From Lytechinus pictus (lineage: Eukaryota), in contig NC_087260.1 of assembly GCF_037042905.1 (NCBI RefSeq), positions 21,638,001 to 21,702,000 on the forward strand: a DNA stretch of 64,000 nucleotides. Reading direction: 5' to 3'. Positions 1 to 64,000 of the stretch are shown here, one piece after another; the stretch's first letter is position 1; each line of letters starts with the position of its first letter. A model generated the notes under the pieces. That model worked only from the letters and a program-made list of their open reading frames with translations, ran no database searches and was not told where the DNA came from. Both the position numbers and the translations under genes were made by a program.

Positions 1-70
1 GTTCAGGTGTTTATGTTTAGGTGTAAACGTTCAGCTGTGTATGTCCAGGTGTTTACGTTCAGGTATGACT
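1..70. repeat. 14-bp minisatellite (GTTCAGGTGTTTAC-like) abutting the SLC6 exon-8 donor
   Basis: Five consecutive 14-bp units, continuing off the window edge. Confidence 0.7.
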
Positions 71-73
71 TAC

Positions 74-198
74 CGTATTCTACAGCATTATATACTGGGA
101 CTCCCTCGGTGTGCGCTACGAAGCCAACGAAGGAGAAGACCACGACACCACAGTACATACTCGTCAACACCTTCAAATAAGATACGATCATACAGTCC
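74..198 (-). CDS. SLC6 transporter exon 8 (TM7); the gene continues beyond the left edge of the window
   Basis: DCMIVSYLKVLTSMYCGVVVFSFVGFVAHTEGVPVYNAVEY(G). TTTCAG acceptor and GTAAGT donor. Confidence 0.9.
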
Positions 199-240
199 CT
201 GAAATCATCAAGTTAAAACAAGGTAAAAATTATGCCCATC

Positions 241-1698
241 CAGTGGCGTAACCACGGGGGGCATGGGGGGCACGTGCCCCCCCCCCCCTTCGGCTGGCAA
301 AAAAAACGGGGAAAAGGAGAAAAGAGGGAGAAAGGAAGAGAAACGTATTTTATAATTATGTTATGTTACTGTACATAAGAAACATTTTTTTCATAACTTT
401 ATGAAACATTATTTGCTCATGGCCTATGTCTTCATTGTTTCTGGTGCTCACATTGTCTGTTTAACTAGATATATAATAGATCAAATATTTTTTCGGAAAA
501 CTACAGTTTTCAAATATATTTCCTCGCACTTCAAGTTTTTATTGTTTTATGTAGTGACATATGCTCCTTTTTCATGACGATTTAAAGTGACTGCCCCATT
601 TTAAGGTCTTAATATAAAACATTTCCTGTCCGTGTTCACGTTCGCATTAGTGGATTGGTGAGATATGTCTGCTCTTCATGAATTCCTAAAATCTGCTCTT
701 CATGAATTCCTAAAAATTCCCAATTTCTGATCTGAATATCAAAAATTTTCAGCTCGCACTTCGCGCTCGCATCATTTGGTTAGTGAAATGCGTATGGTAT
801 TGGCGAATTCCTACAAACAAGCCTTAGAATGCCCCTCTTCAGGTCTGAATTTCCTAAATTTTCAGCTCGCGCTTCGCTCTCGCAATATTTAATTATTGAG
901 ATGCGTATGATAATCATAACAATGGCTACAAAAAGTGCTTCATGTGTTTAGATGTAATTCTAACAAAATCAGCAAGCGCTTGTCACTTGCATTAGATGAC
1001 TATGGTGAGATATGTATATTCTTTAATGGATTCCTTATAAAAATAGTCCTTAAAATATCCCTGTTTGGAGGCAATATATACAAAAAATTCAGCTAGCGCT
1101 TCGCGCTCGATTAGTGAACTACGTATGGTCTTCGTGAATTCATACAAACAAGTCTTAAAATGCTCCTCTTCAGGTCTGAATTTCCTAAATTTTCAGCTCG
1201 CGCTCGCAATATTTTAGTAGTGAGATGCGTATGTTAATCATGATTTCAATGACTACAAGTGCTTCCTGTGTTTAGATGTAATTCTAACAAAATCAGCAAG
1301 CGCTTGGCACTCGCAATAGATGACTATGGTGAGATATGTATACTCATAATGGATTCCTAAAATATAGTCTTTAAAATGTCCCTTTTTGAGGTCAATATAT
1401 ACAAAATTCCAGCTCGCGCTTCGCGCTCGTATTGTTTGTTTAGCGAGACAGGTACTATCATGATAACAAACATTTGCTTATAATGTCCCCTTTTTGGTTT
1501 GAATATCAAAAATTTTCAGCTCGAGCTTCGCGCTCGCATTATTTGATCAGTGAGATACATATCCGTTTAATGGCACCATCCTTAAAATGTCTCTATTAGG
1601 TCAATTTACCTGGCAACTGAGCGCGCGAAGCGCGCTCATTAAGTGAATCAATTTTTTTGCTGGTGCCCCCCCATGCCGTGACCCACGGTACGCCGCTG
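241..1698. mobile_element. Non-autonomous DNA transposon (CAGTGGCGTA...TACGCCGCTG TIRs) with internal repeats carrying GCTCGCGCTTCGCGCTCGC
   Basis: TIRs visible. The same left end recurs at 63850. Confidence 0.8.
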
Positions 1699-2034
1699 CA
1701 TGTACCCATCAATAGATTAAAATTGTTAACAGAAATCCTGTTTCCCTCCTATTCTAATTAAACTTCTCCCACGCACTGTGACTGCATCAATATTGCCTAT
1801 AGTATCTTGACAATTATGAATATATTTTCATTGTATTTGTATGAATAGAAGTCATTTAAAGTATTTTTAAAAATCCCTACTTTTTCGTCTCAACCCCCTT
1901 ACCAGAGACTTCAAAAAGGCTAACACAGTTTTAGATTTGTGTTTTCAACTCAATTCATATACAAAAAGAGAAAAAAAATATTGCCGTCATGCGAAACACG
2001 AAACAGTATTCTTACTGTAAACATACACTCTTAA

Positions 2035-3149
2035 CCCTAAAAAGACTGGGGGCTGATTCAGACCACCCCTCCTCGACATTTTTCGCGGTAAATCTGCCGC
2101 ACAATTTTGTTTGACCGCGTCGCTCCCTGACTTTTTACTTTCAAGTCTCGCACAACTTTTAAGACCAAAATTGCGACCCTCGGGTACGCATTTCCGAAAT
2201 GACGCAACATTTCGTAAGTGCATGCAGACCCGAAATTGCTCAAAAATGTGAATTCGTGTACAAAACCAATGCAAATAGTGTTTTAGCCAAAAGTCATAAA
2301 TGCATCATTACTTTTCCTTTTACTGAATAATATCAATTAATTTCATCTTTATTATGGTCAATATACAATATCTATTAAAAAAAACAATAAAAAGTCGAAA
2401 ACCAAGAAATACATAAGAAACTGAAAAAAATATAAAATACATAAGAAAATAAACATGACGTTGAAATCTTTTCAAAACATTTGATCAGATTCCTATAAAG
2501 AGTCTGTGGACCAAAAATTAGCATTCTAGGGGCATTATTTAGTTAATTAGAGCAAAATTTTGATTTTACGCATACATTAGTATGATTAATTAGCAATGAG
2601 ATTTTTCGCTGAATTTAATCTTATAGTTTTAAATATTATGCCATGGGTCACGCGCGTGCCAATTTTTGTTGTGATCGCGCGCTCGACGACCGAGATCATA
2701 AAATACGTGTTTACACTTAATCGGCTTTTGCATCGGCTTTTTCATAGCGTGTAAACGCGATTAACTTGCATCGGCTCGCGGTTCAGAACCGGCAATTTGC
2801 ACCACCAAAGTAGTAGGTTCAGAACCGCGAGCCGATGCAGAATCGGCTTTTTTACTACGTGTAAACAGAAAGCCGATTCTGCATCGGCAATTGGTGCGCA
2901 TTTCATTTACTTTTCCATTGTGACGTAATTGTAAGTGCACGCGTATCATTTCAGGTTTTTGCATCGGCTCGCGGTTCTGAACCGCGAGCTGTAACAGCGT
3001 GTAAACGCAGTGCAAGATAAACCAAAAGCCGATTCTGCATCGGCTTTTGGTTCTGAACCATATGTTCTGAACCAAAAGCCGATCAAGTGTAAACACGGTA
3101 AATGGGGGCTGAATCAGCCCCCAGTCGAAATAGCCCAGTCTATTTAGGA
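2035..3149. mobile_element. piggyBac-like MITE with TTAA target duplication
   Basis: TTAA|CCCTAAAAAGACTGGG ... CCCAGTCTATTTAGGA|TTAA. Confidence 0.8.
2706..3097. mobile_element. Palindromic MITE nested in the piggyBac-like element
   Basis: CGTGTTTACACTT(A)ATCGGCTTTTG ... CAAAAGCCGATCAAGTGTAAACACG; internal GCATCGGCT and GGTTCAGAACC repeats. Confidence 0.8.
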
Positions 3150-3587
3150 TTAAGACTAGGGTGTTAAAACCGACAACACTTGATGTCCCCAGGGAAAAAC
3201 ATCCTGAGGTGTTGAAATGACACCCTACAGTGTGAACATAACACCAAAGATTGTGAAAGTTAAAACCAAAGGTGATGTAATAACACCATTGTTGTTCAAC
3301 TAAAACTGTAAACTTAACACCGGAGTATAATAACTGGTGTAGTCATCCACATACTCCGGTATTGCTAATTCCATTTCGCCCCCATAATTCAAACAAAATT
3401 AATAAGAAAATATCAAAAACTTCAGAGAAGCTTCTCATTTACTCTCGTCGATACCTCATAATCTAGTTCTTTGTCAAGTCTTGCAAATATTAATGAGAAG
3501 CAATGTGAAACTACCACAGGGATATATTTATTCTTTAATTATATGACTGTAAATGTATTATTGAACTAGAAGTCGATCGCAACAAAC

Positions 3588-3691
3588 CTATAAAAATTGT
3601 AGTGGAACTTGTTAAAACTCCCAAGTGCTGTGAAGGCACCAAGTCCAATTGAAAAGGAATAAACAGCCTCTTTTCCAGCAGCTATCCATAC
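3588..3691 (-). CDS. SLC6 transporter exon 7 (TM6)
   Basis: Manual translation gives VWIAAGKEAVYSFSIGLGAFTALGSFNKFHYNFY(R), which aligns to the VWxDAAxQIFFS...SYNKFxNN pattern. Confidence 0.9.
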
Positions 3692-4403
3692 CTTGATAAA
3701 CATGATATAAAACACTAACATGTTGCATGATTATAGATTAGTAATATAAAGGAATGATAAAGTTTACCCTTAACTTCTATATATTGCTAGATTTCATCTT
3801 CTTTATTCAAAATTAATGACAAAAATAATGCACAACCAAATTAATGTGGGTTATAGGCCTATACTCATGTTATCTTGCTTTTTTTCTATTCATTAATGTC
3901 ATTTGGTTCATTTTTGTTTTAAAGTCTCGCGCAACTTCTGAGACCACAATTTGCGACGCCTGGGTAAAGTGTTCGAAATTACACAACATCATGTAAGTGA
4001 ATGTAAGAAAAAATTGCTCTAATGATTTCACGCAAAAAGCAATGTGAATTTTGTTTTATATAGCCAAATTAAATGTAGCCTCCTTTTTACTGATCAATGT
4101 TGTTAGTGAACCAAAGTAAAATGAAAAAGCAATTAAATACATAAGTAAACATTTCGATACAGATTTTTTCATAACAGTGCATTTGATCACGATCCTGGCC
4201 ACACGGAGTATCAAATACCTAGTCCCCACATACTGTCATAACTTGCGCCACGAGTTTAACGGTGGTCTTAATCGTGGAGTAGTCATAGTGATCATCGTAT
4301 CAGATCGTACTCAGATTTATAATTATCAGATCAGTCGTGACAATCGTATAGATCGTAGAAACAGTTTGAACGGTTCGAATAAAAAACGCGGTCAGTTACG
4401 AAA

Positions 4404-4680
4404 GGTCAATCGTGGCCGAGTGGTCTAAGGCGCTTGGCTATATACATGGAAAGTCCGGGGTTCGATTCCCGACCAAGGCACCTATGCCCGTGAGCAAGGC
4501 ATTTATTCGAAAATGCTCTTTTATCCTGCATTCAAACAAATGGAAAAACGTGCGCACCTAGTTACCAAGAATGCGTATAGTACATATTCTTGGTAACTAG
4601 GTGTGCACTTGTTTTTTTTAAATCGTGGCGTTCCTAAAAGATCGACAGAGTGGGAGAACGTATCAACTAAGGAATTAGCA
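4404..4680 (+). mobile_element. tRNA-derived SINE
   Basis: Pol III A box TGGCCGAGTGG and B box GGTTCGATTCC, followed by a TGAGCAAGGCATTTA body. No complete cloverleaf. Confidence 0.75.
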
Positions 4681-4994
4681 GGTCAAGGGCTTAAAGATTC
4701 ACAGCCAATATCTAATTTCAATCTTAATTGAAAGAAAACAAAATAAAAATAGTTTGTGCAATATAGCGATGTAACCATGTTTTTTCTACCATAATGCAAC
4801 ATTTTGCCGCGATCTGTGGTCGATATTAAAGGGACATAATGCCCTCTCACTTCGGACTTAAAAGAATATTTAAAAAAATAGGAATTGACTATTTGGGTTA
4901 GGATTCTGATGCCTATGCTATGAAAATACCTGTCATTCAGAACATTATACATGGCTAGATAGAGAAAGGAAGATGCATAAGATAAAAATATTAC

Positions 4995-5129
4995 ATCAAT
5001 ATCTCTGAGTCTGTGCACGTCTGGAAAGATAAAAAACAACAATCCCTCAAATGCTCCGGGTAATGTTACCCCACGTATCAGCAACGCGAAGAGGACGACG
5101 TATATGAAGGGAACGTTGAAATAGAACAC
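4995..5129 (-). CDS. SLC6 transporter exon 6 (TM5)
   Basis: VFYFNVPFIYVVLFALLIRGVTLPGAFEGLLFFIFPDVHRLRDID, containing the LLIRGVTLPGA signature. Confidence 0.93.
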
Positions 5130-5544
5130 CTGCAAAATTATCAGAAAAACAGCGAATTATAATAATGTTTATCATCAAACATGCAACTATTAAACAATTC
5201 GACTTTTACATTTGAGGACGTATTGTGACATCTCTCAACTGCATTTTTATTTCCATTTTTGAAAAGGCGCAATTGAATTATCCACCTCTATGAATTATAT
5301 TTGTCATCAAAATTTGGTGATTGCATATAGGGGCCTATAAATGATTCAAATGAAAATTCTATCCGCATTTCTTCAGTTTAATTCAATGAGTGTGAAATTG
5401 TTTAATAAAATAGAAATTTAGGGGGAAAACAATAAAAGCGATATAAATTCAAATGAATGAATATACTCATTTTCAGCTTGCAGTATTTTACAATTAGGAT
5501 CTTACAAAATGACAAACGGGAAAGCAAAAATGGATGAATGTTAC

Positions 5545-5686
5545 CTTGGCCATCCACTTGACGCCCTTCCACAGGCCAAAGTATATGAGTGTCCAAACGA
5601 GGAAAAGACATAAGGCCAGATGCCAAACAACCCCTCCAACGTCGAACATTCCTCCTGATACTTCAGGTTGACCGCGCACTTTGTGA
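5545..5686 (-). CDS. SLC6 transporter exon 5 (TM4)
   Basis: HKVRGQPEVSGGMFDVGGVVWHLALCLFLVWTLIYFGLWKGVKWMAK. Canonical splice sites. Confidence 0.92.
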
Positions 5687-6188
5687 CTAGAATATAGGAA
5701 ATTAATTCTCTATTTGAGCAAAGTTTCATCGTCAATTGTCTTAAAAATTAATAATAGGCACAGAATGTACGGAGGGCAGAAAAGCTAAAATTAGTAATGA
5801 AATACAAACTTACAATATAATGACGTATTCAAATGATATTAAAATCCTCTTTGCAAACCATGAAGTTGCCGATCATTAGCAGTAAAAAAGACTAGTGATT
5901 TGTATACTTAACTCGGATTCGCCCTTACCACTAACCCGTCTCTGTGCATTAACCCTAAAGGACGTTTCGCGCAATATTTCCAAAAACGCAAAAAAATAGC
6001 GCCGAAATGCTTTCGAATTTTTTCTTTTAAATCTCGCGCAAATTTTGAGACCAAATTCGTGACATATACATCGCGACACCACATGAATTTTTACGAGACA
6101 ATATGTCATGCCGAATATAATTTTTATACTTTGTGTATATACAAAGTCTGTTATTATTTTTCATGCACCACCTCTGGTCATTATTGTC

Positions 6189-7856
6189 CATAGGCGGATC
6201 CAGGGGGGCCCGAGGGGCCCGGGCCTCCCTATTGGCGGAGCAAAAAAAGAAAAAAAGGGGGAAAGAAAGAAAAAAAAGAAAAAGAAGGGAAAAGAGAGGA
6301 GAGAAAAAGAAGGGGAAACATTAGAGGAGGAAGACGAGTAAATAAAATAAGATGAGGAGAAGACTTCGAAAATAATTTTAAACATCTTTCATGTCGGGAT
6401 ATAAAATTTTTGCTCGCGCTTCGTGCTCGCATTATTCATATTTACAAAAGTGCTTTAAATGTCCAGCTTTCAGGCCATACTATTAACAGATTTCGCGCTC
6501 TCATGCTTTGGAAGAGTAATAGGAAGATAGTCATCATTTTCATATGATGACATAATGTCCTTATCCCAGTCCTATGTCAAAACTCAAAGTAATAATAATG
6601 AAACACATCGACTGTTTTTTAACTGTGATCTATATCTACCTCACAATTTTTCCTACAAAATGCTTGAAATACAGAGCTTAAATTGACCCTTTTTCAGATC
6701 GGAATATCATGTATTTTTAGCTCGCGCTTTGCGCTCGCTTATTTGATTTTCATGATTAGAAAGGTATTTAGGATACCCAAATTCTAGGTCGAAATCTGAT
6801 ACACATGGGCGCATGTTTATTCAGATACGCAGCTTGTTCTCTATTTAAATCATTATCCAGTTTCAGATTACGATATCAAAAATTGTCTGTTCGTGCTTTA
6901 CGTTCGTATTATTAATGTAGGAAAATTTCCAATTACTCATCCTTTTGATGATTTACAAAACATGAATAGAGTGTCCAGAATTGTTCTGCTCGCGCTTCGC
7001 GCTCGCATCAGTTGTTAATTATATACTGATCCTTTTCACGATTACAAGAAAAGTGCTTATAATTTCCATTTTTCAGGTAGAAATGTCAACATTTTCAGCT
7101 CGCGCTTCGCGCTCGCATTATTTGGTATTTGAAATATGTAACGTCTTGATGGCTAATAAGCAAACATATCCTTTTTTATATTAAATCAAAACGTATATTC
7201 AAAATGTATTTTTAAAAAATCTGCTCGAGCTTTGCGCTCGCATTATTAATGTAGGAAGATTTCCAATTACTCATCCTTTTCATGATTTACAAAATATGAA
7301 TAGAGTGTCACATTTTTAGGTTTAAATCTCGATATTTTCGCTCGCGCTTCGCGCTCGTATCAAGTATTTCAGTTATATACTTAATCCTTTTCCATTCTTC
7401 AGGAAAAATGCCAATTTTTTGCAGCCGTTAACAGATCCTTTTTGATCATATATCAAAACGTATATTAAAAATAAATTTAAAAAATTTCTGCTCGCGCTCG
7501 CATTATTTGATAATTGAATATGTAACGTCTCCAAGGCTAACAAGCTGCCGTTAACAGCTCCCTTTTTTATCAGATCAAAACGTATATTAAAAATTTCTGC
7601 TCGCGCTTCCCGCTCGCAGTAATTATTTAGTTGGATACACATCTCGTTTAGGATCATAAACAAAATTAAAAAAAATTTAATTTGAAGACAAAATACATAA
7701 AATAAACAAAAATCTCGTGCTTCGCGCTCGCACTTTTTTAATAATGCTTATGATATTATATATATATATTACTTCGAGCGGCCGATCGGGGAAAATGTGG
7801 CTGAAAAAAAAAATTCCGCCCCCCCCCCCTATTGGCAAAGGCTGGATCCGCCCCTG
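6189..7856. mobile_element. Non-autonomous DNA transposon with internal GCGCGAAGCGCG-motif repeats
   Basis: CATAGGCGGATCC ... GGATCCGCCCCTG TIRs, with a flanking TTGTC duplication. Confidence 0.8.
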
Positions 7857-7881
7857 TTGTCATTGCTATAAATCATCTTAC

Positions 7882-8072
7882 TTCCAAAATTCTTGCGACG
7901 GTTTGGTTGTGTAAGGCCTATTACCGCATTGGTCGTAGTCATCAAATGACGATACTGGTCTCACATCCCACACATATTCGGATGATGGTTGGTTGGTTGG
8001 AAGTTGTGGAAGTTGTGGTATATCACTCTTCTTGACGGCCAGGTATGTTCCGTTGATGCAAACCCATTCAGA
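7882..8072 (-). CDS. SLC6 transporter exon 4 (EL2)
   Basis: SEWVCINGTY...TTKPSQEFW, matching the SLC6 P..EFW motif. TTTCAG acceptor, GTAAGA donor, phases consistent. Confidence 0.88.
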
Positions 8073-9114
8073 CTGAAATGTATTCAACATATACCATTTT
8101 TATTTTTCTAACATCTTTTTCATCATTATATCATTTAATATCATTACCATTTTGTTATTTTGAATACTTGTATTACTCTCTTCACCAACATCAGCATCAT
8201 AATCATCAACATTATCATCATCATCATAAAAATAACATAATTTTTGTTACTTTACATATTATTATTACTTTCATCACCAATAGCCATCATCATCATCAGA
8301 AAAAAATATCTGAATCTTCCGTTGGGGATCGATTGTGTAAGAAAAGTTGTCACTTTTTTACAATTACCATAAGCAGATCCAAGGGAGGCGTCGAAATGGC
8401 CATGGCTCCCTTTGGAGGTGGCACTTCTCCAAAAAGGAAAAATAATACGACATAAGTAGGAAAGGAACTCAAGCTCGCGTCGATTGTTTAATTAGTTATC
8501 CATCCTCTTGATGACTACAGAAAATGCTTAGAATGTCCTGTTTAAAGTCTAAATCTAAAGAAAAAATAGCTTGTGCTCCGCCCTAGTATGTACTTCATTA
8601 TTTTTATTACAAGCGTGCTTAACCGTCCAGATTTCAGGTCGGAATATTTAATTTGCTTCGCCTGTTAGTTAATTTTTTTAATTCTGCTCGAGATTAAGGT
8701 AAGAGCTCAGAATATCCAGTTTACAGGTGAGATAGAAAAGAAAGCTCGCACTTTGCGATCGCATCAGTTGCTTAGTTAGGTACACATCCTGTTCATGGTT
8801 GCAAAAGTGCTTCGAAAGACGAATCATCAGGTCGGAATATCATTTTTTTCAGCTCGCGCTTCGCGCTAGAATTGATTGATGAAATATGTATCATCTTCAT
8901 GAATCACTGTAAACATCCCCTGCTAGTATAGGTATTGCATTGAATGCTTGGCATCATATTTCTCGACATTTTCCCATCCTTGATTTAAATCCGATTTTGA
9001 GGAAAATGACAGTTAAAACTTGTATGAATTAAACTCTTTTTTTTTTCATTCTACACGAGGCATGTAAAAATCGGGGGGGGGGGTATATATCCATTATAAA
9101 CATGATAAACGTAC

Positions 9115-9278
9115 GTCATAATCAAGGCAGGTGGGCGTGTTCCATTCATGATCGCATCTCTTCCATGGAAGCTCATCGCCAATGCAAGAGCTGTAGAGAT
9201 AGTATAAACTGTAGGCCAAGATGACATTATAGTAGATGTTACGCCAAAATAACACCACAGTGGAAGCTACACCAACTC
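9115..9278 (-). CDS. SLC6 transporter exon 3 (TM3 and start of EL2)
   Basis: GVGVASTVVLFWRNIYYNVILAYSLYYLYSSCIGDELPWKRCDHEWNTPTCLDYD, containing the LPWxxCxxxWNTxxC signature. Canonical splice sites. Confidence 0.93.
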
Positions 9279-9712
9279 CTAGAAAAGATCAAAGTAAAAT
9301 AAATGAAAAAATCCTACATGAATACACATACATTACAGAAGGCCCCTATCCCTCCCACTTTTTCAAATTCAAGTTCGAATTCAATTTGATTTCATTAAAA
9401 TATATGCTCATCATAATCAGTTCATAACGAAATGTATGAAATAATGACAGATAAAATGAATACATAAAATGCAGTACCCATTAATAGACCATTCACGCAA
9501 AGAAAAAATATATTGCAAAATGTTGAATTTGCTGATGAAATCTGAAAGCAGGATATGTATTCATCCACTCGACGTATGATTAACAGCGGTTATATTGTTC
9601 ATTAGGTTTCGGTTTACTTCCAGTCGTGCCAAATCTAAACATGATAATTATGTACAAACGTGCGAACTGTTAAGAAAATCAAAAGAGCTAGGATTGTTTG
9701 ATAAAATTATCG

Positions 9713-9859
9713 NNNNNNNNNNNNNNNNNNNNNNNNNNNNNNNNNNNNNNNNNNNNNNNNNNNNNNNNNNNNNNNNNNNNNNNNNNNNNNNNNNNNNNNN
9801 NNNNNNNNNNNNNNNNNNNNNNNNNNNNNNNNNNNNNNNNNNNNNNNNNNNNNNNNNNN
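9713..9859. other. Assembly gap
   Basis: Run of N. Confidence 1.
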
Positions 9860-10299
9860 TTCAACAGGGTAGCCTCTTCAGTTGACAAACTGCTATCACT
9901 GAGGGCCCTGCACACAAAAAAAACAATGTATATACATATATCAAATGGCAGACAAGATATAGCAATACATATATGAACATAAAATTGTTTGACAATAAAA
10001 GCATACGTAGAAACATCGATTCATCATTGGCGATGCCACAGAATTGGAGTGAGTGAGAGGGGCAAAGATAGGGAGAAAGTGAGAGAAGGAGAGAATGAGA
10101 CTATAAGACAGGGAAGGTGCGGAAAGAGAAAGAAAGAGAAAAGGACAGCAAGATTTGTAAGGGTGGGAAGGAAAGGGGGTAGCTCGACATAGGAGGGTCG
10201 AAAGGGGGGTACAACCATCCACACTCGATTATAAACATTATCGGAATATAAACAAAGTTAACAACTCACAGATATTAAACAATTACTAAACAACGTTCT

Positions 10300-11480
10300 A
10301 AATAACAAATAATAGGCTAAGGAAGTTTCTTAAATAGATGAATGAATGAAGCTGATCTCATGTTAGCACTAAGAAGATTCCATTTCTTTGACCCTAAGTA
10401 CTGAAATGTTCTTTTACCAATCTCAGTCATAATTACACCTGTTTGTTGGAGGGATGCAGTTGATTTTGAATGGTTTCAATCGCGTATTGGGGTTTGGTAA
10501 AAACTCACACAATGTATGTGAATCCCATCTTGAGTGCATGTTTTCCCACTTTAGTGCTTGGTGTAAATCATGGATATGGGTTCTAGGTTGATGAGCCCCC
10601 GATGTCATCCTGGCAAGTCTATTGTGGAGTTTTACAAGTCTATCATAGTAACCCGACTGAGCAATTGGACCAACAACTTCACAATAGTCGAAAAGAGGCA
10701 TTACTAGTGAGGTGCATAACAATTTGAACATGAAGTTTGGAATACATTCTTTCGCCGATCTTCTGACATGTTTAAGAAATCCAATTCTTTTTGATATTTT
10801 CTTTGCCGTGAAATCGATGTGATACTTATATGACAGATTTAGATAGACTCCTAAATATTTGAACTCTTTGACTCTTTCAATTTCTTCACTATTTATGTCA
10901 AGGTGAATGTTGTTCAAGGCACAAAGGCGTTGCTTTGTGCCAAACACGCACCATGAACTTAGTTTGCATAACGTTGAGTGTTAGTTTAAAATATTTCAGC
11001 CATGTTGATATATTGGTATTTGCGTTTTGCATTTTTACACGTTCCATCAAACAAAATAATAGCATCATCTGCATGCATATCCACTTTTATTTCGTTGGAG
11101 GCTTGGGTGACTGAGAGTGGTAATGTATTAATGTACATAATAAACTTTAAGGGGCCAATTATTGACCCCTGTGGCACCCCATACATGAGAGTATCCACTT
11201 GCGAGGTTTCCCCATTCACTTAAGAACTGTGCTTTCTTTCATGGAATTAAAACGTAAACCAATCAAGTTCTAAGCCACATACTCCAGCATCTTTAGGTAC
11301 TTTTAACAAAATCTTATATATACGATCCACCGTATATTGAATGCATTTTTCATGTCGTTACTTTGGCTTTTTTCCAGTTTGTTGGAAATATACCCGTTTC
11401 AAGAAATGTATTCATACTTGAGGGAGTACTAACATCGGGACGAGCTGCTTTTAGTAGTTTTAGGCGTTATTCCATCAAGT
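10300..11480 (-). mobile_element. Decayed LINE (CR1/L2-like) reverse-transcriptase fragment
   Basis: YGVPQGSIIGPL, HADD and FKYLGV motifs across frameshifted ORFs 10986-11219 and 10423-10947. Confidence 0.9.
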
Positions 11481-11715
11481 GATCAAATGATAATAATAAA
11501 AATAATAATCACCATCATCATAAAGATAGTATTGATAATGATATGATGATAATAATACAAATAATAATAACAATCCGCTTTTATAGGCCTATAACTACAT
11601 CAGAATGACCTTTAAGCGATTCACATAACCTCGCTCACAGTCATGATTATTGCTTGCCCGCACACCGTTTATGCACTTTCTCCACTCCTTGGGAAGCATT
11701 TCAACAATTGATTAC

Positions 11716-11847
11716 CTCTGAATAGTGGGCAAATCTTCCAGGCCCTGATGGATCCCGACGATGTATATTGACCAACAACCGTCTCCAAGAACATAAGAGG
11801 GATCGCAATTAACATCACAGCCAGTAGGTATGGGATGAAGAAAATAA
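11716..11847 (-). CDS. SLC6 transporter exon 2 (TM2)
   Basis: Manual translation gives (F)[43 protein letters not shown](G), a frame not shown in the ORF track. TAG acceptor and GTAAT donor; phases join exons 1 and 3. Confidence 0.92.
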
Positions 11848-12124
11848 CTAGAGGAAGAAACGTGATAATGATTAAAAAAATCTCGATTCACCTTCATATT
11901 CGAGGTAAGAATTCACTACATAGCAAGAATTACCTCCATTTAGTCGGCCTCGCTCTCCTTTGCCTCTTTTTTAATGCAATATAATTCTCATCACATTACT
12001 CGATCGCTAAATCACTGCAACTAATCAACTTGATGGGTATATATCAAAAGGTTAAATATGCTGATTAGACAGCATATCATTAAATATAGATATAACGAAT
12101 GGGACATTGGTGTGTAAATGTTAA

Positions 12125-12596
12125 AGGGGAATTCAACCTGAAGAACAATTTGTAATAATAAAAAATATTGGCGAAGGTTTGAGTAGAATCCGTTAAAGAT
12201 TAAGAAAGTTATTCGAATTTTAAGTTTAGGATACTTGTGAAGTCAGCTGCTGCGCAATGTGTTATGTAATATAAAATGCATGAATTCACTTTTTAATAGC
12301 TTCTGATGACTTACATTTGTTTTCTTTTCATGATCAGATGTGAAATGATTTGTCTATTGATATACAAAAGGTACAGTAAAAAACATTTTCAATTTTCTGA
12401 GAAAATGACATTTCATTGATTTTTACCATTCGCTATATGTATAAATGCTGCTCGCATGTGACGTCACAAATCAAATAATTCAAATTCTAATAACTTTATT
12501 ATTCTTTGATGGATTTTCCTCAAACCTTTGCCAATAATTTTCATTATTTTTCTGCTATTTTTAAAATAAACCTTTTTGTCAGGGTGAACTCCCCCT
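12125..12596. mobile_element. Kolobok-like MITE
   Basis: TTAA|AGGGGAATTCAACCTGA ... TCAGGGTGAACTCCCCCT. Confidence 0.65.
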
Positions 12597-12882
12597 TTGT
12601 TTGAATTCAACCTGACCTGTGGGGTCTGGTAAAAGAGATAACATCTGGAGATAACACTTTTTTGTGTTTTATTATTAGACCTGTATGAAAAAGAGAAAAT
12701 AATGAACTTATAAGATTAAATCATATAATTTAAGCTTATTATAAATTTAACGCTAGGTTTAAATATTATTGTATTCTGGAACAATCGGGGAAGATTTTTT
12801 TTAACAGTATACTCTAAGCACTTTTTTGCGAGAGGTATATGTACAAAATATGGTGTTTTAGAGTACTGGTCAAAAGAACAGA

Positions 12883-12888
<6 letters not shown>

Positions 12889-12946
<58 letters not shown>
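12889..12946. repeat. (TA)n microsatellite
   Basis: Read directly from the sequence. Confidence 0.95.
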
Positions 12947-12948
<2 letters not shown>

Positions 12949-15119
12949 GACGCGCTTGAAATGAGATACATTAAATTGTACATCTGGGTCCTACAATGTG
13001 CTGGGAACTTGTCAAATCATGTCAAATCAATGACGCAGGAAATCCCGTTTCCTTGAGCGGAAGTAAAACATGAAAATGTCTGAAAATACTATAAGGACAT
13101 AAGTATCTAGATATACATCAGATATAAATGTATTACACACACCCACGCGCCCGCACCCACACAACTCCCTGCTCACACACACGGGCGCACACGGTGATGG
13201 ATTGCCAGGACTTTAATACGCTTCTAATCGAATTGTATATGTGGCATGTGCATATGCACAGATTGCACAGAGCGTTTATTATAAAAGGGGCAAAAGTTAA
13301 TAATCTGGCTCAATCGTGAATCATAATGGTTAGTCGCGTGCATTTGAGTGTCCGAAAATCCACACAGCTTCAACACAGGGAACAGTCGTTTTCACGAGCG
13401 TAATATTGCAACAATTCGGGTATTATTAATATGTCTCACACCAGAATTACAGGATTATGAAAATTTTATTCACTTCATTTAATTTTATGTAAATATAATT
13501 ACAGTTAATTGACTATTTACGTCTCGCTTTTCATTTGAAATTGTCCATGTTCACAACTCTTGCTATGGCAAACGGTCTGAAACAACCCATATGTCGAGAC
13601 ACTGGCACCTTTGTTTTCCCATTGAAATATCCCTAAGGGTAAAAAAAGGTCGAGATTGATTGTCATCTCAATGTTAAATTAAATCACCTACATGTTGATG
13701 TATTATACTTTGTGACTGGTATAATGGTTACATCTCATTTTTCTCCACAAATTAGAGATCGAGCAGGCAGAACATGTCACATTTCGATGTACAATGTCAC
13801 GTGACTAATGTATGATAGTTTCCGTTCCTATAGACCCTTGAAACAGTACAGTCCAAACAAATCAATTAACGCATTTAATGTTGAAAGTAACAATGTTCTT
13901 GTACTATAAGCTTTGCCTTCTGATATTTATAATATAGCTACATGTTGACAAAGCAAATATTTAGTAGTCCGGAATTGATTTTGATTTGCAATAGGGAATG
14001 CGTATACGTATCGCCAGTGTGTTGTTTTAGTATTATTATGATGATTCGATGTTGCAAGCGCAAAGTGTAAGCGCACCACCTAGTGATCATGTTAGGAGAC
14101 AGTGCTACTTTCTGCTATGGTTTGCCATCTAGAGCACTGAGCTCCGCCTTGTTTGTATGATGTTAATCTCGCCGGCATACATACCAATCACATTTCACAT
14201 GATCGGGAATGCGAGGAGAATGAGAGTAAAATGGATGATAGTCACGAGATTGATAATCATAACACATTAGGGACCACAGTCAAACAAGTATTCACTATCA
14301 TACCCAAGGAAGATGATGGATATGGGACAAGTGATAGAGAGATGAATGAATCTAACAGTAACAATGGTAAATCTCGGAATGAAGACCGAAGAGATGAGAC
14401 TAGTGATGGTGAGGTGTTTGAAACTAACAAAGGTGAAACGAAACCATGCAATGTAGATGATGGATACGAGAGTAGTGATGGTGGAGGTCATGACTCTAAC
14501 ATAGTTGATGTGAAACAATCCACTGCTGATGATGGATACATGACTACCAGTATTGATGGTGATGTGAATATAAGAAACGGTGCTGACATGAAAGAATGGA
14601 ATGAAGAGGTTGAGTATGCATCTACTTCAACTAGTGATAGTCTGGTTTATGGAAGTGACCAATGTGATGTGAAACAATGGAATAAGGAAAATGGATATGA
14701 AGCTAATGTTGGTGTGGTTAATAAAGCTAATGGAGATGATGTGCTTATTGGTCACATGGGAGACGTAAAAGAAACAAGGAAAGATAATGTAGTGTCTTAT
14801 GTTAGTGATGTAATTGTTCAGGATACCGATGCTAGTGTGCCCTCATTGTTCCAAGAGTGTACAGTTACAGACACTCATGAAAGCAGTTCATGTTCTCCTC
14901 CAGTTTCACGTTTGAGTGATCTTCTTCACTCCATTGCATTGATTGTTGGTATGGCGATGTTGCCTTTACTACTCCGAGTGGATCGAGTTGCTCTCCACTT
15001 TCTGCCGATGATTGTCAGTCTTTGGTAATTTGGGATTGTTGCCAATCCAATATGATCTACAGTTTCACAGAGTCCCTTGATTTGGATCTTAGTCGGAACT
15101 ATGGTTCTCACTCTTTGTC

Positions 15120-15295
15120 TGATGTGACAGTGTTGTCTCACTTGACTTTGCCGGATGTGACAGTTTCGCCTACCTTGACTCTGTCTGATGTGACAGTTAC
15201 GCCTACCTTGACTTTGCCTGATGTGTCAATTTTGCCGAACGTGACTTTGCCTGACGTGACGGTATCGCCTAACCTGACTTTGCCTAACATGTCAC
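15120..15295 (+). repeat. 33-bp tandem repeat (TLPDVTVSPxL in one frame)
   Basis: About 5 units of TGACTTTGCCTGATGTGACAGTTTCGCCTACCT. Confidence 0.85.
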
Positions 15296-15699
15296 CTGAT
15301 ATGCTACTGGATTGATGCATTGGTAACAACCGTGTCGTTGACCGTGGAGGTACCGTGCTGCCTCTTGATCAAAGGTTTGACACTCCCGGAAGTGTTGACA
15401 GCGTGTCCGCTACACCATCGGCCGATTCGGTGTTACCCTTCGACGTGAGTAACCGCTACAGGGCAAACACCGGCGTAACCGCTATGTCTTCTTGCCCAGC
15501 TAACGTCAGCAGCAGTAGCTCCAATGCGCAAGTTGTCTGTCCGGCGAGAGCACCATATGTACTGTGGATGGGTTGATCTTGCAGATCTTTCAATCGTTTA
15601 TCCTGCCAGCGTCAGCTACTACTGACTGTCAGTACTCGACTAGCATCTCAGTCGGTATTAGCCATGTTCGTTCCATTTGGACTGATGTCGCGTGCCATA

Positions 15700-16420
15700 C
15701 TCGCCCTCCAGATCAGCCCCATGCTATTCCAGAGCATGGTTCTGCTGATCTGTCTGTCCCTGAAGGATGTCATGGTCGTCCGCCAGACCGGCCCCATGCT
15801 AGTCCAGGGCATGGTCCTGCTGATCTGTCTGTCCCTGAAGGATGTCATGGTCGTCCGCCAGACCGGCCCCATGCTGGTCCAGGGCATGGTCCTGCTGATC
15901 TATCTGTCCCTGAAGGATGTCATGGTCGTCCGCCAGACCGGCCCCATGCTGGTCCAGGGCATGGTCCTGCTGATATGTCTGTCCCTGAAGGATGTCATGG
16001 TCGTCCGCCAGACCGGCCCCATGCTAGTCCAGGGCATGGTCCTGCTGATATGTCTGTCCCTGAAGGATGTCATGGACGTCCGCCAGACCAGCCCCATGCT
16101 AGTCCAGGGCATGGTCCTGCTGATCTGTCTGTCCCTTAAGGATGTCATGGTCGTCCGCCAGACCAGCCCCATGCTAGTCCAGGACATGGATCTGTCTGTC
16201 CCTTAAGGATGTCATGGTCGTCCGTCAGACCAGCCCCATGCTAGTCCAGGGCATGGTCCTGCTGATCTGTCTGTCCCTTAAGGATGTCATGGTCGTCCGC
16301 CAGACCGGCCCCATGCTAGTCCAGGGCATGGTCCTGCTGATCTGTCTGTCCCTTAAGGATGTCATGGTCGTCCGCCAGACCGGCCCCATTCTAGTCCGGG
16401 GCATGGTCCTGCTGGTTTGT
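15700..16420 (+). repeat. 75-bp tandem repeat, ~9-10 copies (ADLSVPEGCHGRPPDRPHASPGHGP)
   Basis: Near-identical units, one with an internal deletion near 16190. Later copies carry a GAA-to-TAA change. Confidence 0.95.
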
Positions 16421-16587
16421 CTCTCCCAGTGGAAGAGCTTCGCAGATTAGGCCACCATCACCTGCCTATCAGTGGTACAAAGACATTTTTCACTTAATTC
16501 CATTTCTGCTCGGCTAGCTTTCCCAAGGATAATGGCAACAGAGACATCTATGTGTTGGATAGTGACTATTGCGTATGTGAACATATA

Positions 16588-16900
16588 GGCCCGCATTCAC
16601 AAAGGTGGACTAAAGTTATACCGGGGTTAAATTTAGCCCGGGGTTAGCTAACACCCGGGTATAAAGTTAGTCCACCGCGCTATTCACAAACGGTGGACTA
16701 ACTAATCCATGGACTAACTTTAGCACCCGGGGTTAAATTTAACCCACGGTTGAGTTATACCCCGGTATAACTTTAGTCCACCTTTGTGAATCGCAAAAGT
16801 TAGCCCCTCGGTGCTAACTTTTGTCCATGGATTAAAATGACGTCAAATGACGCGTTTTATACCCCGGTATAACTTTAGTCGACCTTTGTGAATTCGGGCC
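16588..16900. mobile_element. MITE with long TIRs (Harbinger-like) inside the LTR-like element
   Basis: GGCCCGCATTCACAAAGGTGGACTAAAGTTATACCGGGG ... CCCCGGTATAACTTTAGTCGACCTTTGTGAATTCGGGCC. Confidence 0.8.
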
Positions 16901-18934
16901 TATGTTTTTATTATGAGTTGACTCCCAATTCTACCATGTGATTTTGAGGAACGGACTAACAGCATTTTCATCGCTTGATTCGGAACTGTTTCTTGATTTT
17001 TTAATCAACCAATGAATATATGCCTAATTGATTTTATATACCAATTACCATATGATTTGTGTTATGTTTATTTGCAGGTATATTTTGCTTAAATCATTTT
17101 ATTGATTGTGATTGTGATTTTATGTCGGGATATTTCATTATATTCCTTTGCAGGTAATTTCGTGTTACTGGATTGCATTTTGGTATGTGATTTTGATTGA
17201 TCACAATAAACGGTTTCATGATGTTTTTTATTTATGATGTATTTTGGTGAATGCTCCTAGGTTATGGGTGTTGTTGATTTCATGGTAATATGTTGATGTT
17301 GCTATTGATGTTTATCTAACATTTGCTAATTGTTGACTTGTGCCTAATGATCAATGACACAATGATTTCTCCTGTATCTTCATAACCCCTTTTTGTATTG
17401 TTGTTTTGAATGATATTTAAGCACTTTTGTCAGACAGTGTAGTTTTTATCTTTTTTTGTGCCATCCTTTTTTATGATACACAGATGTTTTTGCTATTCAG
17501 GATGAGACCGTTGAACTGTGTATTTAATATGCTAGTATTTGTTATCTGGATTGGGATCATTGTGTTTTTTCCTTCACTATTTGGACAATTGCCTATATAT
17601 ATATATATATGTGTGTGTTTTTTTCCTCCGTGCAGGTTGATGCTTTTGTTTAATTTGTGTCGGAAATTGGTTTTTAGTACACTGAGCCTTGTGTTTTAGA
17701 GCTGTAGATTAGGGTCGAATTTTTGCTCTTATGAATTCGCTGCCTATATAGGGATGATGATTTGTTGTTAACCACTTTTGGAGCCCACAAATGTGTTTTT
17801 CCCATTCTAGATGGAGAGAGATGGGAAGTGGTGATGCGATTTGATGTTAATTGTGACCTTTGTTGTGTTATGCTAGTTTAGTATTCAACACGTTATGATA
17901 TATTGGTGTCTAGATTTATCTGAGTCTTACACCAGCGAAGGTCTAACCCTTTTTATTTAATAGTGAGCTAATTACGAATCATCATGATCTTGTTATACAG
18001 ATTATATTGTAAAAGATGAGGGAAAAGTAAAAGGCAGTCACGCCAGTATGTTGTTTTAGTATTATAATGATGATTCGATGTTGCAAGCGCACCATCTAGT
18101 GTTGGTCTCTTGGCCATGGTTATTAAAGACAGTTACACGTAACCTCAAAGTTGTCTCGTTTATTTACTTCTTTTTCATTAAGTTGGCCCTTATTTACCCA
18201 TGGCGTATAGTATAAACTAGCAGGCTAGCATCGTCTGCTACGTACCATAATAGCCACCTTTCGCAAACCTCAGGGACGGTAAGATTAGGGTCCCCTAACA
18301 CAAAAATTAACGATTAATCGTACATTCGATTTTCACGAGTAATTGTAGATTAAAATCAATGGAATCAATTATAGAAAACTGTTCTACATTCATTGCTAAG
18401 CTTTGTGATACAGGCCCTATAGATGTGCTTTTCGTGTGCAAAATTCTTTCACGCGACACCCGTTTTCATGCATTGTACGTCTGGTCATCATCGTATATGC
18501 CCCCTGAGCCGGCGGCGAACCTCTATATACTAGCTATGACAGCTGGCTGGAGATATTCGAAATGCAGGGCCCACAAAAGATTATGACATGGATAAGAAAG
18601 TGTTTTTTTAAACAAATCGAGTACATATTGAGTGAGGAAAAACTTACTGAATTAAGGCTTAGATATAGATCATTACAGTCCATCGAATCGATATTGCATT
18701 TAATGTGGATTATTGGTGGATCACTGGCAATTGATTCCATGGGTCAGAATGATGACCTCTCCAGCTGAAACCATTTCGCATGCGTTGATATGTACACAGC
18801 ATGTATACGTCTGAATACCAGTCGAAATTGCGGGGTTTTTTCTTTTGTTTACTCCTTCTACACAAACAATATGCCTCTAGCACACAATGTAATGGGCATT
18901 ACTTTTCCCAGAAATGGGGGATTAGATTCAAATT

Positions 18935-19248
18935 CCCGCGGGGGGGGGGCCATGCACTTCCATTGATGAGTGGATACCAGGCACGACCATGCGGTTTCGA
19001 AAAGCACCCTAAACAAGGGAAGCAAGGCTTTTCCAGATTATTAAAATGCATCCCTTTTAACAAGTATTTGGCTTGTGAAACCCTACAAGTATTGGAAATA
19101 TATCACTTTTTTCAGTATTTTAAACATCGGTTTTGACACCATTATAACGTTACAAAGGCCTATATACGTAACGTACTTGCCCACTCTGTCCCCTTTTACG
19201 CGTGGCGCGCGCCTGGTATCCACTCGTCAATGGAATTGGCCCCCCGGG
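18935..19248. mobile_element. MITE of the CCCGGGG-CACTTCCATTGAYGAGTGGATACC TIR family
   Basis: Both TIRs present. The same family occurs at 19976-22325 and 43859-44912. Confidence 0.75.
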
Positions 19249-19789
19249 TGGCCTCTAGAGCTCTGGGAGGAACCAAATGTGGCTCTGGAAAGTCGTCCTA
19301 CATCGGATATATCGCTGTTACCATAGAAGCAACCAGAATTTTGCATACGAAACGCATATTGAATGTTTCCGTTGCAGATGTGAAACGAAAAAAATATCAT
19401 GTCACACAATTTGCATTGCAGGACAGAGTTTTACGACCATGACGACGGGCCCAAAAGTCTCTTCCAAAATCAACTACCGTCGTAAATAAGCGTTCGCGTT
19501 CTCCAACGAAAGGTCGGGAATGAGCGAGCATGACCAAGACAAAACCATGTGGACCGTAGCCAATAATCTAGGCGGAGACTGCGAATACGCAGTCACATTT
19601 CGTCTTTGCCACATCATAGGTATCGCTTGCATTCAGCATATAACAGCAAAGACAATAACTGCAGCCTCTGCCTAGAATAGGCTAGAATGTCCAGGGTATT
19701 AAATATATTTTTAAAGGGACTTGGTCGATAGATATCCCTTCCTGATTTTTTCTTCTGTGCTGATTTTTCCACATATTATGATAATAATA

Positions 19790-19962
19790 ATAAATTGGTG
19801 CTAATATAACAGCGCATAAACAATTAAAACTACCCTATGCGCTTTACATATACAAATTACTCTCCAATATTACAATTACACTAAAACAAAAATAAGTATG
19901 TTTTCAAATGTCTTTTAAATGAATCAACAAAAGTACATGATCTAAGATGAATTGGTAAACTA
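19790..19962 (-). mobile_element. 3' end of an L2/CR1-type LINE
   Basis: Encodes NSLPIHLRSCTFVDSFKRHLKTYLF, followed by a GCGCATA...TATGCGC stem-loop and an (ATT)n tail. Confidence 0.7.
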
Positions 19963-20343
19963 TTCCCCCCCCCCCCCCGGGGGGGACATTTCCATTGGCG
20001 AGTGGATACCATGCGTGACCAAAAAAAAACATGTAAAAGATATCTCTTTTTCATGATAGGGCAGGTATCGTATGAAATGTAAAAGGGTGTGAAAAACACT
20101 AAAATAATGGAAAAAATTGCATATATTTTGCTAGGAAAACTACGAGTTTACGGTCCAATTTGCGAGGGTATATACAAAAAGAATAATTTAAGGATGTACT
20201 TTTTCCCCCAACACCGTTTTGGGTCCGTTTTGAGGGAGGTGTGTCGGGTGCATAGAGATACATCTCTATGGTCGGGTGGTACTAAAAAGGTAAAGCCGAC
20301 GTCCGTGATATATAGGGGTCAATTCAGGGAATACATTAGGAGG

Positions 20344-20677
20344 CAGGGGCGTCGATCCATTTTTCAGATTGGGGGGGGGGGGCAAAATCACGAATCAACG
20401 TTCCAAAGGCGCTCGATCACACAAAACGAACAAACTCACCCACACGCACCCCTACACATACATAGGCCTTGATCTATATTATATACATTATATGCATATA
20501 TATATAAGCGCGAGCTGACAATTTTTATATTCCAATCTCAAAAGCGGACATTTTGAGAACGATATTAAATAAAGAACGAGTTGGTATCTCAATGTTTGCC
20601 CCCCCCCAATATTTTCATTTTTGGGGCGATCGCCCCCCTGCCCCCCCCCCCCCCTCCACCCAGGATCGACGCCTATT
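20344..20677. mobile_element. hAT-like MITE
   Basis: CAGGGGCGTCGATCC ... GGATCGACGCCTAT, with an 8-bp TTAGGAGG target duplication. Confidence 0.8.
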
Positions 20678-20899
20678 TTAGGAGGTCAATTCAGGGAATA
20701 CTTGTCAAGGGTACCGTTTTGTTTCCAATACTTGATAAGGGTATAGGGTTTCACACGCCAATACTTGTTAAAGGACAAGTCCACCCCAACAAAAAGTTGA
20801 TTTAAATAAAAAGAGAAAAATCCAACAAGTATAACGCTGCAAATATCATCAAAATGGGATGTAAATAAATAAGTTATGACATTTTAAAATTTCGCTTAA

Positions 20900-21481
20900 A
20901 GGGATGGTCCGGGCTGAAAGTATTTATAGATTAATAAATAGAGTAGAATTCACTGAGCAAAATGCCGAAAATTTCATCGAAATCGGATAACATATAACAA
21001 AGTTATTGAATTTTTAAATTTAGCAATATTTTGTGAAAACAGTCGTCATGAATATTCATTAGGTGGGCTGATGATGTCACATCCCCACTTGTTCTTTTGT
21101 ATTTTATAATATGAAATTAGGTTTATTCAATTTTTTTCCTCCAAGAACTAGAAAAATTGGATTGACAACTGATTAAGTGCATTAGATATTTATTGCTGCA
21201 ACTTATTTCATTATAAGGGAGACATAATTATTCACACAAGTATGAAATAATGAAAAAATATGATTTCATGTAATAACATAAGAAAACGGAAAGTGGGGAT
21301 GTGACATCATCAGCCCACCTAATGAATATTCATGATGACTGTTTTCACAAAATATTGCTAAACTTTAAACTTCAATAACTTTATTATTTGTTTTCCGATT
21401 TTGATGAAATTTTCGGCATTTTGCTCAGTGAGTTCTACTATATGTATTAAGATATAAATATTTTCAGCCCGGACCATCCCT
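20900..21481. mobile_element. Kolobok-like MITE with ~190-bp inverted arms
   Basis: TTAA|AGGGATGGTCCGGGCTGAAA ... TTTCAGCCCGGACCATCCCT|TTAA. Confidence 0.85.
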
Positions 21482-21518
21482 TTAATTAATTTCACACAAC
21501 AGTTATATGCACATCCTG

Positions 21519-21650
21519 GGGCCCGTAACACAAAGCTTAGCACTGATCGTAAAACATTTTTCTACGATTGATTCCATTGACTACAATGTACAGTCAATCG
21601 TGAAAATCAAGCGTACGATAATTAATCGCTAACCTTTGTGTTACGGGACC
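21519..21650. mobile_element. PIF/Harbinger-like MITE
   Basis: CTG|GGGCCCGTAACACAAAG ... CTTTGTGTTACGGGACC|CTG. A related copy lies at 18288-18417. Confidence 0.8.
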
Positions 21651-21659
21651 CTGGTCGGT

Positions 21660-22101
21660 CAGGGTGCTACATAACTTTTCAGAAGCACTTGCCCAGTGGG
21701 GCAAGTAATTTTAAAATATTTGGAATATACTTGCCCAAAAATCTATTTCACTTGCCCGAAAAATCCTTGAAAAAAAAGTTTTACCTCTTCGAAAGAAAGT
21801 TTTGCGGTTTTACAAACCATTGACCTTTTTCTCTCTTTTGACATGAACTGACCTACCTTGTTATTGCATTTCTTTTTCCAAAGTGATTTTATCTTGCCTG
21901 CCATGACCAAAATTAAGGTCAATATCATATTATATCAACCCTAATATTGGCCACTCAACTGTGAGAATTTTGCTTTCTACTGTGTGAAATTTGCTTGTCC
22001 AATTCGGGCAAATAGTTTTGGTCTCTATTTCAAAACACTTGCCCAACTCTAACTTTTACTTGCCCCGGGCAATCGGGCAAGTGCATATGTATAGCACCCT
22101 G
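21660..22101. mobile_element. MITE with CAGGGTGCTA TIRs and TTGCCC subterminal repeats
   Basis: TCGGT duplicated on both flanks. Confidence 0.75.
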
Positions 22102-22654
22102 TCGGTTTATGTAAATGATGGGAGTGGGTAGGGTGTCACACGCCAATACTTGTTAAGGGGCGCATTTTCAGAATATGGAAAATACGTGTTTAGGGTGCTT
22201 TTCGAGACCCCATGCCCCATGGTCGCGCATGGTATCCACTCGTCAATGGAAGTGCCCCCCCCCCCCCCCGGGTTATCGAAACCCCATGGTCACGCATGGT
22301 ATCCACTCGTCAAAGTGCCCCCGGGACTATTCCTTAATTTGGGACCGCAAAATTCGAAGCTAGCCCCGCCCCTTGAAACAACTCTAGGAATGTGTAAAAT
22401 TATGCCACCCTTATAATAATACACACCCTATAACTAGTAATACATCGGACTATCATAGTGTCATCATAAACATGCATGGGAAGCTTCGGAATTCCGCTGG
22501 ATCGTCTTTTCTCCGGGTCTTTTCTACCCACTGAGATAGAATTTATCATGTATATATACACGTAGTACTGGGCTATATAGTCTACTAATATATACCACTA
22601 TATACAGATCAAGGACCTGTATAACTAGCAATGTATAACGAAATATATACTTAC

Positions 22655-22775
22655 ATCCACCGTTCCTATAGCAGAGGGAAGGCAAGCGAAACATATTTTC
22701 AAAACAGGCTACAAATCCGATGTTCGTCGCTAAGAAATCTAGTCTCCAGCTCCATTTTTCTCGATCCGTTGGCAT
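22655..22775 (-). CDS. SLC6/NSS sodium:neurotransmitter symporter family transporter, coding exon 1 (N-terminus and TM1)
   Basis: Reads MPTDREKWSWRLDFLATNIGFVACFENMFRLPSLCYRNGG, matching the SLC6 RexW..DF...G....N..R.P.LCY.NGG pattern. GTAAGT donor at 22654, phase 1. In-frame TGA just upstream of the ATG. Confidence 0.9.
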
Positions 22776-23591
22776 CTTGTGGTGTGTATATACTCAGGTC
22801 AGCTAATATGTTTAAGAATATTCTGGTTAAATATATATATGATCGGTCCGGATCGGTCCAATGATATGAGCGATGGATGAGGTAAAAGTCCTACGCGTAT
22901 TGTAAACAGAGAGTGATACGACCGGGATACGACCCTGAATCACATAACCGAACATGAGTATTATTCCACTGCTGTTATTCGATCGCACGCCTCCTCAGTT
23001 TTTTAGGCGAAGGCCCTTCCCAACGCTGCATCACTCTGCTAGTCTGTCGACACAGACCCTCTTCAAGCTTTAGTAAAATTTAATCGGTTGAAAAGTCGAT
23101 CAGCACAATCCAAACTTGCAGCATCGTGTGAACTAAAATAAATCATTGAAAAAAATAATTTTTTTAAGTTCATCTCGAAAATGTGACGATAATAATTGTG
23201 ACCACAATTAAAGCGGGCCATTGGCCGGGGCTAGTCTGCTGGGCAAACCCTTCACTCGAGATAAGGGTCTGAATGTGCAGCCTACTCATGCATTGTGTAC
23301 TGAAGGCTCTCTCGCTCAGGACAGCAAGTTTTGTATGTGCTAGTCTTTGCGTGGAGGCACACTTGTTGATCAAAGTTCCAATCAGGGTCTGTGCCTGCAG
23401 ACTAGGCCGGGGCCGCCATTGTCTGGTGATCGATCGCCCACCATAATGGTTTTGGAACGCGCAAGTTTGGCGCCGATCCGGGCGAACTCTTGTTGGGATA
23501 GCAGAATAATGATAATTACAATAATTATAATGATAATAGTAATAACAACAACAATGATAACAAAAATAATAATTATATAATGATGATTTGG

Positions 23592-25095
23592 GGAGGCGCG
23601 ATAGCTCAGTCGGTAGAGCGGGGGTTTCGGATTCCGGTGACCCGGGTTCGATTCCCAAGTGGTGCGCTAGTGCCCTTTGGTAACCCAGAAGGAAAAACCA
23701 GTAAAACAAGTAAAAAGTTTTACTGGTTTCCAGTAGAATTTTACTGGTTTCCAGTATATTTTTACTGGGCCAGTTGATTTTTGACTGGACCAGTAAAAAT
23801 CAACTGGAGACCAGTTCCAACAATTGCATTCCAGTTGAAGCAATTAGTAATACCAATTATATTGTTTTTCATCAAACTGGTGTTTCTGGTCCAATAAATG
23901 GTTTCCAGTAGATTTTTACTGGTTTCCAGTATATGTTTGCTGAACCAGTTGATTTTTAATTGGACCAGTAAAAATCAACTGGAGACCAGTTCAAACAATT
24001 GCATTCCAGTTGAAGCAAAGTAGTAATACCAGTTAAATTGTTTTTCATCAAACTGGTGTTACTCGTCCAATAAATAATGACTTTATTTCAAGTCAGATCA
24101 TTTGACGAATTATGGAAAATGAATCTTGCAATTCAGAGAAAGTTATTATCGTTATCATTGTTATCATTATTCTTCTTATAATTATCATAATTATTATATT
24201 ATGATTATTGTGATCATTGATGTCATCATTCTTATTACTGTTATCATTGTTATCGATATTGTAATAATTATTATTAATATTATCATAATTATCAAGTATT
24301 AACATTATCATTAAAATAATTATTTCCTTTAATTATGATTAAGATCAAAGCAAGATATATTCCTCTGATATAGTCAACTGGTCTAAAGTAATTCATTGTT
24401 TGAAATTGAACTGGTCAAGACCAGTAATACCAGTAATTCTGATGATGCTGATCACGTGGTTTACCTCATTTGCATATTTCCTATTTTAAAAAGAAAAATC
24501 AGGATTTAGAATAGAATATCCTTGCAATGGCACTCATTGATGTTTAAAACTTTCCAAATAAGTGTGTGAACTAATTCTCAATGAAAATGTGTAATTTCAT
24601 ATATCACATTCAAAATAACAGCAGAAAGATTAATTTACTAACCATCTTTTCCATCACATTTCACTGACCATGCTATATAACAAACCAATGCATGTCAAAA
24701 ATTGATCCAGTAAGACCAGTTCGACCAGTTCGAGGACCAGTGAGACCAGTAGAAGATATACCAGTATGAAGACCAGTGAGACCAGTAACAACCACCAGAA
24801 ATGAGACCAGTATAAAATTCCAGTAATTCAAGACCAGTTTAATTTTTAACTGGACCAGTAAAATTTTAACTGGACCAGTATGACCAGTTAGACCAGTATA
24901 CCGATGTTAATTTCCAGAGTTACCAGTTAAAATTCTACTGGTCTAACTGGTCCAGTGGAACTGGTTTTTCCTTCTGGGAAGGCATTTATCCTCATTACCA
25001 GGTCCCTCGGAGAGGACCTTAAGCCGTTGGTCCCCTGGTTGCTTGCTCACATGCATGCTTTCTTAGCAGTCAGGTAAAACAACCTCGGTATAACA
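23592..25095 (+). mobile_element. tRNA-derived SINE split by a DNA transposon (SINE parts 23592-23683 and 24979-25095)
   Basis: A box TAGCTCAGTCGG and B box GGTTCGATTCC. An uninterrupted copy lies at 30835-31021. Confidence 0.85.
23684..24978. mobile_element. CMC/EnSpm-like non-autonomous DNA transposon
   Basis: AA|CCCAGAAGGAAAAACCAGT ... ACTGGTTTTTCCTTCTGGG|AA, a 2-bp target duplication. Dozens of ACCAGT subterminal repeats. Confidence 0.85.
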
Positions 25096-25187
25096 TGATG
25101 AAAATATACCCGGGGTATACACTTTACCTCCCGTTTATGAGGCACGCGCTCTACCCCCGGCTCTACCACGTCTGATCCACAATTGTT

Positions 25188-25326
25188 ATGTTATACCGAG
25201 GTTGTTTTACCTGACTGCTAAGAAAGCACGAATGCCTGTGAGCAAGCAACCAGGGTACCAACGGCTGAAGGTCCTCTCCGAGGGACCTGGTAATGAGGAT
25301 AAATGCCTTACCAAAGGGCACTAGCG
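25188..25326 (-). mobile_element. Inverted 5'-truncated copy of the same SINE
   Basis: Largely the reverse complement of 24979-25095. Confidence 0.85.
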
Positions 25327-25765
25327 CTTAATGCCTGTTCAAAATTATTGTTTCTCATGGTTCTCCTATGGGGCCTTTAATACTGGGAAAACCTTCACTG
25401 GCATGATAAGGTCTATTAAAAGTTATCCCTTAACCGATTTTGATGAAATTTTCATTGATTTCATTATTTTGATCTGTTCAAATCATAAACTGATTTTCAT
25501 GAGCCTTAATTGATTTTCCCCTTTAATTTGCATCGATTCGAGGTTGAACTCATCAGCAATGGGATAATCCATGCACTGACAGTGTGCCAATAATTGTGGG
25601 TTCTAAAAGTTTCAAGTTTCAATTTCACACGAAATTATGTATATGATAAGAAATACTTTTTTTCAATAGACGTTCGTCTGTTCGTCGCTTTGAAACATGA
25701 TAATAATAATATATGTGATAACAATTTATCTACTATAGGGGCTACGTATACACCGGGCGTATATA

Positions 25766-26355
25766 CACTGATTTAAAAAAAACCTGATTTTACAGAAAAA
25801 ACAGAAGATTTTGCAGAAAGCAATAACAGAATCATTCTGTAAATTCATAAAACGGGAATTTTCCTGCAATTTAACAGAACAGGTCTGTTTAAAAAGGGGA
25901 AAAGGGTGTTTTATTAAAGGAATTTTGTAAGGTTCCATACACCAAATACCAATTTCCTGTAATTTTACATGATATAATATAAGATTACGCAATCTGCCAT
26001 TACAGGCACGACGTACCTACTGACGAGCCACAACCCATGCAAAGGACTATCCCTGCCCCCCCCCTGACGAGCTTGAAAGACCTTGTTGCCCCCCCCCCCC
26101 CCCCCCCCGACGAGCTTGAAGACCTTTTTTTTCTTTTTTTCTTTCTTTTTTTTTGTTTGTTTGCTTGTCAACTTTTTTTCTGGTACAAAATCCTTTATTT
26201 GTGATTGAAGACTTTTTTTTTGCTTGTCAATTTTTTTGACGGACGGATTTGCCCCCCTGGGGAAAATCCTAGGTACGCCACTGGTTACAGGTGTACGTTC
26301 TCGAGACTCTGCTGCAGGAACTTCTTTTATTTTAAGGATAAATTTTCTGACAGTG
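25766..26355. mobile_element. CACTG-terminated (EnSpm-like) MITE containing a hAT-like MITE at 26007-26283
   Basis: TA|CACTG ... CAGTG|TA. The inner element is flanked by ATTACAGG and GTTACAGG. A related inner-type copy lies at 27484-27805. Confidence 0.7.
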
Positions 26356-28629
26356 TATAGGGTAGCCATTTCTGTTAATGTATAACCATATAGAGTGTAT
26401 AACAGAAAATTTCTCCAATCTTGACAAATTCTAGAGGTATAAAAATTACATTTTAGATAGGCGATCTGGGGCCCGTTTCATAAAATGTGTTATAACAACA
26501 AATCTACAACAATATTTAAAGATTACTGAAATCCTTCAATCTGGTTGGCTGATGCTGAATTTGGTACAGAAAATGTGCATTTGTTATTGTAACGAGACTT
26601 TATGAATCTTTTTGAGCCACAAATATTCCCATACCGCAGTTAATTATTATATACCGAGCACTCAAGTTCATTGGTACCCTTTGTGCATGAGAGGTAGGGT
26701 CGAAAATGAAGTTCACAAGCCTGCCCTCTATTGTTTTACTGCGCTCTGAAGATTTCCTGATCTGACGGCCGGAGCACAGAATTAATTTTTTCCGCTCTCT
26801 TGATTCATCTGATCTGGTATTAGGTAAGTTTTTATAATTTGAAACCTCTTGACTGAATATCGATTTGTGAATATCTGAGGGAGACCTGTAGATCTAACGT
26901 TATACATGGAGGCTCGACGAGTTGAACAATTTTGCTAAAATTGCACGGTCCCATACGCTAAGATTTGTGTTTTCTAAATAAATATTCTTTCTAATTAGTA
27001 CGGTACCCACTCTCACTCTGGGGCTACACCGCTATTCCAACGCGTGTTGGAAAAGTCGACGCCAGACGGGTACGTTTTGGCCTTGAATTTCCAGCAAATT
27101 AATCAAAATTACGGCCTAAATTTAGGTCTATGTTATCAATTATATACTAATTTCATAATTATAATGTAAAACGGGTACTCACGGGTTCTTTTCTTTCCAA
27201 ATTTTGTGTTTTCATCGCCTCTTCTGGCCAACTCTTGCGATGGATTTTGTCGCCATAGGATCCTGTACGTGCAAATCCAGGGCGAGTTGTCACATGACGC
27301 TCGCGAGTCTCTAGGGGTAATGGCCTAGTTTAATCAAGGCGTTCTTTTTGCTATAATTTTATAATGACGCTTAAATATCGAAATCAATGTAGACGAGTCT
27401 GTGCAGGGGCATAACAGGGGTATATAGGGGGCATAGTACATGTCGCATGTGGAAGATACAAGTTACGTAATGTAAGTCCCGAGCACTAGCGTACCTAGGG
27501 GGGGGGCAGTCTGCCCCCCCCCCCCCCCCCCCGATGAGTCACAAACCCATGCAAATTACATATCTCTGCCCCCCGGCCCCCCTGACGAGCTTGAAAACCT
27601 ATTTTGCCCCCCCCCCCCGACGAGCTTGAATACCTATTTTGCCCCCCCTGGCGAGCTTGAAGACTTTTTTTTGCTTGTCAAATTTTTTCTGGTACGATTG
27701 AAGACCTTTTTCATTGAAGAGCCTTTTTTTCCTTTTTTTTTGCTTGTCAAATTTTTTGGCGGCCGATTTTGCCCCCCTGTGGAAAATCCTAGGTACGCCC
27801 ACTTGTTCACTGCAACCATCCTGCCTGTGGGGAATCTACAGGTTGGACTATGGCATGCCAATGCTGTACAGAGCACACACTTTAAAAAATGATTAAAATA
27901 TCACTTTTGTGACCAAAATTACTAATTTCCATACAGTTGCAATCTATTTTTCATTTGTAACTTGGGAATAATTTTTGTATTCACTAGAGCGCTCAAAAAC
28001 TTGAATTTTGGGCATATTTTTGTGTACGCCCTCTATTGGTGGAAAATAATATGGCAAGAAAATTTTCATTTTTTATCTCTATTTTCAATTAAGAAAAAAA
28101 TAATTTAAAGAATCAAATTTACTAAAGGGCCAAGTTGTATGACGAATAGGTGTAATGGAAACTGTCAGTGTAAAAAAATCAAGCATTTGTCCTAAAGAAA
28201 CAGAGAAAATAAGCCAAACATTGCCATCCTTATTTTGCCACACATGGAGATATAACTGAGAACAAGGTTATATCATAACCTTGTTTATTGAATGAGTGGG
28301 TACGCCATGCACTGCCCGCGCTACATGTATGTTGGTAGCCCTGGGACCTCTGGATATTAACTAATCCAATTTAATTACAGATGGCAGATTTTTTTATTAT
28401 CTGAGTAGCCCCCCCCCCCCCCCGGATTATTTGTTCTCACATTACTTTCCTTTTTAAATTTCCTTTCGTTCTTTCTTTCATTTTTCTTTCTTTCTTCCTT
28501 CCGTTGCTCCTATGTTTTTTTTTCAGGTGAAATCCACTCGGGGGATGGCCAGCCATGCCCCCATCTGTTTATGCCTCTGAGATGTAGGCTATACTCATGA
28601 TCTTAATCTTCGATTTTCCAAAGTAGGGG

Positions 28630-30644
28630 TAATGTTGTAACCCGCACCCGTTGCGGTACGGGTTAACCTGCCGGTATGCCCCCGATCGCGGGTTGCGGGC
28701 CGGGCCGAGTTCATTCTCAAACCCGCAGACCGTCATGCGAAAAAAAAGGGAGAAGTAACGACGCATAATAAAAACATTAACAATGAAAATTGAGTTAGGA
28801 TCATGTGCTTCTTACGTGGCGGATTCTTTTAGAGACGTAGATATTTCCTTTTAAAAAAATGCTGGCGTATTTTTGTCTTGTGAACAGTGAACAGGACTGA
28901 GACAGTTCGACATAAATACATCGAGTTGCTCTTTCGAAGAAGGAGCGCGCCAGTGCAGCGCAGCACAGTGTAGTCAAAAGCAATCGCATAGGCCAATGAA
29001 ACTCGATGTCGAGTTTCCCGTCCCATTTTTTCCAGCTCATAATGAGGATTTCATTATTCATTATTTTCCAGAAGATGAAAGTTTGACCTTTTGTAACCTT
29101 TGAACGCACTTTTATTCTGTGGAACTGTCTTGAAGCCAGGGAGCAAATCAATCATTTTTTTTCGGGGGTTCCATTTTCATTTTTTTGGTAATATTTCAGG
29201 GTCTCCATTTCTACCGTTTTGGAGGCTACTTTTTTCATTTCGGGGGCTCTTTTCAAATGCTACGTTTTTGTATTTTGAGGAATCCCTGTTCACTTATTAA
29301 ATTAATTATTACTTATTGTTTAATATTGCATGATTTTAAAGTTATTTTTTTCATGCTTAGAATCTTGGATGTGGGTGTGTTTGTGTGGGTGTGACTATGA
29401 GTTGAACTTGGATATAAATGAATTCAATATCTAATTTCTACTCCATCTAATTCCAGTACTTGGCCATGTAATAAAGGCCCACATACCCTAACTTTTCCTG
29501 ATGTTCTTTGAAAACGCAGATCTCCACGAAAATTGCATTTCTCTATGATGGAGTCTAAATTTGGTGAGAATGAACTCATTAATAACTTGATATACATGAC
29601 AATGAAGAAATCATCTAACTTTATTGGCAGTTTTGAATAATATTCCCGAAATATAAACTCTGTCTGAAACATAAAATCACCATCATTGAGGCCTTTACAG
29701 AGCGAATTGTCCCCCAGAGCTCTGGCAGAGAGACAGAGCTCAGACTGGCTATAGCTAGTACAAGCGCCAATGCGTACGTGCGTGAGCCTCCCGTCGGCCT
29801 TGTAAAACAGATTGAGTTTTGTTTGATGATTTTTTTGTCTGATATGCCGTATGACAACTCACCAATGCGAGGTTACTAGACTATGGGATTTATTGAGGTA
29901 GCTCGACCAAACCTCGAGCGATGTTCGTGCAGGCTCCACTCCACTTCACTACCGATACATCGGGTAGGTAGAGCGTAGTGTAGCAGAAGTGAAGTCGAGT
30001 GGAGCCTACACGAACATCGCTCGAGGTGTGGTTGAGCATGCAGTGTCATTCCATTCACAAGAAAAAAACAAGAAAAGAATTACAGGTATTTACATGATAT
30101 ACAAGTAATTGTGACTGAAAAGCTTATATTAATGTTTTATATCAGTTCTGAATCTATATCTATGTCAAAATAGTAAAATAATGAATTATTTTCAGAATTT
30201 GATTTTTAAACGCGGTCCAAATTTCATAACGCGGGCGGGCGTCGGGAAACTGAACATCGAATTTGCTGGGCAGCCTGGGCTACATGTAGCTAGCGCGCGC
30301 TGAGCTGCGGCTCCGATCCGAGGAGTTAATTGCGCAATGCTTTCGATTACGAGATCAGAGCCGACCCATTTCGGGTACAAAGTAACCCCCAAAAACATTT
30401 TCTCTCCGGAATAAAAGGCGAATTTGCAAATTGTAAGTAAATTCACTCTAGGCTAGGTTAGTAGTTGGCATATATTTTCGTGATTTGAGCCTGTATAGTG
30501 TGGGGATTGCAGAAATAATTTTCACTTTTCAAAGATAAATTTACTTGCGGGTTAAAACCCGACGGGTCAGCGGGTCCCGCTTGCAAATTATCGGATTATA
30601 CGGGACGGTACGGTTCGGGTTTTCACTTGCGGGTTACAACATTA
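28630..30644. mobile_element. hAT-type non-autonomous transposon (2 kb)
   Basis: 17-bp TIR TAATGTTGTAACCCGCA, exact 8-bp target duplication AGTAGGGG, and ACCCG subterminal repeats. Confidence 0.88.
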
Positions 30645-30659
30645 AGTAGGGGGGTGCAA

Positions 30660-31560
30660 TTTCTCAAGTAAAATTTGACAACCCCCCCAAAAAGGTTATC
30701 ACAGAAAAATTGTCATTTTGTCTCGCGTAAGATTTGACAAGTAAAAAGAAAAGATGGTTACTAAAAATAAAAGACTCATTTTGTCCGTGTAATATTTGGC
30801 AAGCCTCCCCCCCCCCCCCCAAGTTTAACATATCGGAGGCGCGATGGCTCAGTCGGTAGAGCAGGGGTTTCGGATTCCGGTGACCCGGGTTCGATTCCCA
30901 AGTGGTGCGCTAGTGCCCTTAAGGCTTATCCTCATTACCAGGTCCCTCGGAGAGGACCTTAAGCCGTTGGTCCCCTGGTTGCTTGCTCACAGGCATTCGT
31001 GCTTTTTTAGCAGTCAGGTAAAAAATCTCGATATAACATAACATTAAAAAAAAGTGAAGGTCATTTTGTCCTGCGTGAAATTTTAAAAGTAATAAAAAGA
31101 TGGTCACTAAAATTGAAGTTCATTTTGTTTGTGAAATATTTGGCAAGCCCCCCTCCCAAAAAAAGGTTTTAACTAAAAATGATTGAAGGCCATTTTGTTC
31201 CTCTTAAAATTTGTCAAGTATAAAAAAAAAATCACTAAAAAATGAAGGTCATTTGTCCCACGTAAAATTTGACAAGCCCCCCCCCCCCTAAAAAAAAATG
31301 AAAGGTAGCTGATAATGATTGAAGATCATTTTTTCTTGCATAACATTTTACAAAAAAAAGTGTGTCACTATTTGGCGAGCCCCCTACCCTCCAAAAAAAA
31401 GGTTTAATTAATAATGATCGAAGGTCATTTTGTCTCTTGTAAAATTTGACAAATAAAAAAAAAGTTGTCACTAAAAAAAGAAGGTCATCTTGTCGCGCGT
31501 TATATTTGGCAAGCCCCCACCCCCCTAAAAAAGTTTGTCATTAAATATAGAAAGTCATAT
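30660..31560. repeat. Degenerate tandem repeat (AAATTTGACAAGCCCCC...GAAGGTCATTTTGTC) interrupted by a SINE at 30835-31021
   Basis: The motif recurs every ~55-115 bp. Confidence 0.7.
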
Positions 31561-33454
31561 GTTCAAAGTAAAATAAATTTGGGAAGCAAAAAAGAAAAGG
31601 ACAAAAAAGAGCAAAGAATATGAACAAAATATCCCCATTACAAATATTGCTGTGATTCTCATAAGGAGGTGGGGGGGGGGGGACTTAACTTTGTACGAAC
31701 GACATTTTTTTTTTACATCCAAAATATTGACTATGAATCTCAAAAGGTGGAACGGGCCAGAAATGCTCAACCCCCCCCCCCCCCCCCCCCCCGATCTGCC
31801 ATTGATTCCAATCGATAATGACTTTTCCCTGCAATACTGATGCTTGAAATCAAGATACTGAAGATTGATATATTGTAATATAAATTATGAACGTCTGACA
31901 AAAAGATAACCAACCGATCACCTGACCGATCAGCTGACCAGTACGTGAATCACATCGTAGTTGATCAGTCCCCACAGCGTTTGGAACGCTCACCAAGAAT
32001 TCAAGAAAAAAGACTGAAAATGTAAGTTTAACCTCAATCCATTAAATTTCAAATGTCGTAGAAGTTTCCTTATCATGTTTAAAACTAATTAATACCTAAA
32101 TTGTTACCATCCACTATGTATTAAGGCGTACATTTGCCAAAGTTCTTGGGTGCAAATAGAAACGGCAATGTCTAACCGGTTTTATCACTGATGTCGCCTA
32201 TGAGGTCCATACATGTAATGTTTGGACCTCATTGGTACTAGGAGTGCCCACTCTTAGAGTTAGACTTTATAGCCTGGAGGCTTCTGGGGAGTAAAATTAT
32301 TTCTACTTTACCTACGCTTACTCCCCATGAAGCCTGGGACGGCAGGGCCATAGGGCCACACGCACCAAGTATTTTGGAGACAACAATGTTGCTCCAAAAT
32401 ACTTGATTTGTTTAACTTATCACACAATTTTGTAAATGGAAAAGAAGTTCATTTCCCCCCATTACTAGTACATTAGGCACTTATAACCTTATTTTTACAC
32501 AAAAAAATAATACAAAAAATAGTAAAAATAATGTAAGAAGATGAGCAGATACTCACAGATGATCTTGTCGCCATATTTCCGTCTTTGTTCGTAGCCAGCG
32601 CTAGTTACAAGACGCGTAAAGAGCTAAAGAGAGGGCGACGATATCATGAGCAGTGCCAATTTAAATTTAAATACTTCAATCGGCCGATAAATATCATGAA
32701 TTGTTAAATTGTTGCATTAGCTAATAAATATTATAAAATATGATATTTATTGGCTAATGCAAGTATTTTACAATTCATGATATTTATCGGCCGATTGAAA
32801 TATTTTAAAAATTCAAATTGACGTCTGACAATGCTCATGATAAGTTTCAAGTTTTCCAAGCCATTGTCGCCTATCCATACATGTTAATATTTGGACCTCA
32901 TTGGTACTAGGAGTGAATTTTACCATGACATGTCGACTGTTACCAGGACAGGGGCTAGTAGTAGACAGCTGGCAGCCATCTGTTTCGAGGAGTTTTAAAA
33001 CATTTTTTTTTCTCCTCGTACACAGACAGCTCGCGATTGTGCAGCCGCCATAGTTAGGGGGTTAACATTAACAATCAATTTTTGTCTTTATTATATAAAA
33101 AGAACTGGACCAAAATAAAGATTACTATTCTGTTTTGGCTTGAAATGCACCAAAACAGGAAAAAATAAACTTAAAACTAAATGGAAGAAAAACAGTTACT
33201 TACTAAATGAAAGAAAAACAGTAGGCTGTCGCGCAACTCCCACTTGTTTAAAAAGTTGTTGCAAAGAGACTGACGACACATCTTCAAGACAACAACCTTC
33301 ACGAGACCATGCAATCTGCCTATATATAAGCAGATTGCATGGTCTCGTGAAGGTTGTTACAAGTCTTGAAGATGTGTTGTCAGATGATCAACACTGCTTT
33401 CATGTTGTCAACTGCTCTCAATATGTCATCAGATATCAGAAGAAAAGCTGTCTC

Positions 33455-33760
33455 GACACTGTGGAGTCGTTTATCCTCTTGGATCTGTCAGCAGCCTTTG
33501 ACACAATAGATCATGATGTCCTTCTCCAGAGATTGCATGTTGACTTTAAGATTGATGCCACTGGCACTGCCTTACCATGGTTCCGGTCGTATATCCACCA
33601 GACGATAATTGGTGAACATCAAAGGTACTTTGTCAGAGGAGGCTCTCGTGAAGTATGGTGTTCCGCAAGGTCCCGTCCTCGGACCGCTACTTTTTACTCT
33701 GTACACTGCACCTCTTGGGGATATTGCTCGTCATCATGGATTGCAAGTTCACTTTTATGT
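33455..33760 (+). mobile_element. L2/CR1-like LINE reverse-transcriptase fragment
   Basis: LLDLSAAFDTIDH..LL.RL, then a frameshifted [17 protein letters not shown]. Confidence 0.88.
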
Positions 33761-34435
33761 AACCCTGGGAGCCCAGGAGTCGACCATGCAAAATGAGGGA
33801 GACACGGGACTGGGGTACATGTAGATTGGGGTCTGAATAGTAATCTTAATAAAATGTGGAAACAGAAATTATGCACTTACCACGATTATATGGATGAAGG
33901 TCTATCGTAACACACAAATCCTGACATCGAGGCATAGACTGGAACCTCAAAAATACGAAAAGTTCTGCCGCGATACCTTTCCTTTCAAAATTCGTAACAA
34001 AATGGCCAATCGGGATCGGTGCCGAGGCTGTAAGGTGCATGCGCGAATTTGGCCAAGTCTGTGCCCTAGCGCTATATAGCCTTGGTCACGATCGACCATT
34101 TTGTTTTGAATTTTGAAAGAAGGAGAGGTATCGCGACAGAACTTTATGGTTTTTTGAGGTTCCAGTCTGTTGAAAACGGATGGAGCCACCCGCAAAAATT
34201 TTGTTCGTCCTCTGTGTCCTTTATGAATATGTTTTGTATCCCTCGGCCAGTAGGACCTGGCCTTTAAGTATCAGCACCATCAGGTAGGATTGAATCAGGT
34301 GTAGGGACAAGACAGAGAAGTATTTGGATTTCATGGCTTGCTGATCATGATATTGTCAATTTTCATTTCTTTCAGATGAGCATCCTCGCAATTCTGCTGT
34401 ATAAAGAACATAAATGAGAGGATAGATAACCAGGC

Positions 34436-34766
34436 ATGATGAACACAAAACACTCAATCTTACAACTGTGTAACATCTTCCGGACCATAACCATCTCTAA
34501 AAATGTGCGTCTTCAAAGCGGTCTCCCCGCTCGATGTTCATCCCTCCTTTCCAGTGATAAATCCACCACCTTGAGCCAGAAGTTGTCATTTTCCTCTCTG
34601 TTACTCAGAGCATCTACCTTAAGGACTTTAGGTGTTGTGGAAAGGGAACGTCATAGAGAGTTCCACACGAGCCCAGCGCTTGAAAAATTCAAACCCTGGA
34701 AGAATACACCCGAGTACACAATTAGACCACTTGGAAAGAAGAGAATTACCAGCCGGGATCACACAG
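34436..34766 (+). CDS. MRPL2: Mitochondrial ribosomal protein L2 (uL2m), coding exon 1 with putative mitochondrial targeting peptide
   Basis: S/R/L-rich N-terminus, then PWKNTPEYTIRPLGKKRITSRDHTG. Acceptor at 34375 and CAG|GT donor at 34766. Confidence 0.88.
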
Positions 34767-35538
34767 GTTAGATTAAGATACAATTATCAGGATCTACTTA
34801 TTTGTTTTTTTCCTGCTTCGTCTTGAGTTAAATGTCCTTTTTTTGTATCGACATGGATTGTGTATATTACATTTTCAGAATTCTCCATAAAGCTGTCTAA
34901 ACTTACGGACTTGTATGTGGAGACTTCTCGAGGAATAAGATATTGATAATAAAATGAAGAGGAAAAAACAGCTAGATGATGTGTACAGGGTTATGAAGAA
35001 ACTGAATGTGCATGTAAATGGATTTATGCCCTAATTTATCAATTTATCCAATGAAGTTACAATATGTATTTCAATGCTATGGTCATTTAGTGGAGCCGTA
35101 TCACACATAAATTACTCCTGTGTATAATTTTGGTGTGCTGTTGAAACCTAAAAATAAAGAAAAAAAATTAATCACAGCTCAGTAAAAACTGTATTTTAGA
35201 ATGATGACACAAGTGGCTAGCTTCTTTTGCCAAGAAAGTGTTTCCTACCAGAATTAGGAGGCCAAACTGATGTAAAATCTTGTCATTCATTCGTTCATGT
35301 TCAATATATGAGAATTCTTATTTAAAAAATCAACGTACAACTCACTGTTGTGACAATTCTTCAATTATCTATTATTATCTGACAATATATGGCTGCCACA
35401 ATTGCCAATATTCTGAAATACAGCTTTTCTAAACTGTAGAAAAATTCTTGATTATGCCAATTCCTATGCAGGATGAAATAGGAAAGATGTTTTCCATGTA
35501 TTATAACCATCCCCCCCCCCCCTCATCTTGTTGAACAG

Positions 35539-35656
35539 GGAGGATAGTGTCGGGTAGAAGAGGAGGGGGCGCGAAGCGAAACTATCGTATGGTGGATTTC
35601 AAAAGAGTTGGACCAGCTGAGGGAGCGCCCTTGGAGGAAAAGGTTCTAGAAGTAAG
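35539..35656 (+). CDS. MRPL2: MRPL2 exon 2
   Basis: GRIVSGRRGGGAKRNYRMVDFKRVGPAEGAPLEEKVLEVR, matching the L2 GGG.K..YR.IDF.R motif. Confidence 0.92.
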
Positions 35657-36670
35657 GTAAGAGTGAATTCTGTTTTGTTGTTCTTTGTGTTATTCTGTTT
35701 TTTTGCTGTTTTTTTTTAGATTCCTTTTCTTTCCTTTTTCTCTTTTTTTTTCTTGGTCGTGAAAAAGCCCCCCCCCCCCTCCCATATCTGTATGCCAGTG
35801 TTTTGGGGGGTGTTTCACAAAGAGTTATTATTGTGTGACTTAAAGTCATGCTTAAATGCGACGGGCACGTGATGTGCAACACACAATCTTATCCTCTTCG
35901 GATGATCAGACCAATGCAGTCTTGTCTTTTATAATGAATGCAATTCGGCATTTAAATGCAACTCTAATATGCTTTCCACACTGCATTTCCTTGACCCCAT
36001 ATTATTTGTTTAGCCAGGGTTAACGCCTTAACCCTGGACTATCGCACAGCTCATGAATATTGATGATTTTGCATATAAGTCATAATTAAATATTTGTGAA
36101 ACACCCCAATGGTTCTAGATAATACTTCAAGTAAGGCCATTATTTGACTTTTGGATTGTCCACTTATGCAGGGTCTACTGTATTTTCATTTATTTGATGT
36201 GAGTAGGGTATAGGTACCATGCCCTGGATTGAACCCCTGACTTTCATGTTTCTGGTCAGGCACCTTAATCCATTCAACCTTGCTGACTACTTTCCAGATT
36301 TTTTTGGTCTTGCCTCACCCACCTTTGTAAAGTATTTTCCTATCCATTGCAAAGAATCCCACAATATGACCACTCTACTTCTTATGCAACACCCCCAAAA
36401 ATTCACCTTAGAAGAAATCATGTACCAGTAGTGCAATTTGCCTGCGTGCTTTGTCAAAAGTTTTCATCGATTTGTATGGGTCTCATTATATATTCAGTGG
36501 TCCTCAGGTTGTCCGGATTCAGTTCAGCGACTAAAATTTCTAGACCTGAAAGTATGTTTTTAATTAGATTCCCTCAAATTAAAGTTTATGTTGTCTTTCA
36601 TTTCTTGAAATCACAGAGATTGTTAGAGGTCTACTTCACTCTGTTTTCATGTATTTTCGTCTCTGCTTAG

Positions 36671-36801
36671 GTATGATCCAAACAGGACAGCAAACATTGC
36701 CATCGTAGCGGGAGGCAACAGGAAGCGATATATCATTGCATCAGCTAACATGGAGGCGGGGGATATCATTAAGACTTCAGGACACATTGGCAGGATGACA
36801 G
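36671..36801 (+). CDS. MRPL2: MRPL2 exon 3
   Basis: [43 protein letters not shown], matching the L2 YDPNR.A.IA motif. GTGAGT donor. Confidence 0.93.
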
Positions 36802-38220
36802 GTGAGTCATTTTGGGTGCTTCTTGTTTGGTGTTGTTGGTGTTGGTGTTAATAGTGTGAGTCAAGACTTCAAGACACATTAGGAACAAGGACTGGGATGT
36901 TTCATAGAGTGCTTCTTCTTTGGTGTTGTTGTTGGTATTGTTATTATCAAGACTTCAGGATGACAGGTAAGTCATTTGGGTGCTTCTTGTTTGGTGTTGG
37001 TGTTGGTGTTGATAGTAAGAGTTAAGACTTCAAGACACATTAGGAACGATGACTGGGAGGTCACATAGAGTGGTTCTTGTTTGGTGTTGTTTTGGTATTG
37101 GTGTTATCAAGACTTCAGGACACATTGGCAGGATGACAGGTAAGTCATTTTTGGTGCTTCTTTTTTGGTGTTGTTGGTGTTGGTGTTAATAGTGTGAGTC
37201 AAGACTTCAAGACACATTAGGAACAATGACTAGGATGCCACATAGAGTGCTTCTTCTTTGGTGTTGTTGTTGGTATTGTTATTATCAAGACTTCAGGATG
37301 ACAGGTAAGTCATTTGAGTGCTTCTTGTTTGGTGTTGGTGTTGGTGTTAATAGTGTGAGTTAAAACTTCAAGACACATTAGGAACGATGACTGGGAGGTC
37401 ACAAAGAGTGCTTCTTGTTTGGTGTTGTTTTGTTATTGGTGTTATCAAGACTTCAGGACACATTGGCAGGATGACAGGTAAGTCATTTTTGGTGCTTCTT
37501 GTTTGGTGTTGTTGGTGTTGGTGTTAATAGTGTGAGTCAAGACTTCAAGACACATTAGGAACAATGACTAGGATGTCACATAGAGTGCTTCTTGTTTGGT
37601 GTTGTTGTTGGTATTGTTATTATCAAGACTCCAGGACACATTGGCAGGATGACAGGTAAGTCACTTGGGGTGCTTCTTGTTTGGTGTTGGTGTTGGTGTT
37701 AATAGTGTGAGTCAAGACTTCAAGACACATTGAGAATGATGACTGGAATGTCACATAGAGTGCTCCTTGTTTGGTAGTGTTGTTGGTATGTGTTATCAAG
37801 ACTTCAGGATGACAGGTAAGTTACATTGGGTGCTTCTCAATTGGTGTTAGTGTTGATATTAATAGTGCAAAGCAGACTGCCTGATCTAACCTTTAACAGA
37901 CTCCTTGTTCTAGCAGCTAACATGGAACCAAGAGTTACCATCAGGACATTGGCATGATGAATTTTTGGTCATATAAGGTGCTTCATGTTTGATGTTAGTG
38001 TAAGTGTTGGTGTTGAGAGTGTGAAGGAGGCTGCTTGAACAACGTGTAGCTCCAACTATCTCCTGGTTCTAACAGCTCATGTAGAACCAGGACTCCAGGA
38101 TATATTGATATGATGACATTTAGGTTAACATTGGTTGTTTCATGTAGGTGTTAAAAAACTGTTGGTGTTTTGATTGTGTGAAACAGACTGCCTGACCTAG
38201 TGCCAACTGACTCCTTGTTC
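36770..38220 (+). repeat. Intronic minisatellite (160-178 bp units) derived from the MRPL2 exon-3 end and splice donor
   Basis: AAGACTTCAGGA(CACATTGGCAGGA)TGACAG|GTAAGT recurs with donors after 36966, 37139, 37304, 37477, 37655 and 37815. Degenerate copies extend to ~38220. Confidence 0.93.
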
Positions 38221-38287
38221 TTAACTGACACCATGCTGTCTTGAATCATATTTTAAGTCAATTATATTTTTTTCGCAAATTTCCCAG

Positions 38288-38539
38288 TGGTGGCCAATGA
38301 GGGTGATGCATACCCCCTGGGAGCGCTCCCCATCGGGTCTTTGGTTCACTGTGTAGAGCTCTATCCTGGAGAGGGCGCCATTCGGGTCAGGGCGGGAGGA
38401 ACGTCGGCTCAGATCCTGAGAAAGGTTGGGGGGCAGGTCATCCTCCAGCTGCCGTCCAAACTGCAGGTCAGCGTCAGCGAGAGATGCATGGCAACCGTTG
38501 GCCGGGCATCGGGAGACCAACATAATAGAATGTTCATAG
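38288..38539 (+). CDS. MRPL2: MRPL2 exon 4
   Basis: VANEGDAYPLGALPIGSLVHCVELYPGEGAIRVRAGGTSAQILRK...LPS...CMATVGRAS, the L2 C-terminal domain. Confidence 0.95.
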
Positions 38540-39005
38540 GTAAGGGTTGAAATCTACTCTTCATTATTAATCCCCCTTGTTGCATTTTCAGCTTTTCACT
38601 TGTCAAAATAAAATTTGGTTCATAAATTATTAAATGGTTATGTGGTATTAGACCATGTAGATGAATGGGCACAGCCCAACTGGAATTAGACAAAATGGTA
38701 AATGGGCTGAATGGCAATGGACTAAATGGTTAGTAACTGAACTGGGGTCCATTGCAGAAAGAGTTGCATTTAAATGCAAGTAAAAAAATCAATCGCAAGT
38801 CCCAAATGTGCGCTGTTGATTGGTTGAAAATCAAGTTGCGATTGATTGCAACTCTTTCTGAAACGGGCCCCAGGTTGGAGTAACTAGATCTAGTCTAGAT
38901 GGGATTAGACCAAACAGAAAGTAGGCTAAGTTGGTGTAGACCAAGTGGCAATTACCAAAAAACAGCTGTGACAATTTACTGTACCGTCTCCTCTTGAATG
39001 TTCTT

Positions 39006-39270
39006 GGCCCCGTCTTACAAAGAGTTGCGATCGGATCAATCACAACTATGGACGGCCAGCAACGTCAACATCTAAAAATGCAAATTTGTTCAAAATATTT
39101 TCTAGATATGATGTACATTCATACATTTATCGTTCTCTTGAAGATTCAGTGTGATTCTCTTTGTTTTAAGGAGATTGTGCATATTCCCTGTAGAAAAATC
39201 ATGACACTGATAGATTTCCATATAGGTACAATTGATTGGATCAATCGTAACTCTTTGTAAGACGGGGCCC
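39006..39270. mobile_element. Harbinger-like MITE family GGGCCCCGTCTTACAAAGAG (also ~41767-42037 and ~42182-42454)
   Basis: TIRs and homologous bodies are visible in three copies. Confidence 0.8.
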
Positions 39271-39582
39271 AGATTACATTAACTCGCTGCCTACTTCTAT
39301 AATTTTGATTGTATTGGATTGAAATGATTTACTCTCTTGCTTACAGCTGTGGCAAAATCAGAACCCATTTGGCTCCCCATTTCTTCTGCACCACCCAATA
39401 CTCAGTGCCTAGCCTTTCAATATGTAAATGATTTTTTTTTTGCAATGCAGACATCACACTTTTGAGATGGAGGGATGGGGGGTCTTATGTAGGATTTGAG
39501 TATCAATTCAAGGTAGAAAATGATAATGATCTCATATCTTCTGTTTCATTTGTTATATATTCCATCATCCTTTCCTTCCACA

Positions 39583-39631
39583 TTTTTGTCTCACCTGCAT
39601 AGCAGAGTGAGACTATAGGCGCCGCTTTTCC

Positions 39632-39662
<31 letters not shown>

Positions 39663-40483
39663 GCGGCGGCGTCAACACCAAATCTTAACCTGAGGTTAAG
39701 TTTTTGAAATGACAGCATAACTTAGAAAGTATATGGACCTAGTTCATGAAACTTGGCCATAAGGTTAATCAAGTATTACTGAACATCCTGCCTGAGTTTC
39801 ATGTCACATGACCAAGGTCAAAGGTCATTTAGGGTCAATGAACTTAGACCATGTTGGGGGAATCAACATCAAAATCTTAACCTAAGGTTAAGTTTTTGAA
39901 ATGTCATCATAACTTAGAAAATATATGGACCTAGTTCATGAAACTTATACATAAGGTTAATCAAGTATCACTGAACATCCTGCATGAGTTTCACGTCACA
40001 TGACCAAGGTCAAAGGTCATTTAGGGTCAATGAACTTTGGCCGAATTGGGGGTATCTGTTGAATTACCATCATAACTTTGAAAGTTTATGGATCTGATTC
40101 ATGAAACTTGGACATAATAGTAATCAAGTATTACTGAACATCCTGTGCAAGTTTCAGGTCACATGATCAAGGTCAAAGGTCATTTAGGGTCAATGAACTT
40201 TGGCCAAATTGGGGTATTTGTTGAATTACAGCCATAAATTTGAAAGTGTGTTGGTCTAGTTCATAAAACTTGGACATAATAGTAATCAAGTATCACTGAA
40301 CATCCTGTGCGAGTTTCAGGTCACATGATCAAGGTCAAAGGTCATGTAAGGTCAAAGAACTTTGGCCACGTTGGGGGTACAGTATTTGTTGAATTGCCAT
40401 CATATCTCTATAAGTGTATTGGTCTAGTTCATAAAACGTGGAAATAAGAGTAACCAAGTATCACTGAACATCTTGTGCGAGTT
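39583..40483 (+). mobile_element. Helentron/HINE-like element with (CGG)n microsatellite and ~178-bp tandem core
   Basis: TTTTTGTCTCAC...GTGAGAC subterminal hairpin, a microsatellite, then about 4.5 tandem units. The 3' end is lost at a SINE insertion. Confidence 0.7.
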
Positions 40484-40484
40484 A

Positions 40485-40759
40485 TAATAATAATAATATA
40501 GGGTATTTATATTGCGCACATATCCACCTTGTTAGGTGCTCAAGGCGCTCCTATATTACCCGGCTAAGCTAGGCGTTCATAGCGCACACAGCTTTTTAAG
40601 GAATTACTTCCTACCGGTACCCATTTACCTCACCTGGGTTGAGTGCAGCACATTGTGGATCAGTTTCTTGCCGAAGGAAATTACGCCATGGCTGGGATTC
40701 GAACCCACGACCCTCTGTTTCAAAGTCCGAAGACTAATCCACTGGGCCACAACGCTCCA
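40485..40759 (-). mobile_element. tRNA-derived SINE with Deu/Nin-like central domain and L2-type tail
   Basis: A box TGGCCCAGTGG, B box GGTTCGAATCC, core GCACTCAACCCAGGTG..AAATGGGTACC, and (ATT)n tail. Confidence 0.8.
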
Positions 40760-40877
40760 GTAGTTTTCAAAATCAGCACTGCTGCTATATTGAATCGCGT
40801 GATGCAGGTGAGACGGCCAGAGGCATTCCACTTGTTATTGTGTTCTCTCTCTTTGTATTTTTTTTTCCATATTACAG

Positions 40878-41029
40878 GCAAGGCTGGTAGGAATCGATGG
40901 TTTGGGAGACGTCCGAGCAGTGGTCTATGGCAGAGGAAAGGAGGATGGGCAGGGCGTAAGATTAAGCCCCTCCCACCTATCAAAGTATACATGGACCCAA
41001 ACAAGAAAGGAACGCATATAACCGTTTAG
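40878..41029 (+). CDS. MRPL2: MRPL2 terminal coding exon
   Basis: [34 protein letters not shown] followed by a stop; typical metazoan MRPL2 C-terminus. Confidence 0.95.
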
Positions 41030-43858
41030 CTTTTTAGTCACTTCTGTATAAATTGTAAGGCAATTTCAGATTTCAATTTCTTTCATTTCAGAACCTCCAG
41101 ATAACTTTTCTTCTCATTTCTGCAGATTATGTGAGCCAATTGCACTTAATTGTGAAAGATCAAATAATCAGAGATACCCATTTTTAGGCATTTTGCCTGA
41201 TATCATGCCTTGAGAACTTGCTATTTCAGGGTTGGTGTTTTTCCAGGCTTTATGTTGTTCAGTACTTATTGGGCTTTAACATGATCTGGCTCCTTTTCAG
41301 GCCAAGTGAGTCAAACTAACTGGCATTGCTGAAATAATGAGAGCATGTGTAATACCTGTAATGATAATACTATTCCAATTGACATGGAATATGACATCCA
41401 ATTATATCCCCTGTCATTAAATCTTGGCTTGCCTGTACATGTGTAAGTCAAAGTGTACAATTTATACTAAATTCATTCTTAAAGTGATTCAATTAAACTG
41501 TGATCTGACTCAAAGCAACTTTAATGAATATGATGCCCCTGCCATACTGCAGGGGTGTGTTTCATGAAATGATATGTCCAATGTGTTATCCGATAGTTAC
41601 CACAGTGAGAGTGCTTCTCAGCCAATCAAAATCAAATAAAGTTGTCAGATTTTCAACGCTCCCCAGGTCTCGCTCTAATACAAGCAAAACCAGGCATGAA
41701 ATAAATGGTACACGTACGTGAATGAACTTTTGAGTGTGTGTGGTTCACATCCTCGCCATGTTATCAGGTCCCCTTCTCACAAAGAGTTACGATAGATCCG
41801 ATCAACCTCAAGTATATGGAAATCCATTAACGTCATATTTTTTTCAGGAAATTTGCACAATTTGTCCATTGTAAACCAAGAGAAGCATACTAATTTTTCA
41901 AGAAAACTGAATGTATGAATAAACAGATCTATAAAATGTTTGAACAAACATGAATTTTAGATGATGACGTTGCTGGCTTTCCATACATGTAGTTGTGGTT
42001 GATTAGATCAATCGTGACTCTTTGTAAGACGGGGCCCTGGTGTCAACTCAACAAATGTGTAGAGTGTAGAGTATGCACAGTAAACCTCTAATTCATTACA
42101 TTGATTGTCTTTTTGGTGGCCAGGTATCTTTTTTTTCCTTTTTTTTTTGGGGGGGGGGGGAATAATGATTTTGCTATTTCAGGGCCCCATCTTACAAAGA
42201 GTTAGGATTGATCCAATCAATCGCAACTATGGAAAGCCAGCAACGTCAACATCTAAACGCATGATTGTTCAAACAAATTTTCTAGATATGATTGTATATC
42301 CATAAATTGATTAATTTCTTGACAATTTGGTGATTTCTCCTTTGTTTGCAAAGGACATTTTGCCAATTTCCTGTAGAATAAATTATGACACTGATGGATT
42401 TCCATAGAGTTACAATTGATTGGATCAATTGTAACTCTTTGTAAGACGGGGCCCAGGTCTTGACCATGAGATTAAGATCCAATGGGGGTACTTTAAATCA
42501 AGAAATAATTGAGCAAATAAATGTCTAATTCAAACAGAAAGGCTGAGCCCACCAGTAATCTGCACTATTAAAGCACCCACCCGCATTCATTATTAGACCC
42601 AAGTGCATACACTCGCATCAAGTGCTTTCAGACCACAAAATTAGGTACAGTCATTCACAGAGTAGTTTCAGATTTCCTTTGTGAATTATTGTCATGGATT
42701 TTCGATACATTTTCTTTGTTAATGGAAGTCTGCTCTTTTTCATAGAAATTGATATCAATAATGTATGTGAAATTTAAGAGATAAATTCTCTATTAGACAT
42801 GATTTCCTTCTGATTGTAATAAATTTGGTACGTGATTATAACAACTTTGAGTAATCCAGGCCTTGTTAAATTTCAATATTCTAATTGGGAAAGGCCATTT
42901 CTCAAAAGAGCAATGGGTGGGGGGGGGGGAGGGGTTAAAAAGGCCACAAAAAATGTCCATGGCCGCTTAAAGAGACACTGAGGTCACCAATAAATCATGG
43001 TCTTAAGTGGCTACGGATTTATTTAAACGTTGAGAATCAGATCCCAACACACATTGGGTTTTGATTCACAAAGACTTGTTTTAATTAAGTGCACAATTTC
43101 TATAACAAGTTAGATATCAGCAAATCAAATCAAATGATTTCAGTAGCTTTAAACAGTTATTAAAAATATGTTATTAACGCAAGTTGTGTGAAACAGGTGC
43201 CAGTACCAATGATGGTTGTGTTACTCATATGGTTCTGAATATTACCAATTTGATTCATAATTTCTTTTTGAAAAATTGATCTGTGTTGAGATATGATTTA
43301 TTTATTATCATATCAGAATAAATTATATGTCAAGTGAAAATAAAACGGACTTCCGAATTTCTACTTTAAATGAGTTTGTGTTAATATTATGTTAAATGTT
43401 TTGGTGTCTTTAATGATTTCTGTTATGGTTAAATATATTTGTGACTATATAATTCTGTTATGGTTGAATATATTTGTGACTATATAATTTGCCGCGGGAG
43501 CTGGAACTAAGTGAGTTGCAATCAGTGTTTAGAATCAGTCATAATATTTTGTACGTTTTACATGTACTTACTGTTAAATAAACATCATTTTTGCGATTGA
43601 TCATTTATATGACGGCCAAAATGGAATATTTGGCACAACATGCTTCTGGTTGATTAAAAAAAGCAATTAAGTTCAAGTCCACCCCCGTTTGATTAGCAAC
43701 CTCCTTATTTAGCCTAACTGAGATGCAAAATCTTGTTCACTGAAATAAAGTGATGTAAAAAAAGTGCTCAAACTCGAGTCTTCCATAATGACTTCCTACC
43801 CCTAAGCCATAATCCGGCTTTTAGCTCCTTGATCAGTCGACCATGGTTTATGTTAAAT

Positions 43859-44912
43859 CCCGGGGTGGGGGGGGGGGGCACTTCCATTGATGAGTGGATG
43901 CCATGTGTGACCAAAAAACATGTAAAAAGGATCCCTTTCTACAGCAGGGACGGTGGAACATTTTTCGTGGGGGGGGGGTGCAAAGCCAAAAAAGGGCACC
44001 TAAATGGCAAAATGGGCATTTCGAAGCAAAGGCAAAACGTGAGCTGAAGATTTTAATACACTGGCCAGAAAAGGATGCTGATAAGGACTGTATTTAGAGA
44101 CTGATAAATAAGATACATATCTCACCATTCGAATAATGCAAGCGCGAGCTGAAAATTTGTGATATTCCAAGCTGAAAACTTGACATTCTAAGCACATTTT
44201 GCCACCAAGAACAGAATGACTACCTTGCTAAACATTAATTGATGCGAGCGCGAAGCGCAAGCCAAACATTTTGTGATTTTCTTGCATAAAATGAATATGT
44301 TTTAGTTCAAAAAAGTATTTGATTTTGAAAAAGGGCACGTATCATCTTTAAAAAAAAGGGCACTTTCCATTTTGAAAAAGGGAATTTTTTCCTACTGGGA
44401 ATTTCTGGGGGCAAGTGCCCCCCCCCCCGGTTCTGTCGCCCCTGTTCTCAAGATAGGGCGCGTTACGTACGTAACGTATAAGGGTGTAAAAAAAGGGTAT
44501 ACATTTCGCTAGGAAAACTACGTGTTTACGGTCCATTTTGCGAGGGTATAAGAAGACTAAAATATTTTATAAAGGATTTACTTTTCGCCCCAACATGTGT
44601 TTAGGGTCAGATTTGAGTGAGGTGTGTGGGGTGGTACTAAACCCAATGAAAGTAAAGGTAAAGCCGATGTCCGTGATCATAAGATATCGTTTTACTTGTG
44701 TATGGGGTCAATTCAGGGAATACTTGTCAAGGGTACCGTTTTGTTTCCAATAGTTGTTAAGGGTAGGGTTTTCCAAAGGGGTTTCACACTCGAATACTTG
44801 TTAAGGGGTGCACTTTCAGAACATGGAAAATACTTGTTTAGGGTGCTTTTCGAAACCCCATGGTTGCGCATGGTATCCACTCGTCAATGGAAGCCCCCCC
44901 CCCCCCCCCCCC
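43859..44912. mobile_element. CCCGG-type non-autonomous DNA transposon with a nested GCGCGAAGCGC-type insert
   Basis: TIRs, and homology to 19976-22325. Confidence 0.7.
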
Positions 44913-46259
44913 CCAGTGCAATGGAATCCTCAATTTTCACAAATTACAGATGTTGTCCTTTCATATATTTTGTATGTAATTTCCTATATGTTTGTTATAA
45001 GTCGACTAAATGACCTGGTACATTGTTTATGATATTGGCTTGTAAAGATTGTCTTTAATCGGTTTATATTTTCTTGAAAATAAATAAATGAAATTAAATA
45101 TTGATTACCCATATCCCCCCCCCCCCCCCCCCCCCATTTTGGGCGATGCTGGATCAGCACGTGGTATAAGGTGTGCATCGAAAACGTATAGACACATTAT
45201 TCGATACACACTTGTGAAAAAAACCCATCGATTTACGATAAACCACAAAGAATGTATGATCAGAACTCTATAGGCCTATTTAATTTTCGTCTTTTATTGC
45301 CATCTTAATTGTCTGTTTTATCAGAACAAACCTGATATCAAAACTCTTACGGTTCTCAAGTATCGCTAATTAGGGATATGAAAGAAACTACTTGTGGTCG
45401 GTGTGAAAGTAAAAGACAATAGCACAGAAATACATTCACCTATTGTACATCTTGTGACGGTTCCATGAAATTTGCTCCGGCGACAATTTCTCTGCTATAA
45501 ATTCCACACACTAATGGAATTACCAACTTTAACCAAGGATTTAACGCTATACCCTATCATAAACCTAACATAAAACCCCTTTGCAACGCTAAACCTAACC
45601 CTATGACTTAGACGAAATAAAGTCCGGAGCAATTGTGATCGTGTCACCCTTGTGCCCCTTGTGGTTGTAGTGGCGTAGAAAGATCTTTCGGGAAGGGGGA
45701 TCCATAGTAGGCTTGGCCTAAATGTATACTGATGGATGTACTTTTGTCAGAGGATCCTTGATTTTGGTCAATAAACTTTGCTGTTACGGCCGACTCGTTC
45801 AAATGTGGCCATAATTTCGGTCTGAAAATTATTATTCTTGACATGTTAATGAAATGAACCTGATGTAAATATCGCAAATCATGCACCATATAAAAAAAGT
45901 CTTTACAATGTCATAAATTGTGCAATTCGTAATTCATTGAATAAATAAGACAAGATAATTATGTGATATATATATATAATGTATATATAATAACATATAA
46001 TCATTCCTATTGCTTGATTTCTAATTCTTGATATGAAAAAAATAGTTCATGATATCAATAACTATTTCTTGACATCAAGAAATAGGAATAAACGTTGGAA
46101 GGCTCGCTATTTTTATATCGCTGATCAAAATTTCGCTAATGACTGGTTAAAAGAAGAATGTCTCCTTTCTCCGAGAGATGCCAAAGTAACAATCAGACTT
46201 ACCAGTCAATCAAATCCAATGAAAGTTAGGACAACTTGTCAGGTGACAACTTGGTAAAT

Positions 46260-46570
46260 TTTCAATTTGTCTACTGCCAACAACTTGTCCACTCGCCACA
46301 TGGTCTACTTTCATTTAGTCTAATGCCATTTCGTCTATGACCATTTCGTCTCATAACCAGTTGGTCTAGTATCCATCCCATTTTCATTCATTTTGCACAA
46401 TTTAACACTTAGTCCAACTAGACCAAATGGTAGATGGACTAAATGGCACTTGTTATTAGACGGAATGCCATTTATAGACTAAAGGAAAGTAGACCATGTG
46501 GTGAGTGGACGAACTGATGGTAGACCAAATGGTAGTAAACGAGTAGATTGGACGAATTGGAAATAAACCG
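46260..46570. mobile_element. MITE with ~15-bp subterminal repeats (TAGACCAAATGG family)
   Basis: Inverted arms CCACATGGTCTACTTTC and GAAAGTAGACCATGTGG. Confidence 0.65.
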
Positions 46571-47434
46571 ACAACTGTACGTTCGACAACGTACTGTTGA
46601 TGGAGTGCCACAATTTAGCTTGACTACCGCGTTATTGTTTATCAGATAATAAAGATCTGCATCACTTTCCTTTGGAACAAATAATTTATTTATTCTATTT
46701 TTATTTATTGGTTTATATGCACAAAATATTGACCAGCAGCACAAACTGAAAGGGTCAATTTACAAAAAATCATGAAATAAAATATAACAAAGCAAATGAA
46801 CATAAACGTAATTACAGTATTGTATATCAAAACTTAAATCCAATTAAAAGATGTATCTCATAAATAGAAGTTTGAGGAAGAGAGAAATTAGCACACAGGA
46901 AGAGAGAGAGAAATAGAGTAATGGAAAGAAAAGGGGGAGAGATGGGAGCACGAACTCCAAATAGAGAAAATTGAGTGAGGTAGAGAGAAAAAGAGAAAGT
47001 GTTGAAGAAGAGGAGAGTGACATGAAGAACATAGAAGACAAAATATTGTCAATACACATCATTTCGCTCGAACATTTTCGAAACTCGGTACTACTGAAAA
47101 ATTTCGTAAAACCTCGGCTGCGTCTCAGGCGTGTTCTAAAGGTACCTAGTGTTTGTATTCCCAATATGCCATCGCTGGTCTGCAATATATGATATGTATG
47201 GTATTCGACAATCCAATATTTCGCCAATCAATATCCAATTATCTAATTATAAATTCCGTAAACTATAAAACTAAGAAAAGCAAAGATTAATTGGCAACTT
47301 TCCTATGCTATCAGATGTTGCTTAATTAATCCCTCTAATGTTCATTGTGCATCTGATAGGAAGAGTTTTCGATATGTTAGAAGGGTAATATATTGATGGT
47401 TCTTTTTACTTTACCTCACCCCCCCCCCCTGCCC

Positions 47435-50400
47435 TCACACAGGTGTTTCTCGGAACATAATTTCATCGGTATTGCCTAACTCTAACTCACTAATTTTATC
47501 CACCATACCAAACGAACACCCGTTGCTTGATTCTTCACCATCGAGCTGAAATATCCCTTCGCCATAGTCGGTATCAATGTCATTGTCTATTTCAATCGTT
47601 GGAATACTCCAGTCGACTTCACTTGAATTAGTAGGTAGAGGATCAATGGTTTGACGATGCAATTCGTCGTGATTTGCATTATATAAACTCATATCAGATG
47701 AGTCGCCATCGTCGTAACTGTTTTCGTGGCTTTCACAGTCTCTCTCAAAATCGTCTGCCCGTAATGACGATTCATTCGAGGCTTCGCATGAGCTTCGATG
47801 TGGATCAAAGAAATTGTGTCTTTTTGCCAGAACTTGATGGGTAACAGCAGCAAACACTTCAGACAGTTCTTGTGAATATCTTGTCGTTTCACTTCTGGCG
47901 AAACTCGAGCCGGGGGCTTCAGCGTGAATCAATGCCTCTGTGACGACACGATTATTTGCATTAATTTGGATACCCTTTCTTTCTGGACATTTTTCTGCAG
48001 CTGGGACGAGGTTACGATGATAAATGTGGCGGATCCTTGGTTTAGTCAACGTCTCACACGCGCGACTTCCTGCCTCCTGATCATCGGCTGTGACCAAGCA
48101 GTCTTTTCTTTGATTACCTACAACATGTCCTTTACCTCTGCATAAATATGTGTGTTTTACGACCATCTCGCTAAGAACTACATTATCGTCCGCTTGTAGA
48201 ATATCTGGATCTGAAAAATGTTTCTGGCTGAGTGCTTGCACCAAGTCTTCAGGCCGTGGGGGTATGGGAGGTGGAGGATGATCGGGTCTGATGTCACGTT
48301 GTGATAAACGAATATGACCTAACACAGGAGGGTTTCTGTTGATTTGTATACGATTGTCATCTTCAGGATCCTCATGAGGCCCTATCACAGGTTCCGTTAC
48401 CAGACTGTTATTGATATCTTGATAAATAACTGATCTTGCCTTGATAGATATTTTTCTGCAGTTTCGTCCACATGGTGAAAGTTTGACTCCATTAAGGATA
48501 ACGACGACCAAAATCAGTCCAACCATAAGGAAGGAAATCGTGAAATTAGATATGAATGGAGATGATCCTTTGACATTTATGGCATCATTATCCCCTTTCG
48601 GGAATTCTCCTGTTCCTTTGTTAACATCACCTGAAGATGGCACAGTTGGGGCATTTGTAGACATGCTGCCTTTGGTCAACAGTTCAGTCAACGACAGTTG
48701 CCTTGAGGATGTGGTCTTTGGTAAGACATCAAAATGAGATGTCAACGGTGTGGTTACGTTACTCTTAAGTTTCCACGATGGATCACAAGGGAGGAAAGTT
48801 AGCGGAATTGAGGCCAGTCGCCGAGTTTTAAAGTTTACACACTTTATGTTCGTGACGTCAGACCTGCCCTGCGGTAAAACAAGGTCTAACGTCGATAAGA
48901 AAGAAATGTCCACCATTCGAATGCGATTGTTTGTTATCAGTTTATGTAACCATTCTACTCTACAGTCACATTGAATGGGGTTTTGAGACAGACGCAGTTC
49001 GAATTCACCAATCCTATTCGGTAGTACATCCCGAGAAAGTGTTTGCAAGGCATTTTTTCTTAGGTCAACAAATAACAACCGCCTCCCGCTGAATGTAAAA
49101 GACCCCAAAGACGTTATTTCGTTTGATCTTGCATTTATTCCTATTAACGAAGGAACGGATCTAAATGCAAACGAATCTAACCGAACAATATAGTTGTTCG
49201 ATATATCGATGTATTTAATGGATTGAAGACCTTCAAAGAAAATTTCTTCGATAGAATGAAGATCGCAAAATGATAATATCAAGGAACGCAACTCGACTAA
49301 ACCTTGAAAGATTCCTTCATATAGGAGAGATCCTATTCGGGTCCTGGATAGATACAGTATCTCCAGAGAAGTGAGAGTCCGAGTGGTGTCAATACCTGCA
49401 GGTGTAGAATGGCTACAGTTTGACAGTTCGGTATCTATGCTGGTAAGGTTATTCCGCCCCATGTCAATGAAGACCACGTTGCCGAGGTCAATATTCCAAC
49501 AGTCAGACAAATAACCAATATTGTTGTTCTGGAGATAAAGGTGTGTTAGCATACGAAGTCCGGCGAAGGTGTCTCGCATCAGCGTCACTATTTTGTTGTT
49601 GTTAAGGTAGAGGTCAACAAGGGAATACATTCCCCGAAACGACCTCGGTTCAAGATGATAGATCGCATTGGATTGGAGACTTAATGTTGCCACCGACCTC
49701 AAATCAGCGAAATCTCCTTCATGGATGATAGCTATGGAATTATACTGCAATGACAGTTCCTCAAGGCCTTCCAAACAATTGAAGGAATCTTGTTGTATAG
49801 TCCTTACATTCGCTGATTGCAAATCGATTCGGGTAAGGCTGGTCATTCCTGAGAATGAACTTGGTTGGAGGCTCCTGAGTTTATTTTTTGAAAGTTGTAG
49901 AGTCGCCAGCTTCCCAAGGTCCCTTCCCCAGCCAATCTCTATCGTCTCGATAGAGTTGTTGCGGATTCTTAGATCAAAGAGTGATGTCAGGAAACTGAAC
50001 GAAGCATACCTTAATACTTTAAGGTTGTTATTCTGCAGGTCGAGATACTCAAGATTAAACATTCCTTCAGTCCAGTTGCTATGTAAGTGCTTAATTTTAT
50101 TGTTTGAAAGGTTTAAGTATTCTAGGCGCGAAAATGAGCACCAACTTGTGGGATCAATCGAAGAGATTTGGTTTTCGGACAAGTCTATGCGTGAGATATT
50201 TCCAGCGCCGTCGCACCATCCTCGAAACAAGGTTTTGATTTTGTTGTGACACAGAAGAATGTTTGTTAAGTCACCGAGTCCAAGGAGCGTTGCGTTGTGC
50301 ATCGCAGTCAGAAGATTGTTGTTCAAAGACAGTCGGAAAAGTTTTCCGACGTCTCTCCCCCAGGCAGTTTGGAGATACTGAATCGAGTTGTTGTCAAGGG

Positions 50401-50647
50401 ACAGTACCTTCAGAGAAACGGCCCCTTCAAAACTCTCACCCAGGACACTATCAAGATTGTTGTTTGCTAGGTTCACGAACGTCACTGAAGAAGGTATCCT
50501 TGGTATGCGATTGAGGTTCCTGCCATAGCAGTTTATCGATTCATTGGTCGTAGAGCACCCTCTGAATGAGGCCATGGTAACGTCCGTTACGAGCAGTCCT
50601 ACCAATGTCATTAAAACACTTGCAGATAGCTGAGGAGTCATATCCAT
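47435..50647 (-). CDS. Leucine-rich-repeat type I transmembrane receptor (~1070 aa, one coding exon, no TIR domain)
   Basis: Signal peptide, LRRNT (CSTTNESINCYGRNLNRIP), about 20 LxxLxLxxNxI repeats, LRRCT (NPIQCDCRVEWL), S/T-rich stalk, TM (FTISFLMVGLILVVVIL) and a ~350-aa low-complexity tail. First ATG at 50647 (the ORF track starts at a TTG). A splice acceptor lies 10 nt upstream. Confidence 0.9.
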   Translation of the reverse strand: MDMTPQLSASVLMTLVGLLVTDVTMASFRGCSTTNESINCYGRNLNRIPRIPSSVTFVNLANNNLDSVLGESFEGAVSLKVLSLDNNSIQYLQTAWGRDVGKLFRLSLNNNLLTAMHNATLLGLGDLTNILLCHNKIKTLFRGWCDGAGNISRIDLSENQISSIDPTSWCSFSRLEYLNLSNNKIKHLHSNWTEGMFNLEYLDLQNNNLKVLRYASFSFLTSLFDLRIRNNSIETIEIGWGRDLGKLATLQLSKNKLRSLQPSSFSGMTSLTRIDLQSANVRTIQQDSFNCLEGLEELSLQYNSIAIIHEGDFADLRSVATLSLQSNAIYHLEPRSFRGMYSLVDLYLNNNKIVTLMRDTFAGLRMLTHLYLQNNNIGYLSDCWNIDLGNVVFIDMGRNNLTSIDTELSNCSHSTPAGIDTTRTLTSLEILYLSRTRIGSLLYEGIFQGLVELRSLILSFCDLHSIEEIFFEGLQSIKYIDISNNYIVRLDSFAFRSVPSLIGINARSNEITSLGSFTFSGRRLLFVDLRKNALQTLSRDVLPNRIGEFELRLSQNPIQCDCRVEWLHKLITNNRIRMVDISFLSTLDLVLPQGRSDVTNIKCVNFKTRRLASIPLTFLPCDPSWKLKSNVTTPLTSHFDVLPKTTSSRQLSLTELLTKGSMSTNAPTVPSSGDVNKGTGEFPKGDNDAINVKGSSPFISNFTISFLMVGLILVVVILNGVKLSPCGRNCRKISIKARSVIYQDINNSLVTEPVIGPHEDPEDDNRIQINRNPPVLGHIRLSQRDIRPDHPPPPIPPRPEDLVQALSQKHFSDPDILQADDNVVLSEMVVKHTYLCRGKGHVVGNQRKDCLVTADDQEAGSRACETLTKPRIRHIYHRNLVPAAEKCPERKGIQINANNRVVTEALIHAEAPGSSFARSETTRYSQELSEVFAAVTHQVLAKRHNFFDPHRSSCEASNESSLRADDFERDCESHENSYDDGDSSDMSLYNANHDELHRQTIDPLPTNSSEVDWSIPTIEIDNDIDTDYGEGIFQLDGEESSNGCSFGMVDKISELELGNTDEIMFRETPV

Positions 50648-52720
50648 TGTAGCCAAGCTGTGGTTGAAGGAAAAAGCAAAAATCTGCGGACGAATGACAA
50701 GAATTTAAATGAAAATTCTACAGCGTTACGTTACTGTCTGTGCCATGCTTCTGTAAATTACTACATACAGACAATGATGTATTTCAGATGTGGGTTATGA
50801 CTACTAGTAGTTGTACGTTTATTTTCAGGAAATATTATACTTGAAATGTTTGCATATCACTTCATAGTTCAGGAAGATTCAAACTTTATCATGACTGATA
50901 TCCATAACCATTGGTGGTTAATTCAGACGTTATCATCCCTTGCGATATATAACACGTTTTACGCTAATCGTCGCTAATAGAATAAATAAGTTTAGGTATT
51001 ATGCGATAATGATTGACCTACATCAGGCGTAATATCACTACTCAACGTAAGGCAACATATAGGCTTTTCAAACGCTACATTTTATTAGAATATTAAACTT
51101 ACAAGAGGTTGTATATCTGATGTGCTGTTATCTTCAAACCCAAATCCAGTAAATAAGAACATCACCTCCTTTGAATGATATCAAAGCTAAAACTAAGAAA
51201 TCGGCCTATACGACCTTTCAAAAAGATATGGATTTGTATTTGAGAAGGATCGAAAGAGAAATTTGAAGAACGCAGAAAGGATGTGGTATACATATATAAC
51301 ACTACACGCTATGGTTTTTCCAAACCCATGTCACACTGCAAATCTCTTACATCTCAATCTCAGCCGCCGTTGTAAGTTTTATATTATGGATTGTCATAAA
51401 GTTCAAGCTTCTTGTCTACATTTTTCTCAAGGTTTCAGGAGGATGTTATTTTCTGATTTCAAAAACAGGCGGAAATGATTTGATGATATCGAAAATTATC
51501 TCTTTTTTTTTCATTTTAAACATAATGTGATGTTATCAAAATATATAGTTACGCAATTGGTGGTTTATCAAACGAAAGAGTACAGTTTTAAATTGTTGGA
51601 TGACATCACCGTTTACGTGTTTATTCTTCATTTCATGCCGAAAACAGAGATATTGTAGGGAGAGTGGGGAGCCATTTTAATATTGCAATGTGACTGAAGC
51701 CCAACGTGTTAGAACGGGCAAGTGCACTATCACGATAAGTTGGCATAAATATATGCGTGTCCTTTTCATATCCATTGATCGAAAGTAAAATTGCACTTTC
51801 AATAGTACTTGAGATTTTTCCAGATGAAAATACGTGCAACGTGTCCTTAACCAATGAATGTTAAAAATTAATATAGAAAGAGGAATGTAATAGTCCAAAT
51901 CCATTTTTTTTTTTACATTAATCCATCTTTGTTATGATATTTTTTTATTTACCAATCCCATTCCAGTATGAAACTCTTCATATATTGCTTTTTACTTTAT
52001 ATCAAGCATGTTGACACAAAACAAATTTATTGCTTTGATAGTAACCGGCAATTAAATATTAGTTTATTTCTGGATGACAATACAAGGGGTAATTTCGAAC
52101 TCCCCATATGCCTCAAGTGATTCTAAAGGAAAATATGAACTTGAGAAGAAGAGTTTTCAAATTACAGGTCTATGACAAATAATTATAAATCTAACTATTT
52201 CCTTAAGATATACTGCGAATTCGTTAGATCTTCTTGCGCCTCTCCCATCCCCCCATCAAAGTACCACGGCGCCGCCGTTAGTTTCTATTCGTTATATTCT
52301 CTTTGATTTATCTCTTTAATCTTGAAGCAATTAACCTGTGTTTGTTCTCCCATTGAGCTACTATAGACGTATTTCCTTTTGCTTTCGATATTACGAGAAT
52401 GCTCTTAGATTGATGATCTATGAAAAAAAACTATAGAACTTGATGGCTATCGAATGAAAACTTTAATTAGACGCTGTCTTTTCATTATCTCCAATTGATC
52501 GGGGTTTTAATTTATTAATTTGAAAGTTTTAATAAATACACATGTATTCGTACTACCATCATGCTAGTCTCATAAAATAAACAATTTTATTCTCTGCCGA
52601 TTTTCACCTCTTCTGACGTGTTCTCTTCCATGTTTGCATCTGCCATGTTTACCGCGGTCATTTTTACCTGGTATACCTTACCCCCATCCAAGCCCTCTGC
52701 TAATCCCAGGATAATGTGAG

Positions 52721-53364
52721 TTACAATCTTGTGGAAATTTCTTTCCCTGTAACGTCATCGGCCCCTTTCGAATTGTAGTCTTCTCTAATAATGACGTCGG
52801 AAAGTGTAGATGGTCGTCCTACGCCGTTTGTTTTCCTGGTTTGAGTTTGGTCAACTTCCTTGGATTTCTTCCACCTGCTGCGGGAAGGTGAACAGGAAAG
52901 AACACACCAGATAGACTGATAAAACTTCTCGTGCGAGAGAGCATACAGGAACGGATTGATGAGACTGTTTAGATGATACAGGCCTTGCGCGACGTGGAAC
53001 TCGATGATGATGACGGACGGCTTCACAAGAGATCCTCCGAAAGAGATCCACATGAAAAAAGCGATGACGAATCCTTGTATGAGCGCGAACAGGGCAACCA
53101 CAAGCACGGATGCGCGTAGCACGGCGTGCTTTTGTCTCACGCGTCTCCTGCGTGTCGAGTCAGATGTGTGTTCTTGAGAAATCCTCTCCTTCCAAATAGT
53201 ATATATTATTCCTGTGTAGCAACCGAAGATGATGATTATGGGGATGGCGTAGATTAAGACAGCTCCAAAAGCGATTAGATATTCAGAATTAGGCTCCTTC
53301 CACACTTCAAGTACGTTGCCTTCAAATTGAGATCCGAAGTATATTCCTCCAAAACAAAACGAAA
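52721..53364 (-). CDS. GPCR copy A terminal exon (TM4-TM7 and C-tail); spliced protein ~385 aa
   Basis: YAIPIIIIFGCY, NSLINPFLY, C-terminal EISTRL. Confidence 0.92.
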
Positions 53365-54054
53365 CTGAAAAAAATATATATAACAATTTATATAATTATG
53401 TAGATATAGAGAATGGTTATTATAGAAAGTGTCCACAAAATTCAGTTTAGAAGCTTAAATCGGCGTATACGCAAATTCCCATACCATTATCAGCAGAGTT
53501 TATGAACGTTACAGAATTTGTTTTCACTTCTCAACTCTCTCGACATACAGTATATATCTCATTCTCTCCCCCCCCCACCCCCTCTCTCTCCCTCTTAACA
53601 TTTTCTTTATTTTGTGAATTATGTGTTTCATATAATATATAATAATGCAGAGCACCGTTGAAGGCCAGTGATTTTTAATGAACATTTTCATTGTATATAT
53701 TGTGTAATTTGACATATTTTTTGTATAAAGCTGAACAGGCTACTCTGGATAAAGATTTACAATATATAGATAATAAAATAAATAAATAAACGTTCAAAAT
53801 TGTCTAAAAATGGTTCTCAAATAATTTCTAAACTGGAAACGATAACATGAAGATGAATAAACGAAATGGTTGACAGGTATGGATTCAATAAAGATCTCTA
53901 CAGAGCTCTTTGCAGGTAGACGTCAAAATATTAGAAGCATTGGTTGATTTTGGGGAAACCTTCAATACGACATGTATATTATCTGATTTTTGTGATTTAT
54001 AAACCAACCATGTAAATGTCAGGGCGGACTTCGCCTATAAGAAGTCTAACTTAC

Positions 54055-54190
54055 AAATCCAAACAGCCACGCAAACTCTTCTTGCCGTTCTCTTTGAACG
54101 ATACTTCTGGGATCGCAAAGGATAGACGATAGCAAAGAATCGGTCAACGCTGAGGGCGATCATCATCGCTACGGTTGCCATGGACGTCAC
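54055..54190 (-). CDS. GPCR copy A exon 2 (TM3-TM4)
   Basis: VTSMATVAMMIALSVDRFFAIVYPLRSQKYRSKRTARRVCVAVWI, containing a DRF motif. Confidence 0.92.
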
Positions 54191-55169
54191 CTTAAAAAAA
54201 GGAAAGAAAAAGGAGAAATTAGACGATTAAAGTCGGTTAGAGAGTAATCGACCCACACTTTGACAAATGGCTACAAATATACAAACGTGTACATTGTTCA
54301 TTAGGCCTCTAGGAAGATAGTCTCGTTATTATCAGTGGTGCTGAATAGAGAGATATATCATGGTTATGAATTATAATACTCTAACATTCTTATTCGTGAT
54401 TCTTCGTTCTTAAAATGTAGTGTACATTGTTTGATTTTCACACGGTAAATTAAATTAAACCAAACCAAAGTCATAGAACCAATTAATCCCGAAGAATGAT
54501 AAGGTTCATATGTATTCGCCCGTATTATCTCTAAGTGTGAAGGACACAGGTCTACCCTGAAGAAGAAGTATTCTTCATAAACAGCCCAAATTGCGATCAT
54601 GGCAAAAACAGTGTCATATATTCATAAATGTGATGTAGTTCAGGGGTTCTTTGTCACAAAGAGTTGTGGTGACTACCAATCAACCAATCAAAATCAAACT
54701 TTTAATGTTATAAGATAGAATGGGTTCGCCGTGAGTGCCTGATGGGTAAGAATCTGGAGAAATTTTAACATGTTTAATCTCTCGCTCTCTACTTCTCTCA
54801 CTTGTATTTATTTATTACTTTTCTATCCATTTATCTGATGCTATTTTCAATTGGTCATTTTTGCCCTGTATTTTACAATATATAATAATGTTGTTTATCT
54901 AGGAGGCTCCCATCTACAAATCCAGCTTTTTCGCAGCTGCTGCCAATATCAAATCGACACCATAGCTCTTTGTCTATCTGTCTATCTGAATTGAATTTAT
55001 TAGAACGTCACTGGCAATTGCCAATATTTTGTTCAAAACAATATCTGTCTATATTGTCTATGTCTACTTTTAGAATACTGATTCCTTTCTTTCTTTATTC
55101 AATTACGAAATTTAAATACGAAATAAATTTAAGAAACAGGCCCCTGGTGCCTTAACTGGTGCTGAAAAT

Positions 55170-55410
55170 NNNNNNNNNNNNNNNNNNNNNNNNNNNNNNN
55201 NNNNNNNNNNNNNNNNNNNNNNNNNNNNNNNNNNNNNNNNNNNNNNNNNNNNNNNNNNNNNNNNNNNNNNNNNNNNNNNNNNNNNNNNNNNNNNNNNNNN
55301 NNNNNNNNNNNNNNNNNNNNNNNNNNNNNNNNNNNNNNNNNNNNNNNNNNNNNNNNNNNNNNNNNNNNNNNNNNNNNNNNNNNNNNNNNNNNNNNNNNNN
55401 NNNNNNNNNN
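55170..55410. other. Assembly gap
   Basis: Run of N. Confidence 1.
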
Positions 55411-55473
55411 TGTTGATTATGGTGACGACAACGATAAGGACAATGTTGGTCAGATTTTCTTATTTGATCTTAC

Positions 55474-55851
55474 CATCTCCATGTAATATACAAATTTCTG
55501 TGGGTTGTAAAATTCCTCCGGTTGGAAAGCCCCGACATAATACTCGTAGCAATTAAACCCTGCTACAAACAGTAGCACCAACACATCACTGACTGCAAGA
55601 TTCGCAAGGTACATGCTGGGAATCGTCCACATTTCTTTAGTCGCAAGAATGATACCGATTACGAGAACATTGGCGATGACCCCGAAGATAATGTTGAACA
55701 ACGTGACGAAGAACATGATGAGGGAAAGGAGAATGGTCAGTTCGCATTCATCTTCAAGGAAAACGAAGGTGCATGAATGGTTGACTACAGTGTCTGTTGT
55801 GTAAGACTCGTTTAACCCGACAGTAGTTGCCATTCTTGAAGTTACATTCAT
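55474..55851 (-). CDS. Orphan class A (rhodopsin-like) GPCR, copy A, coding exon 1 (N-terminus, TM1-TM2)
   Basis: N-glycosylation sequons, GVIANVLV, YLANLAVSD. GTAAGA donor, phase 0. Confidence 0.92.
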
Positions 55852-56683
55852 TGTCAATGTGCAATGAGCCTACGTTTGTCCAATCCTGTAGGAAGATGAA
55901 ATATTTAACTCATATCATAAATAACGATGTCAGTAATCTTGAAATGATTGATGTTTCAATATCATTTAAAATCTAAAAGCTTTGTTGATTTAATTTCAAA
56001 AAATATTTAGGTACTACCGTAACGAATGTAGGTCATATACATTTATTGAATTATGTTATAGGTACGATAGAAAAAGAACTAGTGCTGAATTTGATATGCT
56101 GCATTGAAATTCTGTACAGTCGTTATAAATGTTTGTTAAAAATGAGGTCACTAACATCCCGACATATCAAGTAGGCAAAGTCGTCACACGAATGTTACCA
56201 AAGGTGTTACATAGGCCTATGCAATTTTAGCATTCATCAAAATATAAGTTTTAACCATTGTGTTCGATAATGTAACATAGAAAAGCATTTGTTTTCTGCT
56301 CTTTAAGTGGCAAATGTAGACAGCTACCTTAACACCAAAGGATGTGGGTGCTGCAATGGCACGTACTGTAATCCGGAACCTTGTGTTCAGTTGGCATTGA
56401 TTGTATTTATTTTTTATTAGTTTTTTATTCGTTTAAAAAACAGGGAAACCCATTCAACAACGTGTTGGTCTCCCATGGGGCCCTGTGTACATGGCATAAC
56501 AACAATTATAACAATTCATTTATAAACAGTATCATAATAAGAGAGGCATAGATGAATTGGTAAGAACATGTGAAGAAATTGTTGTCATGGTAACGGTGTT
56601 CTATTCTCGTTACACTAAGTTACGAAATGAGACCTGGGTCTCCACGAATATCGTAAAATGAAATTAGATCAATAAAAACTCAC

Positions 56684-56850
56684 CTGAAAATTCAGAAGCC
56701 TGAATGCGTTTGTCTATACCCCGAAATCGACCAAAATTTTTGTGTTAAACCATCATTATATCTCTGGTTCAGCAATGTTTTCCGCAGAATATGGATAACG
56801 ATACAGCAACAATATCACACTCCACTATCAAAAGAGTAACCTGGACATGA
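56684..56850 (-). other. Probable non-coding 5' exon of GPCR copy A (paralogous donor at 63286 for copy B); 5' limit approximate
   Basis: A TTCAG|GTGAGT donor is conserved in both duplicates upstream of the acceptor at 55885 (copy A) and its paralog in copy B. Confidence 0.5.
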
Positions 56851-58689
56851 TAGACGTCATTATGCGAATCACTCCCAAACCCCGATCGCAGTCCATTAGC
56901 CATTAACCTCTAAATCTCATAATATTGGACGGGGGAATGAAAAGTCTAAACAGACACTGATCTCGTTTTTATTACAAAAAACGTAATTACACTTCACAGC
57001 TTATTATGTGGTCTGATCGGTACCGTTGTATTGTCGTGACATTTCTGTAGATTTTCCTCGACTGAACATTAAGCGGTGGTTGTCAAATGGAGAAAATTGT
57101 GAGGGGAGATTTTCTTTGACAATCCTAATATTAAAGTTCCATTGACAATATGGAGGCCATGTCTTTTAATTTGGTAAAGCAGATTTCAAATTCTGCCTTA
57201 TTTGCTCATGCAAATGTATCGATTTACATACAAAGTTGATTGTGTAGAGTGGCCTTTTGATTTCTGCTATTAATCGTTTATGATTCCTTGTGCCATTTTC
57301 AGGGTTTCAAGGGAAAATTACTCACAAAAACCTAGATTTAATTATCTGACAAAAAATACCTTTAAAAAAAGATTACCACTCCAGATTTGTATAGAAATGT
57401 TCAGCTCTTCTAAGGATCACCTTTTATTAGACTGGTATCATGTATTTCATCATGGATGTTCTTTATCTTATCTGGTGCAAAATTAGACAACACAAAGAGT
57501 TAAGCCTTGTCATCTGCAATTATTGTAAATGGAAAATCTTAATTAAAATATATGAGCTCAAGTTAATATAGACTATTTAATTGTGATGGTGTTTTTTGGT
57601 TAGGGGGTCCGACCTGCTGTAAATAGACCAATGCATGTCTACTTTTACTTTATATGCGCATTTCATTTTCATTGATGATATCTATCGAAAAAGGGAAACC
57701 CAACTTCAATGCCTTTTTATTAGAAAAATATGAAATATGTGGCAACAAAAATGAAATCCGCTTTGAAGATAAGTAGAACTTAAACGAGTAAGAATAACTA
57801 ATTTCAAGTAAGCTTGACAGGGAAAATTTATAGCCCTAAGTTCATTCTTATCGGGCACACACACCTACTCATTCCTCGATTCAATATGTAGTGAAATTGA
57901 AGCACCTGCTATTTTACAATATTTTTTAGAACAGTGGTTTCAGTGGTGCTTGGTGATTAAAACCTTTTGGGGGTATCTTTGGAATGGTAATGAGTCATAA
58001 TTTCAAGCGATAATTTTCATTGTCATTCATTTGATGATTTTCCTACAGGTAATCATGAAAGATTATTTCTTATTGGCATACCGTGTGTACATAAAACCAA
58101 CCAAAATCATGCAGTTTCCCACCTCCACTCGCATATGAAATAGCGGTCATCCAAGTATAACTTCAAAAGACATGAAAGAGCAACGTTTCAGAGCTATTGC
58201 AACAAGTAGAAAGTACAAAGTGAGCTGCTGTTTTCACATTGATCATGTCATCAGAATATTAAATTTCATGTTCTTTACTGATACAAAAATGATTGTTAAC
58301 TTTTATTGATTTTTTTAATTCTGTAAATACAAGTTTTATAGCGAAAGTCCATGAAGTCTGACTGTGACAACCTGTTGAGGTATACATACGATTCCCGAAT
58401 ACACATTGCCTACATTCCAGATATGGGCATGGAGGGCTATAATGGAAGTATTCTGGAAAACTCATCTATTTGTAGATTCCAATTACCTAAAAAAAAAATA
58501 TATATAGACATATGAACATAAGATAGAACAACCATGATAAAGAATAAAACAAACTTGTCGGCCTACATCAAACCGAATGCCTAAACGTATCCTATCTACA
58601 GTAAGCTAATGGCTTTGAAATCTTCAATTCGCCACTTCTGTTATTTATACCGTCAATCTAGCCTAATTATAGTCCAAAGAAAAGTTCCG

Positions 58690-59345
58690 TTACAATCTAG
58701 TGGAGATTTCTGCCCTGGTGACGTCATGAGGGTGATTATAGACCCCTTGCGACTTCAAGTCCTCTGATAAAATTACTTGAGAAAGTGTAGTTGGTCGTCC
58801 TTCATCGTTTGTTTTCCTGGTATGAGCTTGATGAATTTCCTTGGATTTCTTCCACTTGATGCGGGAAGGTGAACAGGAAAGAACACGCCTGATAGACTGA
58901 TAAAACTTCTCGTGCGAGAGAGCATACAGGAACGGATTGATGAGACTGTTAAGATGATACAGGCCTTGCGCGACGTGGAACTCGATGATGATGACGGATG
59001 GCTCCACGAGAGATCCTCCAAAAGAGATCCACACGAACGAAGCGATGAAGAATCCTTGTATGAGCGCGAACAGGGCAACCACAAGCACGGATGCGCGTAG
59101 CACGGCGTGCTTTTGTCTCACGCGTCTATTGCGTGTCGAGTCAGATGTGTGTTCTTGAGAAATCCTTTCCTTCCATATAGTATATATTATTCCTGTGTAG
59201 CAACCGAAGATGATGATTAGGGGGATTGCGTATGTTAAGAGAGCTCCAAAAGGGATCAGATATTCAGAGTTATGTTCCTTCCACGCTTCAAGAACGTTGC
59301 CTCCAAATTGAGATCCGAAGTATATTCCTCCGAAACAAAACGAAT
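58690..59345 (-). CDS. GPCR copy B terminal exon; spliced protein ~389 aa
   Basis: YAIPLIIIFGCY, NSLINPFLY, C-terminal EISTRL. Confidence 0.92.
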
Positions 59346-59778
59346 CTGCCAAAGAAAAAAAATAGAGAACAACTTATAGATAAATAGAGAAGTTATTTCA
59401 AAATGTGTCAATAAAATTCTGTATAGAAGCTTAAATGACACGAGGCGTACACGCAAATTCCCATACCATTATCAGCAGAGTAATATGAACGTTCAAAATT
59501 GTCTGAAAATTGTTCTCAAACAAATTCTAAACTGGAAGCGAGAACATGAAGATGAATAAACGAAATAGTTGACAGATATGGACTCAATCAATACCTCTAA
59601 ATAGCTACTCGCAGGTAACGTCAAAATATCAAGAGCTTTAAAAAAAATCGAGATTCCTTTTCTCTGGTTGATTTTGGGAAAACCTTCAATGACATGACTT
59701 TGTATATTATCTGATTTTATGAAACTATTCATGTAAACATGAGGAGGGCGGACTTCCCCTGTAACCGGCCTAACTTAC

Positions 59779-59914
59779 AAATCCAGACAGCCACGCAAAC
59801 TCTTCTTGTCGTTCTCTTTGAACGATACTTCTGGGACCGCAAAGGATAGACGATAGCAAAGAATCGGTCAACGCTGAGGGCGATCATCATCGCTACGGTT
59901 GCCATGGACGTCAC
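59779..59914 (-). CDS. GPCR copy B exon 2
   Basis: VTSMATVAMMIALSVDRFFAIVYPLRSQKYRSKRTTRRVCVAVWI; 136 nt, as in copy A. Confidence 0.92.
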
Positions 59915-62094
59915 CTTAAAAAGAAAAGAAAAGGGAGAAATTAGAAGTAGGTTAAATAGTAATCTACCCACAATATACAAACGTGTACATTATTCATTAG
60001 GCTTTTGGGAATAACAGACTGGCGCTGAATAGTGATCTACACATATCTTTCTAAGTAAATTTAAATTGTTATACTCGAGCATTTTTATTTGTGATTCTTC
60101 GTTCTTATGCATTTTAATTTGCATAATTAATCTCTAATAATGAAGTTCATAAGTATACATTATATTCCGGGATTATATTCTTCATAGCAACCCAAATTGC
60201 GATCATGGCAAAAACTGTCATCATAAATGTAATTTAGTTCAGGGGTTCTTTTTCACCGGAAAAATATTTTAAAAAACGGGAAAAAGAGAAAAGGGAGGGA
60301 GAAAGAAAGGGAAAGAGGAAGGAAAGGGGAAAAGGAAAGGAGGAAAAGGAAAGGGAAAAGTGAAAAGAAAACGAAGAAAATATATTTTCTTTTAATGAAA
60401 AAGAAGGAATTAAGCGGGGAAAAGGAACGAAATAAGAACATTTGAGAAAGAACAAATCATTCCGAAATAGGCCTATAAATGCAATAGCATAATGGGAAAT
60501 AAATCAAAAGATGACAAAGTGGCAAACAATAGCGGGAAACGAAGGTAGAATGGAATTAGTCAAAAGATAAATTGGAAAACAAAGAAATGGGACAAGAAAA
60601 AAAACTTAATAACACGACCGGGCTGCCGAGGATTGAAAGTTAAGAGCGGGAAGAAAGATGGACAGTATACAACATTGTGCTATAAGCTTGCTAAATTTTA
60701 TGCAAATAAGCTACCGGGGCTTTGCCCCAGACCCCACGCAGTAGGGGCTCTTCATCTATAACATTAAAATGGCTCTATTACGCCCCTCCCTGTAGGGACC
60801 CTTCCTACATTAAAATTTACGTTCAATCACTGGCATATAGGCGCGGGGGTCTTGGTTCCACACCCAAGAGGTGATAATTATCGGAGACAAAAATATAATG
60901 AAATTAATGGATACAATGAAATGTGCTATTTGCTGAATATAATGGAAAAATATATCACATAATTAGAATTTAATTTCAATAGGCACTTTTTTGCAGCTCG
61001 CTTTGCTCGCTGACGACTTGTTACAAATTTTCCCACATTGCTTTGTTTTGCCCCCTCAAAGTATTGGTTGATTACGCAACTGGGTTGAATAAATGTGTTG
61101 TGTAAAAGTTATATTCTGTACATACCCGCGATTTGATTAAAGATAGCGGCAATCTGCGAGGTTTAAATGGCTTTGATATCAAGACCCCAACCGCATTGCA
61201 CTCCCGTATATGAGTATGGAAGGGTTGGGCCATGGCCCCCAAAAATTTTACAACCAAGAGCAAAAAAAAAAGGAGGAAAGAAAGGCATAGGAAAAGTGAA
61301 GGATATGATTTTATTTATTGAATATAATGTCAAAAAATATCTCAAAGTTAAATTCTCATGAAATGGTGATTTTTTTTCTCGGTCGCTTCGCTCGCTCGGG
61401 ACTTATATTAAGCAGCTTTTTAGCACATGCGCCATACTTTGCACCTTGTTTTTTTGTACTCTTTACGCTACTGCCGCAAAGAATCCTGTTTACAGTGGGG
61501 GTACAGACCACAAAAAAAGGAATGGAAAGAGAGAAGAACGAAATATATTATTCTCTGGATATCATGTCAAAATCTATCACAAAATTTGATTTTTGTATTA
61601 AAAATGTCAAATTTTTTGCTCGCTCGCTTCGCTCGCTCGCAACTTTTTTTTAAAGATAAATTCTGCCCGATACGCAATATCTGGCCCTCTAAAAATCGTC
61701 GCCTCATTACACCATTACGCCTGTTCATACCATGGTATGACCGGGAAAATTTTTGCTCTTGCCCCCCCCCCCCCACCCCCCTGGCCATCGACCCCTGTTA
61801 CGCCGCTGACTTCTCTTACTTGTATTTATTGCTTTACTATCCATTTATCTGATGGTATTCTCCATCGATCATTTCAACGGATATTAATGTTTTCTATAGA
61901 ATGCTCCACTCTATAAATCCAGCTATTTCGCAACTGCTGCTATACCAAATTGACAATATAACACCTTTTACAGAAGTCAATAAATTAATATTATTTGTTA
62001 GAAATGGAAATAGGAAATTAAAAAAATTAAAGAAGTAGGCCTCTTGTGCCACACCGGTGCTGAAGGTTGGTATGTTAGAGGTTGTTGGTGATTG

Positions 62095-62158
<64 letters not shown>

Positions 62159-62168
62159 GGTGGTGGTA
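62095..62168. repeat. (GAT)n(GGT)n compound microsatellite
   Basis: Read directly from the sequence. Confidence 0.95.
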
Positions 62169-62247
62169 ATATTGATATTGTTGATGATGGTGATTATGAC
62201 GACAATGTTAAGGACAATGTTGGTCAGCTTTTCTTATTTGATCTTAC

Positions 62248-62625
62248 CATCTCCATGTAATATACAAATTTCTGTGGGTTGTAATATTCCTTCGGTTGGA
62301 AAGCCCCGACATAGTACTCGTAGCAATTAAGCCCTGCTACAAACAGTAGCACCAGCACATCACTGACTGCAAGATTCGCAAGGTACATGCTGGGAATCGT
62401 CCACATTTCTTTAGTCGCAAGAATGATACCGATTACGAGAACGTTGGCGATGACCCCGAAGATAATGTTGAACAACGTGATGAAGAACATGATGAGGGAA
62501 AGGAGAATGGTCAGTTCGCATTCGTCTTCAAGTAAAACGAAGGTGCATGAATGGTTGACTACAGTGTCTGTCGTGTAAGACTCGTTTAACCCGACAGTAG
62601 TTGCCATCCTTGAAGTTGCATTCAT
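62248..62625 (-). CDS. Orphan class A GPCR, copy B, coding exon 1
   Basis: Near-identical paralog of 55474-55851 with the same length (378 nt). Confidence 0.92.
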
Positions 62626-63849
62626 TGAAAATGTACGATGAGCCTACGTTTGTCCAATCCTGTGGGAAGATGAAATATTTAACTCATATCATAAAATAGC
62701 GATGTCAGTAATCTTGAAATGATTGATGTTTCAATATCGTTTTAAAATTTAAAAGCTTAGTTGATTTAATTTCAAAACTATTTTGTTACTACGCCTTTAG
62801 GTCCTTTTATTGAATTATATTATAGGTCCGATAGAAAAAGAACCAGTACTGAATTTGATATGCTTCATTGAAGTTCTGTACAGTCGTTATAAATATTTGT
62901 AAAACATGAGACCACTAACATCCTGGCATATTAAATTGACAAATTCGACACATGAATTTTACCAAAGGTGATACGTAGACCTATGCAATTTTAGCATTCA
63001 TCAAAATAAAGTTTTTACCATCGTGTTAGATGATGTAACATACTTAGAAAAGCATTTGTTTCCTGCTCTTAAAGTGGCAAATGTAGACAGCGACTTTAAC
63101 ACAAAAGGATGTGGGTGCTGCAGTGGCACTGTAATCCGGAACCTTGGGGTTCAAAGTAGGCATTGATTGTACTCATGGTAACGGTGTTTTTTTTTCTCGT
63201 TACAATTATTTCCATTATCTTTAACAAAATTAGACCTGGGTCTCCACGAATATCATGAAATGAAATTAGATTAATAAAAACTCACCTGAAAGTTCAGATC
63301 AGCCTGAATGCGTTTGTCTATACCCCGAAATCTACACAAAATTCTGTTTTAAACCATCAATATATCTCTGGTTCAGCAATGTTCTTCGCAGAATATGGAT
63401 AAACGGCACAGCAACACTATCCCGCTATCTAGAGAGTAACCTGGACATGATGGTTTATAATCGTCATTTTGCGAATCACTCCCAAATCCCAATCGCAGTC
63501 CATTAGCCATTAATATCTAGATCACATAATATTGGACGGGGGAATGAAAAATCTAAACAGACACTGATCTCGTTTTTTATTACAAAAACGTAATTACACT
63601 TCTCACTTGACAGCTTATTATGTGGTCTGATCGGTACCGTTGTATTGTGGTGACATTTCTGTAGATTCTCCTCGACTGAATATTAAGCGGTGGTTGTCAA
63701 ATGGAGCAAATTGTGAGGGGACTTTTTCTTTGACAATCCTAATATTGAAGTCCTATTGACAATTTTGATATGGAGGCCGCGGCTTTTGGTGAAGTAGATT
63801 TCAAATTATGCCTTATATGCTCATCGAAATGTATTGATTTTCATACGAT

Positions 63850-64000
63850 CAGTGGCGTAACTACGGGGGGGGCATGGGGGCACGTCCCCCCCCCCCCCCC
63901 CCATCGGCTGACCAAAAAAAAAAAAACGGGGAAAAGGAGAAAAAGAGGGAGAAAGGAAGAGTTATATGTTATGTTATGTTATATTACATAGAAACATTTT
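63850..64000. mobile_element. Left end of the same MITE family as 241-1698
   Basis: CAGTGGCGTAAC.ACGGGGGGGCATGGGGGCACGT is nearly identical to position 241 onward. Confidence 0.8.

Follow-up and report, generated by a model that had tools for sequence, protein, structure and literature searches.

Can an SLC6 gene whose ion- and substrate-site residues have been replaced together still encode a carrier, and if so, what would drive it? This question is raised by a gene on the minus strand of a 64,000-nucleotide stretch of Lytechinus pictus DNA (the window). The gene has 14 exons and encodes 605 amino acids, and its product is identical to database protein P0270, which RefSeq has automatically named "betaine transporter-like." Exons 1 to 8 lie in the window (22775-74), and exons 9 to 14 lie to its left.

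Gene structure, transcription, and fold

An earlier inspection of the letters alone (referred to here as the sequence-only reading) had joined eight in-frame exons of about 371 codons without a stop. We recovered the same boundaries and open frame: exons 1 to 8 sum to 1114 nt, with AG/GT at all boundaries and zero stops. Exon 1 (22655..22775) starts with the start codon at 22775-22773, encodes a very short N-terminus and TM1, and matches positions 1-49 of the Pfam SNF profile. Exon 2 (11716..11847) encodes TM2, and exon 3 (9115..9278) encodes TM3 and the start of EL2, including Cys126 and Cys135. A lineage-specific stretch of EL2 with an NGT sequon is encoded by exon 4 (7882..8072). Exon 5 (5545..5686) covers the end of EL2 and TM4, and exon 6 (4995..5129) covers TM5 and EL3; both have a Pfam SNF match and a transcript. 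TM6 and TM7 are encoded by exon 7 (3588..3691) and exon 8 (74..198), respectively. The remaining exons were located at G000:C16, also on the minus strand: exon 9 with TM8 (21635687-21635575), exons 10 and 11 (21634905-21634768 and 21634051-21633949), exons 12 and 13 (21632824-21632724 and 21625170-21625000), and exon 14 with the stop (21623216-21623139). Every intron of the gene is GT-AG.

Intron 2 contains an assembly gap of 147 N (9713..9859). Since the gap lies between the end of exon 2 at 11716 and the start of exon 3 at 9278, the coding sequence is intact. An exon hidden in the gap was ruled out by the protein at the exon 2/exon 3 junction (...PLFRG/VGVAST..., the slash marking the joint), which is ungapped against both the Lytechinus variegatus ortholog and human BGT1. 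Intron 2 of the ortholog is free of assembly gaps.

Spliced transcript contigs from two studies (2008 and 2119 nt, from runs X1 and X16) connect exons 3 to 7 at exactly the predicted sites, which bears out the expression on which the sequence-only reading depended. A transcript piece at 9115-9280 covers exon 3, joints were seen at 8072/9115 and 5686/7882, and exon 4 was complete in eight runs from two studies. At three transcript joints the exon ends were ambiguous by +2/+3; they were placed on GT/AG sites, resulting in a single open frame. About 6% of each of the raw RNA-seq runs X20 and X21, a sample that gives no firm indication of silence, contained no exon reads and only reads on intronic repeats.

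Full-length P0270 scored 489.8 bits against Pfam PF00209 SNF (cut-off 27; E 1.3e-146), and 7/8 window exons have an SNF match of their own, exon 4 being the exception. An AF2 model (pLDDT 87.8, pTM 0.87) confidently predicted a 12-TM LeuT fold with TM1 and TM6 unwound, the helices being broken at residues 23-24 and 308-313. By Foldseek, the model had TM-scores of about 0.9 to TauT, GAT1, and BGT1 (structures compared: human BGT1 9lnm, TauT 9j7n, and GAT1 7y7w). We take the SERT gates to be the outer pair R104-E493 (or D) and the inner pair R79-D452, plus E136. Their counterparts are retained in P0270 as R30/D465, R5/D422, and E62, the last encoded by exon 2. The equivalent of SERT Y350 is Phe (F321).

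Residues of the ion and substrate sites

The four motifs on which the sequence-only reading was built lie on the minus strand where it had placed them: GFVACFENMFRLP at 22718-22680, WRNIYYN at 9246-9226, EAVYS at 3670-3656, and SYLKVLTS at 182-159. It had aligned them to SERT by eye, and HMMER and MAFFT alignments reproduced that register. The HMMER alignments to DAT and to full-length human BGT1 were ungapped through TM1, TM3, TM6, TM7, and TM8, which rules out a register shift.

The formal alignment confirmed the replacements proposed by eye. In SERT numbering, position 98 is Cys (C24, codon 22706-22704), G100 is Glu (E26, 22700-22698), I172 (L136 in GAT1) is Arg (R97, 9243-9241), Q332 (GAT1 Q291) is Glu (E303, 3670-3668), and N368 (GAT1 N327) is Lys (K339, 173-171). 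Likewise, the residues reported as retained were all present: N101 (N27, 22697-22695), R104 (R30, 22688-22686), Y121 (Y47, in exon 2), Y176 (Y101, in exon 3), S336 (S307, in exon 7), and S372 (S343, in exon 8). Near these, Y306 stands in place of SERT F335 and V340 in place of S369. The sequence-only reading had pointed to the TM8 exon for the Na2 residues, and exon 9 was found to encode D437N (N407) and S438M (M408); thus, the Na2 site is changed too.

Conservation was assessed among 189 canonical GAT/TauT/BGT1/CT1-type relatives. Gly occupies both the SERT 98 and the G100 columns in 189/189, as do Gln the Q332 column and Ser the S438 column; Asn is found at N368 in 188/189, Asp at D437 in 187/189, and Ser at S369 in 184/189. 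The replaced columns are therefore 97-100% conserved, I172 excepted, which is aliphatic or Cys in 189/189. We take the two TM1 glycines to be the cradle of the substrate carboxylate and the I172-equivalent position to be a pocket-lining aliphatic residue. The side-chain ligand set of Na1 (N101/S336/N368) is incomplete in P0270, which retains N27 and S307 and has K339 for the third residue. At Na2, N407 and M408 stand in place of D437/S438. The Cl- site (Y121/Q332/S336/S372) is likewise incomplete, with Y47, S307, and S343 retained and Q332 replaced by E303; S369, adjacent to the site, is Val.

In P0270, 38/134 near-invariant columns (28%) are changed. The changes were enriched in ion/substrate-site columns (8/14 versus 30/120 others; p=0.017), as were those common to all members of the clade described below (6/14 versus 12/120; p=0.004), with the list of site columns compiled after the data were seen. 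Judged by its sequence, P0270 is probably not a standard Na+/Cl--driven carrier: its Na+, Cl-, and substrate residues have given way to charged side chains, so that this function was probably lost.

A sea urchin clade and the constraint on the gene

The GAT/BGT1/TauT/CT1 branch is the best match to P0270 in sequence and fold (36-40% identity; phmmer E 2.5e-131 to BGT1), sharing with it 12 TM helices, the EL2 cysteines, R104, Y121, E136, Y176, S336, and S372. However, P0270 is the ortholog of none of these proteins in the tree and differs from them at both TM1 glycines, the Gln of the Cl- site, the Asn of Na1, and the Asp/Ser pair of Na2, all of which are replaced. TM1 reads GFVACFE in P0270 versus GEIIGLG in BGT1, the GxxGLG cradle being absent. 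The tree places P0270 in a clade found only in sea urchins (Lytechinus and Strongylocentrotus; support 100), apart from BGT1; the stem leading to it is very long, at 1.81 substitutions per site. This clade, together with the TM1 without GxxGLG, rules out the BGT1 identity implied by the RefSeq name, which reflects similarity only and is not a functional assignment. Searches with the protein, the ortholog, and a clade profile yielded no members beyond Lytechinus and Strongylocentrotus in a collection that may hold no other echinoid proteomes; the best matches in Asterias, Amphiura, and hemichordates were canonical SLC6 proteins (37-42% identity). In the literature, we found nothing relevant on an urchin SLC6 clade or on an NSS protein with Lys in Na1.

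The sister paralogs are S. purpuratus P0002, P0151, P0152, and P0155, L. pictus P0272 (contig C13), and L. variegatus P0358. They are 54-58% identical to P0270 and share its short N-terminus; in several of them, Y176 has become Cys, His, or Gln, or the Asp of the outer gate is gone. Cys98, Glu, Gln, or Asp at 100, Arg172, Glu332, Val369, and Asn437 are found clade-wide. The sequence-only reading had asked whether orthologs keep five of its replacements, and four of them stood at this depth (position 100 as acidic or Gln). The fifth did not: Lys368, like Met/Ile438, is confined to P0270 and its L. variegatus ortholog, whereas the sister paralogs keep Asn368 and Ser438, found in 5/7 clade members.

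This distribution bears on the possibility, which we consider unlikely, that P0270 is a Na+-coupled SLC6 with a new substrate, in which C24, E26, and R97 retune specificity and only the Cl- dependence is altered. Na+ would then bind at Na2 through N407 and backbone carbonyls, and K339 would be structural, outside the ion site. In LeuT, Thr occupies that side-chain position of Na2. Consistent with Na+ coupling, N27, S307, Y47, and S343 are present, along with the backbone ligand positions G20 (22718-22716), A23, and I404; moreover, since Asn368 and Ser438 occur in 5/7 members, Na+ coupling may well be ancestral for the clade. In GAT1, N327 is a Na1 ligand and D395 and S396 are Na2 ligands, and the mutants D395T/C and N327A/C keep some Na+-dependent activity (PMC10137170). 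Nevertheless, P0270 has lost the Na1 ligand (N to K) and the Na2 ligand (S to M) besides the D-to-N change, and a Lys ammonium beside Na1 should repel Na+.

We then compared P0270 with the L. variegatus ortholog, to which it is 91% identical by BLASTP. The dN/dS was 0.41 (CI 0.27-0.63), a value below 1 with a CI that excludes 1, as the sequence-only reading required; dS was 0.098, and the divergence of alignable introns was 0.107. Over 605 codons, the two genes differ by two in-frame indels only. C24, E26, R97, E303, K339, and N407 are identical, and the TM8 Na2 motif differs by K403N, I406L, and M408I. As a within-clade yardstick, which consists of protein identity only (BLASTP), the P0270 pair (91%) compares with the paralog pair P0272/P0358 (86%).

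These data show an intact gene that is transcribed and spliced and that evolves under purifying selection. A pseudogene as the main explanation was ruled out by the open 14-exon frame, the intact ortholog, and the dN/dS CI below 1; together with the spliced RNA contigs, these results extend to the full ORF what the sequence-only reading had concluded for the visible part. The constraint is loose: for a transporter, 0.41 is a high dN/dS, and together with the 38/134 changed columns and the variable TM8 Na2 motif it is compatible with relaxed constraint. In the same vein, P0270 could be a duplicate drifting to loss of function, transcribed and open, with degenerative changes at invariant sites and no new role. 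The fraction of changed columns (28%) and the dN/dS would fit such drift, as would the sister paralogs without Y176 or the outer-gate Asp and the pocket and Na2-motif residues that vary between Lytechinus species and within L. pictus (V305F/I, K403N, and M408I). We regard it as very unlikely, however, because two species at a neutral divergence of about 0.10 both preserve the 605-codon frame, 26/26 splice sites, the start, and the stop, dN is 2.5-fold under dS and intron divergence (CI excluding 1), C24, E26, R97, E303, and N407 predate the Lytechinus-Strongylocentrotus split, and the transcripts are correctly spliced.

Candidate roles for the fixed charges

The reading that we prefer, with a probability of roughly 0.45, is that P0270 represents an urchin-specific SLC6 branch that has kept the LeuT fold and gates, has rebuilt the ion and substrate sites, and acts as a Na+/Cl--independent carrier. 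From the residues present, it is plausible that fixed charges substitute for Na1 and Cl-. The E303 carboxylate would fill or exclude the Cl- site, so that no member of the clade would depend on Cl-. In P0270, the positive charge that Na1 normally contributes would come from the ammonium group of K339, with E303 and/or E26 as its partner. With Na2 degraded, little or no Na+ coupling would remain, and transport would be facilitative, exchange, or proton linked. The substrate would be other than GABA, betaine, or taurine, and E26 and R97 may either serve to recognize it or take up part of the pocket.

Cl- independence results when a carboxylate is fixed in the Cl- site, as in LeuT (E290) and in engineered GAT1 (S331E) and SERT (S372D/E) (PMC10137170), and P0270 likewise places a carboxylate of the protein within that site, beside Na1. 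The sequence-only reading had likened the residue at Q332 to LeuT E290. This analogy fails, as E290 aligns with SERT S372 and GAT1 S331 (PMC10137170), a position still occupied by Ser in P0270 (S343; column S189/189) and not by an acidic residue. The LeuT-type carboxylate is on TM7, whereas that of P0270 is on TM6 (Q332E). In GAT-1, the single change Q291E abolished all activity (PMC2792339). Glu at the Q332 position is therefore not a proven Cl- substitute, and the natural Glu must act in an altered context or for an altered function.

Na+-independent LeuT-fold carriers have a basic side chain in place of Na+ (PMC6925253), and the role proposed for K339 in P0270 follows the principle seen in ApcT and CaiT, a Lys or Arg supplying the charge of the lost Na+. 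The sequence-only reading had invoked ApcT K158 and CaiT R262 for Na1, but both are at the Na2-equivalent site (PMC6925253). Thus, the basic residue is at Na2 in ApcT (APC) and CaiT (BCCT), whereas in P0270 (SLC6) a Lys replaces a Na1 ligand. The Na2-equivalent site of P0270 lacks a basic residue that is conserved: K403, near the Na2 motif, is Asn in L. variegatus and Leu/Thr in 3/4 other clade members covering the column, with Lys only in P0002.

The same charges could instead belong to a pseudo-transporter, receptor, or scaffold, an alternative that we find improbable. E26, R97, E303, and K339 would mimic the zwitterion, Na1, and Cl-, leaving the core permanently "liganded," and the protein would be kept for a signaling, chaperoning, or structural role rather than flux. 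In the LeuT fold, Na2 is the site that drives the conformational change, and in P0270 this site is without Asp and Ser; the very short N-terminus and the moderately relaxed dN/dS point the same way. We matched the four residues to ligand charges by LeuT/GAT1 positions. At these homologous positions, K339(+), E303(-), E26(-), and R97(+) parallel Na1, Cl-, the substrate COO-, and the substrate NH3+ (PMC10137170), a putative contact of four side chains. In addition, GAT-1 Q291E is at the cell surface, yet inert (PMC2792339). Arguing against a nontransporting role, both gate pairs (outer and inner) and E62 survive the stem of 1.81 substitutions per site, a retention more readily understood if alternating access still counts, and no partner or signaling motif was identified in P0270.

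Gain and loss of ion coupling in LeuT-fold transporters are known mostly from engineered mutants and comparisons of distant families. A reading that spans carrier and pseudo-transporter, tentative and somewhat unlikely in our estimate, is that K339, E303, E26, and R97 mimic Na1, Cl-, and the substrate carboxylate and amine in either an ion-independent carrier or a "self-liganded" pseudo-transporter. The steps would have been Glu303 first, clade-wide, and Lys339 later, in Lytechinus; if true, P0270 would be the first NSS protein in which a Lys replaces Na1. The natural stepwise series within one family, from canonical urchin SLC6 through the clade with Glu in the Cl- site to the Lytechinus gene with Lys/Met, bears on the capacity of a TM6 carboxylate to replace Cl- and of a Lys to replace Na1, as well as on the compensations that rescue an otherwise lethal Q-to-E change. 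Its clade intermediates have Glu in the Cl- site, yet Asn and Ser at Na1 and Na2.

Altered ion and substrate sites in an SLC6 protein

We aligned P0270, the product of the minus-strand SLC6 gene, with 189 full-length GAT/TauT/BGT1/CT1-type relatives (here called canonical) using MAFFT, and used HMMER to compare its TM1 with DAT and the whole protein with full-length human BGT1. The HMMER alignments were ungapped across TM1, 3, 6, 7 and 8. Sites are given in SERT numbering and residues of P0270 in its own. Two glycines present in all 189 canonical proteins, at site 98 and at G100, are Cys24 and Glu26 in P0270. I172, which is Leu in 157 of the 189 relatives and aliphatic or Cys in the others, is Arg97, and Q332 (Gln in 189/189) is Glu303. 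F335 (Phe in 183, Tyr in 6) is Tyr306, while N368 (Asn in 188 of 189) and the adjoining S369 (Ser in 184 of 189) are Lys339 and Val340. Both methods thus reproduced the substitutions at 98, G100, I172, Q332 and N368 that a sequence-only reading had proposed from an alignment by eye. That reading had also singled out the TM8 exon for inspection of the Na2 site. There, D437 (Asp in 187 of 189) and S438 (Ser in 189/189) are replaced by Asn407 and Met408, so the alteration extends beyond Na1 and the Cl- site to Na2.

N101, R104, Y121, E136, Y176, S336, T371 and S372 are all kept, as are the outer-gate Asp (D465) and the inner-gate pair (R5/D422). A carrier that is still coupled to Na+ and has acquired a new specificity seems improbable. 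Overall, 134 columns reach at least 97% conservation among the canonical proteins, and P0270 departs from 38 of them. Changes are enriched at ion- or substrate-site columns, 8 of 14 being affected versus 30 of 120 elsewhere (p=0.017, one-sided Fisher test); columns changed in all members of the clade described below number 6 of 14 versus 12 of 120 (p=0.004), the list of ion- and substrate-site columns in both comparisons having been chosen after the data were seen. A second L. pictus record of the same gene, P0271, differs from P0270 by two amino acids, D127G and V305I. L. variegatus has Phe at position 305, as do 181 of the 189 canonical relatives.

AlphaFold2, run on a 60-sequence alignment, gave a model (pLDDT 87.8, pTM 0.87) with twelve predicted helices and breaks in TM1 and TM6. 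The top Foldseek matches of this predicted model were TauT, GAT1 and BGT1, with a target-normalised TM-score of about 0.9. By profile, predicted fold and gates the protein is an SLC6 member. It lacks the ion-site features that define the Na+/Cl- dependent subfamily and is not an ortholog of BGT1.

A sea urchin clade under loose constraint

Relatives were sought with exon 3 among 1.84 billion representatives and by word-indexed searches. A small group was set off by a clear score gap: a clade profile gave its full-length members 928 to 1153 bits and single-domain canonical proteins at most 572 bits, with the partial models P0158 and P0160 reaching 729 and 600 bits. The group comprises the L. 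variegatus ortholog P0153, 91% identical to P0270; P0272, encoded on another L. pictus contig (C13), and P0358, a partial L. variegatus ortholog of P0272 that shares 86% identity with it; and P0002, P0151, P0152 and P0155 from S. purpuratus. All other matches, including those from starfish, brittle star and hemichordate, were about 37 to 42% identical and canonical at the sites listed. In a maximum-likelihood tree, seven urchin proteins formed one clade with support of 100, whose stem measured 1.81 substitutions per site versus a median end branch of 0.41, and the window gene and P0153 were sister to P0272.

Every clade member covering the relevant columns has Cys98, Glu, Gln or Asp at 100, Arg172, Glu332, Val369 and Asn437. 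Lys368 and Met or Ile at 438 occur only in P0270 and P0153, while in other members it is Y176 or the outer-gate Asp that has been lost; at its core, therefore, the clade is diversifying. Of the residues whose conservation among orthologs the sequence-only reading had proposed to test, Cys98, Arg172 and Glu332 held throughout the clade and position 100 varied as described, whereas Lys368 was shared with P0153 only.

We rebuilt the exact L. variegatus coding sequence from its locus and compared it with that of L. pictus by the Nei-Gojobori method with Jukes-Cantor correction. This analysis yielded a dS of 0.098, a dN of 0.040 and a dN/dS of 0.41 (bootstrap 95% CI 0.27 to 0.63), below the value of 1 that the sequence-only reading had named as its test for orthologs. 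Well-aligned introns diverge by 0.107 between the two species, close to dS, which makes dS a fair neutral yardstick. In each of them the gene keeps its frame, start, stop and every splice site, and together with the dN/dS this rules out a dead pseudogene. Constraint is nevertheless loose for a transporter, and leaves scope for a less interesting outcome; with both the ratio and the intact gene in view, we consider a drifting duplicate very unlikely. The two proteins differ by 49 amino acids and two in-frame indels. The differences are concentrated in extracellular loops EL2, EL3 and EL4; one lies in TM6 (V305F) and three affect TM8 Na2-motif residues (K403N, I406L, M408I). Loss of ion binding at Na2 would be expected to produce this pattern.

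Possible replacement of ions by fixed charges

In GAT1, the Na1 ligands are N66, S295 and N327, the Na2 ligands D395 and S396, and the Cl- ligands Y86, Q291, S295 and S331, to which N327 and S328 lie close; transport becomes Cl- independent when the S331 position carries a carboxylate, as E290 does in LeuT (PMC10137170 and general background on LeuT). In other LeuT-fold families, Lys or Arg takes the place of Na+ at the Na2-equivalent site (PMC6925253). P0270 lacks the residues that define the LeuT-type Cl- independent transporters and the ApcT/CaiT-type Na+-independent carriers, although it may operate by the same principles. According to our proposal, the clade ancestor would have gained a fixed negative charge in the Cl- site from TM6 (Glu303), with compensating changes alongside. 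In the Lytechinus lineage, Lys339 would then have brought a fixed positive charge to Na1, and Na2 would have been allowed to decay. Each move from a replaced residue to a replaced ion is inferred.

GAT-1 carrying Q291E reached the surface, and its uptake and all currents were abolished (PMC2792339). A protein that is liganded by its own side chains and does not transport is one reading of P0270, although an unlikely one; the retained gates suggest that the protein still cycles. On this basis we favor, with a probability of roughly 0.45, a carrier that takes a new substrate and is ion-independent or proton-linked over its three rivals. A natural Lys at Na1 combined with Glu in place of the Cl- site Gln would surprise transporter specialists, and the stepwise series among urchins makes the question accessible to experiment.

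Gene model, expression and intronic repeats

Exons 1 to 8 were derived from stop-to-stop frames and the surrounding DNA. On the minus strand they occupy 22775-22655, 11847-11716, 9278-9115, 8072-7882 (exon 4, the lineage-specific EL2), 5686-5545, 5129-4995, 3691-3588 and 198-74, each with AG/GT boundaries and an open frame. They sum to 1114 nt, in agreement with the earlier estimate of about 371 codons, and the four motifs quoted with it were found in place on this strand. Seven of the eight matched Pfam SNF (PF00209) individually and in profile order, exon 4 being the sole one without a match of its own. Examination of 40 kb left of the window, which spans G000:C16:21638001-21702000, added 6 further exons, from TM8 to the C-terminus, all GT-AG. 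The 14-exon product (605 aa) is identical to P0270, XP_063967790.1; RefSeq thus already lists the gene, with a name assigned automatically, and we found no description of its odd sites in the literature. An N run at 9713-9859, inside intron 2, removes no coding sequence, as the exon 2/exon 3 junction in the protein (PLFRG followed by VGVAST) is ungapped against both P0153 and human BGT1. Intron 2 of the L. variegatus ortholog is gap-free.

Two contig-type runs (X1 and X16) and two raw RNA-seq runs were compared with window positions 3500-9400. Spliced contigs of 2008 nt (depth 25) in X1 and 2119 nt (depth 14) in X16 precisely lacked introns 3, 4, 5 and 6, whose ends read CT..AC on the plus strand and hence GT..AG on the gene strand. 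Exon placement within the contigs is consistent with a full-length mRNA whose 5'UTR is about 74 nt long and whose 3'UTR is at least 114 nt long. Eight runs from two studies contained every sampled word of exon 4. Samples of 6% from each of the two raw RNA-seq runs contained no exon reads. The gene is therefore expressed, but not strongly or else not everywhere. Contig depth was very high on short intronic stretches at 7046-7242 (intron 4), 4288-4681 and 5864-6060, reaching 8560 in X1, with many loose ends at 7091/7123; these resemble copies of dispersed repeats that are transcribed from other places and do not belong to this mRNA.

Intron 1 holds two tandem arrays, one at 15701-16427 (75 bp, 9.8 copies, 93% matches), which yields long minus-strand repeat ORFs, and one at 15113-15285 (33 bp, 5.2 copies). 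A 185-codon minus-strand open frame in intron 2 (10426-10980) resembles a retroelement remnant and had no Pfam match at E<=0.01. Left of the window, intron 12 (G000:C16 ~21626600-21631900) carries about three tandem units of about 1.5 kb, which account for its length of 7.5 kb versus 1.1 kb in L. variegatus; in each, (G/E)NDSDD repeats form a long open frame (203 to 485 codons). Another L. pictus SLC6 gene, at G000:C11:27713318-27717932 (loci L001/L002), has unusually large exons, with TM8 to TM12 within a single 247-codon frame, and is canonical at the sites examined.
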